DNA of 64,000 bases from Candidatus Poribacteria bacterium (lineage in GTDB: Bacteria > Poribacteria > WGA-4E > PCPOR2b), in NCBI GenBank assembly GCA_965116925.1, contig OZ220744.1, positions 2,720,001 through 2,784,000 of the forward strand, in the 5' to 3' direction. The notes below the pieces were generated by a model that ran no database searches, was not told the origin of the DNA, and saw only the letters and a list, made by a program, of their open reading frames with translations. Positions 1-64,000 of this stretch are shown piece by piece. A program made the position numbers and the translations under genes. Positions within the stretch are counted from its first letter, which is position 1, and each line of letters begins with the position of its first letter.

Positions 1-366
1 TGTTGAGAAGATGTCGCCCGGCAACAGCAGGATAGGTATCCGATTGATGGTCGCACCGGCAGCGGCGGTCACCATGTTGGTCGCGCCAGGTCCAATCGAA
101 GAGGTACACGCAAAGGTGCGTAGGCGGTTGTTCATCTTCGCATACGCCGCAGCGGTATGCACCATCGCTTGCTCATTGCGGGTCTGATAGAACCGGAATG
201 AGTCTGCATATTGATGCAGTGCCTGACCCACTCCAGCGACGTTACCGTGTCCAAAGATGCCGAACATACCCCCAAAAAACTGATGTTCGATGCCATCGCG
301 TTCAACATATTGGTTTTTGAGAAATTCGACGACGGCTTGCCCCATCGTCAATCTTTGAGTTTTCAT
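1..366 (-). CDS. iolD: 3D-(3,5/4)-trihydroxycyclohexane-1,2-dione acylhydrolase, N-terminal part (runs off window)
   Basis: Manual translation from ATG at 366: MKTQRLTMGQAVVEFLKNQY..GIFGHGNVAG..RNEQAMVHTAAAYAK..TSSIGPGATNMVTAAA..LLLPGD. RBS AAGGAG upstream. Not in the ORF track. Confidence 0.92.
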   Translation of the reverse strand, partial: MKTQRLTMGQAVVEFLKNQYVERDGIEHQFFGGMFGIFGHGNVAGVGQALHQYADSFRFYQTRNEQAMVHTAAAYAKMNNRLRTFACTSSIGPGATNMVTAAAGATINRIPILLLPGDIFST

Positions 367-560
367 AGTTGTCTCCTTTATTTTACGCTGCAAGGCGGTA
401 TAATCCTCCGCCCGGAGTTGATACGAATAGATTCCACCTGCCACTGATTTTCCACCTTGATAGATTTTATCACACAATTGTTCTGTTGGGTAGAGGATAA
501 ATTCACACGACAGGAAAAAAGAGGGACATACTGAAGCAATTCACTAATCAACGTTTCGGT

Positions 561-584
561 GTCGAGATATGAATCTCGACCTAC
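561..584. repeat. GTAG-type REP hairpin family (representative copy)
   Basis: GTCGAGATATGAATCTCGACCTAC-like copies at 561, 22361, 29604, 36630, 38875, 51575 and 61784. Other GTAG-hairpin variants near 18005, 21129, 26073, 27378, 29508, 29744, 59415 and 60062. Confidence 0.88.
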
Positions 585-649
585 GGGTTCTGTTGACTTT
601 AGGCAAATTTGGTGAGAAAGCGAAGCATTGGGGGTGAGGTCGAGGGGGC

Positions 650-3085
650 CTACTTGAGGATGACCATCCGCCGTAATGCAGTGTAATCACCCGCATGGAT
701 TTGATAGAAATAGATGCCGCTCGCGACGGATTCTCCACTGTCGTTACGACCGTCCCAATAGGCTGCGTTTGCTCTATTTGTGTAATCCCCTGGGGATTGA
801 TATCCTAGATCCAATTGACGCACCGGCCCCCCTTTTGTATCATAAATGGTGAGGGTTACATTGGCGGTATGGGCGAGGCGATACGGTATCCATGTTTCGG
901 GATTGAACGGATTGGGGTAGTTTGGGAGGAGTGCGGTTTCGGCGGGAGTGAGTATAGCTAACAGTGTTTCGAGATTAGCGATACCGCGCCGGAAGGTGAG
1001 CGAGCCGTCATCTGCTATGTGTGCTATATCAATCCATTTCTGAACCGTTTTAGAAGTGATGGGAATACCCATCGGTGTAGAGAAAAACGATTGGTGCCCT
1101 TTAAGGACTACGGGTGCTGCAGGAGTTGCTGTTTCATCAAGGTATGCGCTGACGGCAACCAAATCAAGGATGTTAACGATGCCATCGCCGTTGACATCTC
1201 CCGATAGCTCTTTCCCTGTTTGTCCAAAGCGTTCTGCGACTGTAGCCAAATCAAGTAGATTTACGGCACCGTCTCGGTTGACATCATAGATGGATACCTG
1301 TATCGGTGTCCCTGTTAGAGGTGCGAGGTTCCACAAGAGTACTGTACCATCCTCACTCCCGCTTGCGAGTGTGTAACCGTCCGGACTAAATGTCACACTC
1401 AAGATAGAGTTTGTGTGTCCCGTGAAGGTAGCTTTGTGTTGTCCTGTGGCAACATCCCACAGCCGTACCGTGTTATCTGGTCGACCTGCACCACTTGCGA
1501 GCGTGGTGCCATCGGAACTGAATGCGACACTACTAACCCAACGCGTGTGACCCACGAGGGTGGCTGTGAGCTGTTTTGTTGGAACCTCCCATAGCTGTAT
1601 CGAACCCTCCCTACTCCAATCCCATATCCCACAAGCGAGTATCCTACCATCTGGACTGAACGCGACACTGCCGACGCGGCCCCTCTGCCCCATGAGGGTA
1701 GCTGTGTGCTGTCCTGTAGTAACCTCCCACAAATGCACCGTGTTGTCCTTGCTTCCACTTGCCAATATAGCTCCATCTGGACTGAATGCTACGCTTAAAA
1801 TCGCGTCTCCGTGCCCGGTGAGGGTGGTTTGGAGCTGCCCTGTGGCAGCGTTCCACAATCGCACCGTGTCATCCTCATCCCCGCTGGCGAGTATAGTACC
1901 ATCTGGACTGAATGCTACACTATTGACAACGTCTGTATGTTCCGGGAGAGTGACTGTGAGTTGACCTGTGGCAACATTCCACAGCCGCACCGTGTCGTCA
2001 CGGCCTCCACTTGCGAGTGTGGTGCCGTCCGGATGGAACGCTACACTGTTGACTCCGTCCGCATGGCCTGCGAGGGTGGCTTTATGTCTTCCTGCCTCTA
2101 CCTCCCACAGTCGTATCCTGCCGTCTAGCCAACCTCCCCCAGCCACCAACGTGGCACCATCTGGACTGAACGCGACACTGCTGACACGGTGCGTATGCTC
2201 TCTGAGGATGGTTCTCGGTTTCCACGTATCTACATCACGCAGCCATACCGTGTTGTCTTGACTTGCAGTTGCCAACGTGGTGCCGTCCGGACTGAACAGG
2301 ACAGTGTTGATAAAGTCCGCATGCCCTGCGAGAGTCGTTTTGAGTTGTTTTGTGGCAACATCCCACAGTCGTACTATGCTCTCCGACGCACTTCCCGTGG
2401 TTGCCAGCGTTGTACCATCCGGACGGAATGCTACATTTGAAACTGAACCTATATGACCCGTGGGAATGGCTATGGACTGACCTGTGGCAAGATCCCACAA
2501 CCTCACTGTCTGATCGTAACTCCCACTTGCTAATGTGTTACCATCCGGACTGAACGCAACACTCCTGATAGCGTCTGTATGCCCCGTGAGGGTGGCTATG
2601 GACAGACCTGTGGCAACATCCCACAACCGCACTGTCTTGTCACTAGCTCCACTTGCGAGCATCGTGCCATCCGGACTAAACGCTACGCTATAGATATGGT
2701 CGGTATGCCCCGTGAGGGTGGCTTTGAGCTGCATTGTAGCAACGTCCCAGATTTGCACTGTGCTATCTTTTCCAGCCGAACTCTCTGCTATGCTTGCGAG
2801 TATCGTACCATCTGGACTGAGTGCGACGCTCGAAACTCCTATAAGGAGGTCAAGTGCTGTGCCAGTATCGGTATCGTAGATCCATGTCCCAATAGAGCTT
2901 GCAACCGCCAAACGATTCCCATCGGGGAAATACGCTATCTTTCCAGTGATCCAACCCTGTCCCAAACGCCCTTTGGCACCATCGGGTAAACTCCATGTGG
3001 TGTAGTTTTGAGCATAGGTATTTGGTAGGAATGCAAGTACTCCGAAGGAGAGGAGCATGAGTATAGAAAATTGTGCTGTTTTCAT
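650..3085 (-). CDS. Secreted WD40-repeat protein with dockerin-like pair and C-terminal FlgD-Ig/T9SS-like sorting domain (paralogue A)
   Basis: Signal peptide. About 13 GH..SVAFSPDG..LASG..D.TVRLWD repeats. DVNRDG/DVNGDG dockerin-like motifs. NYPNPFNPETWIPY..WDGRN..G.YFY tail. Confidence 0.92.
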   Translation of the reverse strand: MKTAQFSILMLLSFGVLAFLPNTYAQNYTTWSLPDGAKGRLGQGWITGKIAYFPDGNRLAVASSIGTWIYDTDTGTALDLLIGVSSVALSPDGTILASIAESSAGKDSTVQIWDVATMQLKATLTGHTDHIYSVAFSPDGTMLASGASDKTVRLWDVATGLSIATLTGHTDAIRSVAFSPDGNTLASGSYDQTVRLWDLATGQSIAIPTGHIGSVSNVAFRPDGTTLATTGSASESIVRLWDVATKQLKTTLAGHADFINTVLFSPDGTTLATASQDNTVWLRDVDTWKPRTILREHTHRVSSVAFSPDGATLVAGGGWLDGRIRLWEVEAGRHKATLAGHADGVNSVAFHPDGTTLASGGRDDTVRLWNVATGQLTVTLPEHTDVVNSVAFSPDGTILASGDEDDTVRLWNAATGQLQTTLTGHGDAILSVAFSPDGAILASGSKDNTVHLWEVTTGQHTATLMGQRGRVGSVAFSPDGRILACGIWDWSREGSIQLWEVPTKQLTATLVGHTRWVSSVAFSSDGTTLASGAGRPDNTVRLWDVATGQHKATFTGHTNSILSVTFSPDGYTLASGSEDGTVLLWNLAPLTGTPIQVSIYDVNRDGAVNLLDLATVAERFGQTGKELSGDVNGDGIVNILDLVAVSAYLDETATPAAPVVLKGHQSFFSTPMGIPITSKTVQKWIDIAHIADDGSLTFRRGIANLETLLAILTPAETALLPNYPNPFNPETWIPYRLAHTANVTLTIYDTKGGPVRQLDLGYQSPGDYTNRANAAYWDGRNDSGESVASGIYFYQIHAGDYTALRRMVILK
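885..1387. repeat. ~500-bp near-identical direct repeat, second copy at 5929..6431
   Basis: Direct comparison by eye shows only scattered substitutions across the last WD repeat, dockerin and linker of paralogues A and A'. Confidence 0.9.
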
Positions 3086-3122
3086 CAGTTAGATTCCTCC
3101 CTATAGATTACGGGTGTCGATC

Positions 3123-5657
3123 CTACTTCAAAATAAGCATCTTACGCGTTGCGGAGTAATTCCCTGCGGACAGACTGTAGAAGTAAACGCCGCTTGCGAC
3201 CGGCTCTCCCGTCTCTGCTCTACCGTCCCAATAGGCTGCCTTTGCGCGATCCGTGTAATACCCCGCGGACTGGTGTCCCAGATCCAACCGACGCACCGGC
3301 ACGCCTTTTGTGTCATAAATCGTGAGGGTTACGTCGGCGGCGTGGGCGAGCTGGTACGGAATCCATGTCTCAGGATTAAATGGATTGGGATAGTTGGACA
3401 ACAAATTGGAGACTCTCGGAACGGAGACAAGCTCTTGCGATGGCAGTGCCGCTAGGAGTTGTTCAAGAACGGGAATGCCGCGCTGATAGATGAGCGAACC
3501 GTCATCTGCTGCGTGAGCCATATTGATCCACCCCTGAATCGTATCTCGGTTGAGATTTAATAGGTTCCGTTTCTTTCCTTTATCAGGGAACAGAAATGCG
3601 GTTGGCGCAGTGGGAATCATCGTTTCGCTAAACACGGCAGCAACCTTGACAAGATCGAGAATATCAACAACACCATCTCCGTTGACATCGGCATCATTCT
3701 GCCCTGTTTGTCCCAGGTTTGATCCCACGAACATCAAATCCAAAATATTCACCATATCATCGTGGTTGACATCTCCGGGTTTCGTTCTAGGGGTGAACTC
3801 CCATAGGAGCACTGTGCCGTCATAACTCCCACTTGCGAGCAAGGTGCCAGCCGGATTAAACACGACACTCCGGACACTGACCGTATGCCCTATAAAGGTG
3901 GCTTGAAGTCGCCCGGTGGCAACGTCCCATAGTCGCACCATTTTATCCCGTCCCCCACTTGCGAGTGTCCGACCATCCGGGCTGAACGCGATACTAGCGA
4001 CATCGTAGGTGTTTCCTGCAAGAGTCGCTTTGAGTTGCCCGGTGGCAACGTCCCACAGTCCCACCGTTTTGTCTTGGCTTCCACTTGCTATCATGGTGCC
4101 ATCTGGACTGAACGCTATATCCCAGATAAAGGGTCTATACCCCATGAGCGTAGTTTTGAGTTGCCCCGTGACAGGATTCCACAACCGGATTGTATTCTCT
4201 GTGCTCCCAGCTGCGAGAATGGTGCCATCTGGGCTAAACGCTACGCTCGTGATAGTCGCTATTCCCCATGTAAAAGTGGCGCGCTGCTGCCCGGTGGGGA
4301 CATCCCAAAGGCGCAACGTCCTATCCCAGTGTCCATTTGCCGTAGCAAGCGTGTTGCCATCGGGACTGAACGCTACACTGTTGATACCATACGTATGCCC
4401 GATGAAGATGGTTTTGAGTTGCCCGGTGGCGACGTCCCACAGCCGTGCTGTGTAGTCTACACTTCCACTCGCAAGTGTGTTTCCATCCGGACTGAACGCT
4501 ATCGTCCGAACAGTGTCTGTATGTCCCTTGAGGATACCTTTGGGGTTCCATGTCGCAGTATCCCATAGCTGCACTACATTGCCGCTCCCACCTGCGAGTG
4601 TAGTACCATCTGGACTAAACACTATATTTGAACTGCTACTCTTATGCTCTGCGAAGATAGCTTTGAATTGCCCTGCGGCAACATCCCACAGTTTTATCAC
4701 CCCGCCACTTCCGGTTGCGAGTGTGCTACCATCCGGACTGAACGCTAGACTTTCAGGCCCACCCATGTGCCCTGTAAGGGTGGCTTTCAATTCCCCCGTG
4801 GTTACATCCCACAGTCGTATCGTATCGTCGCGCCAACCGCCCCCACTCGCCAGCGTGTTTCCATCCGGGCTAAATGCAATACTATCGACACTGCCCACAT
4901 GTCCAGTGAGGGTGGCTTTATGTTGTCCTGTCTGCATATCCCACAGCCGCACTGTCTCGTCAACACTTCCGGTTGCGAGTGTGTTTCCATCTGGACTGAA
5001 CGCGGCACTATAGACGCTTTCCTTATGCCCCGTAAGGGTGGCCTTTAACGCTCCTGTGGTTGCAGTCCACAGCCGCACTGTCTTGTCACTACTTCCAGTT
5101 GCGAGTGTGGTGCCGTCCGGGCTAAATGCGACACCATAGACACCGCGTGTATGCCCAGTGAAGGTGGCTTTGTGTTGTCCTGTCCGCGCATTCCATAGCC
5201 GTACTGTCTTGTCACCACTCCCACTTGCGAGTGTGGTGCTATCCGGACTAAAGGCCATATCTGAGATACCGCTTGTATGTCCTGTGAGAGCGGCTTTGAT
5301 CTCCCATGTTGCAACATCCCATAAGCGTATTGTTCTGTCACTCCATCTGCCCCCACTCGCCAGCGTGTTGCCATCGGGACTGAACGCTAAACTCTCGATC
5401 TGCGTCGTATGCCCCGTGAGCAGCTCCAGTTCTGCCCCGGTGTGTACATCGTATATCCAAACCCCGATAGAAGCCCCCACTGCCAAGACTTTCCCGTCCG
5501 GCGAATACGCTATATCATATATCCCGCCTTTACCGAGGCGCACCTTGGCTCCTGTGGGTAGATGCCATTGAGGCGAATCTTGGGCGTAAATATTCGATAA
5601 GAACACGAACGTTCCCAAAGAGAGAAGCAAGAATATGGAAAATTGTGCTGTTTTCAT
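3123..5657 (-). CDS. Secreted WD40-repeat/dockerin/FlgD-Ig protein (paralogue B)
   Basis: Same architecture as paralogue A; RBS GGAGG upstream. Confidence 0.92.
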   Translation of the reverse strand: MKTAQFSIFLLLSLGTFVFLSNIYAQDSPQWHLPTGAKVRLGKGGIYDIAYSPDGKVLAVGASIGVWIYDVHTGAELELLTGHTTQIESLAFSPDGNTLASGGRWSDRTIRLWDVATWEIKAALTGHTSGISDMAFSPDSTTLASGSGDKTVRLWNARTGQHKATFTGHTRGVYGVAFSPDGTTLATGSSDKTVRLWTATTGALKATLTGHKESVYSAAFSPDGNTLATGSVDETVRLWDMQTGQHKATLTGHVGSVDSIAFSPDGNTLASGGGWRDDTIRLWDVTTGELKATLTGHMGGPESLAFSPDGSTLATGSGGVIKLWDVAAGQFKAIFAEHKSSSSNIVFSPDGTTLAGGSGNVVQLWDTATWNPKGILKGHTDTVRTIAFSPDGNTLASGSVDYTARLWDVATGQLKTIFIGHTYGINSVAFSPDGNTLATANGHWDRTLRLWDVPTGQQRATFTWGIATITSVAFSPDGTILAAGSTENTIRLWNPVTGQLKTTLMGYRPFIWDIAFSPDGTMIASGSQDKTVGLWDVATGQLKATLAGNTYDVASIAFSPDGRTLASGGRDKMVRLWDVATGRLQATFIGHTVSVRSVVFNPAGTLLASGSYDGTVLLWEFTPRTKPGDVNHDDMVNILDLMFVGSNLGQTGQNDADVNGDGVVDILDLVKVAAVFSETMIPTAPTAFLFPDKGKKRNLLNLNRDTIQGWINMAHAADDGSLIYQRGIPVLEQLLAALPSQELVSVPRVSNLLSNYPNPFNPETWIPYQLAHAADVTLTIYDTKGVPVRRLDLGHQSAGYYTDRAKAAYWDGRAETGEPVASGVYFYSLSAGNYSATRKMLILK

Positions 5658-5693
5658 TAGTCTAATTCCTCCACATAGATTACGGTGCCAATC

Positions 5694-8312
5694 CTACTTC
5701 AAAATAAGCATCTTGCGCGTTACGGAGTAATTCCCTGCGGACAGGTTGTAGAAGTAAACTCCACTTACTACCGGTTCTCTGCTGTCGTTACGACCGTCCC
5801 AATAGGCTGCCTTTGCGCGATTCGTGTAATAACCCGCGGGTTGGTATCCCAGATCCAACTGCCGCACTAGCACACCCTTTGTATCGTAAATGGTGAGGGT
5901 TACGTCGGCGTCATGGGCAAGATGATATGGTATCCATGTTTCGGGATTGAACGGATTGGGGTAGTTTGGAAGGAGTGCGGTTTCGGCGGGAGTGAGTATA
6001 GCTAACAATGCTTCAAGATTAGTGATACCGCGCCGGAAGGTGAGCGAGCCGTCATCTGCTATGTGTGCTATATCAATCCATTTCTGAACCGTTTTAGAAG
6101 TGATGGGAATACCCATCGGTGTAGAGAAAAACGATTGGTGTCCTTTAAGGACTACGGGTGCTGCAGAAGTTGCTGTTTCATCAAGGTGTGCGCTGACGGC
6201 AACCAAATCAAGGATGTTAACGATGCCATCGCCGTTGACATCTCCCGATAGCTCTTTCCCTGTTTGTCCAAAGCGTTCTGCGACTGTAGTCAAATCAAGT
6301 AGATTTACACCACCGTCTCGGTTGACATCATAGATGGATACCTGTATCGGTGTCCCTGTTAGAGGTGCGAGGTTCCACAAGAGTACTGTACCATCCTCAC
6401 TCCCGCTTGCGAGTGTGTAACCGTCCGGACTGAACGCAACGCTACTGACCTCCTCCGTATGCCCCGTGAAGGTGGTTATGAGTTCCCGTGTGGCAACGTC
6501 CCACAGCTGCACCGTGGCTTCCGTGTCCCAATCTCCATGTCCACTTGCGAGTGTGTTACCATCCGGACTAAACGCGACACTGTTGGCAGAACTTTTATCC
6601 CCCGTAAGAGTGACAATGAGTTTTCTTGTGGCAATATCCCACAGCTGTACTGTGCCATCTGTACCCCAATCCCCATCCCCACTCGCGCTGGCGAGTATGT
6701 TACCATCTGGACTGAACGCGACACTGTTGACAGGATTTTTATTCGCCCTGAGCGTTGCTACGAGTTGCCTTGCGGCAACATCCCACAGTTGTATATTACG
6801 GTCCCGAATCCCAGCTGCGAGTATGGTGCCATCCGGGCTGAACGCAACCGCTCTAACACCGTGCGTGGCACCCATGAGGGTTGCTTTGAGACGACCTGTA
6901 TCTGTGTCCCACAGTCGTATTGCGATGTCTTGCTTCTCACTGCTAGTGGTGTTGCCTCCCCAACCTCCGGCAGTGACAAGTGTGGTGCCGTCCGGGTTGA
7001 AAGCGATACTTAAGATAGAATTCGTGTGTCCTGTAATGGTGCTTTTGAGTTGTCCCGTATCTGTGTCCCACAATCGTATCCTGTTGTATCGTGAATCTCC
7101 ACTTGTGTTGTCGTAACCTGCCGTTGCCAGCGTATTGCCATCTGGACTAAACGCAACGCTGCTGACACCCTCCGAATGCCCGCCGAAGGTCGTTTTGCGA
7201 TGTCCTGTCTTTATGTCCCACAGTAGCACTTTATTGTTTGGCCAACCTCCCCCGCTTGCCAGCATAGTGCCATCTGGACTGAACGCTATACTGGTAATAC
7301 CGTCTGTGTACTCCCTAAGGATGGCTTTCGGTTTCCACGTAGCAACATCCCGCAGCCACACCGTGTTGTCCCAACTCCCACTTGCCAGCGTATTGCCATC
7401 TGGACTGAACGCTACACTGCTGATAAAGTCTGCCTGTCCTGCAAGGGTGGTTCTGTGTTGTCCTGTTTCCGCATCCCAAAGTTGTACCGTTTGATCCCAG
7501 CTCCCACTTGTGAGTGTGTTACCATCCGGACTGAACGCCACACTTAAAACCGGCCTCGTATGCCCCTTGAGAGTCGCTTTGGACTGACCTGTACGTGCAT
7601 ACCACAACCGTACCGTGTTGTCCCAACTCCCACTTGCCAGCGTATTGCCATCCGGACTGAACACTACACTATTGATATGGTCAGTATGCCCCGTGAGGGT
7701 GGCTTTAGACAGACCTGTATCAACATCCCACAACCACACCGTTTTGTTGTCATCTCCACTTGCTAGTATACTGCCATCTGGACTGAATGCGACACTTGTG
7801 ACTGCTCCTGTATGCCCTGTGAGAGTGGTTTTGTGTTGCCCTGTGTCAACATCCCACAGTTGTACTGTTAGGTCATTCCCGATTGCGAGCGTGTTGCCAT
7901 CCGGACTGAACGCCACACCTTCGACATAATCTGTCTGTCCTGTGAAGGTAGCTTTGTGCTGCCCGGTCCGCACATCCCACAGTTTCACCATGTTGTCGTC
8001 CCAATTCCCAGTTGCGAGTGTGTCACCATCCGGACTGAACGCGATATCTGATATATAGACAGGGCTCGTAATGAGGTCAAGTGCTGTGTTAGTAGCGGCA
8101 TCATATATCCAAATTCCAATAGTACTCACAACTGCCAGACGACTGCCATCGGGGGAATACGCCATCGTCCCAATTGTCCGACCTTTACCCAAACGCCCTT
8201 TGGCACCATCAGGTAAACTCCATGTGGTGTAGTCTTGGGCGTAGGTATTTGGCAAGAACATCAGTGTTTCTAAAGAGAAAAGAATGAGCATGGAAAATTG
8301 TACTGTTTTCAT
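5694..8312 (-). CDS. Secreted WD40-repeat/dockerin/FlgD-Ig protein (paralogue A')
   Basis: Same architecture; N-terminus and dockerin region nearly identical to 650..3085. Confidence 0.92.
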   Translation of the reverse strand: MKTVQFSMLILFSLETLMFLPNTYAQDYTTWSLPDGAKGRLGKGRTIGTMAYSPDGSRLAVVSTIGIWIYDAATNTALDLITSPVYISDIAFSPDGDTLATGNWDDNMVKLWDVRTGQHKATFTGQTDYVEGVAFSPDGNTLAIGNDLTVQLWDVDTGQHKTTLTGHTGAVTSVAFSPDGSILASGDDNKTVWLWDVDTGLSKATLTGHTDHINSVVFSPDGNTLASGSWDNTVRLWYARTGQSKATLKGHTRPVLSVAFSPDGNTLTSGSWDQTVQLWDAETGQHRTTLAGQADFISSVAFSPDGNTLASGSWDNTVWLRDVATWKPKAILREYTDGITSIAFSPDGTMLASGGGWPNNKVLLWDIKTGHRKTTFGGHSEGVSSVAFSPDGNTLATAGYDNTSGDSRYNRIRLWDTDTGQLKSTITGHTNSILSIAFNPDGTTLVTAGGWGGNTTSSEKQDIAIRLWDTDTGRLKATLMGATHGVRAVAFSPDGTILAAGIRDRNIQLWDVAARQLVATLRANKNPVNSVAFSPDGNILASASGDGDWGTDGTVQLWDIATRKLIVTLTGDKSSANSVAFSPDGNTLASGHGDWDTEATVQLWDVATRELITTFTGHTEEVSSVAFSPDGYTLASGSEDGTVLLWNLAPLTGTPIQVSIYDVNRDGGVNLLDLTTVAERFGQTGKELSGDVNGDGIVNILDLVAVSAHLDETATSAAPVVLKGHQSFFSTPMGIPITSKTVQKWIDIAHIADDGSLTFRRGITNLEALLAILTPAETALLPNYPNPFNPETWIPYHLAHDADVTLTIYDTKGVLVRQLDLGYQPAGYYTNRAKAAYWDGRNDSREPVVSGVYFYNLSAGNYSVTRKMLILK

Positions 8313-8349
8313 CAGTTAGATCCTCCTATACGAATTATCGCCAGTATAC

Positions 8350-10899
8350 TTACTTCAAGATAAGCATCTTGCGCGTTGCGGAGTAATCCCCTGCCGACAG
8401 GCTGTAGAGGTAGATCCCACTCGCCGCTGGTTCTCCCGTCTCTAATCTGCCATCCCAATAAGCTGCCTTTGCCCGATCTGTGTAATCCCCCGCAGGCTGA
8501 TACCCCAGATCGAATTGACGTACCACCGCGCCTTTTGTGTCATAAATGGTGAGCGTCACATCGGCATCCTTGGCAAGGTGATACGGTATCCACGTTTCCG
8601 GATTGAACGGGTTAGGATAGTTGGGCAATAGGTCGGAGACTCTCGGAACGGAGACAGTTTCCTGCGGTGGTAATGCTGCTAGGAGTTGTTCAAGGACAGG
8701 GATGCCGCGCCGATAGACGAGCGAGTTGTCATTTGCTGCATGAGCCATATCAATCCACTCTTGGACTACCTCTCGGTTGAGATTCGACGAACCGTCTCTC
8801 TCCGCGCGTGTAGGGGACAGGAATGCGATTGGTGCGGTGGGAATCGTCGTTTCGCTAAACAGGGCAGCAACCTTGACGAGATCCAGAATATCAACAACGC
8901 CATCCCCATTGACATCGGCGTTATTCTGCCCTGTTTGTCCTAGGTTTGATCCAACGGATGTCAGATCCAAAATGTTCACCGCACCATCGTGATTGACATC
9001 TCCGGGTTTCATTGAGGGAGTGAACTCCCATAGGAGTACCGTACCGTCATAACTTCCACTCGCGAGTGTGGTGCTATCCGGACTGAACGCCACACTTGAG
9101 ACCGCACTCTTGTGCCCTATAAGGGTGGTTTGAAGTTGTCCGGTGGGGACATCCCACAACCTCACCATCTTGTCATCACCTCCGGTTGCCAGCGTCCTGC
9201 CATCTGGACTGAACGCCACACTAAAGGCATTGTACGTATGTCCTATAAGGGTGGCTTTAAGTTGCCCTGAAGGGACATCCCATAGCCACACCGTACTGTC
9301 ACGACTCGCAGTTACATAGTCCTGACTCCCGGCTGCCAATGTTCTGCCATCTGGGCTGAACGCTATCTCTCTGATATAGTCTCTAGGTCCCGTGAGCGTC
9401 GCTTTGTGCTCCCCTGTGATTGGGTCCCACAGTTGGATTGCTTTGTCTAAACCTGCAGCTGCGAGGAAGGTGCCATCTGGGCTAAACGCCACACTGAAGA
9501 TATCCGATCTGTTCCACATGAAGGTGGCGTATTGTTGCCCTGTGGCAACATTCCACAGGCGCAATGTCCTGTCCCAGTATCCGTTTGCAGTGGCAAGCGT
9601 GTTTCCATCTGGACTGAACGCTACGGTATCGACCGTGTATGTATGCCCAATAAGGACGGTTTTGAGTTGCTCGGTAGCAGTGTCCCACAGTCGCACCGTG
9701 TAGTCTGCACTTCCACTCGCCAGTGTATGACCATCGGGACTGAATGCCATACTATAGACGGTTCCCGAATGTCCAGTGAGGGTGGATTTGGGGGTCCATG
9801 TCGCAACATCCCATAGCTGTATCTCGCTTCCACCTGCACTTGCGAACGTAGTGCCATCCGGATTGAATGCTATTCTTGAACCACCGCCTGTATGTTCTGC
9901 GAAAGTTGTTTTGAATTGCCACGTTGTAGCATCCCACAGTTGCACCTGATTACCGGTCGCACTTGCGAGTGTCGTACCGTCGGGACTGAATGCTAGACTG
10001 CCAATACTACCTGTCTGTCTTGTAAGGGTAGCTTTTAGCGCTCCATTTCTGTCCCACAGCCGTATCGTCTCGTCGCCGCTTCCGCTTACTAGGGTCTGCC
10101 CATCGGGACTGAATGCTAGACTACCAACCCCGTCTGTATGTCCTTCGAGGGTGACTATGGCGTTCCCTGTCCGCGCGTCCCATAGCCGTACCGTTTTGTC
10201 CCTACCCCCACTTGCGAGCGTGATTCCATCCGGACTGAATGCCAAACTTGAAACCGTGCTCATATGTCCTTTAAGGACAGCTTTTGTATCTTCCGTGGTC
10301 GTATCCCATAACCGTATTGTGTCGTCACCCCATCCTCCTCCACTTGCTACAGTGGTACTATCCGGACTGAACGCTACACTTTCAATCCAACGACTGTGCC
10401 CTGTCAGGGTGGCTATGGGTTGTCCTGTCCGCGCATCCCACAGTCGTACCGTTTTGTCCGTACTCCCACTTGCCAACGTAGTACCATCCGGACTAAACGC
10501 TACACTTGAAATCGCACTCGTATGCCTTGTCAGGGTGGCTATGGGTTTCCATGTTGCGACATCCCACAGTCGAACTGTCTCATCGTCCCAACTTCCTGAA
10601 CTTGCGAGCGTGGTACCATCCGGGCTGAACGCTACACTCTCGACTTCGGAAGTATGCTCTGTCAGCAGAGCAAGTTCTGCTCCGCTGTGTACATCGTACA
10701 CCCAGATTCCGATAGCGGTTCCAACTGCCAAGAGATTTCCGTCCGGCGAATACGCGATATCGCTTATCCAGCCTTTGCCAAGCCGCGCTTTAGCTTCCTT
10801 GGGTAGATGCCATTGCGGGGAATCTTGGGCGAAGGTGCTTGATACAAACAGAATGGAGATGAACAATAGGTTGAAGCCAAAAAACATTCCCTTTTTCAT
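8350..10899 (-). CDS. Secreted WD40-repeat/dockerin/FlgD-Ig protein (paralogue B')
   Basis: Same architecture. Start reassigned to ATG 10899 (MKKGMFF signal peptide, RBS AAGGAGG). Confidence 0.92.
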   Translation of the reverse strand: MKKGMFFGFNLLFISILFVSSTFAQDSPQWHLPKEAKARLGKGWISDIAYSPDGNLLAVGTAIGIWVYDVHSGAELALLTEHTSEVESVAFSPDGTTLASSGSWDDETVRLWDVATWKPIATLTRHTSAISSVAFSPDGTTLASGSTDKTVRLWDARTGQPIATLTGHSRWIESVAFSPDSTTVASGGGWGDDTIRLWDTTTEDTKAVLKGHMSTVSSLAFSPDGITLASGGRDKTVRLWDARTGNAIVTLEGHTDGVGSLAFSPDGQTLVSGSGDETIRLWDRNGALKATLTRQTGSIGSLAFSPDGTTLASATGNQVQLWDATTWQFKTTFAEHTGGGSRIAFNPDGTTFASAGGSEIQLWDVATWTPKSTLTGHSGTVYSMAFSPDGHTLASGSADYTVRLWDTATEQLKTVLIGHTYTVDTVAFSPDGNTLATANGYWDRTLRLWNVATGQQYATFMWNRSDIFSVAFSPDGTFLAAAGLDKAIQLWDPITGEHKATLTGPRDYIREIAFSPDGRTLAAGSQDYVTASRDSTVWLWDVPSGQLKATLIGHTYNAFSVAFSPDGRTLATGGDDKMVRLWDVPTGQLQTTLIGHKSAVSSVAFSPDSTTLASGSYDGTVLLWEFTPSMKPGDVNHDGAVNILDLTSVGSNLGQTGQNNADVNGDGVVDILDLVKVAALFSETTIPTAPIAFLSPTRAERDGSSNLNREVVQEWIDMAHAANDNSLVYRRGIPVLEQLLAALPPQETVSVPRVSDLLPNYPNPFNPETWIPYHLAKDADVTLTIYDTKGAVVRQFDLGYQPAGDYTDRAKAAYWDGRLETGEPAASGIYLYSLSAGDYSATRKMLILK

Positions 10900-10930
10900 G
10901 AGGTTTAACCTCCTTGTTCTGTGACTGTTC

Positions 10931-10946
10931 AGCAATTTTTGTGCCA
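10931..10946 (-). promoter_or_regulatory. Sigma54 (-24/-12) promoter for the WD40 array
   Basis: Minus strand TGGCAC-AAAAA-TTGCT, a match to the TGGCAC-N5-TTGCW consensus, 32 nt upstream of the ATG. Confidence 0.8.
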
Positions 10947-11524
10947 AACATCTTGCTGAGGGCGAGAACTGGAATTTGATTGATTAAACAGGTGAACTTC
11001 GGCTTTAGATTGGATAGGGGCTGCTATGCGCGAAATACCTATGCAGTTCAGGCTGGGGTTGTGGACTTACATCCGATAGAAGGTGGGGTTAAAACCGTCT
11101 TGAGATAGGGCTGTATTTCGCTTACAGGCAGGGAGGAGATTGCCCAACATCGTGCACACCGGTGCTTACTTTTAGCCTTCAATGTGCAAGGAATCCTTTA
11201 GATAGTTGGCGGATGGAGTCTATGCAATTGGAGCGAGGATTTGCCGATTTGTTCGGGGTTTGGGGCGGTGGGTGGAGGATCAGTTGAGGCTTGGAGGTGT
11301 AATGCAGCTTGGTTGAACTGTTCAAATTTTGAACACCACTGTTTTATGAATAGACACAGTGAAACCAACACGCAATCCACACCTTGGTTATCAAGAGTTG
11401 GGTTTCACGGTTTCATTCAACCCAACCTACAACGCTGTGTTGGTTCATTGGTTCGTGTGTAAGAAAGACTGTCGATTTTGGAAAATCGACCTACAGCAGT
11501 CTGTGGGGATCGGGTTTCCTAACT

Positions 11525-12304
11525 TTATAGCTCTGTATCTTCGAGCCAATCACAGAAAGCCATTACGGCCTCCCGAATATCTTCAAACAATGGAATCGCT
11601 TGCTGCGCCAGTGCTACCACCCGTGCTGGTTCTAATTCGTATCCGTAAATGTGGCGCAGCCTATGGCGAAAGCGGCGGTATTCATCTGTGTCCGATAACA
11701 GGTTCTGAGAAAACAGTGGTGGGCGGTTATCCCGTGGTTGCCCCATTTGGTAAAGTAACATCCGATGCCACTGTTCCCCTGTTGGCAGTTCGTCATCCAG
11801 TGTGACAGCAACCCTTTCACAGATGCGCTCAATGCCTGAATAAAAATCGTCCACATAGCTTGCCAACGCCCGGGTGGCGAATTGGTCTGGTTCCTCGCCT
11901 ACTCTCTTCAGAGCTTCAGCAAGCCCTAAAGTGATCGGCTCAATCGCAGCGATTTCAGTCGTTAATCTCGATTTCAGTGCAGCGCGAGGATCTTCAGCCA
12001 TCGGGGACCCTTCCAAAATGTGTTTACGAATTTCTGCGGGAGTTGATTCCAAAAGTACCAGATGGACAGACAGCCACGATGGCACGATCGTTTCCAGAGC
12101 CGCTTCCGCTTCCCAACACGCCTCGTTTGACAGTCCTTCAATAGCCAGATCGAGATCGGAAGCCTCATGCCAAGGGCTATCCCCGACAAGTGAGCCAAAA
12201 GGGATGACCTGCTTCGCGCCGAACTGTTTCTGTAAGACCTCTGCACACTGCTCGGCGATGGAAAGTGCCTCTTGATGACGTTGGGTTAAGCGAGCTGCAT
12301 CCAA
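11525..12304 (-). CDS. Fused minimal nucleotidyltransferase (MNT) - HEPN/HepT RNase, type VII TA-like
   Basis: N-terminal FGS..SDLDLA nucleotidyltransferase motif. C-terminal RHRLRHIY (R-X4-H-X-Y) HEPN motif. Confidence 0.85.
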   Translation of the reverse strand: MDAARLTQRHQEALSIAEQCAEVLQKQFGAKQVIPFGSLVGDSPWHEASDLDLAIEGLSNEACWEAEAALETIVPSWLSVHLVLLESTPAEIRKHILEGSPMAEDPRAALKSRLTTEIAAIEPITLGLAEALKRVGEEPDQFATRALASYVDDFYSGIERICERVAVTLDDELPTGEQWHRMLLYQMGQPRDNRPPLFSQNLLSDTDEYRRFRHRLRHIYGYELEPARVVALAQQAIPLFEDIREAVMAFCDWLEDTEL

Positions 12305-13318
12305 TTACCATCCACCTCTTTCCTCAACAAAATCCTCGACTTCGCGCATTGTCGGCATAAAGTTCGCGCAACCGTGCCGGGTAACAACAATCGCGCCGGT
12401 CGCATTGCCCAAGCGGGCAGATCGTTCCCAGCCCCAGTCTTTCAGGTGTCCATAAATAAAACCGCTGGCGAAGGCGTCCCCCGCACCAAGTGTGTTATAG
12501 ACCTCGACAGGAAATGGGGCGGCGTTGATAACGTCTCCATCGGATAGATGAACGTCGGCACCTTCAACGCCGCGTTTCATCACCAGAGCCTTTGGACCAC
12601 CACTGAGGATTGTCTTAATTGCTGCGTTCACGTCGCCTTCGATATCGGGATTGGAGATTTGGGAGTGGGTAATAGAGAGTTGTGAAGTGTCGGAGAGGCT
12701 TGCTGCTTTGACCTCCTCCTCCGTTCCGAGTGCAATATCGATCACTCGCAGTGCGGATCTGGCGACCACACCGAAAGCGCGGGGGTCATGCCATTGGTCT
12801 GCGCGGAAGTCGAGGTCGAAGAACACGGTCGTTCCAACGGATTGGGCGTATTCAGCGGCAAAGAGGTTCGCGCTTCGACTTGGCTCTTTGCTCAGTCCGG
12901 TGCCAGAAATAAGCAGGGCGCGGCTATCGGCAATTGGCGCAGCGAGGACATCGTCGATGGTGAGTTCGATGTCGGCGCAGTTGTCACGATAGTAGACGAG
13001 CGGAAATCGGTCCGGCGGCTCGATCCCAAGTACAACCGCACTAGTTCGATGTCCCGATTTGTAACAGACAAACTTTGTTTCGACATCTTCATCATTTAGG
13101 AATTTGAGGATGAAGTCCCCCACCGGATCTTCGCCGAGCGCGGTGAGAACAGCGGATCGGAGTCCAAGTCGTCGTGTCCCAACGCTGATATTCGTTGGGC
13201 ATCCACCGACAAACGCGCCAAAGCTGCCGATTTCGGGGAAAGGTGCGCCGATGTCATTGGAGTAGAGATCTATTGAACTGCGTCCGATTGCTAAAATATC
13301 ATAAGTTCGTTCACTCAT
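12305..13318 (-). CDS. iolC: 5-dehydro-2-deoxygluconokinase (PfkB family)
   Basis: IGRSSIDLY, VGGCPTNI, YYRDNCAD, DFRADQW and GAGDAFASG motifs; iolD nearby. Start taken at MSERTYD. Confidence 0.9.
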   Translation of the reverse strand: MSERTYDILAIGRSSIDLYSNDIGAPFPEIGSFGAFVGGCPTNISVGTRRLGLRSAVLTALGEDPVGDFILKFLNDEDVETKFVCYKSGHRTSAVVLGIEPPDRFPLVYYRDNCADIELTIDDVLAAPIADSRALLISGTGLSKEPSRSANLFAAEYAQSVGTTVFFDLDFRADQWHDPRAFGVVARSALRVIDIALGTEEEVKAASLSDTSQLSITHSQISNPDIEGDVNAAIKTILSGGPKALVMKRGVEGADVHLSDGDVINAAPFPVEVYNTLGAGDAFASGFIYGHLKDWGWERSARLGNATGAIVVTRHGCANFMPTMREVEDFVEERGGW

Positions 13319-13322
13319 CGGT

Positions 13323-14111
13323 TCACCTTGATACGTAATCCTTGAATTTTTCACTTTGTTCTGCGAACCGGCAGGTGATGAGAAAGGCGTCGTTTCCGCA
13401 AGCGATTAACTGAACGCCTGCATCCGCCCACCGTTTGCCACTCTCAAAATCGTTGACGTAGCTGCCGAGGACGATTTGAGATTCCTTCGCCTTGGCGATC
13501 ACCTTTTCGATGCTATCAACAATTAAGGGGTGGTCGAGTTGGCCAGATATGCCGAGTGATGTCGAGAGGTCATACGGTCCGAGGAAGATTGCGTCGAGTC
13601 CATCGGTGGCAAGAATCTCATCGATGTTCTTCACCGATTTTGCGGTCTCGATCTGCCCGATGATAAAAATTTCCTCATTTGCCTGAAGGGTATATTTCAC
13701 ACCGTCTAGTTTCCGAAAATCGCCGTAATCGGTGTGTCCGATTCCGAATGCGACTCCCCTATCTCCGTCAGGCGCGTATTTCGCCCACTTTACAACATTT
13801 TCGATATCTTCGCGGGATTCCACACGCGGAATCATCACGCCGGAAGCACCGGCATCAAGTGCGCGGGAGACAAAATGCCGCTCTTTATCTGGCACCCGTA
13901 CAATACTAGGGAGGTCTGATCCCCTCGCCGCTCTGACGATACGCCCGACTGTTTCCATCGTGAAGGTTGTGTGTTCCATATCTACAATGATGAAATCCGC
14001 CCCGGCACTCGCCAAGATGGTCGCAATCTGCGGCACCGCAAACTCCATCACAAAGGTCCCAACAATGACTTCTCCCCTTCGTAAAGTTGATTTAATCTGC
14101 TTTGCTCTCAT
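13323..14111 (-). CDS. HpcH/HpaI-family aldolase
   Basis: DMEH, VRVP, LDAGASGVMIPRV, QIET and FLGPYDLS motifs. Confidence 0.88.
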   Translation of the reverse strand: MRAKQIKSTLRRGEVIVGTFVMEFAVPQIATILASAGADFIIVDMEHTTFTMETVGRIVRAARGSDLPSIVRVPDKERHFVSRALDAGASGVMIPRVESREDIENVVKWAKYAPDGDRGVAFGIGHTDYGDFRKLDGVKYTLQANEEIFIIGQIETAKSVKNIDEILATDGLDAIFLGPYDLSTSLGISGQLDHPLIVDSIEKVIAKAKESQIVLGSYVNDFESGKRWADAGVQLIACGNDAFLITCRFAEQSEKFKDYVSR

Positions 14112-14228
14112 TTTTTAATTATACCGTCCGCTATTAGAAATCGCATTTTTGGGAGAGGAATCCCCGATGAGTTCTAAACATAATTTGATGTGATGCTCAG
14201 TACAGAAATCTCCTTGACATTAGATATT

Positions 14229-14360
14229 GGCTCATGTAAAAAGAAAGTGCAAAACACGAATCGAAATCGTAGGGGCGGGGTCTCCCCGCCCGCCGTAAGG
14301 GTTGGGGGACCCAACCCCTACGAATATTCGGTTTCTTTGCACTAAATCTTAACATGAGCG
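14229..14360. mobile_element. ~132-bp MITE carrying a REP doublet, 8-bp TSD (copy 1)
   Basis: TIR (G)GCTCATGTwAA; flanking direct repeat TAGATATT at 14221 and 14361. Confidence 0.88.
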
Positions 14361-14368
14361 TAGATATT

Positions 14369-16345
14369 TTATCGCCTCGCTGTAAAGAGATTTTCTATTT
14401 CCCGTAATAGTTTTCGCGCACCTGCTTCAGCTTTGGAAGTTCTTTTCATCCTTTTTGAAATCCTTAAAATTCTGTCACAATAGTCGTATGATAGACTCAA
14501 ATCTCCTGCGGCACGGGCATTTTCTGCGACATTAAGATAACAGATTGTTGTGCGTGATAGACTTTGGTTCGCGGCCTCCCATAGGTTGGCATGGGCGTAA
14601 TTGTCCGCTGAAAGGGCGTATAGTCTGCCGGCATCAGCCCAAGTCTGTTCTCTTTCCAAGGCGTCCGCCTGCATAGCATAGTAAGTCCCTGCTTCCTGTG
14701 CACACTGTCGGGCGCGACCATAACGACGGCCGGCTGTGTAGGCAAGTCGTGCTCGCGCGTAACAATCTGCGCCCGATTCCCAATTCTCGGATTCAATAAA
14801 GTTTTGTGCAGATTGTCTATAAAATTCTCCCAGTTTTTTGTACGCCACCCGGCTCCGCCGACTTTTCCCCTCTTGTGCATATTCTTCAGCCAATTGACGC
14901 GTCTGGGCGGCTATCCTCTCATGGGGTGCCTGAACCACCTCATGGAGTTTTCGCAGCACAAATTCTGGGGCAGTCTCCTGTGGGTTGAGCGGTTGAAAGG
15001 TTAGATCGGAACCGGTGCCAATGTCTGTAGGAAGTGGGTCTGAACTTGCGACGGAAGACACATCAGTGGATTCACTAGAAGATAAATGATTGTTAAGCAA
15101 GGTTCTGAGCTGCGCTACCTCGTCAGACGACAATTGGTTAATTAATTCAATCATTTCTCTTGCCGTCGAAGGGGGTTGGAGAGGGATCATTAAGTCCGAT
15201 AAATGTCGAAATATCCAATCCGCTTTTTTGGTTGCTTTGACACTGCTCAAGTAGAGGCGGTGCGCCTGTTGTACCTCTTGCAATGCCTGCTGTGACTGTG
15301 TGCTACCGAGAAGTTGAATGGCTTTATCGTAGTGTAGATTGACTTGTGTTTCGAGTTGAAGCTGATTCTGTTTTTCTACTTTTGCTTTTTGTTCTTCAGC
15401 TATCTCCGATTCAATTTTCTCTGCCGCCTCGGCAGAGACGCGTAAATCCTTTCTGTGTCCAGATAGCATTGCGCCTTGTATCGCTGGATTTGATTGGTTT
15501 ATCATTGTATGCCGCACGGCGTCCGCATACCACGTTTTACGGACATGATTCAAGTCATTGTACAACTCTGAGGCGGTTTGATACCGAGCCTGTGGATCTC
15601 GATGCAATGCCCTCTGCAAAATCTCACGCATATCTTCAGGCAGTTTGTAGTCGAATTCAACCGATTCGCTCTGTTTTCTTACCTGAATTTCAGCTTGCGT
15701 TTTTCCTCGAAATGGGAATTTTCCCATAAACATTTCGTAAAGGATCAGCCCCGTTGAGTAGAGATCCGCCCGATAATCGTAACTTCCTTCGTACTGTTCA
15801 GGTGCCATGTATCTTCGCGTGCCCGTAATTGTTCCTGCATAGTCGGTGCTTGCCTCAAGAATACGCGCGACACCAAAGTCAGAAATTTTCGCTATTTCGT
15901 CAGAAGTCAGCAAAATATTCTGGGGCTTAATGTCTCGATGGATAATGTTCTGCTCATGGGCGGCGATAAGACCGCGGCAAATATCGAGCGCGATATTGAT
16001 TGCTAAATTGCGGCGAAGAGGCGTCGCAGTGATTAACTGACGCAAACTAGGACCGTCAATGTACTCCATAACGATGTAGGCAACGTATTCATCATTGCCG
16101 GGTTCAACGGTATGGATGGAAACAATGTTGGAGTGTCCCCAATTCCGTCCCATCGCGCTCAACTCGGTGAGCAGGTAACGCATTCGTCCCGTGGGATAGA
16201 TCGATTTGGGCAACACTTTAATCGCAACGGTACGGTTCGTAAACTCCTCTTTCGCTCGAAAAACAGAGGCAAAACTACCGTGGTTAATCAGTTTTTCAAT
16301 GCGATATTTCCCTAAGGCCAGTCCGTTTATCTGCATATACACCAT
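14369..16345 (-). CDS. Hanks-type Ser/Thr protein kinase with C-terminal TPR/SNAP-like helical repeats
   Basis: VAIK, HRDIKPQN, DFG and APE motifs; no transmembrane segment; Ala/Tyr-rich helical repeats at the C-terminus. Confidence 0.9.
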   Translation of the reverse strand: MVYMQINGLALGKYRIEKLINHGSFASVFRAKEEFTNRTVAIKVLPKSIYPTGRMRYLLTELSAMGRNWGHSNIVSIHTVEPGNDEYVAYIVMEYIDGPSLRQLITATPLRRNLAINIALDICRGLIAAHEQNIIHRDIKPQNILLTSDEIAKISDFGVARILEASTDYAGTITGTRRYMAPEQYEGSYDYRADLYSTGLILYEMFMGKFPFRGKTQAEIQVRKQSESVEFDYKLPEDMREILQRALHRDPQARYQTASELYNDLNHVRKTWYADAVRHTMINQSNPAIQGAMLSGHRKDLRVSAEAAEKIESEIAEEQKAKVEKQNQLQLETQVNLHYDKAIQLLGSTQSQQALQEVQQAHRLYLSSVKATKKADWIFRHLSDLMIPLQPPSTAREMIELINQLSSDEVAQLRTLLNNHLSSSESTDVSSVASSDPLPTDIGTGSDLTFQPLNPQETAPEFVLRKLHEVVQAPHERIAAQTRQLAEEYAQEGKSRRSRVAYKKLGEFYRQSAQNFIESENWESGADCYARARLAYTAGRRYGRARQCAQEAGTYYAMQADALEREQTWADAGRLYALSADNYAHANLWEAANQSLSRTTICYLNVAENARAAGDLSLSYDYCDRILRISKRMKRTSKAEAGARKLLREIENLFTARR

Positions 16346-16447
16346 CCTTATTACTGGGTGGATATGGTAGATTGAAGATTAACACAGACCGAAACAACTG
16401 TCAATATACAAATATACACGCATCTGTGAGGCAGGTGATACCTACAG

Positions 16448-17098
16448 TTATTGATCTGCTTTGGCGATTTGCACGGCTTCTACCAACTTTTTCGCGTTCT
16501 CTGTCAGGAGATCGAACCGCCCATCAGCAATCACCTGATTGTTGACGAGTGCGCTGCCAACACCAAGCGCGGCAGAACCTGCCTTGATGAAGTCTCCGGC
16601 ATTCTCGACACTCACACCTCCAGTGGGAATCATCGGGATATGCGGCAATGGTGCCTTCACATCTTTGATGTAGCTGGGTCCCACGCCACTTGACGGGAAA
16701 ACTTTGACATAGTCCGCCCCGGCTTCCCATGCCGCCAAAATCTCCGTCGGCGTAAATGCCCCCGGCATCACAATTTTACTATATCGGTTGCAGATTTCGA
16801 TAACATCCGGTTTTGTCACAGGGCTGACAACAAACTCCGCACCTGCTAGCATTGCTGCCCGTGCAGTTTCAGCATCGAGTACCGACCCAACGCCTACTAG
16901 CACTTCATCACCGTATTGGGCGGCGACATCACTGATAACGCTTAACGCATTCGGAGTTGTCATCGTCACTTCAATCAGATCGACACCACCCGCTTTGATT
17001 GCTGCTGCAACCTCAATTAATTCAGCGGAGCTATTCGCACGAATGATGGCGACAACCCCACAGGATTCGACCCGTTGCATCTGTTCCAGTTTCGTCAT
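16448..17098 (-). CDS. eda: KDPG/KHG aldolase
   Basis: IEVT, GAEFVVSP, PGAFTPTE, VKVFP and PTGGV motifs. Confidence 0.9.
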   Translation of the reverse strand: MTKLEQMQRVESCGVVAIIRANSSAELIEVAAAIKAGGVDLIEVTMTTPNALSVISDVAAQYGDEVLVGVGSVLDAETARAAMLAGAEFVVSPVTKPDVIEICNRYSKIVMPGAFTPTEILAAWEAGADYVKVFPSSGVGPSYIKDVKAPLPHIPMIPTGGVSVENAGDFIKAGSAALGVGSALVNNQVIADGRFDLLTENAKKLVEAVQIAKADQ

Positions 17099-17191
17099 TA
17101 TTTACCTCAATCACGATAGATCGTTCAAAATCATCTAGAATGCTTCAAACCTTGCTTTTCTGTTGTTTGTATGTGTAGCGGATATTTTTCT

Positions 17192-17905
17192 TCATAGAAC
17201 GCCAAGCGGCGGTGTTACAACAATTTCGTCAGTCACCATGCCAGCCGGTTGCATAGCCACAAAGAGAATAGTCTCTGCGACGTGTTCTGGTTTCAACATC
17301 AAATTCAGGTCGGGGTGCCCCTCAATCTCAGTCCAGAATGGCGTGTCGACCGAGCCGGGGGAGACCGCCGTGACGCGGATATTCTCACTCCGCACCTCCT
17401 CCGCCAAAACCTTTGTAAACGCTAGTGCGCCCGCCTTTGCTGCACAATACGCACTTGAGGCTTTAAATGCAACTTTTGCGGCAATGGACAGCACATTGAT
17501 AATTTGACCGGATTGACGTGCCAGCATAGAGGGTAGCACGTATTTGGAGCAGAGATAGGTGCTTTTGAGGTTGGAAGCGACCACCTGCGTCCACACCTCC
17601 GGATCTGAATCAGCGATGGTCTCGAAGACCCCGATTCCTGCATTGTTCACAAGGATGTCTATTTGACCATAAGTCTCTAGCGTTCGGTTGACCAGCGTTT
17701 CTACCGCTTCCGCTTGTATTACATCCGTCGGTACAACGAGAGCTTCCCCCCCCTCTGCGCTTACGAGACTGGCAACTGTTTCGAGGTCATGCTGTGTCCG
17801 TGCTGCGAGGACAACTTTCGTCCCTGCTCGCGCAAACGCCAAAACGGTTGCACGACCGATGCCTCGCGATGCCCCTGTTACGATTGCAACCTTGTCCTTC
17901 AGCAT
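17192..17905 (-). CDS. Short-chain dehydrogenase/reductase (candidate sepiapterin-reductase-like)
   Basis: TGASRGIG, NNAG and YCAAK motifs; follows folE/PTPS. Start reassigned to ATG 17905. Confidence 0.85.
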   Translation of the reverse strand: MLKDKVAIVTGASRGIGRATVLAFARAGTKVVLAARTQHDLETVASLVSAEGGEALVVPTDVIQAEAVETLVNRTLETYGQIDILVNNAGIGVFETIADSDPEVWTQVVASNLKSTYLCSKYVLPSMLARQSGQIINVLSIAAKVAFKASSAYCAAKAGALAFTKVLAEEVRSENIRVTAVSPGSVDTPFWTEIEGHPDLNLMLKPEHVAETILFVAMQPAGMVTDEIVVTPPLGVL

Positions 17906-18106
17906 CTCCGCCCCCTTTAAGTTGTCCACTATGGTAGATTTTAGAATTAATGAGACACTCCAAATCGGCGCAGTTGCAAACAGCGCCTACCAAACAAGAG
18001 ACCGGTAGGTGCGGTTTGCAACCGCACCGGGCATCGTTCGGAAATTACCCAATTAATAAATTAATCTTCATGAGTGTGCCTGCTACTTTGAATGTCCAAG
18101 CCCTAT

Positions 18107-18700
18107 CTAGATACATCTCATGAACTCCGTCCGTGTCGAGATTTTATCTCGAAACTCGCCGAGCATCACGTTGGTCATGGTTTGTGAATGCTGCTTCTGT
18201 ACGCCGCGAACCATCATGCACAGATGCTGTGCTTCCATGACAACAGCGACCCCAGCGGGATTCAAAACGTCCTGTAACGCTTCCGCAATCTGCTTCGTCA
18301 GTCTCTCTTGTACCTGCAAACGGCGGGCGAACATATCCACAATCCGTGGAATTTTACTAAGCCCAATGATTTTTTTGCGAGGGATATACCCAACATGACA
18401 CTTGCCGAAAAATGGTAGCAGATGGTGTTCACACAGGCTATAACACTCAATGTCTTTGACGATAACCATTTCGTCGTACTCTTCGTTGAAGATAGCATCA
18501 TTCACAACGTCTTCGACATTCTGGTTGTATCCCTGCGTCAAGAACTGGAGGGCTTTCGCTGCGCGTTGCGGTGTTTTGATGATGCCTTCCCTCGTTGGTT
18601 CTTCGCCAATACTCTCCAACATCTGCGTGTAGATGTATTCAAGTTTCGGATCAGCGGCAGCTGTTCCGTTGTCAATTGAATCTGCGTGGTAAATTTTCAT
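18107..18700 (-). CDS. folE: GTP cyclohydrolase I
   Basis: [24 protein letters not shown] and HLCMMVRG motifs. Confidence 0.96.
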
Positions 18701-18703
18701 CAA

Positions 18704-19537
18704 CTAAATTCCGTCTCCGTAGTAATCAAAGTGATTCTTCGGGGTTTCTCTCAATCGAAGCCGATGTAGCTGAATCGGCTTCAGATTCGGTTCAATAACC
18801 TCCCAGAGCACCTTCACAAAGTTTTCTGAAGTTGGATTGAGGTTCTCAAACTCAGGTGTGTCTAGGTTAAGATGCTTATGATCAAATCGGCCGTAGAGCT
18901 GCTTCTGCATTGTTTCATCAAGATCCTCTAAATCTGCAACCATTCCGGTTCTTGGGTCCACCTCACCTTTTATGGTCACTTCAAGTACATAGTTGTGCCC
19001 GTGCCCGTAAAAATTGTTACACTTGCCGAAGATTTCTTCGTTTTCCGCATCGCTAAGTTGTGGGCTGTGCAATCGGTGTGATGCGCTGAATTCGTAAACT
19101 TTCGTGAGATAGACCATTTGCCCTTCTCCATAATAGTCAGCAAATAGGGTTGAATCCTCATACAATCTGACCCGATGTAAGTTTGTCCCTTTTAGATGCG
19201 GTTCAATCGCAGACCAAATCTGAATCGCTAAATTCTCACTTGTCGGTTGCAGGTGTGGGCTATTCGCGAAGGTGGGGTGTTGTACGTTGATATGCTTATG
19301 ATCATAATAGGCAACAACCTCTTCCTTGAGAACCTTGTCCAGATCCGTGATATTGATGACCATCCCGTGTTCGGGATTAAGCCTACCTTTGACTGTCGCC
19401 TCTAGAACATAGTTATGTCCGTGACTATTTGGATTGGCGGTCACTCCAAATAGGGCGTAATTTTCCGCATCGCTGAGGTCAGGAATACGATAGTAGTGTG
19501 AGGCTTCAAAAGCGATTTGGCGTGTAAGGTAGTGCAC
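18704..19537 (-). CDS. Dual-domain 6-pyruvoyl-tetrahydropterin synthase (PTPS-II-like)
   Basis: Two T-fold domains, each with HGHNY, DHKH and TSEN. The second has CNNFYGHGHNY. Confidence 0.88.
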   Translation of the reverse strand: MHYLTRQIAFEASHYYRIPDLSDAENYALFGVTANPNSHGHNYVLEATVKGRLNPEHGMVINITDLDKVLKEEVVAYYDHKHINVQHPTFANSPHLQPTSENLAIQIWSAIEPHLKGTNLHRVRLYEDSTLFADYYGEGQMVYLTKVYEFSASHRLHSPQLSDAENEEIFGKCNNFYGHGHNYVLEVTIKGEVDPRTGMVADLEDLDETMQKQLYGRFDHKHLNLDTPEFENLNPTSENFVKVLWEVIEPNLKPIQLHRLRLRETPKNHFDYYGDGI

Positions 19538-19598
19538 GATGACATTCCTTCTCCATGAAACAAGATGCGTTACTCTGCCATCACATTATTGATCTCAA

Positions 19599-19877
19599 TC
19601 ACAACCTAGCAACCGTATTATCTACCGTTTCGAGCTGCACACGCATGACCCACTCCCCACCGCCACGAAAATGCACATGCCGCTTCTTCAGCCATTCTAC
19701 GAGCGTGTCTCGATCCGGTGCTTCCCATTCGCAGACCATTCGACCAAGGACTGTATCACACTGTACTTTCAAGCTCTTGACGCCGTCGCTTTCATCATCA
19801 ATAAATCGTTTGGCGAGCCTTTCTACGTCTTGTCGTGTCATGCAGGCGATGATATGAGCAGAAACAAATTTGGGCAT
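19599..19877 (-). CDS. Small DUF4242-like ferredoxin-fold protein
   Basis: 92 aa; MPKF start and VCEWEAPD motif resemble DUF4242/SCO4226-like proteins. Confidence 0.55.
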   Translation of the reverse strand: MPKFVSAHIIACMTRQDVERLAKRFIDDESDGVKSLKVQCDTVLGRMVCEWEAPDRDTLVEWLKKRHVHFRGGGEWVMRVQLETVDNTVARL

Positions 19878-20020
19878 ATTTGAACTCCAATTATGAGATA
19901 AGGAATAAGGTTCATGTCAAAAGACAGTGCAAGACGATTAGAACGTGAAACGTGATGCGTGAAACGTGAAAGTAATTTGTTCATTGGTTCATTAATGCTC
20001 TAGTGAATTTATAGTAGATT

Positions 20021-21097
20021 TTAGAATTCACTATAGTCGAGCAATTCCTGACAGTTCCAATCCTGAAAATGAGTGTATCGGAGTTTGAATCGGAACACGC
20101 TTTGCCAGCCGATCGGAGGGAAGAGGGTCGCAATCACCGAGAGCCGGTAGTCGTGGACACAGTCTTCCCAGCTATACCCTAAAACTCCTCCATCGACGAG
20201 ACCATCGTAATAGTAGCGCAACAGATCCTTCTCGATTTCATGCCGTTGCGGTGAGGAATCGCCTCCAACTAAGTAACAGAGATCATAGGGACCCATACCG
20301 CGTTTATAGGTTTCCCAATCACCAAAATACAGTCCATCTGTTTCCGGGTTTTTAGGATAGAAGAGATTCCAATGATGCAGGTCACCGTGTAGAAGTGTCA
20401 AAGCTTTGTTATCTTTGATCCGCTCAGAATACAACCGTTCCCAGCCGTTGACAGCGTGATGTACAAAATCGAATGCTTCCTGTGGCAATTCGTCTTGAGC
20501 TGTGTCTGAAAATTGGGGAAGCAGCTCGTCTCTCCAGTGTTCACAATAGGTTCGTATGATTTCGGGGGTTGCAGCATCTGCCATGCGGAGCGGGCCCCCA
20601 CGCCCTCGCAGAAAATCGGCTTGTGAAATTCGCGGGTGCTCCCACCATTGCGTATGGAACTTCAGCAGTTCATCAATAATCTGCTTGTAGAGCGCGACGC
20701 TGAATCTTCCTTCCACTTTGGGCGGGGATTCGGTGTGCGTCACAGAGGCATCTTCAAAGATAAAATAGCATTGACGGGCGTCTCGGTCATAATCGAAGTC
20801 GTAACATCGGAAGACCGGCGGGTCGGGCATTTGGGCGACAATTTCGTTGAAGAATACCGATTCAGCAACGCCACCCCCAAACCAACCGTCCCGATAATTT
20901 TTGAAGATTAGATCAGTATGTGGACGATGCTCCAATTCAGTGGAATAGGCCACTTTCAACCGTGTGAAAAAGGCGGCGGTTGATTCAAATGTCTCACCGA
21001 TTTGCACGTCAGTTACAGCGTGTTGTGAAAGGTGCCCGTTCTGTTGCAACCGACCCGTCAGCCATTGTGGTGTGATCTGTTCGGCACAGGTAATCAA
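20021..21097 (-). CDS. APH/choline-kinase-like phosphotransferase
   Basis: Brenner motif LLHGDLHHWN and downstream GDWE...DL. Confidence 0.82.
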   Translation of the reverse strand: MITCAEQITPQWLTGRLQQNGHLSQHAVTDVQIGETFESTAAFFTRLKVAYSTELEHRPHTDLIFKNYRDGWFGGGVAESVFFNEIVAQMPDPPVFRCYDFDYDRDARQCYFIFEDASVTHTESPPKVEGRFSVALYKQIIDELLKFHTQWWEHPRISQADFLRGRGGPLRMADAATPEIIRTYCEHWRDELLPQFSDTAQDELPQEAFDFVHHAVNGWERLYSERIKDNKALTLLHGDLHHWNLFYPKNPETDGLYFGDWETYKRGMGPYDLCYLVGGDSSPQRHEIEKDLLRYYYDGLVDGGVLGYSWEDCVHDYRLSVIATLFPPIGWQSVFRFKLRYTHFQDWNCQELLDYSEF

Positions 21098-21176
21098 TTG
21101 ATTCTTTACCTCTTTGTGAGTTTGAGGAGTAGGGAACGCAGATCTGCGTTCCCTACTCGCTTGGTATCACTATCGA

Positions 21177-22025
21177 CTACCCTTTTGCGATAGGTGCACC
21201 GACAAGGTTACCCCATTCTGTCCAGCTACCGTCGTAGTTGCGGACCTTTTCGTAACCTAAGAGGTACTTGAGCGCGAACCATGTGTGCGAGGAACGTTCT
21301 CCAATACGGCAGTAAGCGACCGTCTCTTTATCTGGATCCACGCCTGCGCCTTCGTAGATCTCCTTCAACTCGTCGTAGGATTTGAAGGTGCCGTCGTCCG
21401 CCACTGCGGTTGCCCACGGTATATTCGCTGCGCCCGGAATGCGTCCCGGACGTTGTGCCGTTTCGGGCAACCCTGGGGGCGCGATAATCTCGCCGGTGAA
21501 CTCCGCCGGTGAACGCACATCTACAAGGTTGACCACTCCCTGCTCTAGTGTCGGCAGGACGTGATCTTTTGTTGCCCGCACGTTGTCATCGGGGAATTTC
21601 GCTTTGTAGTCGGTGGCAGCAGGTGAAGACGTATCCGTAACTAAATCGCGCCCCTCGTCGATCCATTTTTGGCGTCCGCCGTCCATCACCTTTAGCTTGC
21701 TTTCGTCATGCCCATAGTAGCGGAATTGCCACAGCGCATAGGTGGCGAACCAATTGTTATTGTCGCCGTAGAAGATAACGGTGGTATCGTTGCTGATGCC
21801 GTTATCTTGGCACAACTCTTCAAACTGCTCTTTTGTTAAGATGTCGCGCCGCACTTGGTCACATAGTTGGGTCTGCCAGTTAAGCCCGACAGCGCCGCTG
21901 ATGTGTCCTTCGTCGTAAGCCGCTGTATCCACATCGACCTCTACCAAACGGATGCCAGCGTCGCTGCCGTGCTGGGCGACCCAGTCGGTGGTTACTAATA
22001 CTTCAGGATGAGCATAATCTGCCAT
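21177..22025 (-). CDS. Two-domain rhodanese/thiosulfate sulfurtransferase
   Basis: GHISGA, YCRIGERSS active-site loop and YDGSWTEWGN. Confidence 0.93.
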   Translation of the reverse strand: MADYAHPEVLVTTDWVAQHGSDAGIRLVEVDVDTAAYDEGHISGAVGLNWQTQLCDQVRRDILTKEQFEELCQDNGISNDTTVIFYGDNNNWFATYALWQFRYYGHDESKLKVMDGGRQKWIDEGRDLVTDTSSPAATDYKAKFPDDNVRATKDHVLPTLEQGVVNLVDVRSPAEFTGEIIAPPGLPETAQRPGRIPGAANIPWATAVADDGTFKSYDELKEIYEGAGVDPDKETVAYCRIGERSSHTWFALKYLLGYEKVRNYDGSWTEWGNLVGAPIAKG

Positions 22026-22237
22026 AACAAAAAACCTCCTGCTTTAATTTGAAAATTGATATATTCTGCTGTCTGAGTGGGAGATACAGTTGATGCCCCA
22101 CCTATTCTTTACTTAGGAATCGTAGCATATTTTTGTAAGAAATACAAGTTTTTTGATAAGAGGTGCGGTATGAACGGTGACAAGAAGGTGCAAGATCGAG
22201 GAAACAAGGGCTTGACGGCAGGATTTGGTTAGGGCGC

Positions 22238-22342
22238 ATTGACATTTCTGCGAGGTGCCTTCATCATTTGTTGATGAGCACGCCATCGTAGGGGCGAGGT
22301 TTCCTCGCCCAACGGGTTGGGGAACCCAACCCCTACGGATTC
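22238..22342 (+). repeat. ~105-bp REP-doublet-containing repeat, second direct copy at 23673..23777
   Basis: TTGACATTT...CGCCATCGTAGGGGCGAGGTTTCCTCGCCCAAYGGGTTGGGGAACCCAACCCCTACGGATT at both sites. Confidence 0.85.
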
Positions 22343-22460
22343 AGGCTTAGTCTATTAGGCGTCGAGATGTGAATCTCGACCTACACAAGCACTTATATAC
22401 CTGTATCAGAATCTTCCGATCCGATGCCCAATGACCACAGATCCGCTTGCATGCTTCATA

Positions 22461-23306
22461 CTAAGGCTTTGGTTTTGTCCGAAACGTCATCCGGAAATCT
22501 GAGGTCCAACAGCAGCGATCCTGAACAACAATGTGAATGATGTATACGGTATCGAATTCCAGTAACGGGGCTCCCTCGGCGGGCATTATCTGTGTCTCTT
22601 TTCCGATGTTCTCGCCCTCAACTAGATCGCGAGGTAACCAACGGAGGGACGCGCCCTTATGATCGTAGAGGTCAATCTCATACTTTATGATATTCCTATC
22701 CCATCCAAAGCGAATTCCGTTTGCGTTGAGCGGTCCAGGGTCGATGTCAGCGGCTCCGTCTTGGACGTCGCCCCATACTAGTGTCGGCGGGTCTATATCA
22801 AGCCGAAAGCGTTCACCTGATGGCACAACGGGTGGTCGTTCTTGCATCACGGGCTCTGGTTCCTCAACCGTAGGTCTCTGCGGTCCTGTCCGAAACTGTA
22901 TCACTGTCTCTACGACATCGCAGTCGGAATTTGGAGTGTATATCGTAATCTCGTAGTCGGTGTCGTATTCCAACGGATCGCGGGAATCCATGCGCTCTAT
23001 AACCACAACTTTTGTTTCCTTGCACCTGTGAGCATAGGGGGAATTCCAAGTCAGGCGCTTACCGTGCTTCTTATCGTAGACAGAAACCGAATGGTCATAG
23101 ACAGGTTCCTTAAATACGAATCGAAATCCGCTGAGATTCAATGGTTCAGGATTAACATTAACCTCTCCGTGTTTTACGGTGCCCTCTGCGATCAATTTCG
23201 GCTGAGGGAGGGCTTCATCTTTCACCACTGGCTCCTCAACCACAGACGTTTCGGTGTCGCAGCCGAGAATCAGAAGTGCGAACATCATTAGAGCGAGTTT
23301 TTTCAT
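22461..23306 (-). CDS. Lipoprotein with two internally repeated beta-rich domains
   Basis: MKKLALMMFALLILG-C lipobox. Two copies of G.V..G...P.PLN..G.RF...LE(Y/F)DT.Y.I...FRT.P. Start reassigned to 23306. Confidence 0.75.
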   Translation of the reverse strand: MKKLALMMFALLILGCDTETSVVEEPVVKDEALPQPKLIAEGTVKHGEVNVNPEPLNLSGFRFVFKEPVYDHSVSVYDKKHGKRLTWNSPYAHRCKETKVVVIERMDSRDPLEYDTDYEITIYTPNSDCDVVETVIQFRTGPQRPTVEEPEPVMQERPPVVPSGERFRLDIDPPTLVWGDVQDGAADIDPGPLNANGIRFGWDRNIIKYEIDLYDHKGASLRWLPRDLVEGENIGKETQIMPAEGAPLLEFDTVYIIHIVVQDRCCWTSDFRMTFRTKPKP

Positions 23307-23789
23307 GTGATACCTCATGCAGTATAATGCGTAATACGTGATGCGTAAGAGGAAACGGAACGGAGATCTCCGTTCCCTACGAGGGATCAGGTTAAAGCGG
23401 GGGCGTCTCAAATAGTTAATTGCAACTCACTTGGATTTACTTCAGAAAAAAGCGGGGATGCTTCCCAGAGCGGTGAGGTAGAGGATCTGAGGCGTTGTCG
23501 GGGCAGTCGATTGTAGGAGATGCTGATCGGAGCGACAGGGCCACTGGGGAGTAGAGGATGTTGGGTTTCACTATAAGATGATTATACGGCGGGATTGTTG
23601 AGAAGCAGAATTGCTATTGTCGTTGATAGGGATTTGTTTGTATCCGTTCAACCCAACCTACGTGCTGCGGCGTGTTGACATTTATGTGGGGTGTGTTCGC
23701 TACTCGTCGATGCGTGCGCCATCGTAGGGGCGAGGTTTCCTCGCCCAATGGGTTGGGGAACCCAACCCCTACGGATTTGGCAACTTGAG

Positions 23790-25856
23790 TTATGCTATGC
23801 TGAGAAAAAGATTGCCACCTTCGTCCACACGGACACGAACCCAAGGTTCGATCCAGATGGTTGTGTCCGGCTGTTCGATGACGGCGGGTCCGGAGAACTC
23901 GCTTCCCCACGGGAGCAGTGAGCGGTCATAGATGGGGCATGATACAAACCTATCTTCCACGTAGACGGGTCTGACACCCTTCTGTGCGTCTTGCAGGGTA
24001 GTTTTGGGATTGGGGATAAAGTCTTTCAGGGACAGGTCTGGGCGCATACCAATCACAGCGGTTCGGAGATTTAACAGGCGGATCGGGATGCTCTCCAGCA
24101 GCGTTTCTAATCCGCTAAATGTCTCGTCGACCTGCCCGTACTGCCGGAGATATGCACGACGAAAGCTCTCCGCGATGACGTGGGGAGATACGGGTCCCGC
24201 CGGTAGGGGTGTCCGTATGACATGGGTTTGCCCTTCATAGGAGATCTCTGCTTCCCGCACAACAGTTACCTGTGTCAGGGGAATCTGCTCGCTCTCAATT
24301 AGCTTTTCTCCCTGTGCAAGGTGTTCAGCAAAGATTTTTTCTGCTTCGGTGGGGTCGAGTTCAGAGAGACGGCGGTTGATCATGGTAACAAAATCGTGCT
24401 GGAGATCGGCGATAACACACCCCCAAGCGGAGGCGATGCCGGGATAGTAGGGGACAAGTGCTTGTGACACACCAAGTTCTCGTAGGAGGAAGCTGACCAT
24501 CAATGGTCCGCCGCCGCCGAAGGAGAAGAGGACAAAATCTCGTGGATCATGGCCACGGTCGATGGAGATGCGCCGAATACTACCGGCGATTCGGTTATTT
24601 GCAATGGTGAGGATTGCTAGTGCCGCTTCTTCTAGGGATAGACCGAGCGGTTTGCCAACTTTCTCGGTGAGAACAGACCGGGCTGTATCAAGGTCAAACG
24701 AAAAATCTGCTGCTCTGGCAATGGGGTAGTCCGGGTTGATTCGTCCGAGAATCACGTTTGCATCGGTGACGGTGGGTTCGGTGCCGCCCAGTCCGTAGCA
24801 GACGGGACCGGGATCAGCACCTGCGCTTTCGGGTCCCACTTGGAGCAGACCGCCTTCGTCAATTCGGGCGATGCTGCCGCCGCCTGCGCCGATGGTATGA
24901 ATATCAATCATCGACACCATGATCGGGATGCCGAACTCCGGTTCGATCCCGTTTGACACGACCGGCTTGCCCTCTGTTACTAGGGATACATCGAGACTCG
25001 TGCCACCCATATCGTAACCGATCAGGTTCTGAAAACCGCTTTCTGCGGCGATCTTGGTGGCAGCGATGACCCCAGCTGCGGGACCCGATAGGATGGTGTT
25101 TACTGAGAAGTCCTGAGCAGCTTCCACCGACATCATCCCACCGTTCGACTGCATAATGAGAAGATTCCCGTTGTAACCGCGTTCTTCCAAGCGGCCTTCA
25201 AGGCGATCCAAGTAGCGGCTTACTATCGGCTGAACGTAGGCGTTCACCGTAGCGGTGCTGGTGCGTTCAAATTCACGAAAGAGTGGGAGAATATCTGCGG
25301 AAGCGACAATATAAACATTAGGGAAGTGCCTTTCGAGGAGGGTTTTGGCACTGCGCTCGTTAGTGGGATTGATGTAAGCGTTCAGGAAACTGATGACGAT
25401 GGCTTCGACATGGTCCACAAGCAGTTCTTCAGCAGCCTCGATTACCTCAGCTTCCGCTAGTGGGACAAGAATTTCGCCTTCTGCCGAGACACGTTCGGAG
25501 ACCTCTTTACGTCGATCTCGTGGCACTAGCGGTTCATAAGATCCAGTGAGGCCGTAAAGGTGCGGTCGATCGCGACGCCTCAGCTCCAGAATATCCCGGA
25601 AACCACGCGTTGCGATCAGACCGCAGCGTACACCTTTGCGCTCCAAGATGGCGTTGGTCGCCACAGTGGTGCCGTGAATGACCAGTTCGATGTCAGGATA
25701 GGAAACCTCAAGCGTGTCTAAGCCAGCAATTAAGCCGATAGATGGCTCGTGTGGCGTGGTTGAAGCCTTTCCAATCTGTAGCCGTTTTTGGTTTTCATCT
25801 AAGACAACAATATCGGTGAAAGTACCGCCGATATCCACACCAACAAGTTTTCCCAT
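23790..25856 (-). CDS. Hydantoinase/oxoprolinase A subunit
   Basis: GVDIGGTFTD, HGTTVATN, SGPAAG, DMGGTS and GPESAGADPGP motifs. Confidence 0.92.
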   Translation of the reverse strand: MGKLVGVDIGGTFTDIVVLDENQKRLQIGKASTTPHEPSIGLIAGLDTLEVSYPDIELVIHGTTVATNAILERKGVRCGLIATRGFRDILELRRRDRPHLYGLTGSYEPLVPRDRRKEVSERVSAEGEILVPLAEAEVIEAAEELLVDHVEAIVISFLNAYINPTNERSAKTLLERHFPNVYIVASADILPLFREFERTSTATVNAYVQPIVSRYLDRLEGRLEERGYNGNLLIMQSNGGMMSVEAAQDFSVNTILSGPAAGVIAATKIAAESGFQNLIGYDMGGTSLDVSLVTEGKPVVSNGIEPEFGIPIMVSMIDIHTIGAGGGSIARIDEGGLLQVGPESAGADPGPVCYGLGGTEPTVTDANVILGRINPDYPIARAADFSFDLDTARSVLTEKVGKPLGLSLEEAALAILTIANNRIAGSIRRISIDRGHDPRDFVLFSFGGGGPLMVSFLLRELGVSQALVPYYPGIASAWGCVIADLQHDFVTMINRRLSELDPTEAEKIFAEHLAQGEKLIESEQIPLTQVTVVREAEISYEGQTHVIRTPLPAGPVSPHVIAESFRRAYLRQYGQVDETFSGLETLLESIPIRLLNLRTAVIGMRPDLSLKDFIPNPKTTLQDAQKGVRPVYVEDRFVSCPIYDRSLLPWGSEFSGPAVIEQPDTTIWIEPWVRVRVDEGGNLFLSIA

Positions 25857-25927
25857 AAAATTGTCGCAGGTCTCTGTGCAGAGAACACTTCCCTCCTTCT
25901 ATAACGCTGTTTTGCACATAAAGTTTT

Positions 25928-26058
25928 TGCTCATGTTAAGATTTAGTGCAAAAAAACCGAATGTTCGTAGGGGTTGGGTCCCCCAACCCTTACAGCGGGC
26001 GGGAGACCCCGCCCCTACGATTTCGCTTCGTGTTTTGCACTTTCTTTTTACATGAGCC
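25928..26058. mobile_element. MITE copy 2 (inverted relative to copy 1), 8-bp TSD
   Basis: Same TIR and REP doublet; AAAGTTTT at 25920 and 26059. Confidence 0.88.
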
Positions 26059-26175
26059 AAAGTTTTTGGTTAGTAGGGAACAACGGTCGTTGTTCCCTAC
26101 AACTTGCGTTATAGTAACATCTGAAATGTCTGCCGTCAAGTATCAAAGAGTCAACTACTCAACCTTGATTTTATT

Positions 26176-27228
26176 TCATTCGTTGTCGTCAACGGCAGGA
26201 TCAGTTTCCGACAATGAAGCGGTGCCAGATGGGGGATGAATACCAAGATTGGCACGAATTTTAGTACTGATCTCGGCGGCGATTTCAGGGTGTTCCACTA
26301 GGAAATCTTTGGCGTTGTTCTTACCCTGTCCGAGTCGTTCATCGTTATAGGAGAACCAAGGACCACTTTTCTGAACAATTCCCGCTTCCACACCGACATC
26401 CAAGATCTCCCCGATTTTACAGATGCCTTCGCCAAAAATAACGTCGAATTCAGCTTGGCGGAATGGCGGAGCGACCTTGTTTTTGGCGACTTTCACACGG
26501 ATGCGGTTTCCAACTATCTCGTCGCCATCTTTCAGACGATCTGCTCTGCGTATCTCCAACCGAACCGAGGCGTGAAATTTGAGTGCTAATCCACCGGGTG
26601 TCGTTTCTGGATTGCCAAACATAACGCCAATCTTCTGCCGGATCTGATTGGTGAAGATGACAGAGGCTTTGGACTTGTTGGTGACGCTGGACAGTTTACG
26701 CAAGGCTTTAGACATTAAACGCGGCAACAGTCCAACGTGGGCGTCCTCCATACTGCCCTCAATCTCTGCATGAGGGGTGAGTGCTGCAACAGAATCGACA
26801 ACCACAACGTCAACAGCCCCGCTACGAATTAAGGTCTCAACAATATCTAGTGCTTGTTCCCCGGTATCAGGTTGGGAGATTAAGACGTTTTCCATATTCA
26901 CGCCAATCTGTTTGGCATACATCGGGTCTAGCGCGTGCTCGACATCGACAAACGCTGCGACACCTCCCTGCTTCTGTGCCTCTGCGATGATGTGAAGTGC
27001 AAGTGTGGTTTTACCACTCGCTTCGTGACCAAAGATTTCAACAATTCGCCCGCGGGGAACACCGCCGACCCCTAGCGCAATATCTAACGCTATTGAGCCT
27101 GTCGGGACGACCGCAACAGGAATTACCTCGTCACTATCTAGCCGCATAATCGAGCCTTTACCGTGCTGCCGCTCAATTTGAGAAACTGCGAGATCTATCG
27201 CTTTCTGCTTATCTGTACTCAGTTCCAT
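26176..27228 (-). CDS. recA: Recombinase RecA
   Basis: [38 protein letters not shown] and KNKVAPPF. Confidence 0.98.
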
Positions 27229-27428
27229 GTTGATAATTCTCCTTGTTATGAATTAGGATTGTTTTGGCAAGTTAATTATAACATAACATTTGTTAAAAAC
27301 CAACAAAAAAAGGGGCTTATGTAAAAAGAAAGTACAGAGAGCGCAGAAACACCGAGTGTTTATCGTATCGGGGGGGTGTAGGGGGGCAAGATGCCCCGCC
27401 TATGATGGGTGTGGAGTGATGTTGTCTC

Positions 27429-29381
27429 TCATTTTCCTACCACGATAACGCCGTTGTGGACTTCGACCTGATCGCCAGTTTTCAGCCGAATCTGGTAGAT
27501 ATAGGGACCGATGTTCACGATTTCTCCCGCCTCATCCCTACCGTCCCATTCGACACTCATTGTGTTAGAACTCATTGCCGTTTGATTCACTAAGGTTCGG
27601 ATAAGTTTATTATGGAGATCAAAAATTTCAACGACCGGCTCCGTCCCCCCGATGTGGGATGTGTTGTGATTGACGATTGTTAAACGGGTTCGATCGGCGA
27701 TCCCATTTCCGTCGGGTGAGAACGGGTTAAAGCTCCACACAGCCTGAATCTGTGATGGAACTGCCTGAAACAGGGCAACTTGAGAGATGAAATTAAGTTC
27801 TATACGGACGATCCCCCGATTCAAGTCAATTTCGCCGCCCACCAACTGCCATTCTTGCGCGGACGCATCCCAAGCAAAGATTTTCAGATCCGCTTCTCGC
27901 GTAATGTTTGCAACTATCAGATCGGAAGGGTGATAGGCTAATTCAAGTAGCGCAGGACGTTCAAGAATAAGATGCTCAAAGGGGTCAAATGACACAATTT
28001 TCGCGCCTGATACATCAAAAAACTCGACTTCGTTGAGTTGGAGATTATTCGCCTGCTTGCTCTCCGCGATTTCGAGGCGAAAGTAACGAGCAGAAGGTCG
28101 GGTTGGTAGTTCAATGGTCGTAACTTGATCGTCGAAGGCCGTGACCTCAAGAATGCTTGTAAAATTTTCGTTGTCGTCTGATGTGAGGAGTGTCGCACGC
28201 TGTGGTCCAAAGGAGGTTTCCCCTTCCACGTTAGCGTGCACAACGATACGGCTGACGGTGCGTTGAACCTCAAGATCAATTGTCAGGCTGACAGGTAGCG
28301 GCACAAGCCCTGCAACCCACGTAGATGGTGGTTCCAAGATACCATCCACGGCGAAAGTTGGGGGTTGATCATGCAGTGCACTTGTCGCTTCAGCAGCAAA
28401 TACACCTTGGCGAAGTGCTTCAAAGCGGTACACAACCACTGGCCCTGTTCCTTTAACAATGCGACTGTTGCCCCGATAGGTGAATGGATTAACCGTTTCA
28501 GGCGGCACCGAAAAAAATTGTAGTTTCGTAATGCGTTCGTCAAAAGCCACCGCCGGAATGACAACGGTTGCTCGGTCACCATCACTCAAGGTGAAAACCC
28601 CGCCTTCAGCTGCATCAGGATTTAGCTCCGGAAGATAAGAGAGGGAAATCATTTCTCGGTCCACAGTGTTCGGTGAATCCGGATCCGATGGTGCTAGTTC
28701 CCTAGCAGTCATCGAAAGTCGGTTCACGCCGGCTTCTAGCATCACCTTTATAGAAAAACTTGCACAGTAGGGTCCAGTCAGATTTGGGGGACAGGCATCT
28801 GCTAGGAGCAGCCGAATTGCGATGGACTGGATCTGCCCCTGTATAACTCGATCGTTCGTGTCTAAGAACTGAATTGACTCAATCGCAATTGGTTTAATCT
28901 GCCATCCTTCTATCATCTCAATTTGGATGAATTGTGCGGAGGCGGCTGATGGAAAGTCAACAACAGTGGTGTCGAAATTGGGATCTATGCCCGATGGAAT
29001 GTTGAAGGGTTGACTGGGGGAGAAATTGGTGCCAGCTTGAGAGAACGCAAGACGTGCCAATCGGGGACCGCGTGGGAGCCCTTGATCAACTACATGTCGA
29101 ATCAGCATTCCCTTGAGCTCCTGTGTGCTTCCAAGATCTACGATGACTCCATAAATGGAGTGTGTCAGTTGCGCGAGATCTGGGATACCGCCGGGCGTGT
29201 TGGTCGAAACGATAACTTCCCCTCCGGCTGAGGACTCAACGATTCCTTTGATTTCCACTGTTTGATTGTTGGTCGTGAAATCGGTAGCCGGGCTGAAAAT
29301 AGAGAGATTCGTCCGAGCTACTAATTCGCCGGCACTTAGGAGGATGAGGATAATTGAGGGAAGGGAGAGGTAAAATCGCAT
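27429..29381 (-). CDS. Secreted protein with discoidin (F5/8 type C)-like domains and C-terminal FlgD-Ig/CHU_C-like domain
   Basis: Signal peptide. AVDG..W..LTIDL..ARYFRL..EVEF discoidin pattern. NPFSPDGNG..WDGRD..G.YIY tail. Confidence 0.72.
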   Translation of the reverse strand: MRFYLSLPSIILILLSAGELVARTNLSIFSPATDFTTNNQTVEIKGIVESSAGGEVIVSTNTPGGIPDLAQLTHSIYGVIVDLGSTQELKGMLIRHVVDQGLPRGPRLARLAFSQAGTNFSPSQPFNIPSGIDPNFDTTVVDFPSAASAQFIQIEMIEGWQIKPIAIESIQFLDTNDRVIQGQIQSIAIRLLLADACPPNLTGPYCASFSIKVMLEAGVNRLSMTARELAPSDPDSPNTVDREMISLSYLPELNPDAAEGGVFTLSDGDRATVVIPAVAFDERITKLQFFSVPPETVNPFTYRGNSRIVKGTGPVVVYRFEALRQGVFAAEATSALHDQPPTFAVDGILEPPSTWVAGLVPLPVSLTIDLEVQRTVSRIVVHANVEGETSFGPQRATLLTSDDNENFTSILEVTAFDDQVTTIELPTRPSARYFRLEIAESKQANNLQLNEVEFFDVSGAKIVSFDPFEHLILERPALLELAYHPSDLIVANITREADLKIFAWDASAQEWQLVGGEIDLNRGIVRIELNFISQVALFQAVPSQIQAVWSFNPFSPDGNGIADRTRLTIVNHNTSHIGGTEPVVEIFDLHNKLIRTLVNQTAMSSNTMSVEWDGRDEAGEIVNIGPYIYQIRLKTGDQVEVHNGVIVVGK

Positions 29382-29460
29382 ATTTTTATCTGTGTAATGC
29401 GTAAAACGTGAAACGTAAAAACATCCGCGAATAAACGTGAAAAAAAGAGTGTTGGTTCAT

Positions 29461-29568
29461 TATAGTGAATTCAAAAAATAAAGAAACACTTGCGCCACCC
29501 CTGTTTGGTAGGCGCTGTTTATAACTGCGCCGATTTGGAGTGTCTCATTAATTCTAAGGTCCACTATA
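29461..29568. mobile_element. TATAGT-ended MITE carrying REP hairpins; longer copy at 60021..60190, partial at 17930..18030, collapsed at 20010..20035
   Basis: Ends TATAGTGAATTCAAAAAATAAAGAAAC ... TTAATTCTAA....ACTATA. Confidence 0.78.
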
Positions 29569-29820
29569 GTTCATTGGTTCATTAAAACAAGTCGACAACA
29601 CCTGTAGGTCGAGATTCATATCTCGACATCTTCATACTGTGATCACAGGTTGGGAAACCTGTGACTACGAAAGACTATTGATTTTGAAAAATCAGTCTCC
29701 AGCAGGGCAACCACAAGGGTTACCCCTACAGGAGTTATCCAATGTAGGGGCAGGTCTTGTGCCTGCCCAAAACCTGACACGCAATTTATCTCACTCGCTG
29801 GTACGCGAACTGCGATGTGA

Positions 29821-30981
29821 TTAGAGTGCTTGTTGATACAGGTTGATCATGTCACCCTCGGTGCAAGGGCGAGGATTGGTCAGGTGGCACTGATCCGCCA
29901 CTGCCTGCTGCGCGAGGCGAGGAATCATTTCTGCCGTCACATTGACCTCTCGCAAATGCGACGGAATGCCGATATCTTTGCACAGCTGCGTGACCTGATC
30001 TATTGCGGCTTGTGCGGCTTCCTCTGGTGGTAGGGGGTGGGTATTCACGCCAAATGCCGCAGCGATGTCCCTTAATTGATCCGTTGCAGCATTTTTGTTA
30101 AACGCCATTGTGTATGGAAGGAGAATCGCGTTTGCAAGCCCGTGGTGTAGGTCGGTGAGGGTCGAAAGCGGGTGTGCTAGTGAATGGGTGACACCTAGTT
30201 CTTTCTGAAACGCGATGGCACCCATCATCGCCGCCATCATCATCGCACCACGCGCTTCAAGGTCACTGCCATTTTCGACAGCACGACGTAGGTTCTGAGC
30301 GACGAGTTTTACACCGGCGAGGGCGATCCCATCGCAAATCGGGTGATAGACGGTGGAGAGGTAGGATTCGAGATTGTGGGTGAGTGCGTCCATCCCTGTC
30401 GCAGCGGTCAAGGACTTGGGCAATCCGACGGTCAATTCTGGATCTACGATAGCGGTTTTGGGAAGTAGGTGGGGACTAAACACCAACGCCTTGCGCTCCA
30501 GCGATTTTATTGTAACAACTGCCCCTCGTCCCACCTCACTCCCGGTCCCCGCAGCGGTTGGAATGGCGAGCATCGACGGTAGGTCGGACGAGATTTTCTC
30601 CAATCCCCCGTTGAGGACTTCGTATTCCGCTAGCGGTAGGGGATGGGTCGCCTTCAAGCAGATGAGCTTGGCGACATCTAGCGGACTTCCACCGCCCATG
30701 CCAATTACAAAATCGCAGCCCTCCTTCTGGAAAATCTCCACACCGTCGAACACATCCGCTTCGACCGGATTGCCGTGGACGCCGTCGTAGATTGCGTAGT
30801 CGATTCGCGCTGCTTCGAGTCGATGCGTTATTTTATCTGCTAGTCCTACTTGGCGAATCCCGTTATCCGTTACCACTAACACTTTCTGGGGCGAGAATGG
30901 CGAGAGTTGTTCGGCAAGTGTGTCAATTGTCCCGACGCCGAAGATGATTCTGTTAGGAAAACTGAAGGTGGAAGGGGACAT
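29821..30981 (-). CDS. Iron-containing alcohol dehydrogenase
   Basis: GGGSPLD, PTAAGTGSE, DALTH, H.LAH and HGLAN motifs. Confidence 0.93.
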   Translation of the reverse strand: MSPSTFSFPNRIIFGVGTIDTLAEQLSPFSPQKVLVVTDNGIRQVGLADKITHRLEAARIDYAIYDGVHGNPVEADVFDGVEIFQKEGCDFVIGMGGGSPLDVAKLICLKATHPLPLAEYEVLNGGLEKISSDLPSMLAIPTAAGTGSEVGRGAVVTIKSLERKALVFSPHLLPKTAIVDPELTVGLPKSLTAATGMDALTHNLESYLSTVYHPICDGIALAGVKLVAQNLRRAVENGSDLEARGAMMMAAMMGAIAFQKELGVTHSLAHPLSTLTDLHHGLANAILLPYTMAFNKNAATDQLRDIAAAFGVNTHPLPPEEAAQAAIDQVTQLCKDIGIPSHLREVNVTAEMIPRLAQQAVADQCHLTNPRPCTEGDMINLYQQAL

Positions 30982-31020
30982 GTAGTTATCCTTTTTCTGA
31001 TACGTGATGCGTAAGTTGGC

Positions 31021-31590
31021 TCATTGGTTTGCCAATCGTAGTTCTGCGGTTGTCTTTCCGCCGTGTTCGACAAGCACCTCAATAACGGCTTCATTGCCTT
31101 TCCGAATTGCATCGTCTAACGCGGTTTGGTCACGATCCCCCGTTGCCCGGCGGTTAATATCTACTCCGTGTGTTATAAGCAACAGCGCAGTTCTACGATA
31201 GGCATCTGAGTTTTCCTTGCCGCTGGTTGAGCCGCCTTGCGCTGCGGCGTGGAGTGCTGTTGTCATACCGAACGCATCTCCATTGACGTCTGCTCCATCT
31301 CCGAGTAGCAATTCAACGGCTTCGGCACACCCTGCATCCGCCGCCCAAGCGATCGGGGTTCGCCACCATTGGGCGCGACGTGAGTTGAGGTCTGCCCCTG
31401 ATTGAATGAGTCGCTCACACAGGCCGGTCATATTTCTGTGGGCTGCCCAATGCAGTGGTGTTGCCCCTCGGAGCACACCTTCTCGGAGCGATTCACCGAT
31501 GGCGAGTGCCGGTTGTTGTTCGATAAGTTCTTGTGCAGCTTGTTCATTCCCGTTGTCAATTGCATCGATCAGTTCATCTACAGATGCCAT
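31021..31590 (-). CDS. Ankyrin-repeat protein
   Basis: TPLHWAA, TPIAWAA, TALHAAA and TALDDA repeats with GAD.N. Alternative TTG start at 31602. Confidence 0.9.
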   Translation of the reverse strand: MASVDELIDAIDNGNEQAAQELIEQQPALAIGESLREGVLRGATPLHWAAHRNMTGLCERLIQSGADLNSRRAQWWRTPIAWAADAGCAEAVELLLGDGADVNGDAFGMTTALHAAAQGGSTSGKENSDAYRRTALLLITHGVDINRRATGDRDQTALDDAIRKGNEAVIEVLVEHGGKTTAELRLANQ

Positions 31591-31795
31591 ACTTTGCTCC
31601 AATGAAACTCTGGTTTTTATTCGCGTGATTCACGGACGTTTATTTTTTTTCACGAATCGACATGAATCTTTATTGTTGGTGTTGTAAACTTTCGTAACTC
31701 TGAAAGGATTATAATCAAAAGCTACCGGCTAAGTATAAGGGGACTGCGCGTAAATGTCAACTATCTTTCAAAGTAGCGGAGGCACGGAAATTCTA

Positions 31796-31824
31796 TTGAC
31801 ACCAAATTGGGTCAGTGCTATAAT
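31796..31824 (+). promoter_or_regulatory. Consensus sigma70 promoter for the FNR gene
   Basis: TTGACA-17 nt-TATAAT with extended -10 TG. Confidence 0.85.
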
Positions 31825-31930
31825 GTGCAAACCACAGTTAGATTAGTACGCCGATTAAGCACTTATATCTAAAAAATTAACACTGATCCATGCTCAGAAT
31901 TTTCATCATTAAATTGACGGGAGGCGGACC

Positions 31931-32926
31931 GTGATAACGTCTTTCTTAGAAAAACCTGCTGATTCATCGCTTATGCCAATTCCAGAAACAGCGGTAAATA
32001 TTTATACACCAAAAAATCCCTTTTCGGCAGAGGTCGTGAGTAAATATCGGATTACAGACAGTTCCAGTCCGAACTACGGTTGGCATGTCGTCCTTAATCT
32101 GAAGGGAAGCAAAATGGTGGGAAAATATCGCATCGGTCAGAGTATCGGCGTGGTGCCGACTGGACGCTTCAATGACGCTGAGTTCAATTATGCACATGAG
32201 GCACTGAACGATAAGATTCGCTTGTATTCAATCACTTCTGCTTGCTGGGGCGATGATTGGAACGGAGAAACCGTATCGCTATGTGTAAAACGCGAAATCG
32301 CAGAGGATGCAGAAACAGGCGAATTGGTTTTGGGCGTGGATTCAAACTATATCTGTGATGCAAAGCCCGGCGATGAGATGCTCATCACGGGACCCGTCGG
32401 TAAGAGCTTCCTACTACCGGATAACCCGCTCGACTACAATTACGTTTTCACAGCAACGGGAACTGGGATTGCCCCGTTTGTCGGGATGCTCATCGAGTTA
32501 TTCAATCAGGGCTTTGAGCGGGAGGTCTGGCTTGTCTTTGGCGTTCCGTATTCGACAGACATCATGTATAACGAAGAATTTCTTTATTTCGCAGAACGCC
32601 ACCCGAATTTTCATTATGCAACTGCGATCAGCCGAGAACAGACCAACGCACGCGGCGGCAAGATGTATGTGCAGGACCGGCTCGAAGAGCATCAGGACGA
32701 ACTTATCCCCCTGCTAGCACAGCCGGATACCCTGTTTTATATGTGTGGGCTAAAGGGCATGGAATACGGCATCTATCCGTGGCTCTATCGGATCGGATCG
32801 AACCTTGTCAACCTTCCGGACGGTCTGACTGTAGCGGACATTGAGGGGTTGCCCCGTGATGCTCCGGAGTGGTCAAAGATTGAGAGGGCGCGAGATAAAG
32901 AACGCCTGTTCAAGGAAACGTACTAA
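31931..32926 (+). CDS. Plant-type ferredoxin-NADP+ reductase (PetH-like)
   Basis: RLYSITS, TGPVG, ATGTGIAPF, SRE, MYVQ, YMCGLKGM and C-terminal ETY. Confidence 0.88.
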   Translation: MITSFLEKPADSSLMPIPETAVNIYTPKNPFSAEVVSKYRITDSSSPNYGWHVVLNLKGSKMVGKYRIGQSIGVVPTGRFNDAEFNYAHEALNDKIRLYSITSACWGDDWNGETVSLCVKREIAEDAETGELVLGVDSNYICDAKPGDEMLITGPVGKSFLLPDNPLDYNYVFTATGTGIAPFVGMLIELFNQGFEREVWLVFGVPYSTDIMYNEEFLYFAERHPNFHYATAISREQTNARGGKMYVQDRLEEHQDELIPLLAQPDTLFYMCGLKGMEYGIYPWLYRIGSNLVNLPDGLTVADIEGLPRDAPEWSKIERARDKERLFKETY

Positions 32927-33090
32927 AACTTTAGAAGCACATTTGTTCTTCGGTACATTAGTTCATTTTTATCGTCCTACAGGGGTTAATGAAGCATAAT
33001 GCGTAACGAGTCATACGTAACGTCAAAACCTCTGGAAACGGCGAAAAGGACTTACGCATTATTCCTTACGCATCACGTTTCAATCCCCGT

Positions 33091-33915
33091 TTATCCTACC
33101 TCTTCACCATCAAGCCTACCAACCTGCAGATCGATCTCTTCACGGGTCTCCATCTTATCGATTTTGCCGTCCGCCATGTAGAAAATTCGATCCGAGACAT
33201 CAAGCATCTTTGTGTCGTGGGTGGCTGTGATAATCGTGACCCCATTCTCCTCATTTAGACTTTTCAGGAGGTCAATAATTTCAAGCCCGGTCCGTGTGTC
33301 TAGGTTTCCTGTTGGCTCATCCGCGAGGACAATCGCGGGATCGTTTGCGAGGGAGCGCGCAACGGCGACACGTTGTTGCTGACCACCGGAGAGTTCAAGC
33401 GGCTTATGCTGGACCCGTTCTCCTAACCCCACAGTGGTTAGCAGTTCAACCGCTTTTGTGCGGCTATCATCAGCAGTCATCCCAGCGAAAATCATGGGGA
33501 GGGAGACATTTTCGAGGGCGGTCATCACAGGGATGAGGTTGAACGACTGGAAAATGTAACCGATTTTACGGCAGCGCAGCCATGCCAATTCGTAGGCATC
33601 TAGTTGTGCGATATCCACTTCATCTATGTAGACCCTGCCCTCTGTCGGCTTGTCCAAGCCACCGATCATGTTGAAAAGCGTTGACTTACCGGAGCCTGAT
33701 GGTCCCATAATCGAGATGTACTCTCCACGGCGGATTTCAAAGTTGGTGCCTCGCAACGCCTCAACGACAGTGGTGCCCATCTCGTATTTCTTAATTAGAT
33801 TCCTGACCCGTACCGTGTTTTCCTTGGGTAGATCCCTTGCAAATCGGGCGGGCGTTTCTGTCGGCACGGCGGTCTGCCCTGCTGTTTCCGGAGATAGTCC
33901 TTCTAATTCTGCCAT
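33091..33915 (-). CDS. ABC ATPase, MacB/LolD/FtsE type
   Basis: GPSGSGKST, LSGGQQQRV, LADEPTGNLD and THD. Start reassigned to 33915. Confidence 0.93.
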   Translation of the reverse strand: MAELEGLSPETAGQTAVPTETPARFARDLPKENTVRVRNLIKKYEMGTTVVEALRGTNFEIRRGEYISIMGPSGSGKSTLFNMIGGLDKPTEGRVYIDEVDIAQLDAYELAWLRCRKIGYIFQSFNLIPVMTALENVSLPMIFAGMTADDSRTKAVELLTTVGLGERVQHKPLELSGGQQQRVAVARSLANDPAIVLADEPTGNLDTRTGLEIIDLLKSLNEENGVTIITATHDTKMLDVSDRIFYMADGKIDKMETREEIDLQVGRLDGEEVG

Positions 33916-33916
33916 T

Positions 33917-34336
33917 TTACCTGTTTCCTTTCTTCGCTTTTTGGGGAACCGCAAATCCTACCATTCCCCGCTTGCCTAACTGCCGCATAAACGTGAACAG
34001 CGATGTCTCCGCCTCTTTTCTCGTCATGCGATATTTGTCACAAAGTTGTTTGACGATATAACCGATGGAATTATGTCCATCGCATAGTTGCCACACAAAG
34101 CCTCCGACATCGTCCAAGACAACCACACGGTTGGGAGGCAGCATAAAGAGTTTCGCTACCAACTTTAACCACAGCGTCTCCTTCTGAGGAATAACCAATG
34201 CAACTTCCCCTTTGTCATCGACCTCCCATTCGATTAACTGGTTGCGTAGCGGCAATGATTTTAAGATGTCCCCTCGATCCAGTTGGGATTCTGGACGTTT
34301 CTTGAGTCTGAGTTTGTAAAGGATTGCATTAATCAT
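33917..34336 (-). CDS. PqqD-family / RiPP recognition element (RRE) protein
   Basis: LDDVGGFVWQLCDG..SI..IV..L...Y.....EAE..L..F...L...G winged-helix pattern. Confidence 0.8.
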   Translation of the reverse strand: MINAILYKLRLKKRPESQLDRGDILKSLPLRNQLIEWEVDDKGEVALVIPQKETLWLKLVAKLFMLPPNRVVVLDDVGGFVWQLCDGHNSIGYIVKQLCDKYRMTRKEAETSLFTFMRQLGKRGMVGFAVPQKAKKGNR

Positions 34337-34346
34337 CGGTCTATTT

Positions 34347-34379
34347 GGTTCATTGGTACATTAGTTCATTGGTACATTA
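34347..34379. repeat. Octamer tandem repeat (A/G)GT(T/A)CATT, representative tract
   Basis: Similar tracts near 19979, 29569, 32951, 35645, 38728, 40081 (inverse), 51610, 61571 and 62971. Confidence 0.75.
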
Positions 34380-34385
34380 TCCGTG

Positions 34386-34640
34386 CTATAGCGCAATTTC
34401 TGCCGTCGCGTACGCGAGAGCAAAGAGGAGGAATAGTATAGCGTAACCAATTTTTGAATTGCAATCAGGAAACTTCCTTTTGAGATCCGTTGCACAATAC
34501 ACGGCAACCGCTGCGGAACCTGTTAGGCTCACGCCGAGAAAAATCGGATCTGGAATGTCGAGTTCTCCGATGAAGTACCCCATCAAACCACAGAGAATAC
34601 ACCACAAGAACCAGACGGGACCAGAATCATACCACTTCAT
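34386..34640 (-). CDS. Small 3-TM membrane protein (84 aa)
   Basis: Three hydrophobic stretches; purine-rich RBS before ATG 34640. Confidence 0.6.
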   Translation of the reverse strand: MKWYDSGPVWFLWCILCGLMGYFIGELDIPDPIFLGVSLTGSAAVAVYCATDLKRKFPDCNSKIGYAILFLLFALAYATAEIAL

Positions 34641-34711
34641 CTCTCTTTCCCCCTTTGCCGTAATTGTGGTGCGTGGGTTCATGTTACGTTTCACGTTTCA
34701 CGCGTCACGTT

Positions 34712-35641
34712 TTAATGACGCCGGATGCTCGCCGCAATCTCTTCGGCTGTTCTCGCTGCATCCTGTTTGGCGATCGCTTGGACGACGTAGATCCGATTGG
34801 AGTGATGACAGTACCAGAGGTTCACGGCGAAAGTTTTGCGACGCATAATTTTGTCGATCACCAGCGCGGGACCAAAAGGCACGCGGTCTATGAGACGAGT
34901 TTCCTCTCCGATTAACGTTAGCCGTTCTTCTGCATCGCCGTTGCTGGATTCAATTGAGAAGCCATATCCACGGATGGCTTTGGCGTATCTCCCTCGAAAC
35001 CACTCCTCAAGATCTTGTTCCTTGAGCGTAACATCTGCGACTCCATACCGTTCGATGCTAACTTTTCGACTTCCATCTACGAACGAAAAGAGCAGGTAGC
35101 CCGACAACAGTTTATGCTTGTCGAGGCGATACCGCCGCGGAACTTCTGCATTGAGTTGGTAGGCACTCCAGAGCGTCGCCTGTCCTACCGGGTGATCTTG
35201 AACCGACCTAAATATTCGGCTAGTTGTCTCCTTAATATTTTCCTTGAGATGTCCCATAACCTGCACGATTGTAATTCGCTTGCAGATATGGCAGTGGAAG
35301 ATAACGCCGCTCGCCCGAAAATCGCCCTTCCAGTTGAAGAAAACAACCTCTCTGTCCTCGAAAAACGCCTCATCCTTGATTAGATTGACGTTACGCTGGA
35401 TGTGCAGGTTTGTATCTTTGCGTTTATAATTTTTGCGGACGAGCTTGAAATAGTCGTCGAGGACCTTTTGGAGGTCTGGTTTCTTCTGCTTTGATTCAGA
35501 CCATTTTAACTCAAGGCGCGGCATATCCGCGTCCTCTAGGCGCAGGTATCCACTTTTATCGTCACCAGATAATCCACTCAATTCCCAATCTGCGGGTAGT
35601 TCAAGGGTAATGCCACCCCACCCTAAAGTTGTCCATTCCAT
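34712..35641 (-). CDS. Hypothetical protein, possibly two PsbP/Mog1-like alpha/beta domains
   Basis: 309-aa ORF inside the operon. Two halves each begin W..(L/V)P..(W/Y).L and contain a (F/W)xC motif. Fold assignment is a guess. Confidence 0.55.
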   Translation of the reverse strand: MEWTTLGWGGITLELPADWELSGLSGDDKSGYLRLEDADMPRLELKWSESKQKKPDLQKVLDDYFKLVRKNYKRKDTNLHIQRNVNLIKDEAFFEDREVVFFNWKGDFRASGVIFHCHICKRITIVQVMGHLKENIKETTSRIFRSVQDHPVGQATLWSAYQLNAEVPRRYRLDKHKLLSGYLLFSFVDGSRKVSIERYGVADVTLKEQDLEEWFRGRYAKAIRGYGFSIESSNGDAEERLTLIGEETRLIDRVPFGPALVIDKIMRRKTFAVNLWYCHHSNRIYVVQAIAKQDAARTAEEIAASIRRH

Positions 35642-35681
35642 AGTTGGTTCATCGGTACATTAGTTCATTGATTATGAAGTT

Positions 35682-35814
35682 GGCTCATGTTAAGAAAGCG
35701 TGCAACAGCAACCGAGTTTTCGTAGGGGTTGGGTCACCCAACCCTTACGGCGGGCGGGGAAACCCCGCCCCTACGATTTCGCTTCATATTTTGCACTTTC
35801 TTTTTACATGAGCC
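35682..35814. mobile_element. MITE copy 3, 8-bp TSD
   Basis: GGCTCATGT...ACATGAGCC; ATGAAGTT at 35674 and 35815. Confidence 0.88.
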
Positions 35815-35878
35815 ATGAAGTTAACGGTTGAGGGCATCTAGGGCTTCCACACATGTCACTGATGGTCCCTGACGAATC

Positions 35879-36610
35879 TTAAAGCATTGGACTGTCAGGT
35901 CTGGGATTAGTCTCAGTCCTCTTATTCTCGGAAATCTTGGGGGTAGTGGACGAAGGAATTTCAAGTCCGGTCAAATTCTTAAGAATGGAACGAGCAGCCA
36001 TATGTACCAATTCATCAACAGCCCGTTTGTAAGTCCACTGATCCCCTGTTTGTACAGAAATCTCACCTGTTCCTTCCCAGACGACATCACCCATTGTACA
36101 TGACCAGACTTGTCCAAATATATTCATTTTGATTTCTTTTACTACTAATGGGTCTTTGCTCAAGATCCTTGGTGCAAGTCCCTCTGTTTGTGATTGCTCT
36201 AAGAGTTCGACGTACAATAGATATTCGACACCTACCACTGTCCCAATTTTTATCAGACTGCCTTTGTTCAAGATAGCTGAACGGTTATAGTTGTTTATCA
36301 GTCGTGAATAGTCTTCTATCAATCCCGCATTGCTGATTAAGGCTATTGTTTCAAGGTCCCCTATAAACTTACCTTCAGGAAATTTATTGCTAAGATCTTT
36401 ATTCAACTTATTTCCAAACGGTCTTCGTAATCCTTCCTGACTGGCGCTGGCAACAACAGGAAGTAAGCCCAATCCTCCTGCAGCGAGTGCCCCCTGTTTA
36501 GATTCTGTGGCAAAATAATCGAATTTGACATTCTGTGTAATAGGCGCTGCACAACCTGAAAAAATCACCAACATAAGGGGGAACAGTTTTTGGTGTATTG
36601 ATCGTTTCAT
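35879..36610 (-). CDS. Lipoprotein (CsgG/LpoB-like fold possible)
   Basis: Lipobox FSG-C and G.VVW.G motif; visibly more AT-rich than its neighbours. Confidence 0.65.
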   Translation of the reverse strand: MKRSIHQKLFPLMLVIFSGCAAPITQNVKFDYFATESKQGALAAGGLGLLPVVASASQEGLRRPFGNKLNKDLSNKFPEGKFIGDLETIALISNAGLIEDYSRLINNYNRSAILNKGSLIKIGTVVGVEYLLYVELLEQSQTEGLAPRILSKDPLVVKEIKMNIFGQVWSCTMGDVVWEGTGEISVQTGDQWTYKRAVDELVHMAARSILKNLTGLEIPSSTTPKISENKRTETNPRPDSPML

Positions 36611-36716
36611 CGGTTTTTCCTCTTTGAATGTCGAGATATGAATCTCGACCTACACGATCTGGTTACAGCACATTGCCTTGAATCCCGATTTATCGGGGCG
36701 GAGTGTGCCCACTACT

Positions 36717-38714
36717 TTAGAAAGGCTTGACAATCACCGCTTTAGAGACTAGCGCAATTGCAACCGTTCCCATTCCAATCAGTCCGACACCACAGACAAA
36801 GCCTGCTGCTAAAACGGGATTAAACATGAACCATCGTTTCAGTCCGAATATCTTAATCATGTAAAATCGACCGATAATTGCTCCCATTACCTTTGGAAGC
36901 ATCATGCCTGGATCTGCTCCGATGCCGCCGACGATCCCGTAGAACCACATACTCGGCATCTTTGCCACCCAGAGTATGCCGTAGATTGCCAGCGAGGAGG
37001 CGAAGCCTGCCGCAACATAGTTGCCACGAATGGCTTGCAACATCTGGCTGTTTCCGTCACGAAGCGAGGTTTTCCAGAGGCATTCGTTGGTCGCATAGAG
37101 GGGCCACCACGTCTGTGCGAATGGGTATTGCGCCGACGGAATTGGCGCAACTTTCCAGACAAAATGCCAGACCACAATGCCGGAGACGATCAGGATCGGC
37201 ATAAGCAGCAATCGTGCAGCGATACTACTGGTGAAGGTGGTGCCTGTCAATTCGAGGACACGCCAACTTTGGGTGCCACGTCCGTAGTCTTCGTCCGGCA
37301 GCGGGACGAACCAGATATCGATCTCCTCATAACGACTCAGGATAAATGTAGTTTCGTGGAGATAAGGGATCTCGAAAAGGTCACGGCCGAGGATCCCGTA
37401 CGTTCGCGCAGTGATGTATGAATTGATCGGGGTGTACAAAAAGGCGAATCCGATAAGGAAAACCAGTGGGAAGTTCGGCGCCATATAGGTGTGGACAATA
37501 TAGATAAAAGTGGTCATCCCAAAGAGCCATAGGATTGCCATCAACCAGAGCGGAAAATCGCCGCGTCCCGGTGGTGGTTCTCTTAACGATCTGCCTGCCC
37601 CTGTCTGTTCCTGTCGGGCTTGCTTAAACTTTATCACCATCGGAATCGAGGCTGCCATGCCAACGAGGGCGAAGCTGAACGATTTTCCCATCCCAAAGCT
37701 AATCCAAAAATCGAGACCGTTATATAAGCCTACACCGCGGACATCCAAGCCGGGACGCCACTGATGTAAAATCTCTGCGGGATAGAGAAGTCGTGGGTTC
37801 AGAATAAACTGGGTAAAGAATGCCCCTGCCAGCTCCGTCATGATAATGGGAAATGGCAGCACAAAACCGGTGAGTACCGCTCCGAAGTCGGTCGATAATG
37901 CGAATACACCTGTTGGCGCGATTTCTTCAATTACATTCGTGAAATCGATAAATGGAATTTTCAGGAGCTGTATCGGCGTTGTCATCATCACGCCTGTAAG
38001 TGAGGGGATACCGATATAGATAAATCCCCAGATCAAACCCGCCATAGATCCGACCGAAAAAACCCGCCACCGCCACGTTTCGACACGTCCGGTGGTTTCT
38101 GCTAAGGCGGTCGCGCCCTGTGCTTCGATGGGTGCCATTGGGTAGGGTAGCCGCTCCATATCCGCTGTCAGTCGAAACAGAAAGTAGCCTGCACTGATAT
38201 AGCGGATCTCCCCCAGCAGCTTGAATATCAGGAAGAATGCGATGGGCCAGAACCAGTCCATGTGCAAGAGCGAACGCTCTGCAATCGCTATCGCATCTTT
38301 CGGCGGCACAATCCAGAAAGGGATTTTATCCGCAATTTCATACGACGCAGCTTGTGGCGTATTGATAAAGTATGCGTACCAGATAAAGCCGCGATACTGA
38401 CCCCCGGACCCGACCGCTGCACCGGTGAGTCCAAGTAACATATAAAGCTCTTGTCGCCGAGCGGTTGTGAAAGATCGACGGGCTAGCTCTGTGAACAGGA
38501 TAACTGCGACCCACGGTGCTGCCCCTGCCCCGGATTGACCAGAGACGAGGGTCAGGTAGATTGACCCCGGCATCATCAGCAAGCCGACAAAAAGTGCGCC
38601 CAAAAAGACCTTCAGCGTTAGACCCGATTCAAAAGTGCGGATACCACCATCGATGTCGTAGCGCTGTGCCCAAACTTGCCACTCTTCTGCTTGTGTAATT
38701 CGTTCTCTTGCCAT
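36717..38714 (-). CDS. OPT-like polytopic membrane protein (putative peptide transporter), paralogue 2
   Basis: 665 aa with many TM segments; ERLPYP.AP and PIPS.QYP motifs. Confidence 0.7.
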   Translation of the reverse strand: MARERITQAEEWQVWAQRYDIDGGIRTFESGLTLKVFLGALFVGLLMMPGSIYLTLVSGQSGAGAAPWVAVILFTELARRSFTTARRQELYMLLGLTGAAVGSGGQYRGFIWYAYFINTPQAASYEIADKIPFWIVPPKDAIAIAERSLLHMDWFWPIAFFLIFKLLGEIRYISAGYFLFRLTADMERLPYPMAPIEAQGATALAETTGRVETWRWRVFSVGSMAGLIWGFIYIGIPSLTGVMMTTPIQLLKIPFIDFTNVIEEIAPTGVFALSTDFGAVLTGFVLPFPIIMTELAGAFFTQFILNPRLLYPAEILHQWRPGLDVRGVGLYNGLDFWISFGMGKSFSFALVGMAASIPMVIKFKQARQEQTGAGRSLREPPPGRGDFPLWLMAILWLFGMTTFIYIVHTYMAPNFPLVFLIGFAFLYTPINSYITARTYGILGRDLFEIPYLHETTFILSRYEEIDIWFVPLPDEDYGRGTQSWRVLELTGTTFTSSIAARLLLMPILIVSGIVVWHFVWKVAPIPSAQYPFAQTWWPLYATNECLWKTSLRDGNSQMLQAIRGNYVAAGFASSLAIYGILWVAKMPSMWFYGIVGGIGADPGMMLPKVMGAIIGRFYMIKIFGLKRWFMFNPVLAAGFVCGVGLIGMGTVAIALVSKAVIVKPF

Positions 38715-38978
38715 AACAACCTAAGTCCATTAGTTCAAGGGTTCATGGCTAATTAAGTTACATTAAGGGACTCGATCCGAAACGATTCGGTCCTTCAGTG
38801 CCTTTAATGAGAAGAAGATTCTCCAAACTATCATCGCAATAGGAAGTCTCAGTTATGCTCAATTTCAGTTAGGTGTTGAGATATGAATCTCGACCTACTT
38901 ACCCAATCGGGAATCTATGTTTGTTTGGGGAATAACAATCCTCGTTTTCTGTTTCTTCTGTATGCTGCTCTATCCACG

Positions 38979-40073
38979 TTAGTCCAATGCTTGTAGGAAC
39001 GCTTCAAAACTGGAGGCTTGGATTGCTCTGAGATGCAGTTGTGTCAGACGCTCGGTATCTAGTATCAATTCAAGTTTCTGCTGAACGTGTTGTAGGTTAT
39101 TCTGCGGGAATCTCGCATTGAGTACTGAGAGAATATTTTTGATAGTAGTTTCGCGCGCGCCTTGTTCAATGCCTTGTTCAATACCTTGTGCCTTGCCTTG
39201 TTCAATGCCTTGTGCCTTGCCACGTTCAAGCAGCACTTCTGCCATTGACTGTGCCATTGAGGATACCTCCATTTCTTCTGTATGCCGATCTACCAAGGTT
39301 AGTAACTCGTTGTGTTCTTCAGCAGGACGGCGATGCAGAATCAATAACAACAGATACATAATTGCTCTATACCGCTGCTCCGATTCTGTCACATCCAGCG
39401 AGTTCAACTGTGATAGTGCTTGAACCAACGCTTCGCTTAGTGCCTCTCGACTTGCACCCTCTTTTTGAAGAACCGTTAGCAGCCAGCCCAACGGGTGCCC
39501 TGTCTTTGTTAAATCCGTCTCATCTGTTTCCTTCACGCTTAAAAACAAAGTGTCAAATTTGGGAACAAACCGAGAGAGTAGGTCCGGAATGTCCATTATG
39601 TCAGTGAGTGCCAAGGAAACGCTCCAACGCCGTTCCCCCGTATATAACACCATCGGGAGGATCGGACGCAAACGCCGCTCACTTCCCGGAACATCATCTG
39701 ACTCCCATTCCCTACGTTGTGCGTCCCACAGTTGCGTCATGTAAAACAGCACTCGAAATCCCATCAGCGGATCTACTGTAGATTGGTGTTCAAGCAAGAT
39801 ATAGATGAGCAGTTCATCGGTTTCCGAACCCCGCCGAAATGGCACGCTGAACACGAGGTCCGATTCCTGTTCTCGGAGTGTGTCAGAAATGAAGCTTCTG
39901 TTGAGTGGTGTAAGTTGGTCAAAATCTAAAAACGCTACCAGCTCGTTTGCAACGATTTCTACCAAGCCACGGACATATTGCTTGTCTTGGAACAACCACC
40001 GCGCGCTTCGGTCAGGAAAGTGTTCAATCGGAAAATCGACAGAAGCGCGTTCTTCTGTTTCCTCAGTTTGCAT
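38979..40073 (-). CDS. Rpn/YhgA-like PD-(D/E)XK nuclease
   Basis: ESDLVF, ILLEHQS, FRVLFY, PMVLYTG motifs and G.EQG repeats. Confidence 0.9.
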   Translation of the reverse strand: MQTEETEERASVDFPIEHFPDRSARWLFQDKQYVRGLVEIVANELVAFLDFDQLTPLNRSFISDTLREQESDLVFSVPFRRGSETDELLIYILLEHQSTVDPLMGFRVLFYMTQLWDAQRREWESDDVPGSERRLRPILPMVLYTGERRWSVSLALTDIMDIPDLLSRFVPKFDTLFLSVKETDETDLTKTGHPLGWLLTVLQKEGASREALSEALVQALSQLNSLDVTESEQRYRAIMYLLLLILHRRPAEEHNELLTLVDRHTEEMEVSSMAQSMAEVLLERGKAQGIEQGKAQGIEQGIEQGARETTIKNILSVLNARFPQNNLQHVQQKLELILDTERLTQLHLRAIQASSFEAFLQALD

Positions 40074-40100
40074 AGTTTGATGAACTATTGAACCAATGAG

Positions 40101-42098
40101 CTAAAACGGCTTGACAATAACCGCTTTGGAGACTAGTGCGATTGCAACCGTTCCCATGCCAACAAGCCCGACACCACAGATGAAGCCTGCCGCCAAGACG
40201 GGATTATACATGAACCATCGTTTCAGACCAAACTGTTTGATCATGTAAAACCGACCGATGAGGGCACCCACCACTTTTGGAACCATCATCCCCGGGTCTT
40301 GACCGATCCCCCCAACAATGCCGTAGAACCACATACTTGGCGCCTTTGCCATCCAGAGCAGCCCGTAAATTGCCACTGAGGAGGTAAAGCCGGCTGACAC
40401 GTAATCGCCGCGAATGGCTTGTAACATCTGGCTATTTCCATCTCGAAGTGAGGTTTTCCAGAGACATTCATCGGTTGCGTAGAGAGGCCACCATGTCTGT
40501 GCAAAGGGATACTGTGAGGACGGGATAGGTGCGATCTGCCAGATGAAATGCCAGACCACGATTGTCGCAACAATCAAGAGCGGCACCATCAAGGCACGCG
40601 CTAGGACGTCGCTGGTGAAAGTTGTGCCGGTCAATTCAAGCACACGCCAATGCTGCGTACCCGCTCCGTAATCTTCATCTGGCAGGTGGACAAACCAGAT
40701 ATCAATCTCCTCGTAGCGGCTTAAAATAAACGTTGCCTGATGGATGTAGGGCAGCACGAAGAGCGGTCGCCCTAACACTCCAAATGTTCGTGCGTTGATA
40801 TAGGAGTGCAAAGGGGTATACAGAAAGGCAAAGCCGAGGAGGAAAGAAACGGGAAAGTTCGGGACCATCCGATGCACAATCCATACATACACCACCATGC
40901 TGAGACCCCATAAGCCGCCCATGAACCAAATTGGGAAATCACCACGTCCCGGCGGCGTTTGCAGCGAGCCTCGCGCCCCCGCCTCTTGTTGTTTTTTCCT
41001 TCTGAGGCTCAACATGATTGGGATGGACGCTGCCAAACCGACGGCAGCAAAGCTGAAGGATTTGCCCATGTTGAAACTCAACCAGAAATCGAGGTCATTA
41101 AACAGCTTAACGCCACGCATATCCAAGCCCGGACGCCACTGATGTAGGATCTCCAATGGGTAGAGGATTCGCGGGTTCAGGATAAACTGGGTGAACATCG
41201 CTGCAACGAATTCGCTAATAATAAGTGGAAACGGTAGCACAAACCCCTGTAGCATCATGCCAAAATCTGTCCATAGGGCAAACATCCCCGATGGTGCAAA
41301 GCTTTCGATGCTTGGGGTGAAGTCAATAAATGGGATTTTCAGAATCTGTATCGGTGTTGACATCATCACGCCTGTGAGCGCAGGAATACCGATATAGAAA
41401 AACCCCCAGAACAGTCCCGCCATGGAACCGATTGAAAAGACACGCCAACGCCATGTTTCGCCCTGACCCGTGGTTTCGGCTAATGCGGTCGCGCCTTGCG
41501 CTTGAATCGGTGCCAACGGGTAGGGGAGTCGCTCTAAATCTGCTGTCAGACGGAACAGAAAATAGCTCGCGCTAATATAGCGAACCTCTGCTAGCAACTT
41601 CATGACCAGAAAGATCGCAAGGGGCCAGAACCAATCCATATGCAACAGCGAACGCTCTGCAATTGCCATCGCGTCCTTTGCGGGTGCAACCCAATAAGGG
41701 ACTTTGTCCGCGATTTCATACGACTGTGCCTGCGGCGTGTTGATAAAGTAGGCGTACCAGACAAACGGATAGGCACGATATTGGATTCCAGAACCGACCG
41801 CCATGCCGGTTAGTCCCAGCAAAATGTAAAGTTCTTGTCTCCTTGCAGTTGTGAAAGACCGGCGCGCCAATTCTGTAAATAGAATGACCGCCACCCAAGG
41901 CGCAGCACCTGCGCCCGACTGACCTGCAACTAAGGTCAGATAGATTGACCCCGGCATCATCAATAGACCGATGAAGAGTGCACCTAGAAAGACTTTCAAG
42001 GTTAAGCCGGACTCAAAGGTTCTTAAACCGCCTTCAACATCATAACGTTGTGCCCAAGCTTGCCACTCTTCTGCTTGCGACACCCTTTCTCTTGCCAA
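40101..42098 (-). CDS. OPT-like polytopic membrane protein, paralogue 1
   Basis: 665 aa, colinear with 36717..38714; TTG start with AAGGAG RBS. Confidence 0.7.
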   Translation of the reverse strand: MARERVSQAEEWQAWAQRYDVEGGLRTFESGLTLKVFLGALFIGLLMMPGSIYLTLVAGQSGAGAAPWVAVILFTELARRSFTTARRQELYILLGLTGMAVGSGIQYRAYPFVWYAYFINTPQAQSYEIADKVPYWVAPAKDAMAIAERSLLHMDWFWPLAIFLVMKLLAEVRYISASYFLFRLTADLERLPYPLAPIQAQGATALAETTGQGETWRWRVFSIGSMAGLFWGFFYIGIPALTGVMMSTPIQILKIPFIDFTPSIESFAPSGMFALWTDFGMMLQGFVLPFPLIISEFVAAMFTQFILNPRILYPLEILHQWRPGLDMRGVKLFNDLDFWLSFNMGKSFSFAAVGLAASIPIMLSLRRKKQQEAGARGSLQTPPGRGDFPIWFMGGLWGLSMVVYVWIVHRMVPNFPVSFLLGFAFLYTPLHSYINARTFGVLGRPLFVLPYIHQATFILSRYEEIDIWFVHLPDEDYGAGTQHWRVLELTGTTFTSDVLARALMVPLLIVATIVVWHFIWQIAPIPSSQYPFAQTWWPLYATDECLWKTSLRDGNSQMLQAIRGDYVSAGFTSSVAIYGLLWMAKAPSMWFYGIVGGIGQDPGMMVPKVVGALIGRFYMIKQFGLKRWFMYNPVLAAGFICGVGLVGMGTVAIALVSKAVIVKPF

Positions 42099-42120
42099 AT
42101 TTATGCTCCTTTCAGGACGC

Positions 42121-42151
42121 GAAGCGTAAAACGTAAAACGTGAAACGTGAA
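42121..42151. repeat. Heptamer tandem repeat CGT(G/A)A(A/T)(A/G), representative tract
   Basis: Similar tracts near 19943, 23328, 29394, 31000, 33000, 34685 (inverse), 42311 (inverse) and 51548. Confidence 0.75.
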
Positions 42152-42341
42152 GGGAATGGGTAAATACAGGTTTTTAATGAAACACAGTTGTAAGATGTGT
42201 TCATGAGCTCAACCCTTCATTGGTATATTGCTTGGTTACCGATTTCTTAAAATCTTACATAACCACGAATCCACGATAACGAAATAGGGAGATTTGAAGC
42301 AATCTTTTCTCACGTTTCACACATCACGTTTCACGATCCTG

Positions 42342-42509
42342 CTATTTTTTTTCTCGAAAAAGCTCTTCCCAAACGTGGGCGATAATAATTCCAACAATGA
42401 GAATTAGGGCAGCGAGTAGTTGTGCCTGCCATCTGCCTTGCATAGCAAAAATCGAAAATACCCAAAAAATTGCACCGATAAAAATTAAGACATACGCTAG
42501 TTTTTCCAT
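42342..42509 (-). CDS. 55-aa two-TM protein (below the ORF-track cutoff)
   Basis: MEKLAYVLIFIGAIFWVFSIFAMQGRWQAQLLAALILIVGIIIAHVWEELFREKK*; AAGGAG RBS just after the giant gene's stop. Confidence 0.7.
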   Translation of the reverse strand: MEKLAYVLIFIGAIFWVFSIFAMQGRWQAQLLAALILIVGIIIAHVWEELFREKK

Positions 42510-42527
42510 TGATTCTGTTTTCTCCTT

Positions 42528-45500
42528 TTAATCCGCTGGTGCGGGTTGAGCAGCCAGACCGCCAACGCCCGGAGCGTCTTCCGTCTCGCTCTCTTGCCGT
42601 CCACGCTCATGGAACTCACCGCGGATATCAGCACTGAACGTCCGCCAAATTAGTAGCTGTTTTCGGACAAGGTTCAAGAAACGACGGTTGACGCGCTTCC
42701 ATGAAGCAATCTCCCCGCTCTCACGGTGGACATCGAGGTGAATCTTATACAACTCTTCCTCTTCTCCGCCGACCGGTGAGGTGACAAGCCGAATGGATTG
42801 GCTGACTCCGAGATCGTAGGGGGCGAGCCACACCATCATGCTGATGTTGTAGGCTTCTTCCTCTTCCTCTTTCCCTTCCACTACCACAGGCGTTCGACCG
42901 AAGGCGACCTGATCCGTGTAGAAATCGCTTGCGGATTCGTCGGCGTGTGCTTCAAAGTAATCGCGCATAAAGATATTTAAGCCGAGCGATTCTTCTGCCA
43001 ACACGGTGAAGGGGAGATCGAAGTGCCACTCGTCGCCTTCAGGCTCCGGCAGCTGCCATTTCCGTTCGATGTCAGGCACCGCCATGCGACTGGCTTTAAT
43101 TGCAGGATACAGTGTACTTCCAATCACGACAATCATTACAATAATGGTTGCTACCACTGTTGACATTGACGAGTAGTTGAGGGTCAATCCAGCAAGCAAG
43201 CCAAAGTTGACAAGGACGGTTGCGACTGCCTGGCCGAGCAGGTAACCGAGCACAGCACCGACAATCGCATACACACACGCTTCCGCGAGGAACAGGAAGG
43301 CGATATGCACGGGAGCGAGTCCGACAGAACTGTAGATGCCGATTTCACGGACCCGTTCGTAGACCGCACCGAGCATCGTGTTCAGAACGATCAGCGACGC
43401 AATTAAAATTGGTATGAATAGGTTACCCATACCGGAGAAAGAGGTCATTCCGATGGAACTGTAGAGATAGGTGTCCCGATCTTTTCCAACAAAGAAGTCG
43501 AGTGCGATTCGGTTCATCAGCGGTGCCATGATCAGGTCCAGTTTATCTGCCGCACTGAAGATTGTTGGATCGCCGGGCTGTGCTTCCATGTTGACAGCGA
43601 CGGAGCGTAACGTCCCGCCCTGATTCATGACTACATCATACGGCAGGATAGCCACAGCATCGGGAGGTAGATGAATATATTTCTCCAACTCTCCTTCCAT
43701 GGCTTGGTTCTGTCCTTGGGCGCCACCGCCTCGCGCTTCCTGCTGCTGCATCAGTTGGTAGTCAACAGGTGTCAGTTCTTCGCCATCATTATCCTGTAAG
43801 TCTTTGAAGCCGATACCGAGAACACCCGTAACGGTGAAGTCTGCGCCGTATACGGATACAGTCGCTTTGCCCATATCGGCTTCGGTGATGCCGAGCAGAT
43901 CCGCCATACCTTTGGGGAGGACACAAGCATAGGGCCATTGTGTGGGCCACTCTGCTTCATCGTCGGGGTGATACCATCGACCATACTGGAGGTAACGGTC
44001 AATTCCTGTTACACCGGGTTCATCTTGACTCATCCCGACCAACATGGTAGCAGAGTAGGTCTTTGGCTGACCGGTGGTAGTATTGACAGGCGGTACAGGA
44101 TCTTGCAGGTTGGGGGTGCGCTCTAGCTGCACAAACGACTGATCGCCGGTGCCCGCGGACTGATACCATGCGCGTGGCGCGACGATGTTATGCACTCGGA
44201 GGACGGATTCTTCGCCCAGCTCAATCAACGATCCCTCCTGACGTAATTGGGCTATGATTGCTTCAACCTCTACGTCAGCCTGCTCTGCCGATTTACCTTG
44301 CTGCCCCAGTCGTTTCTTCAGCAGTAACCGTAGATCTTTTTCAGGGATTTGTGTTTTCCGCAGATCATTTGTGAGTGAGTTGACAACAGGTTCTTCGAGC
44401 GGATTCCAATACTGATCTCGGATAAGCATCCCGGTGTAGCGCGGCGTTACGGAAGGTAGGTTGGTGCTGTTGGGATGCATAAAGGTACGCACCGATGTAA
44501 AGGAGATGACCGTAAAGGTGAGAATAACCAGTGTGCTACAGGTGAGGATGGTGCGGCCCTTCCGCTTACGCATATTGGAAATACCTAGACTGAAAGCGGC
44601 AGCGGAGGCAGACAAGCGTCCCACGTCTGCCTTGTACACTTTTGATCCCTCCTGCTTAATTTTTTCCACCTGTTCTTCAAATTTCCGGACGATGATGCTG
44701 ATCACAATTGCCGTCAACGCAAGGACGACGAACGCAATCAGGATGATAACCGGCGTCGTGGTAATCTGGAATGCGGGGTGCACCTGCGCCAAGAAGAAAA
44801 AGACAACGAGGAAGATCGCAGCTGTCCCCATAATCTGTTTTTGGACGGTTGGGAAAGCGAATATCAACCGTTCCATGAAGTAGGCGAACGGGATCAGGAG
44901 GGCGAGATAGAACATCACACCATTGACTACGTCATTGCCGGTTTTCTTCACATCGGGGTAGGCGCGGGATTCGTATCCCCACGCGGCGCGGGCAAGTTTG
45001 AGTGCCTGCTGATAGTCTTTTTGGGTGAGGGCAGCCTCCGCCTGATTTAGATGTTCGTTGGCGAATTGGTGGAGCTGATCAAGCCGATCGCTGCTGATGC
45101 CGAACCGTTTATACAGACTCGCCCGGTTCTCATCGAGCCACCACATATCGCGGACGACAACGTATGGGGTTACGCGAATGCTACCGTTCTCGCGGACAAC
45201 AAACCCTTCTCCGGTATAGAGTGTCGGGTTCTTCGTTCCGCTTTTACTCGCCTTGATCAATAGTAACCGTTTGCCGATTTGTCCATACGCCATGCCGACC
45301 TTGATACGACTGTTAGGCTCCGAATAAACGAGCGCGATAGGCTCAGTTGCCGAGATACCTTCCTGCTGCCACGGCTTCGATACGCCATACTTTTCTGGTG
45401 GGCTATCGCTTGCGGCATCAAAAACTTCCAGTTCACGAAGCGTTCGTAGGTATCGCTGATCCACAAGATCGTAGATAGTGGTAGACACACAGGGGAAAAC

Positions 45501-48500
45501 CACGATACGGCATCCACGACGGTGGGTGTTAATCGGTATCAGGTTCGGCAAGAGTTTCGCGCCGAAGTTACCGAGATCCGGTGCGTAGACAATATCACCG
45601 GAATCCGGGTGGAGGATATAAGCTTCCACCTCTTGCGTTCCTTTGAGGCGGATGGTGGCACGCCCCTCCATCGCAAGTCCTGCAACCTCAAAGTTTCCTT
45701 TATTGTCGCCCATTGCAATGAGATCGCCTCGCACCCCCATCATGGTTTTGTGCTGATTCCGCAAAGCGAGAATAGGATACTCCACCGGTTTGTTTGGTAG
45801 CGCGCTCTCACGGGCATCATACTCGACGACATCACCAAACAGGTTGCAGTAGAAGTTCCCCACCCGTGCTGCGGTGGGCATCTTCGGATCGCGCATCGCT
45901 TGGATAAGAATAGCGGCAAGGGTTTTCGCCTGTTTATGCAAGGCACCATCGTGGCTCAAATCCATTCGGTCAATTGTGTCGAGCGGGGTATCGGTCAACA
46001 CGCGTGCATCGTCGATGGTGGCAAAAGCAATTCCGGTAAAGCCGGTCAGGGTTGCCACTTCGCTATCAAAGGCTATCTTACCAGGTATGTAGGTCTTCCA
46101 GATCTTACCGCCACTAGCAGAGATTGCGTTGACAAAGTTGGTCTCACCACCAAACCCGGCGATATCAATGAGTGCCTTAATATCATCGACTTCCTCTTGT
46201 GTAAATTCGGACGGGTCCTCGTGGCGCAGGGCAAGCATCGCATCCATTCGATTGAGCAGGCGCACCTTATTCTTCCGGTTCTTCCGCGCCTCCCGGATAT
46301 CGTTTCGGATGAATCGTTCGACTTCCTTACGGATATAGTCCATATCCTTGAGCATATCCTCGGAAGGTTCGCCCTGATTTTTCATCTGCTCAAACTGCAT
46401 CTTCATCAATCGAGACACTCCGGATAGCCCGACCAACGTTGCGTAATGCTCAGTAACTAAGCTTTCAAGGCTCTTGCCCTCGATGGCTTTTTTCGGATCG
46501 ATGCCAGCTGCAACTGTCCATTGAGTATTCATCACCGCTTGGCGGATCTGATCGTCGGTGAAGGTCCATAGTTTCTGGATACGTTCACCGAAATCGGCAC
46601 CCTCTGCGTATTCGGCAAGTTTATTTCCGATGGAAGCGAACTCGCGGCGGAGGACAAATTCGGGCTGCTGGTCATAGAACCACCCTTTGTTGAATACGCC
46701 AAACTGGTCGTTCTGGCTGGAGAGGTCAATGGCGATAAAGAGAGAGGTGTAGTAACGATTAAAGATGTCTTGCAGTGCAATCGCTTGTTCGATGGAACGT
46801 ATCTTCCGTGTGTATTCTGACTCGCTGATACGTGCAATTTTCTCGACCCGTTTTTGTAGATTGCGAAATCGAGCGTTCCGCATCGTGAGCAGGTTATCAC
46901 GGAGGAGAATCTTGGTCTCCTCGTCCGGATCGCGGTCAAGACGGTCAAGGATGTTCAGCAGGTTCTGGAGTTCGACAATATCGTTTTTGGCTCGCCGCTT
47001 CACCATCTCTAGTAGATGCTGTTCTTCAAGCTGACCGAAGATCTGCTCTCGGACAGCCATCGCTCGGTCTGCTGCATCTTCAGGGAGATAGTGGCGGAGG
47101 ACGAGTGCCTCTTCGGCGAGGTAGGGACGGTTCAGCGACGCATGGCGTTCAAGGAGGGATTCAATTCGATAGCGTTCAAGGCGAGCGTTCCGCATCGCGG
47201 TTTCGAGGATACTCTGTTTATCTCTGGTCAGGTCATCAACCAAAATTTGGTCTAATTCTCGTGAGGTTGCTGTTCCCGTTGTCGGGTCCATCATCTCCAA
47301 CTTCTGGTGGAGTTGAGTCTGAACAATCTCAAACTGCTTGAGGGTTGCCTCATTGAGGAAGAGTTCTAGCTCATCCGCAAAGCCTGCCGGGAGGTGATCC
47401 GGTTTAGAACTTAACTGGGTGATAGCGTTTTTGATACTATCCTCTGCATCGCTGCTTGCGGGAATATTGGCGAGCGTTCGTTCAAGGAGTTGCCGTTCTT
47501 CTTCGATGTAGGCTTCCAGAGATTTTTCAGCGCGGTTGACAACCCTACGAGCTGACTTGATTCGTTCCAAACCCTTAAAGTCAAGATGGCGGTCTAACAA
47601 CTTCTCTTGGGCATACTGGAGGGTGAATTTCCGTGGATCTTCAAATTCCCAGTCCTGCAAATTGTCCGAGAGTCGCTGAACATCTACCTCCAGATACGAC
47701 GGTAGGTCACTCGGTACTGGTAGATAATAACGTCCCCCCTCCCGTTCCTTCGGTACGAGATAGCTGCTGTCTGGCGTTTGTACATATTTCCCTTCAATCC
47801 GTTCTGCCCTTAAATCCGCTTCCAATTTATCTATTGCCCAAACGTCCAACCGAGCCATCGGTAGGGCAATCTGTTCAATCAATTCACGTTGGGTGTCACG
47901 GCATTCAGCTAATGCTTGTGTGCGCAGTTTTAGGGTACGGTTAAGCATTGAACGCAGGAATTGAGTGGTCTGCAGCGCGTCTTTCTTGAACTTCGCGAGG
48001 TTGACCTCTAGTCGTGATTTTTCCTCTTCGGTGAATCCTTGCTTCTCCCGTTTCTTGGTTGTTTCGAGTTTCTTCTTCTCTTTCTCTTTTGCGTCACGCT
48101 GGGCGTTACGCAACGAGTCAATGTTGCCTTTGGTTGTCTGTAGATCGGAGAGGGTTGTTGCTAGGGAGGCGACATCTGCTTTGAGTTCGTGGACATCGTG
48201 GAAGAAGTTAGGGGGTAAATCTACCAGCACATTTCGGTCGATCGATAGCAGTAGCTTACGTCCCAGTTCCTCAAACTCAAAGAGGTCGGTACTTAAACCG
48301 CGACGCAGCCCGCGCATTGTCGGTGTGCCGGGAGAATCCGCTTCTCGTCCGACGATATCTTGACCAATCCCCTCCATAAATGCGCGCATACCCCCCAGTC
48401 CTTGGAAGTGGGCATCTGTTGCGACAAACAGAAGGGAACGCCCCGGTCGAAATTCCTCTTGGCTGAAGATACGAGCAAGCTCCAACAGAGTGGCAATGCC

Positions 48501-49949
48501 GCCGGTGGGATCGGCACCGGGTGCCATTGCGGGAACGACAGACATTGAGTCGTAATAGCCGGTGATAACAACCAATTCGTCCTTTAGGGTTGGGTCGCCA
48601 CCTTCAAGGAAACCACGAATGTTCTGCCCAATACGCTGTTCCCAAGTAATGGTACTAGTGAGACGTGCGTAAATTTTCTGAGGAGACGATTCCGATTGTG
48701 CTTCCCCTTCGCCAAGCATAGCCAAGAGTTCGTCGGCGTCCTCTTTAGCAATCCAGAAGCGGGGGATGTTGGCAGGGACCGTCAGGAATTTGTTCTCAGC
48801 CTCACCGCGGATAGTTGTCTCCGGCTCGATGAAGAGGACAGCTTTCGCGCCAAGCATGGCGGCGTTAATCCATTTGGTACTAGAGTTGAAGTCAACCAGT
48901 ACAACGCTGCCTTGGGGGATAAAGATGCTGGATTCATAGGCGGCAACAAACTCGCCTTCTTCGTCAATTTGCCCATTGTTGTTGTTATCAATACCATCAG
49001 TTGCATCGCCGGGGATTTCGTCTACGAAGGCGTCACCATCGTTGTCGATGCCGTCGGTATCCCATTGCAAGATCTCAGTTAGTGGGGGAATCTCACCGTA
49101 TTCGTCGATCTGTCCGTCTTCATTGTTGTCAATACCATCTTGCGTCTTTTGGAGATGGCCGTTAAGCACATCGTCAGTGATGCTGCCGACACCGATACGG
49201 AAACGGTGGGCGAGGTCTTCCAAAGTATCGCCAGGTTCAACTTTGTGCCAGAAACCGCCGATATCTTTGCCGTTGAACGAGGAGAGTTCCCCACTTCCCC
49301 CATAAAAGAGGGGCGCGGTCAGTCCACCGGTGGGAATAAAGAGCGAGTTGCCTTCGACCAGCACTAACTCGCCCGGTTCGTCGATTTCACCATCATCATC
49401 GTTATCGCTGCCATCGGTTGCTTGGTCACGGAGGTATTGGTTATGCGGGTCAGCCAAGATAGCTTGTGGGTCAACTTGATAGGATTTAGCAATTCCGTCA
49501 AAGGTTTCGCCTTGAACGACTACATGCGAGACACCGTTGGGGAGGAAGGAGGTGCGAACAAGGTTGGGCCAGATTGACCAGATTCGGTAAGTCTTCAGAA
49601 GCGTTTGATCTTCGGAAAGAATTTCTACCTTTCCATCACCGTGATCTATTGGAACAGAAACGGGAAACTCACGGCTCTCAACGTTTTGTAAGCCGATCTC
49701 GACAAATTGGTCAAAGATGTACTTGCTGCCTGAAGCGGCTTCATCGTAACCGGTGACGCGGGTGGGCAGATTGGAGAGTCGAGCGATGTCTTTTCGCATT
49801 CGGCCGATATCGACTTTGTCACTGATTTTGACTGCAACCTCCGAAAGCCCGACAGACAGCTGTTCGTCAACAGCGAAACCGCCGTGTGGAGATAGTAGCG
49901 CGAGAATGCAGAGCCATAGACTGATGTAATAATATCTCTTGATGATCAT
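42528..49949 (-). CDS. Giant (~2473 aa) membrane protein: signal peptide, 2 LysM, acidic Ca-binding-like repeats, degenerate M28 domain with long helical insertions, TM bundle, MacB/FtsX-like permease
   Basis: LysM motifs HVVVQGETFDGIA and HKVEPGDTLEDLA. DG.DN..DG.IDE x4. M28-like NI.G..G, YYDS, GAD, LLELAR. FtsX-type R..RT.LT and ERVREIGIYSSVG. Start reassigned to ATG 49949 (GGAGG RBS). Confidence 0.85.
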   Translation of the reverse strand: MIIKRYYYISLWLCILALLSPHGGFAVDEQLSVGLSEVAVKISDKVDIGRMRKDIARLSNLPTRVTGYDEAASGSKYIFDQFVEIGLQNVESREFPVSVPIDHGDGKVEILSEDQTLLKTYRIWSIWPNLVRTSFLPNGVSHVVVQGETFDGIAKSYQVDPQAILADPHNQYLRDQATDGSDNDDDGEIDEPGELVLVEGNSLFIPTGGLTAPLFYGGSGELSSFNGKDIGGFWHKVEPGDTLEDLAHRFRIGVGSITDDVLNGHLQKTQDGIDNNEDGQIDEYGEIPPLTEILQWDTDGIDNDGDAFVDEIPGDATDGIDNNNNGQIDEEGEFVAAYESSIFIPQGSVVLVDFNSSTKWINAAMLGAKAVLFIEPETTIRGEAENKFLTVPANIPRFWIAKEDADELLAMLGEGEAQSESSPQKIYARLTSTITWEQRIGQNIRGFLEGGDPTLKDELVVITGYYDSMSVVPAMAPGADPTGGIATLLELARIFSQEEFRPGRSLLFVATDAHFQGLGGMRAFMEGIGQDIVGREADSPGTPTMRGLRRGLSTDLFEFEELGRKLLLSIDRNVLVDLPPNFFHDVHELKADVASLATTLSDLQTTKGNIDSLRNAQRDAKEKEKKKLETTKKREKQGFTEEEKSRLEVNLAKFKKDALQTTQFLRSMLNRTLKLRTQALAECRDTQRELIEQIALPMARLDVWAIDKLEADLRAERIEGKYVQTPDSSYLVPKEREGGRYYLPVPSDLPSYLEVDVQRLSDNLQDWEFEDPRKFTLQYAQEKLLDRHLDFKGLERIKSARRVVNRAEKSLEAYIEEERQLLERTLANIPASSDAEDSIKNAITQLSSKPDHLPAGFADELELFLNEATLKQFEIVQTQLHQKLEMMDPTTGTATSRELDQILVDDLTRDKQSILETAMRNARLERYRIESLLERHASLNRPYLAEEALVLRHYLPEDAADRAMAVREQIFGQLEEQHLLEMVKRRAKNDIVELQNLLNILDRLDRDPDEETKILLRDNLLTMRNARFRNLQKRVEKIARISESEYTRKIRSIEQAIALQDIFNRYYTSLFIAIDLSSQNDQFGVFNKGWFYDQQPEFVLRREFASIGNKLAEYAEGADFGERIQKLWTFTDDQIRQAVMNTQWTVAAGIDPKKAIEGKSLESLVTEHYATLVGLSGVSRLMKMQFEQMKNQGEPSEDMLKDMDYIRKEVERFIRNDIREARKNRKNKVRLLNRMDAMLALRHEDPSEFTQEEVDDIKALIDIAGFGGETNFVNAISASGGKIWKTYIPGKIAFDSEVATLTGFTGIAFATIDDARVLTDTPLDTIDRMDLSHDGALHKQAKTLAAILIQAMRDPKMPTAARVGNFYCNLFGDVVEYDARESALPNKPVEYPILALRNQHKTMMGVRGDLIAMGDNKGNFEVAGLAMEGRATIRLKGTQEVEAYILHPDSGDIVYAPDLGNFGAKLLPNLIPINTHRRGCRIVVFPCVSTTIYDLVDQRYLRTLRELEVFDAASDSPPEKYGVSKPWQQEGISATEPIALVYSEPNSRIKVGMAYGQIGKRLLLIKASKSGTKNPTLYTGEGFVVRENGSIRVTPYVVVRDMWWLDENRASLYKRFGISSDRLDQLHQFANEHLNQAEAALTQKDYQQALKLARAAWGYESRAYPDVKKTGNDVVNGVMFYLALLIPFAYFMERLIFAFPTVQKQIMGTAAIFLVVFFFLAQVHPAFQITTTPVIILIAFVVLALTAIVISIIVRKFEEQVEKIKQEGSKVYKADVGRLSASAAAFSLGISNMRKRKGRTILTCSTLVILTFTVISFTSVRTFMHPNSTNLPSVTPRYTGMLIRDQYWNPLEEPVVNSLTNDLRKTQIPEKDLRLLLKKRLGQQGKSAEQADVEVEAIIAQLRQEGSLIELGEESVLRVHNIVAPRAWYQSAGTGDQSFVQLERTPNLQDPVPPVNTTTGQPKTYSATMLVGMSQDEPGVTGIDRYLQYGRWYHPDDEAEWPTQWPYACVLPKGMADLLGITEADMGKATVSVYGADFTVTGVLGIGFKDLQDNDGEELTPVDYQLMQQQEARGGGAQGQNQAMEGELEKYIHLPPDAVAILPYDVVMNQGGTLRSVAVNMEAQPGDPTIFSAADKLDLIMAPLMNRIALDFFVGKDRDTYLYSSIGMTSFSGMGNLFIPILIASLIVLNTMLGAVYERVREIGIYSSVGLAPVHIAFLFLAEACVYAIVGAVLGYLLGQAVATVLVNFGLLAGLTLNYSSMSTVVATIIVMIVVIGSTLYPAIKASRMAVPDIERKWQLPEPEGDEWHFDLPFTVLAEESLGLNIFMRDYFEAHADESASDFYTDQVAFGRTPVVVEGKEEEEEAYNISMMVWLAPYDLGVSQSIRLVTSPVGGEEEELYKIHLDVHRESGEIASWKRVNRRFLNLVRKQLLIWRTFSADIRGEFHERGRQESETEDAPGVGGLAAQPAPAD

Positions 49950-50017
49950 GATAATTCCTCCGATTTTTTTAATAGGCTGACCGGCGCATAGTATGCTATT
50001 GTGTTTAGATCTGTCAG

Positions 50018-50046
50018 ATTCTATCATAGTCACAAAGTCTTGTCAA
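50018..50046 (-). promoter_or_regulatory. Sigma70 promoter for the giant-protein operon
   Basis: Minus strand TTGACA-17 nt-TAGAAT. Confidence 0.72.
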
Positions 50047-50178
50047 GATGCAAAACGGATCTAATTCACAAAAACATAAAACGTGATTGGTTCATTTATC
50101 ATGTTTTAGATTTCATTCATGGAATGCCGATAAAATCGGGGATGCAGGGCGTAACTTCTATCAATTTCGTTTTATACC

Positions 50179-50207
50179 TTGCATTGGGCGACGTAATATG
50201 TTAAAAT
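50179..50207 (+). promoter_or_regulatory. Putative sigma70 promoter for XRE-ImmA
   Basis: TTGCAT-17 nt-TAAAAT. Confidence 0.5.
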
Positions 50208-50292
50208 GTGAATCACAATCGTTAGAAGGTGCAATAAACACGCTTTTCTGCGATCGTACACCGTTTTTTACCCTAACCCCATAAGGAGGTAT

Positions 50293-50637
50293 GTGATTAT
50301 GTCTGTTTCAGTACGTATTAAGGAACGTCGTGATAAACTCGGAATGACACAAACACAACTCGCCAAATCGGCGAAGTTGACTCCCGCAGCGATTTCACAG
50401 TTTGAGTCCGGTGCCCGGAAACCGGCATTCGACACACTTTCGAGCCTTGCCGATGCGTTAAAAGTTACCACAGATTACCTGCTCGGCAAAAAGGCGCACG
50501 ACTACGACGACCTTCTGGCGGATCCGAAGGTTAGTGTTATGTTTAGAGGTATCATGGACCTTTCTGAGGAAGATAAGGAGACGCTGATCGAGTTCTACCA
50601 ATTTCTTAAAGATAAAAACGGCAAAAACACGCAGTAA
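50293..50637 (+). CDS. XRE-family HTH regulator
   Basis: RIKERR..LGMTQ.QLA....ISQFESG.R.P....LADAL.V..DYLLG; RBS AAGGAGG. Confidence 0.93.
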   Translation: MIMSVSVRIKERRDKLGMTQTQLAKSAKLTPAAISQFESGARKPAFDTLSSLADALKVTTDYLLGKKAHDYDDLLADPKVSVMFRGIMDLSEEDKETLIEFYQFLKDKNGKNTQ

Positions 50638-50665
50638 CACAATTTGATGGATCTGCTGCTTTGAC

Positions 50666-51553
50666 ATGAACCAGAGATCGTCCCAAAAACATCAGATTGC
50701 AGAACAGGTGTCCTCCAAACCCGCTCTAGAACCTGCCGAGGGTGCGCGACAGTTGTTGCGTGAACTAAATGTTCAGGACATCCCGATTCAACCGCGAAAT
50801 ATTGCAGAACAGTTGCAAATCGTCGTCTGGGAACGGGAGATGGAAAGCCAGTACGATGGCTGCTTAATGCGGGTTGGCGATACGTGGGGCATTCTGCTCA
50901 ACAATCTGATTCAATCAGAGTCCCGAAAGAACTTTACAATCGCTCACGAACTGGGGCATTACTACTTGGATGGGGGACAAACTGAGAGGCAAAATTTCGC
51001 TACAGATGCAAAGAACAGAGCGGCGGAATTTGCCCCTCAGCACCGTTGTCAGCGCGAAGATTTGCGTGGATTTGATTCGCACCAATTGGAAGAGCAACGT
51101 GCCAATCAGTTCGCAGTTGAGCTGCTGATGCCCTCTCCCATTTTTCGAGCGGACGCTACCGATCTGCCTAAAATCGGGTTGACGGCGATTGATACCCTCA
51201 CTGCCAAATATTCTACCTCTTTGACCAGCACGGCTATTCGCTACACACGCTTGAGTCCGCATGTTTGTGCGATTGTGCTGTCTGAGCGGGGGCAGATTAA
51301 ATACTTTGCTTATTCAGATGGCTTTCGTCAGAATAGTGATTGCTATCTCGCGAAAAATAAGCCCCTCCATCCCGACTCGGTCGCAGCCCTGCTTGACAAA
51401 GGTAAATCGAAAGAGGTGAAAGAACACCAGCGGAAAGTTCCGTTGTCCCATTGGTGTTCGACGCAATCGGATCAACCCCTCGTCGAGCAATCCCGCCGAT
51501 TGCCCCGCATGAATCAGGTGCTCTCGTTTCTTTGGTTGCCGGACGGGGCGTGA
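50666..51553 (+). CDS. ImmA/IrrE-family Zn metallopeptidase
   Basis: R.NFTIAHELGH (HEXXH) and E.RANQFA.ELLMP, plus a C-terminal extension. Confidence 0.92.
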   Translation: MNQRSSQKHQIAEQVSSKPALEPAEGARQLLRELNVQDIPIQPRNIAEQLQIVVWEREMESQYDGCLMRVGDTWGILLNNLIQSESRKNFTIAHELGHYYLDGGQTERQNFATDAKNRAAEFAPQHRCQREDLRGFDSHQLEEQRANQFAVELLMPSPIFRADATDLPKIGLTAIDTLTAKYSTSLTSTAIRYTRLSPHVCAIVLSERGQIKYFAYSDGFRQNSDCYLAKNKPLHPDSVAALLDKGKSKEVKEHQRKVPLSHWCSTQSDQPLVEQSRRLPRMNQVLSFLWLPDGA

Positions 51554-51661
51554 AACGTGAATAATCGCCTGCCTGTAGGTCGAGTTTCTGTACTCGACAT
51601 CGACTCAGTTAGTTCATTAGTTCATTGATGATAGAGCCCATCAGAAAACTTAACGGGGCAC

Positions 51662-51691
51662 AAAAAAGGGGTGCATCCGAAGATACACCCC
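51662..51691 (-). terminator. Intrinsic terminator
   Basis: GGGGTGTATC-TTCG-GATGCACCCC-TTTTTT on the minus strand, after 51713..53044. Confidence 0.8.
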
Positions 51692-51712
51692 TAGTCTATG
51701 AAGCATTTGCTC

Positions 51713-53044
51713 CTATTGTTCCGCTTCCCCGCCATCAGGCGTGTCGCGGGAAGGAGGCGTCCCGCTTGCAGGACGGTCGGGAGGGTGCGGCTCAAATTGC
51801 CGAGCCGCGTCAGGATCAGACTCCCGCAGACGACGAAGCCCCTCCTCTGTGCCGTATTGGTCTATCAACCGTTGCGCCTTATCAGCAGGATTAGTTGATA
51901 GTCCTTCAATCAAATCCGATCCAATCCCCTGTGGTGTCAACTGTTTTTCGAGATCTGCTACACTTTGAGGGGATATAGGCTTGACTATATCGGGAAGATC
52001 TGATGGAGAGACAGGAACATCAGAGCGAACCGGGGCACCATTGGCATTTTCATTGATGCTTCCCTCAGAAAAAGGGTCTGTTGCTGAATAGTCCCCACCG
52101 AATTCTGTTTCGCTACTTCCTGACGGGAGGGTGCCCTCTAATTTTCGCATCCACCCCGGTAGTGCGTCTTCAGCGATATCAGACAGCAACCGCACCTTCA
52201 CCGGCGGTTTATCAGACTGCCCCGGTTTGGCAAAAGAGTTTAATATACGTCCTCTTTCCTTCATTGCCAGATTGTTGTCGACATTCTCTTTTGCTCTTGC
52301 CGATAACGACACATCAATTTCGCCCTTTGCTATCTTTGCCTCAATCTCCGCCATCGAGATCTTTAATTGTTTACTGAGCCAGACCTTTTTTATGAACTCT
52401 TGACGTTCATAGGGATCTTTTATCGCATAGTATTCATCGGGTATCGGTTCGCCTGCTACCTCAACACGCGCTGGGTGCTGGTCCTGCTCAAATGCTTCTA
52501 AAATCGGCGGGTCCAACTCTGACGGTAATATCGCGTCCCCTTCCTCGTACTGCCTGTCGTGCGGGACAATCACGTTATGCAGTTGACCGTCAGGAGTTAC
52601 GATTCGCTGGACAACCTGACCTTTATAGGGCGAGTTCTCAGCGAGCCTTTTTAGATGTTTCTTGACATAAGGGTTTTTTTTACCCGTTATCTCCCACGCT
52701 TGCAGTTCTATATCCTCACGATCAAAAGGCACAGGTGTATAGATATACGTCCCAGCTACCATATAGACATACTCATCGCCCCGTTTCCCCTTGTAATAGG
52801 GGTTCGTGGTATCCGCCGTTGTGCTTGGGTCTGGATTTCCGCCCCCATGGGTATGCCCTTCGGTTAGATGGTCATGCCCATCTGTTTCTGTATGTTTAAC
52901 AGAACGATTAAACGCCTGAGTGGACGATATAAAATGCTCGAATGCAACATGCTTCTGGTATTCTCTATAACCGATGTAGCAGACCAACAGTAACGCAATC
53001 AGACCCACCACAACGAGATAAGGAGTAAAACGGTAATTCAACAT
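51713..53044 (-). CDS. Hypothetical N-terminally membrane-anchored protein
   Basis: 443 aa; single N-terminal TM, His-rich linker, low-complexity tail; GAGGAGG RBS. Confidence 0.75.
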   Translation of the reverse strand: MLNYRFTPYLVVVGLIALLLVCYIGYREYQKHVAFEHFISSTQAFNRSVKHTETDGHDHLTEGHTHGGGNPDPSTTADTTNPYYKGKRGDEYVYMVAGTYIYTPVPFDREDIELQAWEITGKKNPYVKKHLKRLAENSPYKGQVVQRIVTPDGQLHNVIVPHDRQYEEGDAILPSELDPPILEAFEQDQHPARVEVAGEPIPDEYYAIKDPYERQEFIKKVWLSKQLKISMAEIEAKIAKGEIDVSLSARAKENVDNNLAMKERGRILNSFAKPGQSDKPPVKVRLLSDIAEDALPGWMRKLEGTLPSGSSETEFGGDYSATDPFSEGSINENANGAPVRSDVPVSPSDLPDIVKPISPQSVADLEKQLTPQGIGSDLIEGLSTNPADKAQRLIDQYGTEEGLRRLRESDPDAARQFEPHPPDRPASGTPPSRDTPDGGEAEQ

Positions 53045-53122
53045 AGTAAAAACCTCCTCAATAGTTATGAGTCAGGACGAGGTTAACCGCCTGCCCCAAC
53101 CCACACGCTCATACGGATTCAC

Positions 53123-53497
53123 CTAACCTCCGCAGCTTGAATTGGAACACGTTACCGAATCAATGCGCCAATAATACCGCCCCCATTTTATACTATTCCA
53201 ATGGAAGTGTGTTAACTCACCAGTTATTAAGTGATAGGTGTTTGTTACATTCCAGCACTCCTCTCTGACGCGGGTTCGATGGATTGTGGTCGAACTTCCA
53301 CAATACGAGCAAGTGCCACTGATCGTATCCGATGACATATCTTTCCACTTGTATTTGTGACCAGACTCACTATACTCTAACCACCCTTGGTCAGCCTCAG
53401 CTCTCTCAGGTTGAAAACCAGCATATATCCCCAAACCAACTACCAATACCCCAACAATCAACAACGAAACTTTCAACTGTCCTTTTGCTGCAAACAT
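53123..53497 (-). CDS. 124-aa secreted Cys-containing protein
   Basis: Signal peptide ending AEA; CSYC and CSNSSC; RBS GGGAG. Confidence 0.7.
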   Translation of the reverse strand: MFAAKGQLKVSLLIVGVLVVGLGIYAGFQPERAEADQGWLEYSESGHKYKWKDMSSDTISGTCSYCGSSTTIHRTRVREECWNVTNTYHLITGELTHFHWNSIKWGRYYWRIDSVTCSNSSCGG

Positions 53498-53529
53498 GGT
53501 AAATCTCCCTATTACCATAGTTCCGGCCA

Positions 53530-53578
53530 AAAACAAAAAGGGGCTGCGCCCTCAAATCGCGCAGCCCCTTTTTGTTTT
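53530..53578 (-). terminator. Leader (attenuator) terminator upstream of 53497
   Basis: 20-bp perfect inverted repeat including the U-tract, 33 nt before the ATG. Confidence 0.85.
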
Positions 53579-53649
53579 AAGTTGAAACTAATAGTTTAAT
53601 AAGGGTATACTATAAACAATTGTTAGGTGTTCATCCTAACAATGGCGAA

Positions 53650-53720
53650 GCGACTCGAGGTCGTGTCTCGTTTTGCTTCAGGGGGCTTCGAGCTGGACCT
53701 CGGAGCTCCCACAACTACCC
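53650..53720 (-). ncRNA. Candidate cis-regulatory RNA motif, copy A
   Basis: GGG..GAGCT-loop-AGCTC..CCC-TGAAGC..CGAG-loop-CTCGAGTCGC; homologous to copies B and C. Confidence 0.65.
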
Positions 53721-53749
53721 ATTCTATACCATCTTGAAAAATCTGTCAA
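53721..53749 (-). promoter_or_regulatory. Sigma70 promoter directly upstream of RNA motif copy A
   Basis: TTGACA-17 nt-TAGAAT on the minus strand. Confidence 0.72.
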
Positions 53750-53785
53750 CACTTTTTTTCTTAAAATCAACAATTTGCTGAGATT

Positions 53786-55051
53786 ATGGCAAAACCTTTT
53801 CGCGTTGCCGCTATCGTAACCACCTTTTTTCCGAACAGTCATGCCGGGGTGATAGTTCCCAAATTCCTGCGTGGCTTTCCCACCGACGATGGACTGATTG
53901 CGCCGCGTACCCAGCTCGCGTCACTCTTCATTGACCAGATCCATCAAAATGATGTTGGGCGGCAGATCGCTCACGAATACGATATCCCCATCTACGAGAG
54001 CATTCGTGCCGCGCTCACGCTCGGCGGCGATAGTCTGGCTGTGGATGCGGTGCTGCTCATCGGTGAGCACGGGGACTACCCACGCTCTGTACTGGGTCAG
54101 GAGATGCTGCCGCGGCGATATTTCTTTGAGCAGATCTGCGGCGTTATTGCGGAGTCGGATCGCCCCATTCCTATCTACAACGACAAGCATCTGTCCTACC
54201 GTTGGGATGATGCTCACTGGATGTACACAACCGCCACGCAGCTGGACATACCGCTCTGGGCGGGATCGGCGTTGCCGGTGGGTTGGCGGTGCCCGAACTT
54301 TGAGCATCCGTTGGGCGCACCAATCGAGGAAGCGTTGTCCATCGGGTTTCACATGATTGAACGGTACGGTTTTCATGCGCTGGAAAGCCTACAGTGTCAG
54401 GTGGAACGGCGACAGGGAGGCGAAACGGGTGTCTGTGCGGTGCAATGTTTGTCCGGTGATGCGGTTTGGCGCGCTGCCGATGAGGGACGATGGTCGTTTG
54501 AACTTGCTAACCATGCCCTCGGTACGATTGAAGACGGGCCCAAATCCCTCGATCCGTCGCAGGTCGAAGATCCACACGTCTTCTTGATTGAGTATAGCGA
54601 TGGGTTGAAAGGTGCGGCGTTGATGCTTGGCGATAACGGCTATGTGCGGAAGTTCGCCTACGCAGCCAAGCGTGGAGAAGTCATTGATGCAATGGAATAC
54701 CACACCGATTCGGGGGCGACCCATGCGGTTTTCAGCTATATGGGGCTGAATATTGAGGACTTCTTCCTGAGCGGTGTCCCGCCCAGTCCGGTTGAGCGAA
54801 CCTATCTGACGACTGGCATCTTGGAGGCGGTGATGCGCTCCCACGGCAGCGGTGGCTCACAGATCGAAACCCCGCACTTGGCTATAGGTTATACGGCTAC
54901 TGAATCCCAACTTCGACGACCCACTAGCACTCGCCCAACCGGTGCGTCCCTTTCGGCGTGGGAGATGCCGGAGCCGGGTGCCACTCCCGCTGCGGATTTG
55001 ATTCCTATCGGGCGCGATGGGACAATTCGGGGGCGTCGGCGTTTCAACTAG
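53786..55051 (+). CDS. Hypothetical protein, Gfo/Idh/MocA oxidoreductase-like
   Basis: AVDAVLLIGEHGDYP, NDKHL, AGS.LP and YGFHALE motifs. Confidence 0.6.
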   Translation: MAKPFRVAAIVTTFFPNSHAGVIVPKFLRGFPTDDGLIAPRTQLASLFIDQIHQNDVGRQIAHEYDIPIYESIRAALTLGGDSLAVDAVLLIGEHGDYPRSVLGQEMLPRRYFFEQICGVIAESDRPIPIYNDKHLSYRWDDAHWMYTTATQLDIPLWAGSALPVGWRCPNFEHPLGAPIEEALSIGFHMIERYGFHALESLQCQVERRQGGETGVCAVQCLSGDAVWRAADEGRWSFELANHALGTIEDGPKSLDPSQVEDPHVFLIEYSDGLKGAALMLGDNGYVRKFAYAAKRGEVIDAMEYHTDSGATHAVFSYMGLNIEDFFLSGVPPSPVERTYLTTGILEAVMRSHGSGGSQIETPHLAIGYTATESQLRRPTSTRPTGASLSAWEMPEPGATPAADLIPIGRDGTIRGRRRFN

Positions 55052-55224
55052 GTTCTGTTGACATTTTATATTGATGCACCTACAACAGTATTTTGGGCAG
55101 GCACAAGCCCCCGATGAATCGGGATTAAGAAACCTGCCCCTACATTACATCGAATGACCCGAGCCAGCCCCGTCCACACTTTCTGATTGTATATTCGAGC
55201 GTTTCTGCTATTTATACACTCGAA

Positions 55225-55284
55225 GCGATTCGAGGACCCGCTCGGATCGTTTCACGGGGTCGGGAGGTGTCAGCTCCCAACCCC
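55225..55284 (-). ncRNA. Candidate RNA motif, copy C (orphan)
   Basis: GGGGTTGGGAG-CTGACAC-CTCCCGACCCC-GTGAAACGATCCGAG-CGGGTC-CTCGAATCGC. Confidence 0.6.
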
Positions 55285-55294
55285 ACCATTTTTT

Positions 55295-56002
55295 TCAAGG
55301 TTCAGCCCACCCGTTTTCACGTAACATCTCCAACAACAGGGTATAGCCCTGATCCTTCAATTCAGGGTTTTGGGCATACAACACTTGCACCGCTGGCGGC
55401 GCAGCATTGCCCATCTGCGATTTGACTTCTGCTAAAAAATCACGCTGATCCTCTGCAGATAACGTATTGAGATGATCGACAATCATCGGGATCGCTTGAT
55501 TCATCGTCTGCAGCACTCGCTTGCGGACCACCGCTGCATCTTCGAGCGCTGCTTCCGTTTTGGCTGCCATTTCCTCTAGCTCCGCAAGGGATTGCTCAAA
55601 AGCAGCCGTATCGGCTGCAGTAGACGCCGAAACCGATGCTTTGTCGGGTTCAACTTCGCTCACAATTGGATCTAACAAGCCATCCGTATCCGATACGAGT
55701 GGATCCACCGCTTCATCAATTGGACGATGCGAAACGCTATCCGTCGATTCGACCGGTGGCGTCGTGCGCTCGTTCAGGATTGCCCGCCGTTCCGATGGAT
55801 CCGGTAGCAGATAGACCCGCTCCGACTCGACCGACTTCGACGGGCGCACATAAGCGAAATATACCACCCACGAAATGATCAGCGTCAAAACTACGACAAT
55901 CCCTAACCCGATGAACAGTGGCGACCGAAGCTCTTTCAGATACTCCCGCCACGATCGCCAGCCCTTGCCTGTCCGATCTCGCCAGTCGTAAAAAATCGGC
56001 AT
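55295..56002 (-). CDS. Hypothetical single-TM protein with helical C-terminal domain
   Basis: 235 aa; TM near residues 29-51; RBS AAGGAGG. Confidence 0.72.
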   Translation of the reverse strand: MPIFYDWRDRTGKGWRSWREYLKELRSPLFIGLGIVVVLTLIISWVVYFAYVRPSKSVESERVYLLPDPSERRAILNERTTPPVESTDSVSHRPIDEAVDPLVSDTDGLLDPIVSEVEPDKASVSASTAADTAAFEQSLAELEEMAAKTEAALEDAAVVRKRVLQTMNQAIPMIVDHLNTLSAEDQRDFLAEVKSQMGNAAPPAVQVLYAQNPELKDQGYTLLLEMLRENGWAEP

Positions 56003-56020
56003 TTGAAACCTCCTTTAAGA

Positions 56021-56395
56021 CTATCCTGCACCCTGACGCTGCATGCACTCCCAATACTCCTGATCAGCGACAATGGCTTGAAGCATCGCCGCAGCCAAAG
56101 CCGCCTCCGCAGCCAAAAGAAAACCGAACGCAACCGCAATCGCAATCGGGTTTGCAGACGCGATCGCGGCAACTAAAGCGCCCTCCGCAGCAATGACCGC
56201 GACCAGTGCGGCTGCCTGCCATGCGAGCGCTACATTCAACGCATTGCGCTCCGATTGACAGACCTGTGCGATCGCTTCGACTGCCAAAAACGCCATAACA
56301 CATAACAGAATAACGCTGATTAACCGTAACAGGTTCCGATTCAACCTAAACGTAGGGACAGTGATTTGTGGTACGGGTAAAGCAAACGCAAACAT
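56021..56395 (-). CDS. 124-aa secreted Ala-rich hydrophobic hairpin protein
   Basis: Signal peptide ending AIA. Mature part has two long hydrophobic helices bracketed by two Cys. RBS GGGAG. Confidence 0.7.
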   Translation of the reverse strand: MFAFALPVPQITVPTFRLNRNLLRLISVILLCVMAFLAVEAIAQVCQSERNALNVALAWQAAALVAVIAAEGALVAAIASANPIAIAVAFGFLLAAEAALAAAMLQAIVADQEYWECMQRQGAG

Positions 56396-56431
56396 AACAA
56401 AATCTCCCAACCGCCACCGGAAGCCACAAAC

Positions 56432-56466
56432 AAAAAAAGGCTGCGTCGTCACGAATCGCGCAGCCC
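56432..56466 (-). terminator. Leader (attenuator) terminator upstream of 56395
   Basis: GGCTGCG...CGCAGCC-TTTTTTT on the minus strand. Confidence 0.8.
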
Positions 56467-56545
56467 TAAGAAGTTTGTTGCCAAGCCAGTTGGCGTGATA
56501 GGTTGTGGGTTGACCGTCGGCATATTTTCCGACGACCGAAATTGG

Positions 56546-56608
56546 GCGATTCGAGGATCTGCTCGGGTTGCTTCAGGGAGGTGCGGAGGTATCAGCTCCA
56601 AGTCTCCC
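56546..56608 (-). ncRNA. Candidate cis-regulatory RNA motif, copy B
   Basis: GGGAGACTTGGAG-CTGATAC-CTCCGCACCTCCC-TGAAGCAACCCGAG-CAGATC-CTCGAATCGC. Confidence 0.65.
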
Positions 56609-56622
56609 ACTTTATCTAAGGC

Positions 56623-56637
56623 GCAATTGACATGCCA
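56623..56637 (-). promoter_or_regulatory. Sigma54 promoter upstream of RNA motif copy B
   Basis: TGGCAT-GTCAA-TTGC; the expected start site (~56611) coincides with the motif's 5' end. Confidence 0.7.
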
Positions 56638-56725
56638 AAAGTGACAATAATCGCACAAAGCCAGTCACCATCGAGCTTTCAACGCGAAATGTTAAAAAAG
56701 TCGTTGAAGTGATTAACCCAATTAT

Positions 56726-56773
56726 TAGCAACAGTTGCTAAGCAATAGTTGCTAACGTTAGCAACAGTTGCCA
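56726..56773. promoter_or_regulatory. Three tandem palindromes AGCAAYAGTTGCY, candidate enhancer-binding sites
   Basis: TAGCAACAGTTGCTA at 56726, AGCAATAGTTGCTA at 56741, TAGCAACAGTTGCCA at 56759. Confidence 0.65.
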
Positions 56774-57068
56774 ACCTTCTCGCAGACACCAACAGACTTA
56801 AAAAGCTGCGCGAAGTACACGGAGCATTTTATTATGACTTATCCCGACAAAAAGATAGGGAGTTATTAAAGTATTTTAACCAACTCAAACCAGAAACAGT
56901 CAAAGGCAAGCGTTTCGTGAACACAAAAAAGCGGTATCATGCCAGGGAATGAAACGACGCTTTAACATCTGATTCACCTCCTTGAGGGAGGTTTTCAGCA
57001 GGAGCGAATTCAGGAGTAGTGGGAGCGTAGGTGGGTTCCACACTCCCACTGACCCTACTTTGCGAAGA

Positions 57069-60018
<2,950 letters not shown>

Positions 60019-60237
60019 TTTATAGTGAATTCAAAAAATAAAGAAACAGTTGCGCCACCCGGTAGGTGCGGTTTGTAACCGCACCGCATCGGCGCAGTTA
60101 GAAACAGCGCCTACCAAACAGAAGAACGGTCGTTTCATTTTCCTAACCGCACCGGTTTGGCGTGTCCCATTAATTCTAAAATCTACTATAATCACCGAAT
60201 ATGTTAGATGTCAGGATTCGGAGATCCCTCCTACAGT

Positions 60238-60681
60238 TTATTCAAGAGGTCTTTTCATCTGAAAATGTGTTGCGTTTTCATCGACGATTGTGAATCCTAG
60301 TCTTTGGTAGAAGGCGGTAGCACGGGTGTTAATTTTTAGCACCTGAAGCGTCACAGGTTTTTGTTCACGGTTGGCATCCTCGATAATGCGCTTCATGCAC
60401 GCCGCCCCGATTCCTTTGCCTTGGTGCTCAGGCAGGATATAGAGTTGGTCAACCTTGAACGTGTCAGGGGTGTTCCGCGTTGACAAGAAACCGACGTCAG
60501 TGCCGTGCAACTGGATGATGCGAATCCCCTGTGAATCGAACCGCCTATTGTGCAGATCTCTTTGATAGGTGTCATCCCAGCCCCAGATCTGCTCCACATA
60601 TTCTCGGAACGCTGCTTTCTTAACGGCAAAAACAAATTCGCGGTCAGTTGCCTCTGCCTTGCGAATGCTCAACGCTTCCAT
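60238..60681 (-). CDS. GNAT acetyltransferase
   Basis: PEHQGKGIG and N.RA.AFYQRLGF. Confidence 0.9.
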   Translation of the reverse strand: MEALSIRKAEATDREFVFAVKKAAFREYVEQIWGWDDTYQRDLHNRRFDSQGIRIIQLHGTDVGFLSTRNTPDTFKVDQLYILPEHQGKGIGAACMKRIIEDANREQKPVTLQVLKINTRATAFYQRLGFTIVDENATHFQMKRPLE

Positions 60682-60690
60682 CCAAGACCT

Positions 60691-61122
60691 CTATGTTCCC
60701 CCGCAGGGAAATTTATGCAAGCCATCGGGGATCTTAGACCATGGGACTGCCATTTCGGTCCAGATTTCTCGTGTGGGTCGTAGATCCTCAGAATTGTCTA
60801 GGGTGCCCGCCTTGATGAACACCAAGTCGGGGTAACGTGTAAACAATTGCGAACCACATTCCGGGCAGAATTCACGACTCTTTGTGAGGCCCTCATCATT
60901 CGTAGATTCGTATCCCTTAGTTTTACCGCTCAGTCGAAACGTGCTCGTTGGCACCCTAACTCCGACGTTGAACGCGCTGCCTGTGACTCGACGACAGTCA
61001 TCACAGTGGCAATAGGTCACAGACAGGGGTTCCGATTCGCTTGTATAGCTGACCGCCCCACAAAGACATCGACCTGTTAACGGCATTGGCAGCCTACCTT
61101 TCCAGATAGTTGGGTGCATCAA
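60691..61122 (-). CDS. GFA (glutathione-dependent formaldehyde-activating/CENP-V) family protein
   Basis: GRCLCG, CHCDDCRR and FCPECGS Zn motifs. The true start may be the downstream MPLTG. Confidence 0.9.
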   Translation of the reverse strand: MMHPTIWKGRLPMPLTGRCLCGAVSYTSESEPLSVTYCHCDDCRRVTGSAFNVGVRVPTSTFRLSGKTKGYESTNDEGLTKSREFCPECGSQLFTRYPDLVFIKAGTLDNSEDLRPTREIWTEMAVPWSKIPDGLHKFPCGGT

Positions 61123-61142
61123 TTCAAAAGGTTGAACCTATA

Positions 61143-61559
61143 TCAACTTCGTTCGGTCGCACACGTCGGACACAAGCCGTACAACTCTAGTTTGTATCCC
61201 TTCACTTCAAATCCCCGCGCTTTGAACTGCTGCGTATTAAGCGGTTCGGAGAGCGGTGCGTCAACATCAAGTAACCGATCACAACCTGTACAGATCAGGT
61301 GGTGATGGTCTGTGAGGTTTGCGTCAAAGCGCGCATATTCGCCATGCTCCACCTTCCGAATCAGACCGAGTTCGACCAACACGCTTAATCCCCGATAGAC
61401 AGTGCCCAAGCTGATGTGTGGCAGACGAACCTTTACCGCATCATAAACCTCTTTCGCGCTTGGGTGGTGTTGCTGCTCTCGCACCTCTTCAAGGATAATC
61501 TGGCGTTGACGGGTAAATCGATAGCCTTCTTGCCTGAGCCCTTCGCTTAACTCTTTCAT
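61143..61559 (-). CDS. Fur-family regulator (PerR-like)
   Basis: TRQR, HPSA, SLGTVYR, HHHLIC..C and C..C motifs; katG lies downstream. Confidence 0.92.
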   Translation of the reverse strand: MKELSEGLRQEGYRFTRQRQIILEEVREQQHHPSAKEVYDAVKVRLPHISLGTVYRGLSVLVELGLIRKVEHGEYARFDANLTDHHHLICTGCDRLLDVDAPLSEPLNTQQFKARGFEVKGYKLELYGLCPTCATERS

Positions 61560-61662
61560 ATTGACCCGCTTAGTTCATTGGTTCACTAGTTCATTGAACT
61601 GATGAACGATATACATTGCGTGCTTCATACAGCAGTTACGGCATACGGAATATACTTGCCAT

Positions 61663-61727
61663 ATTATTAGTAATAATTCCTATTACTGATAGATAGAATT
61701 ATACCAAAAAGGAATTGGATAGGTCAA
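61663..61727 (-). promoter_or_regulatory. Sigma70 promoter with downstream Fur/Per-box-like palindromes
   Basis: TTGACC-18 nt-TATAAT (61727..61698). ATTATTA-G-TAATAAT (61663..61677) overlaps AGTAATA-N5-TATTACT (61669..61687). Confidence 0.72.
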
Positions 61728-61886
61728 GTTAAAAATGTTTTTTTTATTATGAAAAGGATATTGGGTTCCATGGACATTCTGTTGTCGAGATATGAATCTT
61801 GACCTACAGGATACTTGCTCGTTTTGGGCGTGGTGGGAGGGTCGGGCAAGATGCCCGACCTATGTGTTCTCAAATGTCAACACGCC

Positions 61887-62951
61887 CTAGACGAGCGCGC
61901 TTACCACAGCATCCCCGACCTGTGAGGTGGTGGCTTGACCGTCGAGGTCCGGCGGTCGGGTTTCGCCCTTTTCGACTACGTTTAATACGGCTGCGTCGAT
62001 CGTGTCTGCTGCTTCCGTCTCGCCGACGAAGCGCAGCATCATGGAACCGGAGACAATCGCCGCCAACGGATTGGCGATACCTTGCCCCATAATGTCCGGA
62101 GCACTGCCATGAACCGGCTCGAACATTGAGGGAAATCGGCGTTGCGGATCGAGATTGCCACTCGGTGCCAGTCCCATGCTTCCGCTGATAATCGCGCCGA
62201 TGTCCGTGAGGATATCGCCAAACAGGTTGCTAGCGACCACCACATCGAAGTCCTCCGGCCTGCGGACAAAATCCATACATGCCGCGTCCACAAGCAGCGA
62301 TTCTGTCTCTATATCGGGATACTTCTCTGCCACACGCTCGAAGGCGGTATCCCATACAATCATGCCGTAACCTTGCGCGTTTGACTTGGTAACTGAAGTA
62401 ACTTTGCGTTTCTTGTTTCGTGCGCGCGCTTGCTCGAAGGCGTAGGTGATGACGCGCTCGCTGCCGTGACGGGTAAATACGCCGACCTGTACGCCAATCT
62501 CTTCGGGGAACCCTTGGTACTGAAACCCACCGACGTTGGCATATTCGCCCTCTGTGTTCTCCCGTATCACTACCAGATCGATGTCCCAAGGTTCTTTATC
62601 CTTGAGCGGTGCGTTGATACCGGGATAGAGGACGTTGGGTCGCTCGCAGACGTACTGATCGAATCTGCGCCGGATCGGCAGTAGAAGCCCGTTGAGTGTC
62701 AGATGGTCTTGGATGTCGGGGTGCCCGACTGCGCCGAGATAGATCTGGTCGAATTCTGCCAATATATCAAGGGCATCGGGTGGCATCATGTGCCCATGCT
62801 CGAAGTAGTAGTCTGAACCCCAAGGGAACTCAACAAAATCCCATGTGATGTCGTACCTGTCGGCGATGGTGTTGAGGACCTTGAGACCTTCTTCCATCAC
62901 CTCGATCCCAATTCCATCGCCTCGAATTACTGCAATTTTGTATTTAGCCAT
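61887..62951 (-). CDS. Tartrate/D-malate dehydrogenase-like beta-decarboxylating dehydrogenase
   Basis: GDGIG.EV, RENTEGEY, TKSNA, NLFGDILTD and EPVHGSAPDI. Confidence 0.88.
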   Translation of the reverse strand: MAKYKIAVIRGDGIGIEVMEEGLKVLNTIADRYDITWDFVEFPWGSDYYFEHGHMMPPDALDILAEFDQIYLGAVGHPDIQDHLTLNGLLLPIRRRFDQYVCERPNVLYPGINAPLKDKEPWDIDLVVIRENTEGEYANVGGFQYQGFPEEIGVQVGVFTRHGSERVITYAFEQARARNKKRKVTSVTKSNAQGYGMIVWDTAFERVAEKYPDIETESLLVDAACMDFVRRPEDFDVVVASNLFGDILTDIGAIISGSMGLAPSGNLDPQRRFPSMFEPVHGSAPDIMGQGIANPLAAIVSGSMMLRFVGETEAADTIDAAVLNVVEKGETRPPDLDGQATTSQVGDAVVSALV

Positions 62952-63012
62952 ATTTGTCCTTTCTGATGTTGGTTCATTGGTTCATTGATCTATTGGTGCC
63001 TCATTGCTATGC

Positions 63013-63087
63013 ACATTGCGCTCCTCTGGAGCGCGTGGATTTGCCACATTGTCATTCTATAAACATTGCGCTCCTCTGGAGCGCGTG
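63013..63087. repeat. Two 25-bp direct repeats with internal hairpin
   Basis: ACATTGCGCTCCTCTGGAGCGCGTG at 63013 and 63063. Confidence 0.85.
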
Positions 63088-63116
63088 TTTCTGCTGCAGC
63101 TTACTTGGCTGGTGTA

Positions 63117-64000
63117 TTAAGAAGTGGTAAAGTCGTTCAATAGTTTCAATGCTGCGTCCACCATTTGGCCGCCGGCGTCGGGTGCGAGATAGCTGCTCCG
63201 CGCTAGCCATGTCTCATAGCCGCCGTGTTCATGCCCAAGTGGAGTTGGGACATAACCGGTGTAGTCGTTGGCGAGTTCGATGATAAATGTCGGGTCGAGC
63301 GGTGAGGCAGCCTTGAGATCAATACCGAATTGACAGAAGATCTCTCCCGTCAGCGCGGCCACTCCACAATCTCCGATGCGGAAGGCTTGGATCGGTGTCC
63401 TACGGGTATCTTCCCACTCGTTGACGAGGATCCGTTCACGTGCGTAGAGTTCATCAACAGTCGGATCATCGCTGGCGTTCCCCCATTTTGCTTCGTATTC
63501 GGCGAGTTCTGCGCTGGTCGGTTTCCGTATGCCGCATGTGATTTGCGTCTGCGCCGCCGAGAGCTCTATATCATCGTCCATCGGGGTGGTTTGCCACGTC
63601 CGCCACACCTCTGCTGCAACTATCCGAGCGACCTTTCGTGTCTGTACAAAGGGACGTCGATCCATCGGCGGGTGATGGACATTGATGTTATTGATGTCGC
63701 CGGAGCAACCGTTGGAGAGCATCGCAACAAAGTCCGTGCCTGCTGTCCGTTGAAGTTCTTCGGCAAACAGCCCGAAATAGTCTGCCGAGATCATGTGTCC
63801 TGGCGCACCGACATAGTGTAGGGCATAGTTGGCGAGAACGGCTATCGGTTCACCATCAACCGTCTCAACGAAGAGCGCGGCGATATCCGGATCGGTGGGC
63901 CCGACGGTTTCAATGATGTCGGGATTGTTATACCCCGGATTCATCTTCACCGTGCCATCTTTCATGCGGAACCGCCGGTTGAACACGCATCGTGGCTCTT
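63117..64000 (-). CDS. Neutral/alkaline ceramidase-like hydrolase, C-terminal part (runs off window)
   Basis: GPTDP, NYALH, SADY, NGCSGDIN, GEIF, LANDY.GYVP and GGYE motifs. Confidence 0.7.
   Translation of the reverse strand, partial: EPRCVFNRRFRMKDGTVKMNPGYNNPDIIETVGPTDPDIAALFVETVDGEPIAVLANYALHYVGAPGHMISADYFGLFAEELQRTAGTDFVAMLSNGCSGDINNINVHHPPMDRRPFVQTRKVARIVAAEVWRTWQTTPMDDDIELSAAQTQITCGIRKPTSAELAEYEAKWGNASDDPTVDELYARERILVNEWEDTRRTPIQAFRIGDCGVAALTGEIFCQFGIDLKAASPLDPTFIIELANDYTGYVPTPLGHEHGGYETWLARSSYLAPDAGGQMVDAALKLLNDFTTS

Follow-up and report, generated by a model that had tools for sequence, protein, structure and literature searches.

Does a run of some 17 kb, read from one strand of a sponge-symbiont Poribacteria genome, encode a single envelope machine, and if so, what would that machine handle? 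A first-pass annotation of the window, that is, of the entire 64,000-nucleotide stretch analysed here, had described the run at positions 33091-49949 as co-oriented and as encoding a giant membrane protein, two OPT-like proteins of 665 aa, a 309-aa hypothetical protein, a PqqD-like protein and an ABC ATPase. All of these genes are present, and all lie on the minus strand; the list had, however, missed an Rpn-like gene and open reading frames of 243 and 102 aa. The core reads, in coding order, giant, OPT-like gene, 309-aa gene, PqqD gene, ATPase. We propose, with confidence that stops a little short of even, that this set is a conserved, uncharacterised type VII ABC envelope machine paired with an OPT-fold permease.

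Conservation and surroundings of the gene set

In a synteny sample of 69 Poribacteria loci, with counts taken over those that could be judged, all 69 have the giant on the upstream side of the OPT-like gene, the 309-aa gene is present in 68 of 68, the PqqD gene in 66 of 66, and the ATPase is found at most 9 kb away in 62 of 62, the order of the core being kept in every judgeable locus. The OPT-like gene occurs in 171 of 176 Poribacteria genomes (131 of the 133 of high quality; 30 of 31 genera) and, therefore, belongs to the core rather than the accessory genome. Eighty further loci came from metagenomes, selected by likeness to an Armatimonadota homologue and with 40-48% identity to the window protein; here, the giant immediately precedes the OPT-like gene in 66 of the 69 that could be judged, often with an intergenic spacing of just 20-80 bp. 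Across both samples, 135 of the 138 loci open to judgement have the giant and the OPT-like gene side by side, and the sources of the homologues, by name, are Poribacteria, Armatimonadota, Gemmatimonadota and Zixibacteria, so that the earlier expectation of a five-gene set held together across phyla is borne out. In the metagenome loci, the 309-aa and PqqD genes are both missing nearby in 16 of 48 judgeable cases, and the ATPase is missing downstream in 15 of 37, with some loci carrying it upstream; the full set is, therefore, either non-obligatory or dispersed.

Three genes of the window's run are local extras. An Rpn/YhgA-like PD-(D/E)XK 'transposase' gene (38979-40073, minus strand; PF04754, E 4.7e-30) sits between the two 665-aa paralogues; it occurs in 2 of the 69 Poribacteria loci, and in the relative G044 two OPT-like copies lie 94 bp apart, and we rejected it as a part of the system. 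A lipoprotein-like frame of 243 aa (35879-36610, minus strand), the translation of which carries a signal peptide with a Cys, has weak NCBIfam matches to LpoB and MXAN_6521 (E about 0.009), is present in 6 of the 69 loci and is omitted from the contigs of a close relative, which join 35664 to 36699. The 102-aa frame (34386-34694, minus strand), with three hydrophobic helices, is doubtful or accessory, being found in 4 of the 69 loci at 63-70% identity; the profile of the small FtsX protein discussed below does not match it.

As for the promoter that had been placed at 50046, the promoter-like site itself (TTGACA-17-TAGAAT with an extended TG, 50018-50046, minus strand) is real, with 11 of 12 matches, and is the top match within 32800-50700, but the 14 promoter-like sites of that region, against 17.7 expected from shuffles, show no excess over chance. 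Beyond it lies a divergent XRE-type HTH gene (50293-50637, plus strand; PF01381, E 3e-16), a possible regulator; in 42 of the 50 Poribacteria loci that could be judged, a divergent homologue of it is found upstream of the giant, no more than 1.5 kb away.

The giant FtsX-type protein and the ATPase

The longest frame of the giant spans 42528-50033; the likely start, however, is the ATG at 49949, with GGAGG 7 nt upstream, which yields 2473 aa (42528-49949, minus strand) and agrees with the approximately 2470 aa given earlier. Pfam, hydropathy, the start codon with its ribosome-binding site, PDB matches and PADLOC together describe a protein in which an N-terminal signal or anchor is followed by an extracytoplasmic head, composed of PA and M28-like domains broken up by LysM/Ca-type repeats and a coiled coil, then by an unassigned domain of about 300 aa, three transmembrane helices, a MacB-type part (TM1, periplasmic domain, TM2-4) and a cytoplasmic tail of 150 aa. 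Pfam recovers LysM, PA, Peptidase_M28 (33.4 bits, covering only profile positions 1-77 of 193), MacB_PCD (22.2 bits, under the 27-bit cut-off) and FtsX (47.8 bits); among 24 aligned homologues, 22 of them non-Poribacteria, FtsX is found in all 24 and M28 is above the cut-off in 23. PDB sequence matches lead from the FtsX part to YtrF, MacB, LolC and LolF, and from the head to the PA-aminopeptidases 2ek8 and 6hc6, the alignment with 2ek8 extending across about 285 residues. The three extra helices and the four of FtsX/MacB type, with their periplasmic domain, form a seven-helix membrane module (43074-44936, minus strand) within which the coupling-helix motif ERVREIG is conserved.

The earlier description of an M28-like/FtsX protein holds, with a correction as to catalysis. 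The canonical M28 His and Glu-Glu are missing from the head in all 24 homologues, replaced by Tyr and by Gly/Ala-His, respectively; at what we take to be the metal-ligand positions, mapped through one pairwise alignment, the conserved residues are Tyr493, Asp/Glu508, Gly/Ala541-His542, Asp1103 and Asp1348. The consistent loss of the canonical residues makes it unlikely that the head is a functional M28 peptidase; keeping a conserved pocket, it would more likely bind peptide ends than cleave proteins. Catalytically dead M28-like receptors are familiar from the transferrin receptor and nicastrin.

The ATPase (33091-33915, minus strand; 274 aa from the ATG at 33915; PF00005, 118 bits) starts one base past the TAA stop of the PqqD gene, the close abutment that had been reported, and its translation carries Walker A, signature, Walker B and H-loop. 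Its NCBIfam scores are 232.6 bits for LolD, 220 for YbbA and 206 for FtsE, each under the cut-off, and it shares 69-73% identity with its counterparts in the clusters of other phyla. Both the ATPase and the FtsX part of the giant, thus, fall into the MacB/Lol/FtsE class, in line with the type VII assignment made at first sight. In other phyla, the system has a sixth component, a small FtsX protein of 215-270 aa with almost no loop, the gene of which adjoins the ATPase in 44 of the metagenome loci, lying ahead of it there; in the window's genome, the small FtsX is found 1.5 Mb off, beside a second ATPase. Its best NCBIfam scores are to LolC/E, with cut-offs missed.

The LysM domain, which binds peptidoglycan, and the long coiled coil, which recalls the coiled-coil adaptors of FtsEX (EnvC, PcsB, CwlO), bring to mind a cell-wall version of the machine, in which FtsEX-like, ATP-driven motion would position or activate the head on the wall, and stem peptides would be released or captured and then recycled by the OPT-fold protein. 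LysM is also found in 19% of the members of an Atlas cluster of 1863-aa relatives, and the ATPase is followed by a SPOR-domain gene in 13 loci (with an FtsN-like SPOR match), by GrpE in 8 and by FtsZ in 9. However, the SPOR/FtsZ surroundings are limited to one sub-lineage of related loci, and the features of the head that evoke the wall do not travel with the system. The charged coiled coil lies within the M28-like domain (residues 554-1290, numbered from the GTG at 50033; 46164-48374, minus strand). Over 80% of the 22 homologues from outside Poribacteria lack residues 554-590, 596-654, 663-808, 826-914, 926-1089, 1149-1171 and 1175-1290, and none of the 22 has LysM; judging by the alignment, both LysM and the bulk of the coiled coil, which is roughly 700 aa long, are inserts found only in Poribacteria. 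Together with the loss of the M28 catalytic residues, with a better, full-length FtsX candidate elsewhere in the window's genome (165 bits; G000:C1:3302513-3303349), and with every FtsE/FtsX equivalog cut-off missed, this leaves the cell-wall version unlikely.

The OPT-fold proteins and the cytoplasmic pair

The AF2 model of copy 1 of the 665-aa proteins (36717-38714, minus strand; pLDDT 73.7) retrieves 7wst_A in Foldseek (E 2.1e-9; TM 0.62/0.68) and, in the VIA comparison, barley YS1 with Z 21.1 and rmsd 4.3 over 540 aligned residues, the next match being at Z 4.4. Copy 2 (40101-42098, minus strand; TTG start), assigned by homology, is 79% identical to copy 1 and retains every invariant column of the family alignment A1. 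As modelled, then, these proteins have the OPT/YSL fold, which bears out the label OPT-like. The Pfam OPT model gives no match for either, and PF03169 is matched by 2 of 16 family members; the idea of a peptide as substrate, therefore, draws on a remote kinship with the family. Some homologues carry the NCBI label 'peptide transporter'. The duplication is a local extra tied to one genus: of 19 genomes belonging to the window's genus, 18 carry a second copy, as do few genomes outside it. A search for fused, Rosetta-stone forms of the OPT-like protein, which is weak evidence in any case, found none.

The 309-aa protein (34712-35641, minus strand), present as had been listed, is no longer merely hypothetical. 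It has no sequence match in Pfam, NCBIfam or PDB, but its AF2 model (pLDDT 87.5), compared through VIA and Foldseek, resolves into two domains, residues 1-150 resembling PsbP (2xb3, Z 14.2) and residues 153-309 resembling Mog1 (Z 11.4), and the protein also matches the two-domain TplEi (Z 11.0) and SciW (Z 9.0). By this structural likeness, it is a cytoplasmic, tandem PsbP/Mog1-like binding module or adaptor and not an enzyme; in its family, which counts 1621 representative relatives, CxxC, C and CH are conserved (alignment A3), an arrangement that suggests a metal site. The PqqD-like protein (33917-34336, minus strand; 139 aa) is of the RRE type, as had been claimed, with PF05402 at 48.6 bits against a cut-off of 23.4, and has a conserved, basic N-terminal extension of 60 aa (alignment A4); its weak NCBIfam matches, to the PQQ, lasso, SCM and GeoRSP PqqD models, are all under the equivalog cut-offs. 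The two genes come and go together: both are present in 35 metagenome loci, the PqqD gene is in none without the 309-aa gene, and the 309-aa gene is alone in 9, of which 8 are cut by a contig end. The prediction of a complex between the two proteins gave a median score of 0.40 (runs of 0.40, 0.77 and 0.20), with 0.00 for the best of three controls, and lends the complex weak support: in calibration, 116 of 157 solved complexes passed the mark, as did 2 of 215 mismatches, but only 18 of the 157 passed with a score of 0.60 or less, and both of the passing mismatches did so.

Peptide recognition in RiPP pathways is what the PqqD fold is best known for, and this raises the prospect of peptide export or maturation, with the PqqD-like protein and a PsbP-like chaperone holding a ribosomal peptide in the cytoplasm and passing it to the membrane parts for RiPP- or bacteriocin-like export or trimming. 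Secretion chaperones, SciW among them, do occur among PsbP/Mog1-like proteins, and the ATPase scores 214 bits on the model of the darobactin-export ATPase, below its cut-off of 375. Yet, as had been noted at the outset, radical SAM, YcaO and other RiPP enzymes are absent from the Pfam matches of the run and its flanking genes. The run has no precursor gene, cyclase or protease either, and compact versions of the cluster, likewise free of all these, leave no room for a precursor gene. Furthermore, the set is near-universal and single-copy across the phylum, unlike natural-product clusters, a third of the distant loci have the giant and the OPT-like gene but neither the PqqD nor the 309-aa gene, and OPT-family proteins are known as importers. 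We consider export improbable.

The proposed machine and its known relatives

In the machine that we favor, the giant would be the permease, its FtsX-type helices docking the LolD/MacB-class ATPase, with the minimal FtsX probably supplying the other half of the permease in other phyla. ATP hydrolysed in the cytoplasm would power movements of the large extracytoplasmic head, and the OPT/YSL-fold secondary transporter, genetically locked to the machine, would carry the captured molecule inward over the inner membrane. The molecules handled are probably envelope peptides, and the cargo of the OPT-fold protein, going by its family, is probably a short peptide or peptide-like compound. Of the (glyco)peptides named in the earlier proposal, glycopeptides find no support in anything seen here. 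The tandem PsbP/Mog1-like protein and the PqqD-like winged helix would serve as an optional pair of cytoplasmic adaptors or regulators, and we infer that the parts are physically coupled. A literature search found no published description of this gene set, in agreement with the initial impression that no characterised system has this composition.

The FtsX module might, alternatively, draw a hydrophobic molecule, a lipid or lipoprotein, out of the inner membrane and deliver it to the head in the manner of LolCDE or YbbAP-TesA, with the OPT-fold protein separate or supporting. LolD is the best NCBIfam model for the ATPase, with YbbA second, and LolC/E for the small FtsX; the extra helices of the giant carry the invariant charged residues E1721, R1722 and H1752; and YbbAP-TesA is an example of a type VII ABC system able to present membrane substrates to a periplasmic hydrolase-fold partner (PMC12646458). 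Nevertheless, all Lol and YbbA cut-offs are missed widely, the cluster has no LolA/LolB-like or lipase-like partner, and the strict pairing with the OPT-fold gene is left unexplained, so that lipid handling, too, has a low probability.

A signal-gated effector, kin of the PADLOC 'CARF_m8 LolE_TM' type, in which the tail, or else the PqqD/PsbP-like pair, would sense a cytoplasmic ligand and so switch the membrane module, is very improbable. The relevant profile, PDLC01991 (full name 'CARF_m8--CARF_LolE_TM'), matches the window's giant at 163 bits, in fragments within the membrane module (profile positions 78-208 and 417-561), and a short-form homologue at 208 bits over a single stretch (residues 825-1503; profile 73-684 of 810), far more strongly than Pfam FtsX, and the match runs across the seven-helix module into the start of the conserved tail. 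However, the profile, with its 810 positions, has no PA/M28 head, no CARF domain was recognised in the giant, the tail alone has no PADLOC or PDB sequence match, no CRISPR or other defence genes are seen among the scanned neighbours, and a phylum-core, single-copy set is unlike a defence island. Finally, the notion that these are chance or co-regulated neighbours devoid of joint function, for which one could cite the gaps of 100 to about 650 bp and the mobile insertions in Poribacteria versions of the cluster, deserves almost no credence given that the order is kept at 40-48% protein identity in four named phyla and the giant-OPT pairing is nearly invariable.

The proposed type VII machine with its OPT-fold partner combines parts that each resemble, and each depart from, something known. 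With PqqD proteins and RiPP recognition elements, its PqqD-like protein shares PF05402 but differs in the basic extension, the missed equivalog cut-offs, the lack of a RiPP enzyme or precursor nearby, and its position beside a PsbP/Mog1-like protein and ahead of an ABC ATPase. The PsbP/Mog1-like protein is two-domain, as is TplEi, but differs from the PsbP/Mog1/DUF1795 proteins (PsbP, Mog1, TplEi/Tli4, SciW) in being cytoplasmic, with no signal peptide, and in its CxxC...C...CH. With the OPT/YSL transporters (barley YS1, 7wsr/7wst, PF03169), the 665-aa proteins share a similar length and a fold common to 540 of about 600 residues, but they are just 13-14% identical to YS1, and their family has more than 100 invariant residues of its own and is tied to a giant FtsX gene. 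The arrangement of PA and M28 domains is that of the aminopeptidases 2ek8 and 6hc6, whereas the motif residues are replaced throughout and the domain is anchored to an ABC permease and, in Poribacteria, split by the coiled coil. As in the type VII ABC systems (MacAB-TolC, LolCDE, FtsEX-EnvC, YbbAP-TesA), there is an FtsX-type module of four helices, whose extracytoplasmic domain sits between TM1 and TM2, and a separate ATPase of the LolD/MacB/FtsE class, and the union of an ABC motor with a hydrolase-fold extracytoplasmic part recalls FtsEX and YbbAP-TesA (PMC12646458). Unlike those systems, and with all equivalog cut-offs missed, the giant has its head, deprived of canonical catalytic residues, fused to the permease, three extra helices before the module and, behind it, a conserved tail of 150 aa in the cytoplasm. 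In other phyla, a nearly loopless FtsX is the likely second half, and the partners of the system are a permease of OPT fold, a PqqD-like protein and a tandem PsbP-like protein.

The gene run and its setting

The run lies in a complete 6.47-Mb genome; the ORF list gives it nine minus-strand frames of at least 100 aa, from 33091 to 50033. The giant membrane protein is followed by OPT-like copy 2 (40101-42098, -), an Rpn/YhgA-type gene of the PD-(D/E)XK 'transposase' kind (38979-40073, -; PF04754, E 4.7e-30), OPT-like copy 1 (36717-38714, -), a 243-aa lipoprotein-like ORF (-), the gene of a 309-aa protein (34712-35641, -), a 102-aa three-helix ORF (-), the PqqD-like gene (33917-34336, -; PF05402, 48.6 bits) and, at the end of the run, the ABC ATPase gene (-). 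Several details of the first-pass annotation hold up here. The ATPase start abuts the PqqD stop, its ATG at 33915 standing one base past it; the sigma70 promoter claimed at 50046 coincides with the best promoter-like site of the region, a putative TTGACA-17-TAGAAT with TG at 50046..50018; and no radical SAM, YcaO or similar RiPP enzyme is recognized by Pfam in the run and its twelve flanking genes. The frame of the giant opens at GTG 50033, but a start there would overlap the promoter-like site, whereas ATG 49949 has GGAGG 7 nt upstream and is the point at which relatives start, so that we assign 2473 aa to the protein, in line with the original estimate of about 2470. Residue numbers of the giant given here are counted from GTG 50033 and convert to ATG 49949 numbering by subtraction of 28.

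Three extra frames of the run are rare, the lipoprotein ORF occurring in 6, the 102-aa ORF in 4 and the Rpn gene in 2 of 69 Poribacteria loci. The OPT paralogues that flank the Rpn/YhgA-like gene here lie 94 bp apart in a relative, and this gene looks like a recent insertion. Short repeats, both direct and inverted, occupy the gaps of the run at 34342-34379, 35641-35670, 34686-34714, 42122-42151 and 42310-42335. They show a GGTTCATTGGTACATTAGTTCATTG-type motif along with arms rich in CGTTTCACG and coincide with joints or breaks in the contigs of related strains (34364/42125, 34712/35788, 35717/42312). They look like small mobile repeats, which would explain the wide gaps in this genome. Contigs from four 'RNA'-labelled libraries of two studies span the whole run (30, 30, 30 and 29 of 30 bins); the same libraries contain contigs as long as 31-125 kb, which makes DNA carry-over likely, and, because contigs are uninformative on transcript, strand and ends, these libraries do not show transcription or co-transcription of the run.

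Divergent from the giant are the genes of an XRE-type HTH protein and an M78 (IrrE/ImmA-like) peptidase (50293-51553, +). Of 50 judgeable Poribacteria loci, 42 have a divergent XRE-type HTH gene no more than 1.5 kb upstream of the giant; the M78 gene occurs in one of 69. Just downstream of the run are an ankyrin-repeat protein (31021-31602, -) and a discoidin (F5/8 type C) protein (27429-29381, -), eukaryote-like domains of a type frequently described in sponge symbionts; the ORF list also holds four consecutive frames of 811, 844, 872 and 865 aa at 650-10947 (-).

A scan of species-representative genomes, made with the alignment of the OPT-like family, yielded at least 524 confirmed stretches, the best 80 of which led to 69 Poribacteria loci. 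The core genes, grouped at first from a single stretch, are syntenic throughout this set: the giant lies upstream of the OPT-like gene in all 69 loci and, wherever enough downstream sequence is available, the genes of the 309-aa protein (68/68) and the PqqD-like protein (66/66) follow, with the ATPase gene within 9 kb (62/62). By whole-genome search, 171 of 176 Poribacteria genomes carry the OPT-like gene, among them 131 of the 133 of high quality, and it occurs in 30 of 31 genera; within the window's genus, 18 of 19 genomes have two copies, as do few genomes elsewhere. Poribacteria are sponge symbionts, so far uncultured, and the near-universal presence of the machine implies that it probably serves a basic envelope or nutrition need.

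The synteny extends beyond the phylum. A metagenome scan led by an Armatimonadota homologue produced 80 loci whose OPT-like proteins are 40-48% identical to that of the window. The giant is encoded directly upstream in 66 of the 69 loci that could be judged; downstream come the 309-aa gene (34 of 55) and the PqqD-like gene (32 of 48), and the genes of the cluster are often spaced by 20-80 bp. By source names, homologues occur in Armatimonadota, Gemmatimonadota and Zixibacteria, some under the name 'peptide transporter'. Among the 21 loci with full flanks, eight carry, in this order, the giant, OPT-like, 309-aa, PqqD-like, small FtsX and ATPase genes, the small FtsX being a minimal FtsX encoded next to the ATPase; three have this order without a detected small FtsX, three begin with the ATPase gene (in part preceded by small FtsX) and continue with the giant and OPT-like genes, five the giant and OPT-like genes only, and two the OPT-like gene alone. 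A MacB/FtsX-class permease with its own ATPase is tied to an OPT-fold permease across phyla, and the synteny identifies the giant, encoded upstream, as the permease that goes with this ATPase. Profile searches recover both the 309-aa and the PqqD-like genes in 35 metagenome loci, the 309-aa gene only in nine, eight of these being cut by a contig end and one (L113) a true exception, and the PqqD-like gene alone in none: the genes of the two cytoplasmic proteins of predicted binding fold are present or missing together.

Two gene neighborhoods recur in parts of this set. In one metagenome group (L081, L083, L087, L094-L101, L137, L146 and L148), the gene of a SPOR-domain (FtsN-like) protein follows that of the ATPase, and genes of GrpE and FtsZ come next, about 2.7-5 kb past the OPT-like gene. 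In five loci with the giant and OPT-like genes only (L130, L132, L134, L135 and L142), a protein of about 650 aa with DUF6785 and DUF6784, neither name being met in the literature searched, is encoded directly upstream of the giant; a relationship to the OPT-like family was rejected at a profile comparison probability of 0.3%.

The giant protein and its motor

The giant consists of an N-terminal anchor, about 1650 extracytoplasmic residues, three helices (1702-1781), a cytoplasmic loop and a MacB-type unit, in which TM1 (1828-1846) is separated by about 350 aa outside the membrane from TM2-4 (2206-2310); the motif ERVREIG is invariant between TM2 and TM3, and a conserved tail of about 150 aa follows the module. 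The FtsX part recognized in the first-pass annotation is well founded: PF02687 scores 47.8 bits in the window protein (cut-off 25.5) and is present in all 24 aligned homologues; MacB_PCD stays under its cut-off in the window protein (22.2 against 27 bits) and matches 6 of 24 homologues at E<=0.01, 2.6e-7 at best. In PDB sequence searches, the FtsX part is nearest to YtrF, MacB, LolC and LolF and the head to the PA-domain aminopeptidases 2ek8 and 6hc6, and sequence-profile searches of the PDB gave no match for the periplasmic domain at 1395-1700 or for the cytoplasmic tail (2318-2475). The C-terminal part of the giant matches 2321 protein clusters, as defined at 90% identity.

The PADLOC profile PDLC01991, 'CARF_m8--CARF_LolE_TM', matches the window giant far better than does Pfam FtsX (163 bits at 42531-44966, -, against only 48), and a short-form homologue (L077) at 208 bits in one stretch, residues 825-1503 aligning with positions 73-684 of 810, from which it follows that the entire seven-helix module, together with the beginning of the tail, constitutes a separate family. 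PADLOC and PDB sequence searches of the tail identified no CARF domain in the giant, and the Pfam matches of the neighbors include no cas genes. The PADLOC matches of the ATPase (mad3, AriA and others) were set aside as generic ABC/AAA likeness, only the match of the membrane module being specific. The next neighbors in the Atlas are archaeal (Thermoproteota) FtsX proteins of 965-1076 aa, with scores of 0.83-0.84, a lead only.

Pfam detects Peptidase_M28 in 23 of the 24 giant homologues, LysM in two and PA in two; in the window protein, the M28 match (33.4 bits against a cut-off of 21.3) covers only profile positions 1-77 of 193, and the M28-like domain is split by a coiled coil. Homologues outside Poribacteria, of 1489-1863 aa, are devoid of 164-232 and 259-373 (LysM and acidic repeats) and of most of 554-1290 (a charged coiled coil), so that these segments are inserts of the Poribacteria lineage. 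We located the M28 zinc ligands, taken as His, Asp, Glu, Asp and His, and the catalytic Glu in the alignment of the giant to 2ek8 and counted each motif column over the 24 homologues. In all 24, the His of HxD is Tyr, the Asp of GAxD is Glu or Asp, Glu-Glu is Gly/Ala-His and the later Asp is retained; the last His is Asp in 22. With the ligand and catalytic set broken in this manner, and given the assumed assignment, the general base would be gone and the pocket still under selection, a pattern expected of a binding module or of an unusual metal site and not of a canonical aminopeptidase.

The motifs of the ATPase are intact in the translation (GPSGSGKST, LSGGQQQR, LADEPT and ATHD), and its top matches agree with the MacB/LolD type assigned to it initially: LolD at 232.6, YbbA at 220, MacB at 213 and FtsE at 206 bits, with DevA and DarD also among the best scores, all of them under cut-off. 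On the scores of the curated equivalog models, identity with FtsEX was rejected (FtsE 206.4 against 264.85; FtsX models 21 for the giant and 24-33 for small FtsX, against 225-255 bits), and so was identity with LolCDE (LolD 232.6 against 307.75; LolC 27.2 against 473 for the giant; lolCE 58.5-69.1 against 362 for small FtsX).

Small FtsX, a protein of 215-270 aa with almost no outer loop, adjoins the ATPase in 44 metagenome loci. Its profile finds nothing in the Poribacteria set of 69 loci, and the 102-aa ORF was rejected as its remnant. The window's genome nevertheless encodes an orthologue (G000:C1:1263520-1264233, E 1.1e-72) that is 42-48% identical to the cluster forms. At G000:C1:1262781-1264201 (L150:6781-8201, -), 1.5 Mb away, a 226-aa small FtsX adjoins a second ATPase of the same class, of 242 aa, with a MacB-type permease of 412 aa 3 kb beyond; this pair was rejected as the FtsEX of the cell on account of a better, full-length FtsX candidate elsewhere in the genome. 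The window ATPase is 69-73% and the second ATPase 62-66% identical to the cluster ATPases of other phyla, the two being 63% identical to each other; the former is the closer relative of the cluster ATPases. The permease of Poribacteria may be a homodimer of the giant, or the giant with a borrowed, distant small FtsX.

The OPT-like proteins and the cytoplasmic pair

Neither 665-aa protein of the window has a match in Pfam (E<=0.01) or NCBIfam. Membership in the PF03169 profile was rejected, with 2 of 16 family members matching at E<=1 (best 6.3e-7); precomputed PF03169 assignments occur on 4 of 120 homologues among the matches listed, and the family has no PDB sequence-profile match. The fold is apparent from structure: the AlphaFold model (pLDDT 73.7) resembles barley Yellow Stripe 1, an OPT/YSL-family transporter, in Foldseek (E 2.1e-9, TM 0.62/0.68) and superimposes on 7wsr_A (VIA) with Z 21.1 and rmsd 4.3 over 540 aligned residues, the next chain scoring Z 4.4. 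Thus, the OPT-like fold first suggested for these proteins is recovered by structure comparison, and we assign them to the OPT/YSL fold. Transporters of the OPT oligopeptide family couple the uptake of oligopeptides or metal chelates to protons. At 79% identity to each other, both copies keep every invariant column of the family; fused or longer forms were not found, which is weak evidence by the tool's own account.

Pfam, NCBIfam and the Atlas offer no family for the 309-aa protein, which has no PDB sequence match either; its own family counts 1621 representatives (50% identity) at E<=0.001 and 246 at E<=1e-30. The model (pLDDT 87.5) contains two PsbP/Mog1-like domains, residues 1-150 being similar to cyanobacterial PsbP 2xb3 (Z 14.2) and residues 153-309 to Mog1 1jhs (Z 11.4); a Mog1 match also scored Z 11.9. 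Further resemblances are to TplEi, a T6SS immunity protein of two domains (Z 11.0), and to the chaperone SciW (Z 9.0). The protein lacks a signal peptide or helix, and CxxC (117, 120), C278 and C308-H309 are conserved in the family, with Arg at 308 in the window copy. Its modeled fold is that of a binder or adaptor rather than of an enzyme. Its companion contains the PqqD/RRE domain attributed to it from the start, PF05402 scoring 48.6 bits against a cut-off of 23.4 over profile positions 3-67 of 67, together with a conserved basic N-terminal extension. It falls under the NCBIfam equivalog cut-offs for PQQ, lasso, SCM and GeoRSP, and assignment to a known RiPP class was rejected (PqqD 38 against 46, lasso 30.8 against 80, ScmD 30.2 against 100).

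Complex prediction for the two proteins gave a median of 0.40 (runs 0.40, 0.77 and 0.20), compared with 0.00 for the best of three controls. In the calibration of the tool, 116 of 157 solved complexes attained the mark, as did 2 of 215 mismatches; a score of 0.60 or less accompanied only 18 of these 157 and both passing mismatches. Partner pLDDT did not fall below 66, and the runs had at least 47% of their contacts in common; these models weakly suggest that the 309-aa and PqqD-like proteins form a complex.

A possible mechanism, its rivals and known systems

Type VII ABC systems perform long-range mechanotransmission driven by ATP. By extension from this established behavior, and from PMC12646458, ATP turnover would move the extracytoplasmic part of the giant rather than pump substrate through the membrane; judging from the respective families, the PA and M28-like pocket would bind a peptide end, and the OPT-fold protein would carry the ligand across the membrane. 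We tentatively favor this reading, which we consider to fall a little short of an even chance.

A more elaborate version is possible and, in our estimation, rather doubtful. It sees a hybrid machine composed of a type VII ABC mechanotransducer, a silent peptidase-fold 'hand', a dedicated OPT-fold secondary permease and the RRE/PsbP-like pair, in which the hand would capture the ligand outside the membrane and then feed or gate the permease, while the cytoplasmic RRE and tandem PsbP-like proteins would couple cargo or signal to the ATPase. If so, this would be the first RRE in membrane transport instead of RiPP biosynthesis, the first case in which a primary mechanotransducer is obligately paired with a secondary carrier, and a core function of Poribacteria in common with Armatimonadota, Gemmatimonadota and Zixibacteria.

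That the machine acts on the cell wall is unlikely: LysM in Poribacteria giants speaks for such a role, as do SPOR, GrpE and FtsZ genes after the ATPase in 13, 8 and 9 loci, respectively, of one sub-lineage, but both features are lineage-specific and the genome has a better FtsX candidate elsewhere. Peptide export, and equally the extraction of lipids or lipoproteins, we deem improbable next to the ATP-driven, OPT-mediated handling of a peptide ligand. A signal-gated effector, for which the specific PDLC01991 match of the membrane module argues, ranks as very improbable beside that favored reading, and a chance neighborhood, rated lower than it as well, is hardly credible.

In the light of the favored reading, the cluster would offer a testable function for prokaryotic OPT-fold proteins and for PqqD-like proteins outside RiPP pathways, as well as a natural example in which a primary motor and a secondary carrier are coupled. 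The machine is large, widespread and unnamed, given the numbers of clusters, representatives and stretches recovered for its giant, 309-aa and OPT-like components. In keeping with the initial view that this composition is uncharacterized, no description was found in the literature searched, outside of which most subscription journals lie: there was nothing on Poribacteria with FtsX and PqqD, on OPT with FtsX, M28 and PqqD, or on PqqD with FtsX, and nothing relevant on Peptidase_M28/FtsX/OPT. To our knowledge, only a small number of type VII ABC systems exist, and every system examined to date has brought a new envelope process to light. These processes include efflux, lipoprotein sorting, control of division hydrolases and lipid hydrolysis. 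Every part of the machine described here falls in a known superfamily, and we class the whole as a type VII ABC system; matched by no characterized system, it stands apart in its combination of components, in the fused, silent peptidase-fold head, in the extra helices and tail, and in the adaptor pair.

Follow-up and report, generated by a model that had tools for sequence, protein, structure and literature searches.

A putative transcription-attenuation leader RNA upstream of genes for small exported proteins in sponge-symbiont Poribacteria

Results

We describe a conserved RNA leader of ~190 bases, confined to sponge-symbiont Poribacteria, that precedes many genes for small secreted proteins and looks like a new genetic on/off switch. 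The analysis supports the view of an unrecognised structured leader with a hairpin, H2, and an intrinsic terminator that compete by way of a segment complementary to H2. We consider it probable (about 0.7) that this is a cis-acting 5′ leader controlling the downstream gene by effector-dependent transcription attenuation. What the sequences themselves show are the helices, their conservation and covariation, the mutually exclusive pairings, the energy balance of the two folds and the association with genes.

Three copies of the element in the window

The window, the whole 64,000-nucleotide stretch of DNA that was analysed, carries three copies of the element on its minus strand (A, B and C), located where the initial annotation had placed them. 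The hairpins that it described, H1, H2 and a variable third hairpin (H3), are present. The elements are as follows.

53721..53749, minus: promoter of copy A, TTGACA, 17-nt spacer, TAGAAT (11 of 12 consensus positions)
53714-53646, minus: core of copy A (model R1, 83.5 bits)
53681..53710, minus: H1 of copy A, GGGAGCUCCGAG, loop GUCCAG, CUCGAAGCCCCC (read from the sequence; H1 covaries across the family)
53647..53679, minus: H2 of copy A, GAAGC / AAAA / CGAG, loop, CUCG / AGUC / GCUUC, candidate sensor and anti-antiterminator; its 3′ strand (53660-53650) doubles as antiterminator strand
53619..53643, minus: H3 of copy A, with a variable top (5 of 9 pairs changed on both sides in the family)
53601..53613, minus: second antiterminator strand of copy A, conserved AUAGUAUACCCUU, partner AAAGGGGCUGC
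53529..53568, minus: intrinsic terminator of copy A, GGGGCUGCGC, loop GAUUUGAGG, GCGCAGCCCC and a U-run (53539-53529)
53123..53509, minus: P0001, a 124-aa Cys-rich exported protein (SD GGGAGA at 53509-53504, ATG at 53497)
51713..53044, minus: P0002, second gene of cassette A, 443 aa, with an N-terminal membrane anchor
55288-55221, minus: core of copy B (H1-H2, orphan; R1, 69.7 bits), 7 nt past the stop codon of P0004
56610-56542, minus: core of copy C (element 56538..56610; R1, 59.4 bits)
56608-56576, minus: H1 of copy C, in two parts
56574-56538, minus: H2 of copy C, its outer stem with a CCAAU bulge
56432..56466, minus: terminator of copy C, GGGCUGCG ... CGCAGCC, then U7 (56438-56432)
56395-56021, minus: P0003, a 124-aa membrane protein
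56002-55295, minus: P0004, a 235-aa anchored protein

In copy A, the terminator segment GCGATTTGAGG (53560-53550) can pair with CCTCGAGTCGC (53660-53650) in the 3′ strand of H2 over 11 bp, including two G-U pairs. Copy C has the equivalent arrangement, with GCGATTCG (GCGAUUCG; 56459-56452) facing CGAATCGC (56553-56546), and when its transcript is cut before the 3′ arm of the terminator, the antiterminator is the lowest-energy fold (-45.5 vs -40.4 kcal/mol). A terminator with an H2-complementary segment had been proposed to lie before the ATG in two copies; we found this for those beginning at 53720 and 56608, but not for the middle one at 55284. Copy B has neither a terminator nor a minus-strand gene downstream, and its description as a leader could not be upheld. 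Its counterpart in a congener (L003:2838-2906) retains both a terminator and the following gene. The predicted transcription starts likewise fared unevenly: the promoter of copy A is close to consensus and a TTGACA-N17-TAnnAT arrangement lies upstream of most related copies, while that of copy C is weak (9 of 12 positions), with an implied start inside H1.

Extent of the family

Model R1 was built from six sequences, among them all three window copies, which therefore match it by construction. Independent support for the family comes from a seventh copy in the same genome and from copies in other genomes. A covariance search with R1 found seven copies in the genome of origin and 1-12 copies in each of 17 of 19 congeneric genomes, so that copy number among congeners runs from 0 to 12. 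Matches were present in 23 of 61 genomes of relatives (the same 17 congeners included) and in 28 of 151 genomes from a phylum-wide sample, and the family counts more than 85 distinct copies in Poribacteria. An exact-pattern scan of 185,579 species genomes gave 68 matches, 66 of them in entries titled Poribacteria; the other two fail the covariance model. A pattern scan of JGI metagenome contigs returned eight stretches, all scoring at most 26.5 bits with model R2 and mostly covering H2 only, and these are best regarded as chance matches.

The initial annotation could assign the element to no known riboswitch class, and Rfam 15 agrees: none of its 4227 families, whose models include known riboswitches, the T-box and protein-binding leaders, matched anywhere in the 64-kb window at the gathering score. 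With E up to 10, only sub-threshold matches appeared, most of them on the copy A terminator (the best scoring 30.6 bits where the cut-off is 90), and the five matches to the 111-nt core scored no more than 12.6 bits and were all on the opposite strand. Taken alone, the 10-mer CTCGARTCGC is no rarer in the window than chance would have it (8.9 matches expected with at most one mismatch, 7 observed); the significance comes from the whole structure.

Conservation and covariation of the helices

Across 67 full-length units, 92.0% of cells in the consensus structure are paired and 19 of 39 pairs have changed on both sides, a level reached by none of 500 shuffles; slid registers gave at most 46.5% pairing. 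Similarly, 14 of 21 pairs in 83 distinct cores have changes on both sides, again reached in 0 of 500 shuffles. A lack of covariation had been named as evidence that would count against the element; H1, H3 and the terminator all covary.

The two core hairpins are conserved in different ways. H1 is a stable 5′-terminal hairpin of variable sequence, with changes on both sides in 11 of 12 pairs, whereas H2 is nearly invariant in sequence, with 97-98% of cells paired. The earlier statement that stem sequences differ while pairing is kept is thus true of H1 but not of H2. What had been taken for a conserved TGAAR linker between them is not a linker, its GAAGC being the 5′ strand of the outer stem of H2, paired with GCUUC in 97% of cells. 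H2 is kept invariant in the main design, in a design that lacks H3, and in the g14 and B copies, so that the candidate sensor domain is constant over different platforms. Conservation beyond what pairing accounts for was seen in the GUAUAAC motif and in the H4 loop.

Three further pairings found no support. The proposed 3-nt pairing between the H1 and H2 loops is at chance level: in 59 distinct loop pairs the longest complementary run averages 2.24, whereas shuffled partners give 2.19 +/- 0.09, and a fraction of 0.33 of the shuffles equals or exceeds the observed value. A closing helix of the 5′ end (GGGUA) with UACCC, predicted for copy A, is not kept in other copies, and pairing of the H1 3′ strand with the H2 5′ strand (CUCG/CGAG) amounts to 4 bp only and was dropped.

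Mutually exclusive terminator and antiterminator folds

On its 3′ side H2 carries CUCGAAUCGC, which can pair with the upper part of the terminator 5′ arm and the loop, with 97.6% of cells paired in the 67 units; sliding this 10-bp register by 1-3 columns reduced pairing to at most 50.1%. The remainder of the terminator 5′ arm (AAAGGG..UGC) is matched by another conserved segment, GUA..CCCUUU, in a helix of at least five pairs in 53 of 67 units. The two segments together make up a complete antiterminator over the whole terminator 5′ arm, which excludes both H2 and the terminator.

Some sequence changes appear to follow the long-range helix. A G-to-A change in the core meets a U partner in four of five cases, an AA insertion in one class (L028) extends the helix to 12 Watson-Crick pairs, and one unit (L084) combines a core G-to-A change with C-to-U changes in both alternative partners. 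A shuffle control for this helix was not significant (68 of 500), because H2 and the helix hardly vary. Its support consists of conserved complementarity together with a few compensations in related, non-independent sequences.

Predicted energies place the two folds in near balance until the terminator 3′ arm is made. In transcripts cut before the terminator 3′ arm, the antiterminator differs from the H2 state by -1.4 +/- 4.6 kcal/mol and is the lower of the two in 38 of 67 units, and the real 5′ arm stabilises the upstream RNA beyond shuffled arms in 57 of 67. At full length, the fold with H2 and the terminator wins in 64 of 67 units, the mean advantage being 10.2 kcal/mol. In class II units without the 3′ arm, the H2 state is ahead by about 4 kcal/mol, and the classes may thus not share one default state. 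A subclass without H3 (L038, L077 and, in variant form, L082) has another antiterminator, in which GAGUAGUCCCU, from the H2 loop, pairs with GGGGGCUGCUC. This pairing likewise consumes H2, yet the 3′ strand of H2 stays invariant. Taken together, the registers, the energy balance and the second design bear out the earlier proposal of mutually exclusive folds. As judged from sequence, the family possesses a predicted expression platform in which terminator and antiterminator exclude each other, a generic trait of riboswitches.

Genes behind the leader

Among units with a terminator, 64 of 77 are followed by an SD sequence and an ORF (40 aa or longer) that begins 27-92 nt past the U-run, with a median of 32 nt. 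Nearly all of these ORFs encode small exported proteins of no known family. Placement is thus far from the random arrangement relative to genes that had been put forward as pointing to a plain repeat, and a promoter scan found no promoter between the terminator and the SD-linked ORF. Copy A precedes P0001, which has no Pfam family and no Atlas match, and P0002; N-termini paralogous to that of P0002 also follow copies E and F in the same genome. P0003 and P0004, neither with a Pfam family, form an operon behind copy C (55295..56395, minus). When 28 downstream proteins were compared with Pfam, one reached a family cut-off, as a Tat-signal GMC oxidoreductase, and the other 27 did not; what the proteins have in common is export. 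Promoter, leader, SD and the signal-peptide region move as one module before unrelated cargo, the paralogous signal-peptide coding sequence prolonging the homology past the leader.

Two other elements proved unlikely or absent. A leader peptide is improbable, the ATG in the H4 region occurring in class I copies only and being absent in copy A and in class II. An internal promoter at TAGTAT/TATAAC was rejected, there being no -35 at a usable distance and none in the promoter scan; a sigma-dependent pause at this site is a speculative alternative. The apparent conserved peptide (MVTGRF and similar) before the SD-linked ATG most likely reflects a conserved RBS region at the nucleotide level, since AUA stands in the place of AUG or GUG in class II copies. 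Genes flanking the cassette arrays in the genome of origin encode TPR, TonB-dependent receptor, ExbB, TonB-like and ABC-permease proteins, and no RNA-binding protein or regulator was seen beside these arrays; the flanks in one other genome (G017) include a sigma-54 activator. Two metatranscriptome runs covered relatives' contigs only, with 39 nt on the core. One such contig had a mean depth of 138 in the RNA run and of 44 in the DNA run of that study, although depths of this kind neither rank genes nor reveal where transcripts end.

These data also bear on other explanations of the element. The units might be sibling trans-acting small RNAs, the 190-nt terminated RNA being the product and the genes either incidental or reached by leaky readthrough. 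The units have a strong promoter and a strong terminator, several near-identical copies occur per genome, and the lower energy of the terminator fold at full length implies that short RNAs should be abundant; moreover, a co-oriented downstream gene is lacking for copy B and for the g14 copies. Two of the four g14 copies that we read, however, are broken, and the fixed short distance to an SD-linked ORF, with no intervening promoter, means that the units do not pass for stand-alone genes. The pairing of the terminator 5′ arm with the upstream leader, in two designs, would be needless for a plain small-RNA terminator. Genes for Hfq and CsrA were not found in the genome of origin, which is 99% complete, with control searches matching in five and three reference genomes. 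We therefore consider small RNAs unlikely.

A little less likely still is a constitutive 5′-UTR module that does not switch, in which H1 and H2 protect the 5′ end or set translation and the terminator acts as a fixed damper. The variable but stable H1 at the 5′ end would suit such a role, as would the joint movement of promoter, leader, SD and signal-peptide region and the fact that no effector is known. It leaves unexplained, however, why H2 and the terminator should share 10-12 bp of complementarity in nearly all cells, why a second antiterminator helix and an independent second antiterminator design exist, and why the energy gap between the two folds is close to zero. A selfish repeat (MITE- or REP-like) that contains hairpins by chance would account for the many copies and their varying number among congeners, but is very improbable given that no terminal inverted repeats or target duplications were seen when the copies were read by eye, that orientation towards the gene (85 units read) and distance to the downstream start codon are fixed, that the element includes a promoter and SD, and that homology runs on into signal-peptide coding sequence.

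Discussion

Returning to the cis-acting leader as the preferred reading, we infer actual termination, the direction of regulation and the existence of an effector from the architecture described above. A sigma-70-type promoter would start the RNA, and H1 and H2 would fold first, the terminator following ~100 nt after them. The terminator 5′ arm could alternatively pair with CUCGAAUCGC (via GCGAUUYGRG) and with GUA..CCCUUU (via AAAGGG..UGC), H3 forming a side branch of the antiterminator fold. Since the antiterminator excludes both H2 and the terminator hairpin, H2 would act as an anti-antiterminator. With H2 intact, the terminator would form and end transcription in the U-run, ~32 nt short of the start codon; opening of H2 would let the antiterminator form and the gene be transcribed. 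The unpaired AAUC of the H2 internal loop may serve as a natural toehold for the incoming GAUU.

An effector that binds and stabilises the invariant H2, stacked on H1, would probably decide the outcome and make the leader an OFF switch. Alternatively, the effector could bind the antiterminator three-way junction and give an ON switch, a possibility raised by the conservation of GUAUAAC and the H4 loop beyond pairing. Given a switch, a small molecule or ion, which would make this a true riboswitch, is the foremost but still doubtful candidate for the effector; an RNA-binding protein is somewhat less probable, and another RNA or a purely kinetic or physical signal less so again. A more specific and speculative reading, which we regard as rather unlikely, is that H1-H2 or the three-way junction is the putative aptamer of a new riboswitch class of sponge-symbiont Poribacteria, sensing a small symbiosis molecule (host-derived or a bacterial second messenger) and switching a secretome regulon that comprises as many as a dozen cassettes in one genome. 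The absence of a shared recognisable function among the regulated genes is unusual for a metabolite riboswitch. If this reading is true, such cassettes would be built by one constant promoter-leader-signal-peptide module placed before diverse small exported proteins.

Poribacteria are uncultivated sponge symbionts in which gene regulation is almost uncharted. By its leader a lineage-specific regulon can be recognised, with as many as 12 cassettes in a genome, and the small exported proteins encoded there, being without a recognisable family, are plausible symbiosis factors. It also offers a compact, testable RNA element with which to find the controlling signal: a small-molecule effector would define a new riboswitch class whose sensor hairpin is unusually small, whereas for a protein effector the leader would be the bait for a new RNA-binding regulator. 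With three designs of the expression platform built around a single invariant hairpin, the family provides a natural mutational series for mechanistic work.

Comparison with known systems

Another orphan structured RNA, the Poribacteria-1 motif of Weinberg et al. 2017, which the initial annotation had also named, reportedly comes from the same phylum. The word Poribacteria is absent from the Weinberg 2017 main text, and full-text literature yielded no mention of 'Poribacteria-1' and nothing relevant on Poribacteria and riboswitches. RF03028 was rejected as its accession, as this is RT-7. The present element is set apart from Poribacteria-1 by the Rfam scan alone, in which no such match appeared for the three copies among Rfam 15 families (E up to 10).

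Firmicutes OFF riboswitches such as the SAM-I, FMN and lysine leaders have platforms of the terminator/antiterminator type. The Poribacteria leader shares with them three mutually exclusive helices, a sensor helix whose 3′ strand is the antiterminator strand, an antiterminator that sequesters the terminator 5′ arm, and an intrinsic terminator shortly before the SD. Unlike them, it has no known aptamer, its candidate sensor is a single ~33-nt internal-loop hairpin stacked on a 5′ hairpin, and its genes encode small exported proteins of no recognised family and not one pathway.

In the PyrR-dependent pyr operon attenuators of Bacillus, a protein stabilises the anti-antiterminator. The logic of anti-antiterminator, antiterminator and terminator is shared, and the invariant hairpin described here could be read by a protein. 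The Poribacteria leader differs in having no match in Rfam, which presumably includes the PyrR binding site; the BglG-type CAT_RBD domain was not found in the genome of origin by searches whose controls matched in four genomes.

The target RNAs of ANTAR proteins have dual hexaloop hairpins that overlap a terminator, with loops carrying conserved A1 and G4. Two tandem hairpins, the second competing with a terminator, are common to both systems, but the loops here are variable, 5-7 nt long and without a conserved A1/G4. The ANTAR domain was not found in the genome of origin, by a search whose control matched nowhere and which therefore carries no information.

Finally, the put RNAs of phage HK022 form two 5′ stem-loops with one unpaired base between them and make RNA polymerase resistant to terminators. 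The Poribacteria leader also has two 5′-end hairpins one nucleotide apart, upstream of a terminator. In contrast to put, its hairpin can pair directly with the terminator region; this suggests competition between RNA segments, not modification of the polymerase.

Copies of the leader and anatomy of a unit

We used a covariance model (R1), made from an alignment (A3) of six copies of the leader in its own genome, together with reading of the sequence, and both bore out the three minus-strand copies described in the initial annotation.

53714-53646, minus strand: core of copy A (R1)
55288-55221, minus strand: core of copy B (R1)
56610-56542, minus strand: core of copy C (R1)

R1 identified seven copies in the whole 6.47-Mb genome. 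A typical unit reads, from 5' to 3', as follows.

Promoter: TTGACA-N17-TAnnAT (11 of 12 consensus positions match in copy A)
H1: 12-bp hairpin with one or two mismatches, then one unpaired base
H2: hairpin of GAAGC, a 4x4 internal loop (AAAA opposite AAUC), CGAG, a variable 6-7-nt loop, CUCG and GCUUC
H3: hairpin with a variable top
Conserved single strand: AUAGUAUA(A)CCCUUU
H4: small AU-rich hairpin region
Terminator: GGGGCUGC-GCGAUUYGRG...GCAGCCCC, then a U-run
3' end: about 25 nt, then the Shine-Dalgarno sequence (SD) and start codon

An extra small hairpin (e.g. UUAGGUUU..AACCUAA) lies between promoter and H1 in units L158, L159, L023 (genus g11), L057, L058, L062 and L076. Unit L079 (G012:C30:11034-11100 and downstream) is a rearranged copy in which the H2 3' strand runs into UUCG and then its own perfect complement, forming a 17-bp hairpin; a separate terminator comes after it, and there is no ORF.

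Copy B lies 7 nt past the stop codon of P0004, a gene of the operon after copy C, faces a convergent gene and has no terminator. Since its counterpart in a congener retains both the terminator and the following gene, we read copy B as what is left of a leader inside a cassette array. A strong GC-rich hairpin (55085-55150, minus strand; GGGGCAGG...CCUGCCC, inner CCCGAUUCAUCGGGG), with no U-run on either strand, lies between copy B and the point where the convergent gene (53786-55051) ends.

Covariation across the leader family

The full-length alignment (A5) comprised 67 of the 79 distinct units with a script-found terminator. It left out the subclass lacking H3 (L038, L047, L066, L069, L070, L077) and L072, L019, L082, L083, L084 and L085; L011, L037, copy B, L074 and L079 had been excluded previously, as the script found no terminator in them. 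Over H1, H2, H3 and the terminator 92.0% of cells were paired, against at most 46.5% in slid registers, and changes on both sides were seen in 19 of 39 pairs, a value reached by none of 500 shuffles. Both-side changes also occurred in 14 of 21 pairs among 83 distinct cores. The covariation was located in H1, H3 and the terminator, with the sequence of H2 almost invariant.

Competing pairings of H2 and the terminator

We consider attenuation of transcription the probable mechanism of this leader family (probability about 0.72). The complementarity proposed initially between the 3' arm of H2 and the terminator was upheld: in A5, 97.6% of cells were paired between the H2 3' strand and the top of the terminator 5' arm with its loop, compared with at most 50.1% in slid registers. 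The shuffle control for this helix was non-significant (68/500) because of its low variation. Where the sequence does vary, the variation agrees with the pairing. Two versions of the terminator segment occur, GAUUUGAG and GAUUCGGG, and the constant CUCGAAUC pairs with both, with one wobble in each case but not at the same position; a G-to-A change in the core has a U partner in four of five cases, and an AA insertion in the L028 class lengthens the helix to 12 Watson-Crick pairs. L084 has a G-to-A change in its core together with C-to-U at both positions with which it can alternatively pair, one in the H2 5' strand and one in the terminator; a third change stays uncompensated.

Folds of transcripts cut just before the terminator 3' arm revealed a further pairing, GUA..CCCUUU with AAAGGG..UGC, so that the antiterminator sequesters the entire terminator 5' arm and H3 becomes a side branch. 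This second helix enlarges the fold beyond the H2-terminator pairing of the initial annotation. The helix (at least five pairs) is present in 53 of 67 units, and accounts for most of the conserved single strand. In folding of the truncated transcripts, the antiterminator differed from the H2 state by -1.4 +/- 4.6 kcal/mol and was lower in 38 of 67 units; at full length, H2 plus terminator was the lower fold in 64 of 67 (mean difference 10.2 kcal/mol). In 57 of 67 units the natural 5' arm gave the upstream RNA more stability than shuffled arms did.

Three units outside the main design were also folded, L038 and L077 (no H3) and L082 (H3 kept, H2 altered). Their alternative antiterminator pairs the H2 top strand and loop with the terminator 5' arm (GAGUAGUCCCU with GGGGGCUGCUC; GAGCAG with CUGCUC in L082), and likewise needs an open H2.

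Where an effector may act

L038 and L077 keep the H2 3' strand unchanged though their antiterminator does not use it, and this conservation points to H2 itself as the putative recognised element. Conservation of GUAUAAC and the H4 loop exceeds what pairing requires, so that an effector may bind at the antiterminator junction instead of H2. Loop-loop pairing between H1 and H2, suggested initially, was at chance level. Genes for BglG-type (CAT_RBD), CsrA and Hfq proteins were not found in the 99%-complete genome, with positive controls in reference genomes; for ANTAR the control itself matched no reference genome, which makes that search uninformative. No RNA-binding protein was evident among genes flanking the cassette arrays, and public RNA data yielded contigs of relatives only.

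Downstream genes and cassette arrays

The terminator was found by pattern in 77 of 85 distinct units, and in a few of the eight pattern-negative units a terminator is present but its U-run is interrupted. Behind 64 of the 77 terminators came an SD and an ORF (40 aa or longer) beginning a median of 32 nt (27-92) past the U-run. The products are small proteins with a signal or anchor at the N-terminus. Of the 28 downstream proteins tested, just one, a Tat-signal GMC oxidoreductase encoded behind copy D of the own genome, passed the Pfam cut-off. The window proteins P0001 to P0005, which include the second genes of cassettes (P0002, P0004) and the convergent plus-strand gene (P0005), matched no Pfam family. 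The copies of genus g14, which occur singly, have no co-oriented gene; two of the four read are broken.

A signal-anchor N-terminus is common to the leader-controlled proteins (window 53123-53497; in relatives, e.g., L006, L008, L002:4083-4361). Median identity is 57% over the N-terminal 28 aa and 24% in the mature parts, which are unrelated to one another; 28 of 66 protein pairs combine at least 50% identity in the N-terminus with less than 25% in the remainder. Promoter, leader, SD and signal peptide behave as a single module ahead of diverse cargo.

Cassettes, each a leader, a small exported protein and a 235-450-aa anchored protein, form tandem arrays with 2-3.6 kb spacing (G009:C1:3622646-3629486; G017:C2:4785498-4791502; own genome 4235509-4238030, L002). 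Upstream of the own array lies a cluster of TPR, TonB-dependent receptor, ExbB, TonB-like and ABC-permease genes, matched in size and order by the ORFs upstream of the G009 array. In the window, the interval from the copy C promoter to the 3' end of katG (57069-59549, minus strand) contains three adjacent copies of a palindrome (TTAGCAAC-N-GTTGCTAA; 56720-56790). The exact 17-mer occurs only these three times in the 6.47-Mb genome, and the array looks like a candidate operator array for a DNA-binding protein. A 2501-aa ORF (42528-50033, minus strand) carries LysM, PA, peptidase M28, MacB periplasmic-core and FtsX permease domains.

Distribution and relation to known RNAs

An exact-pattern scan of one genome per species (185,579 species) returned 68 stretches, 66 of them titled Candidatus or uncultured Poribacteria. 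The other two, from a Cyclobacteriaceae MAG and a Solibacteraceae MAG, had no model match at E <=1e-5 (at most 16.6 bits with R2, a model from 90 cores), and eight pattern matches in JGI metagenome contigs were due to chance (at most 26.5 bits). R1 matched 23 of 61 related genomes, the own genome included; same-genus genomes accounted for 17 of these (out of 19 in the set), with 1-11 copies apiece. R2 matched 28 genomes in a sample of 151 from across the phylum (same genus 17/19, g11 4/9, g14 5/57, g5 1/4, g8 0/38), counts that are non-independent as the genomes are mutually related.

The initial annotation had recognised no known class, and comparison with Rfam 15 agrees: the whole window had no match at gathering score, matches at E up to 10 were sub-threshold and mostly terminator-like, at the copy A terminator, and the 111-nt core gave just five matches, on the opposite strand, of at most 12.6 bits. 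Literature searches found no paper for 'Poribacteria-1', a motif named in the initial annotation, and nothing relevant, judged from the listing, for 'Poribacteria' with 'riboswitch'. The word 'Poribacteria' is absent from the main text of Weinberg 2017 in a term search, and the supplement to that paper could affect novelty. The RNA family has no counterpart in Rfam 15 and no paper found, with Weinberg 2017 covered by the term search of its main text; its proposed scheme of terminator, antiterminator and anti-antiterminator is the textbook mechanism.
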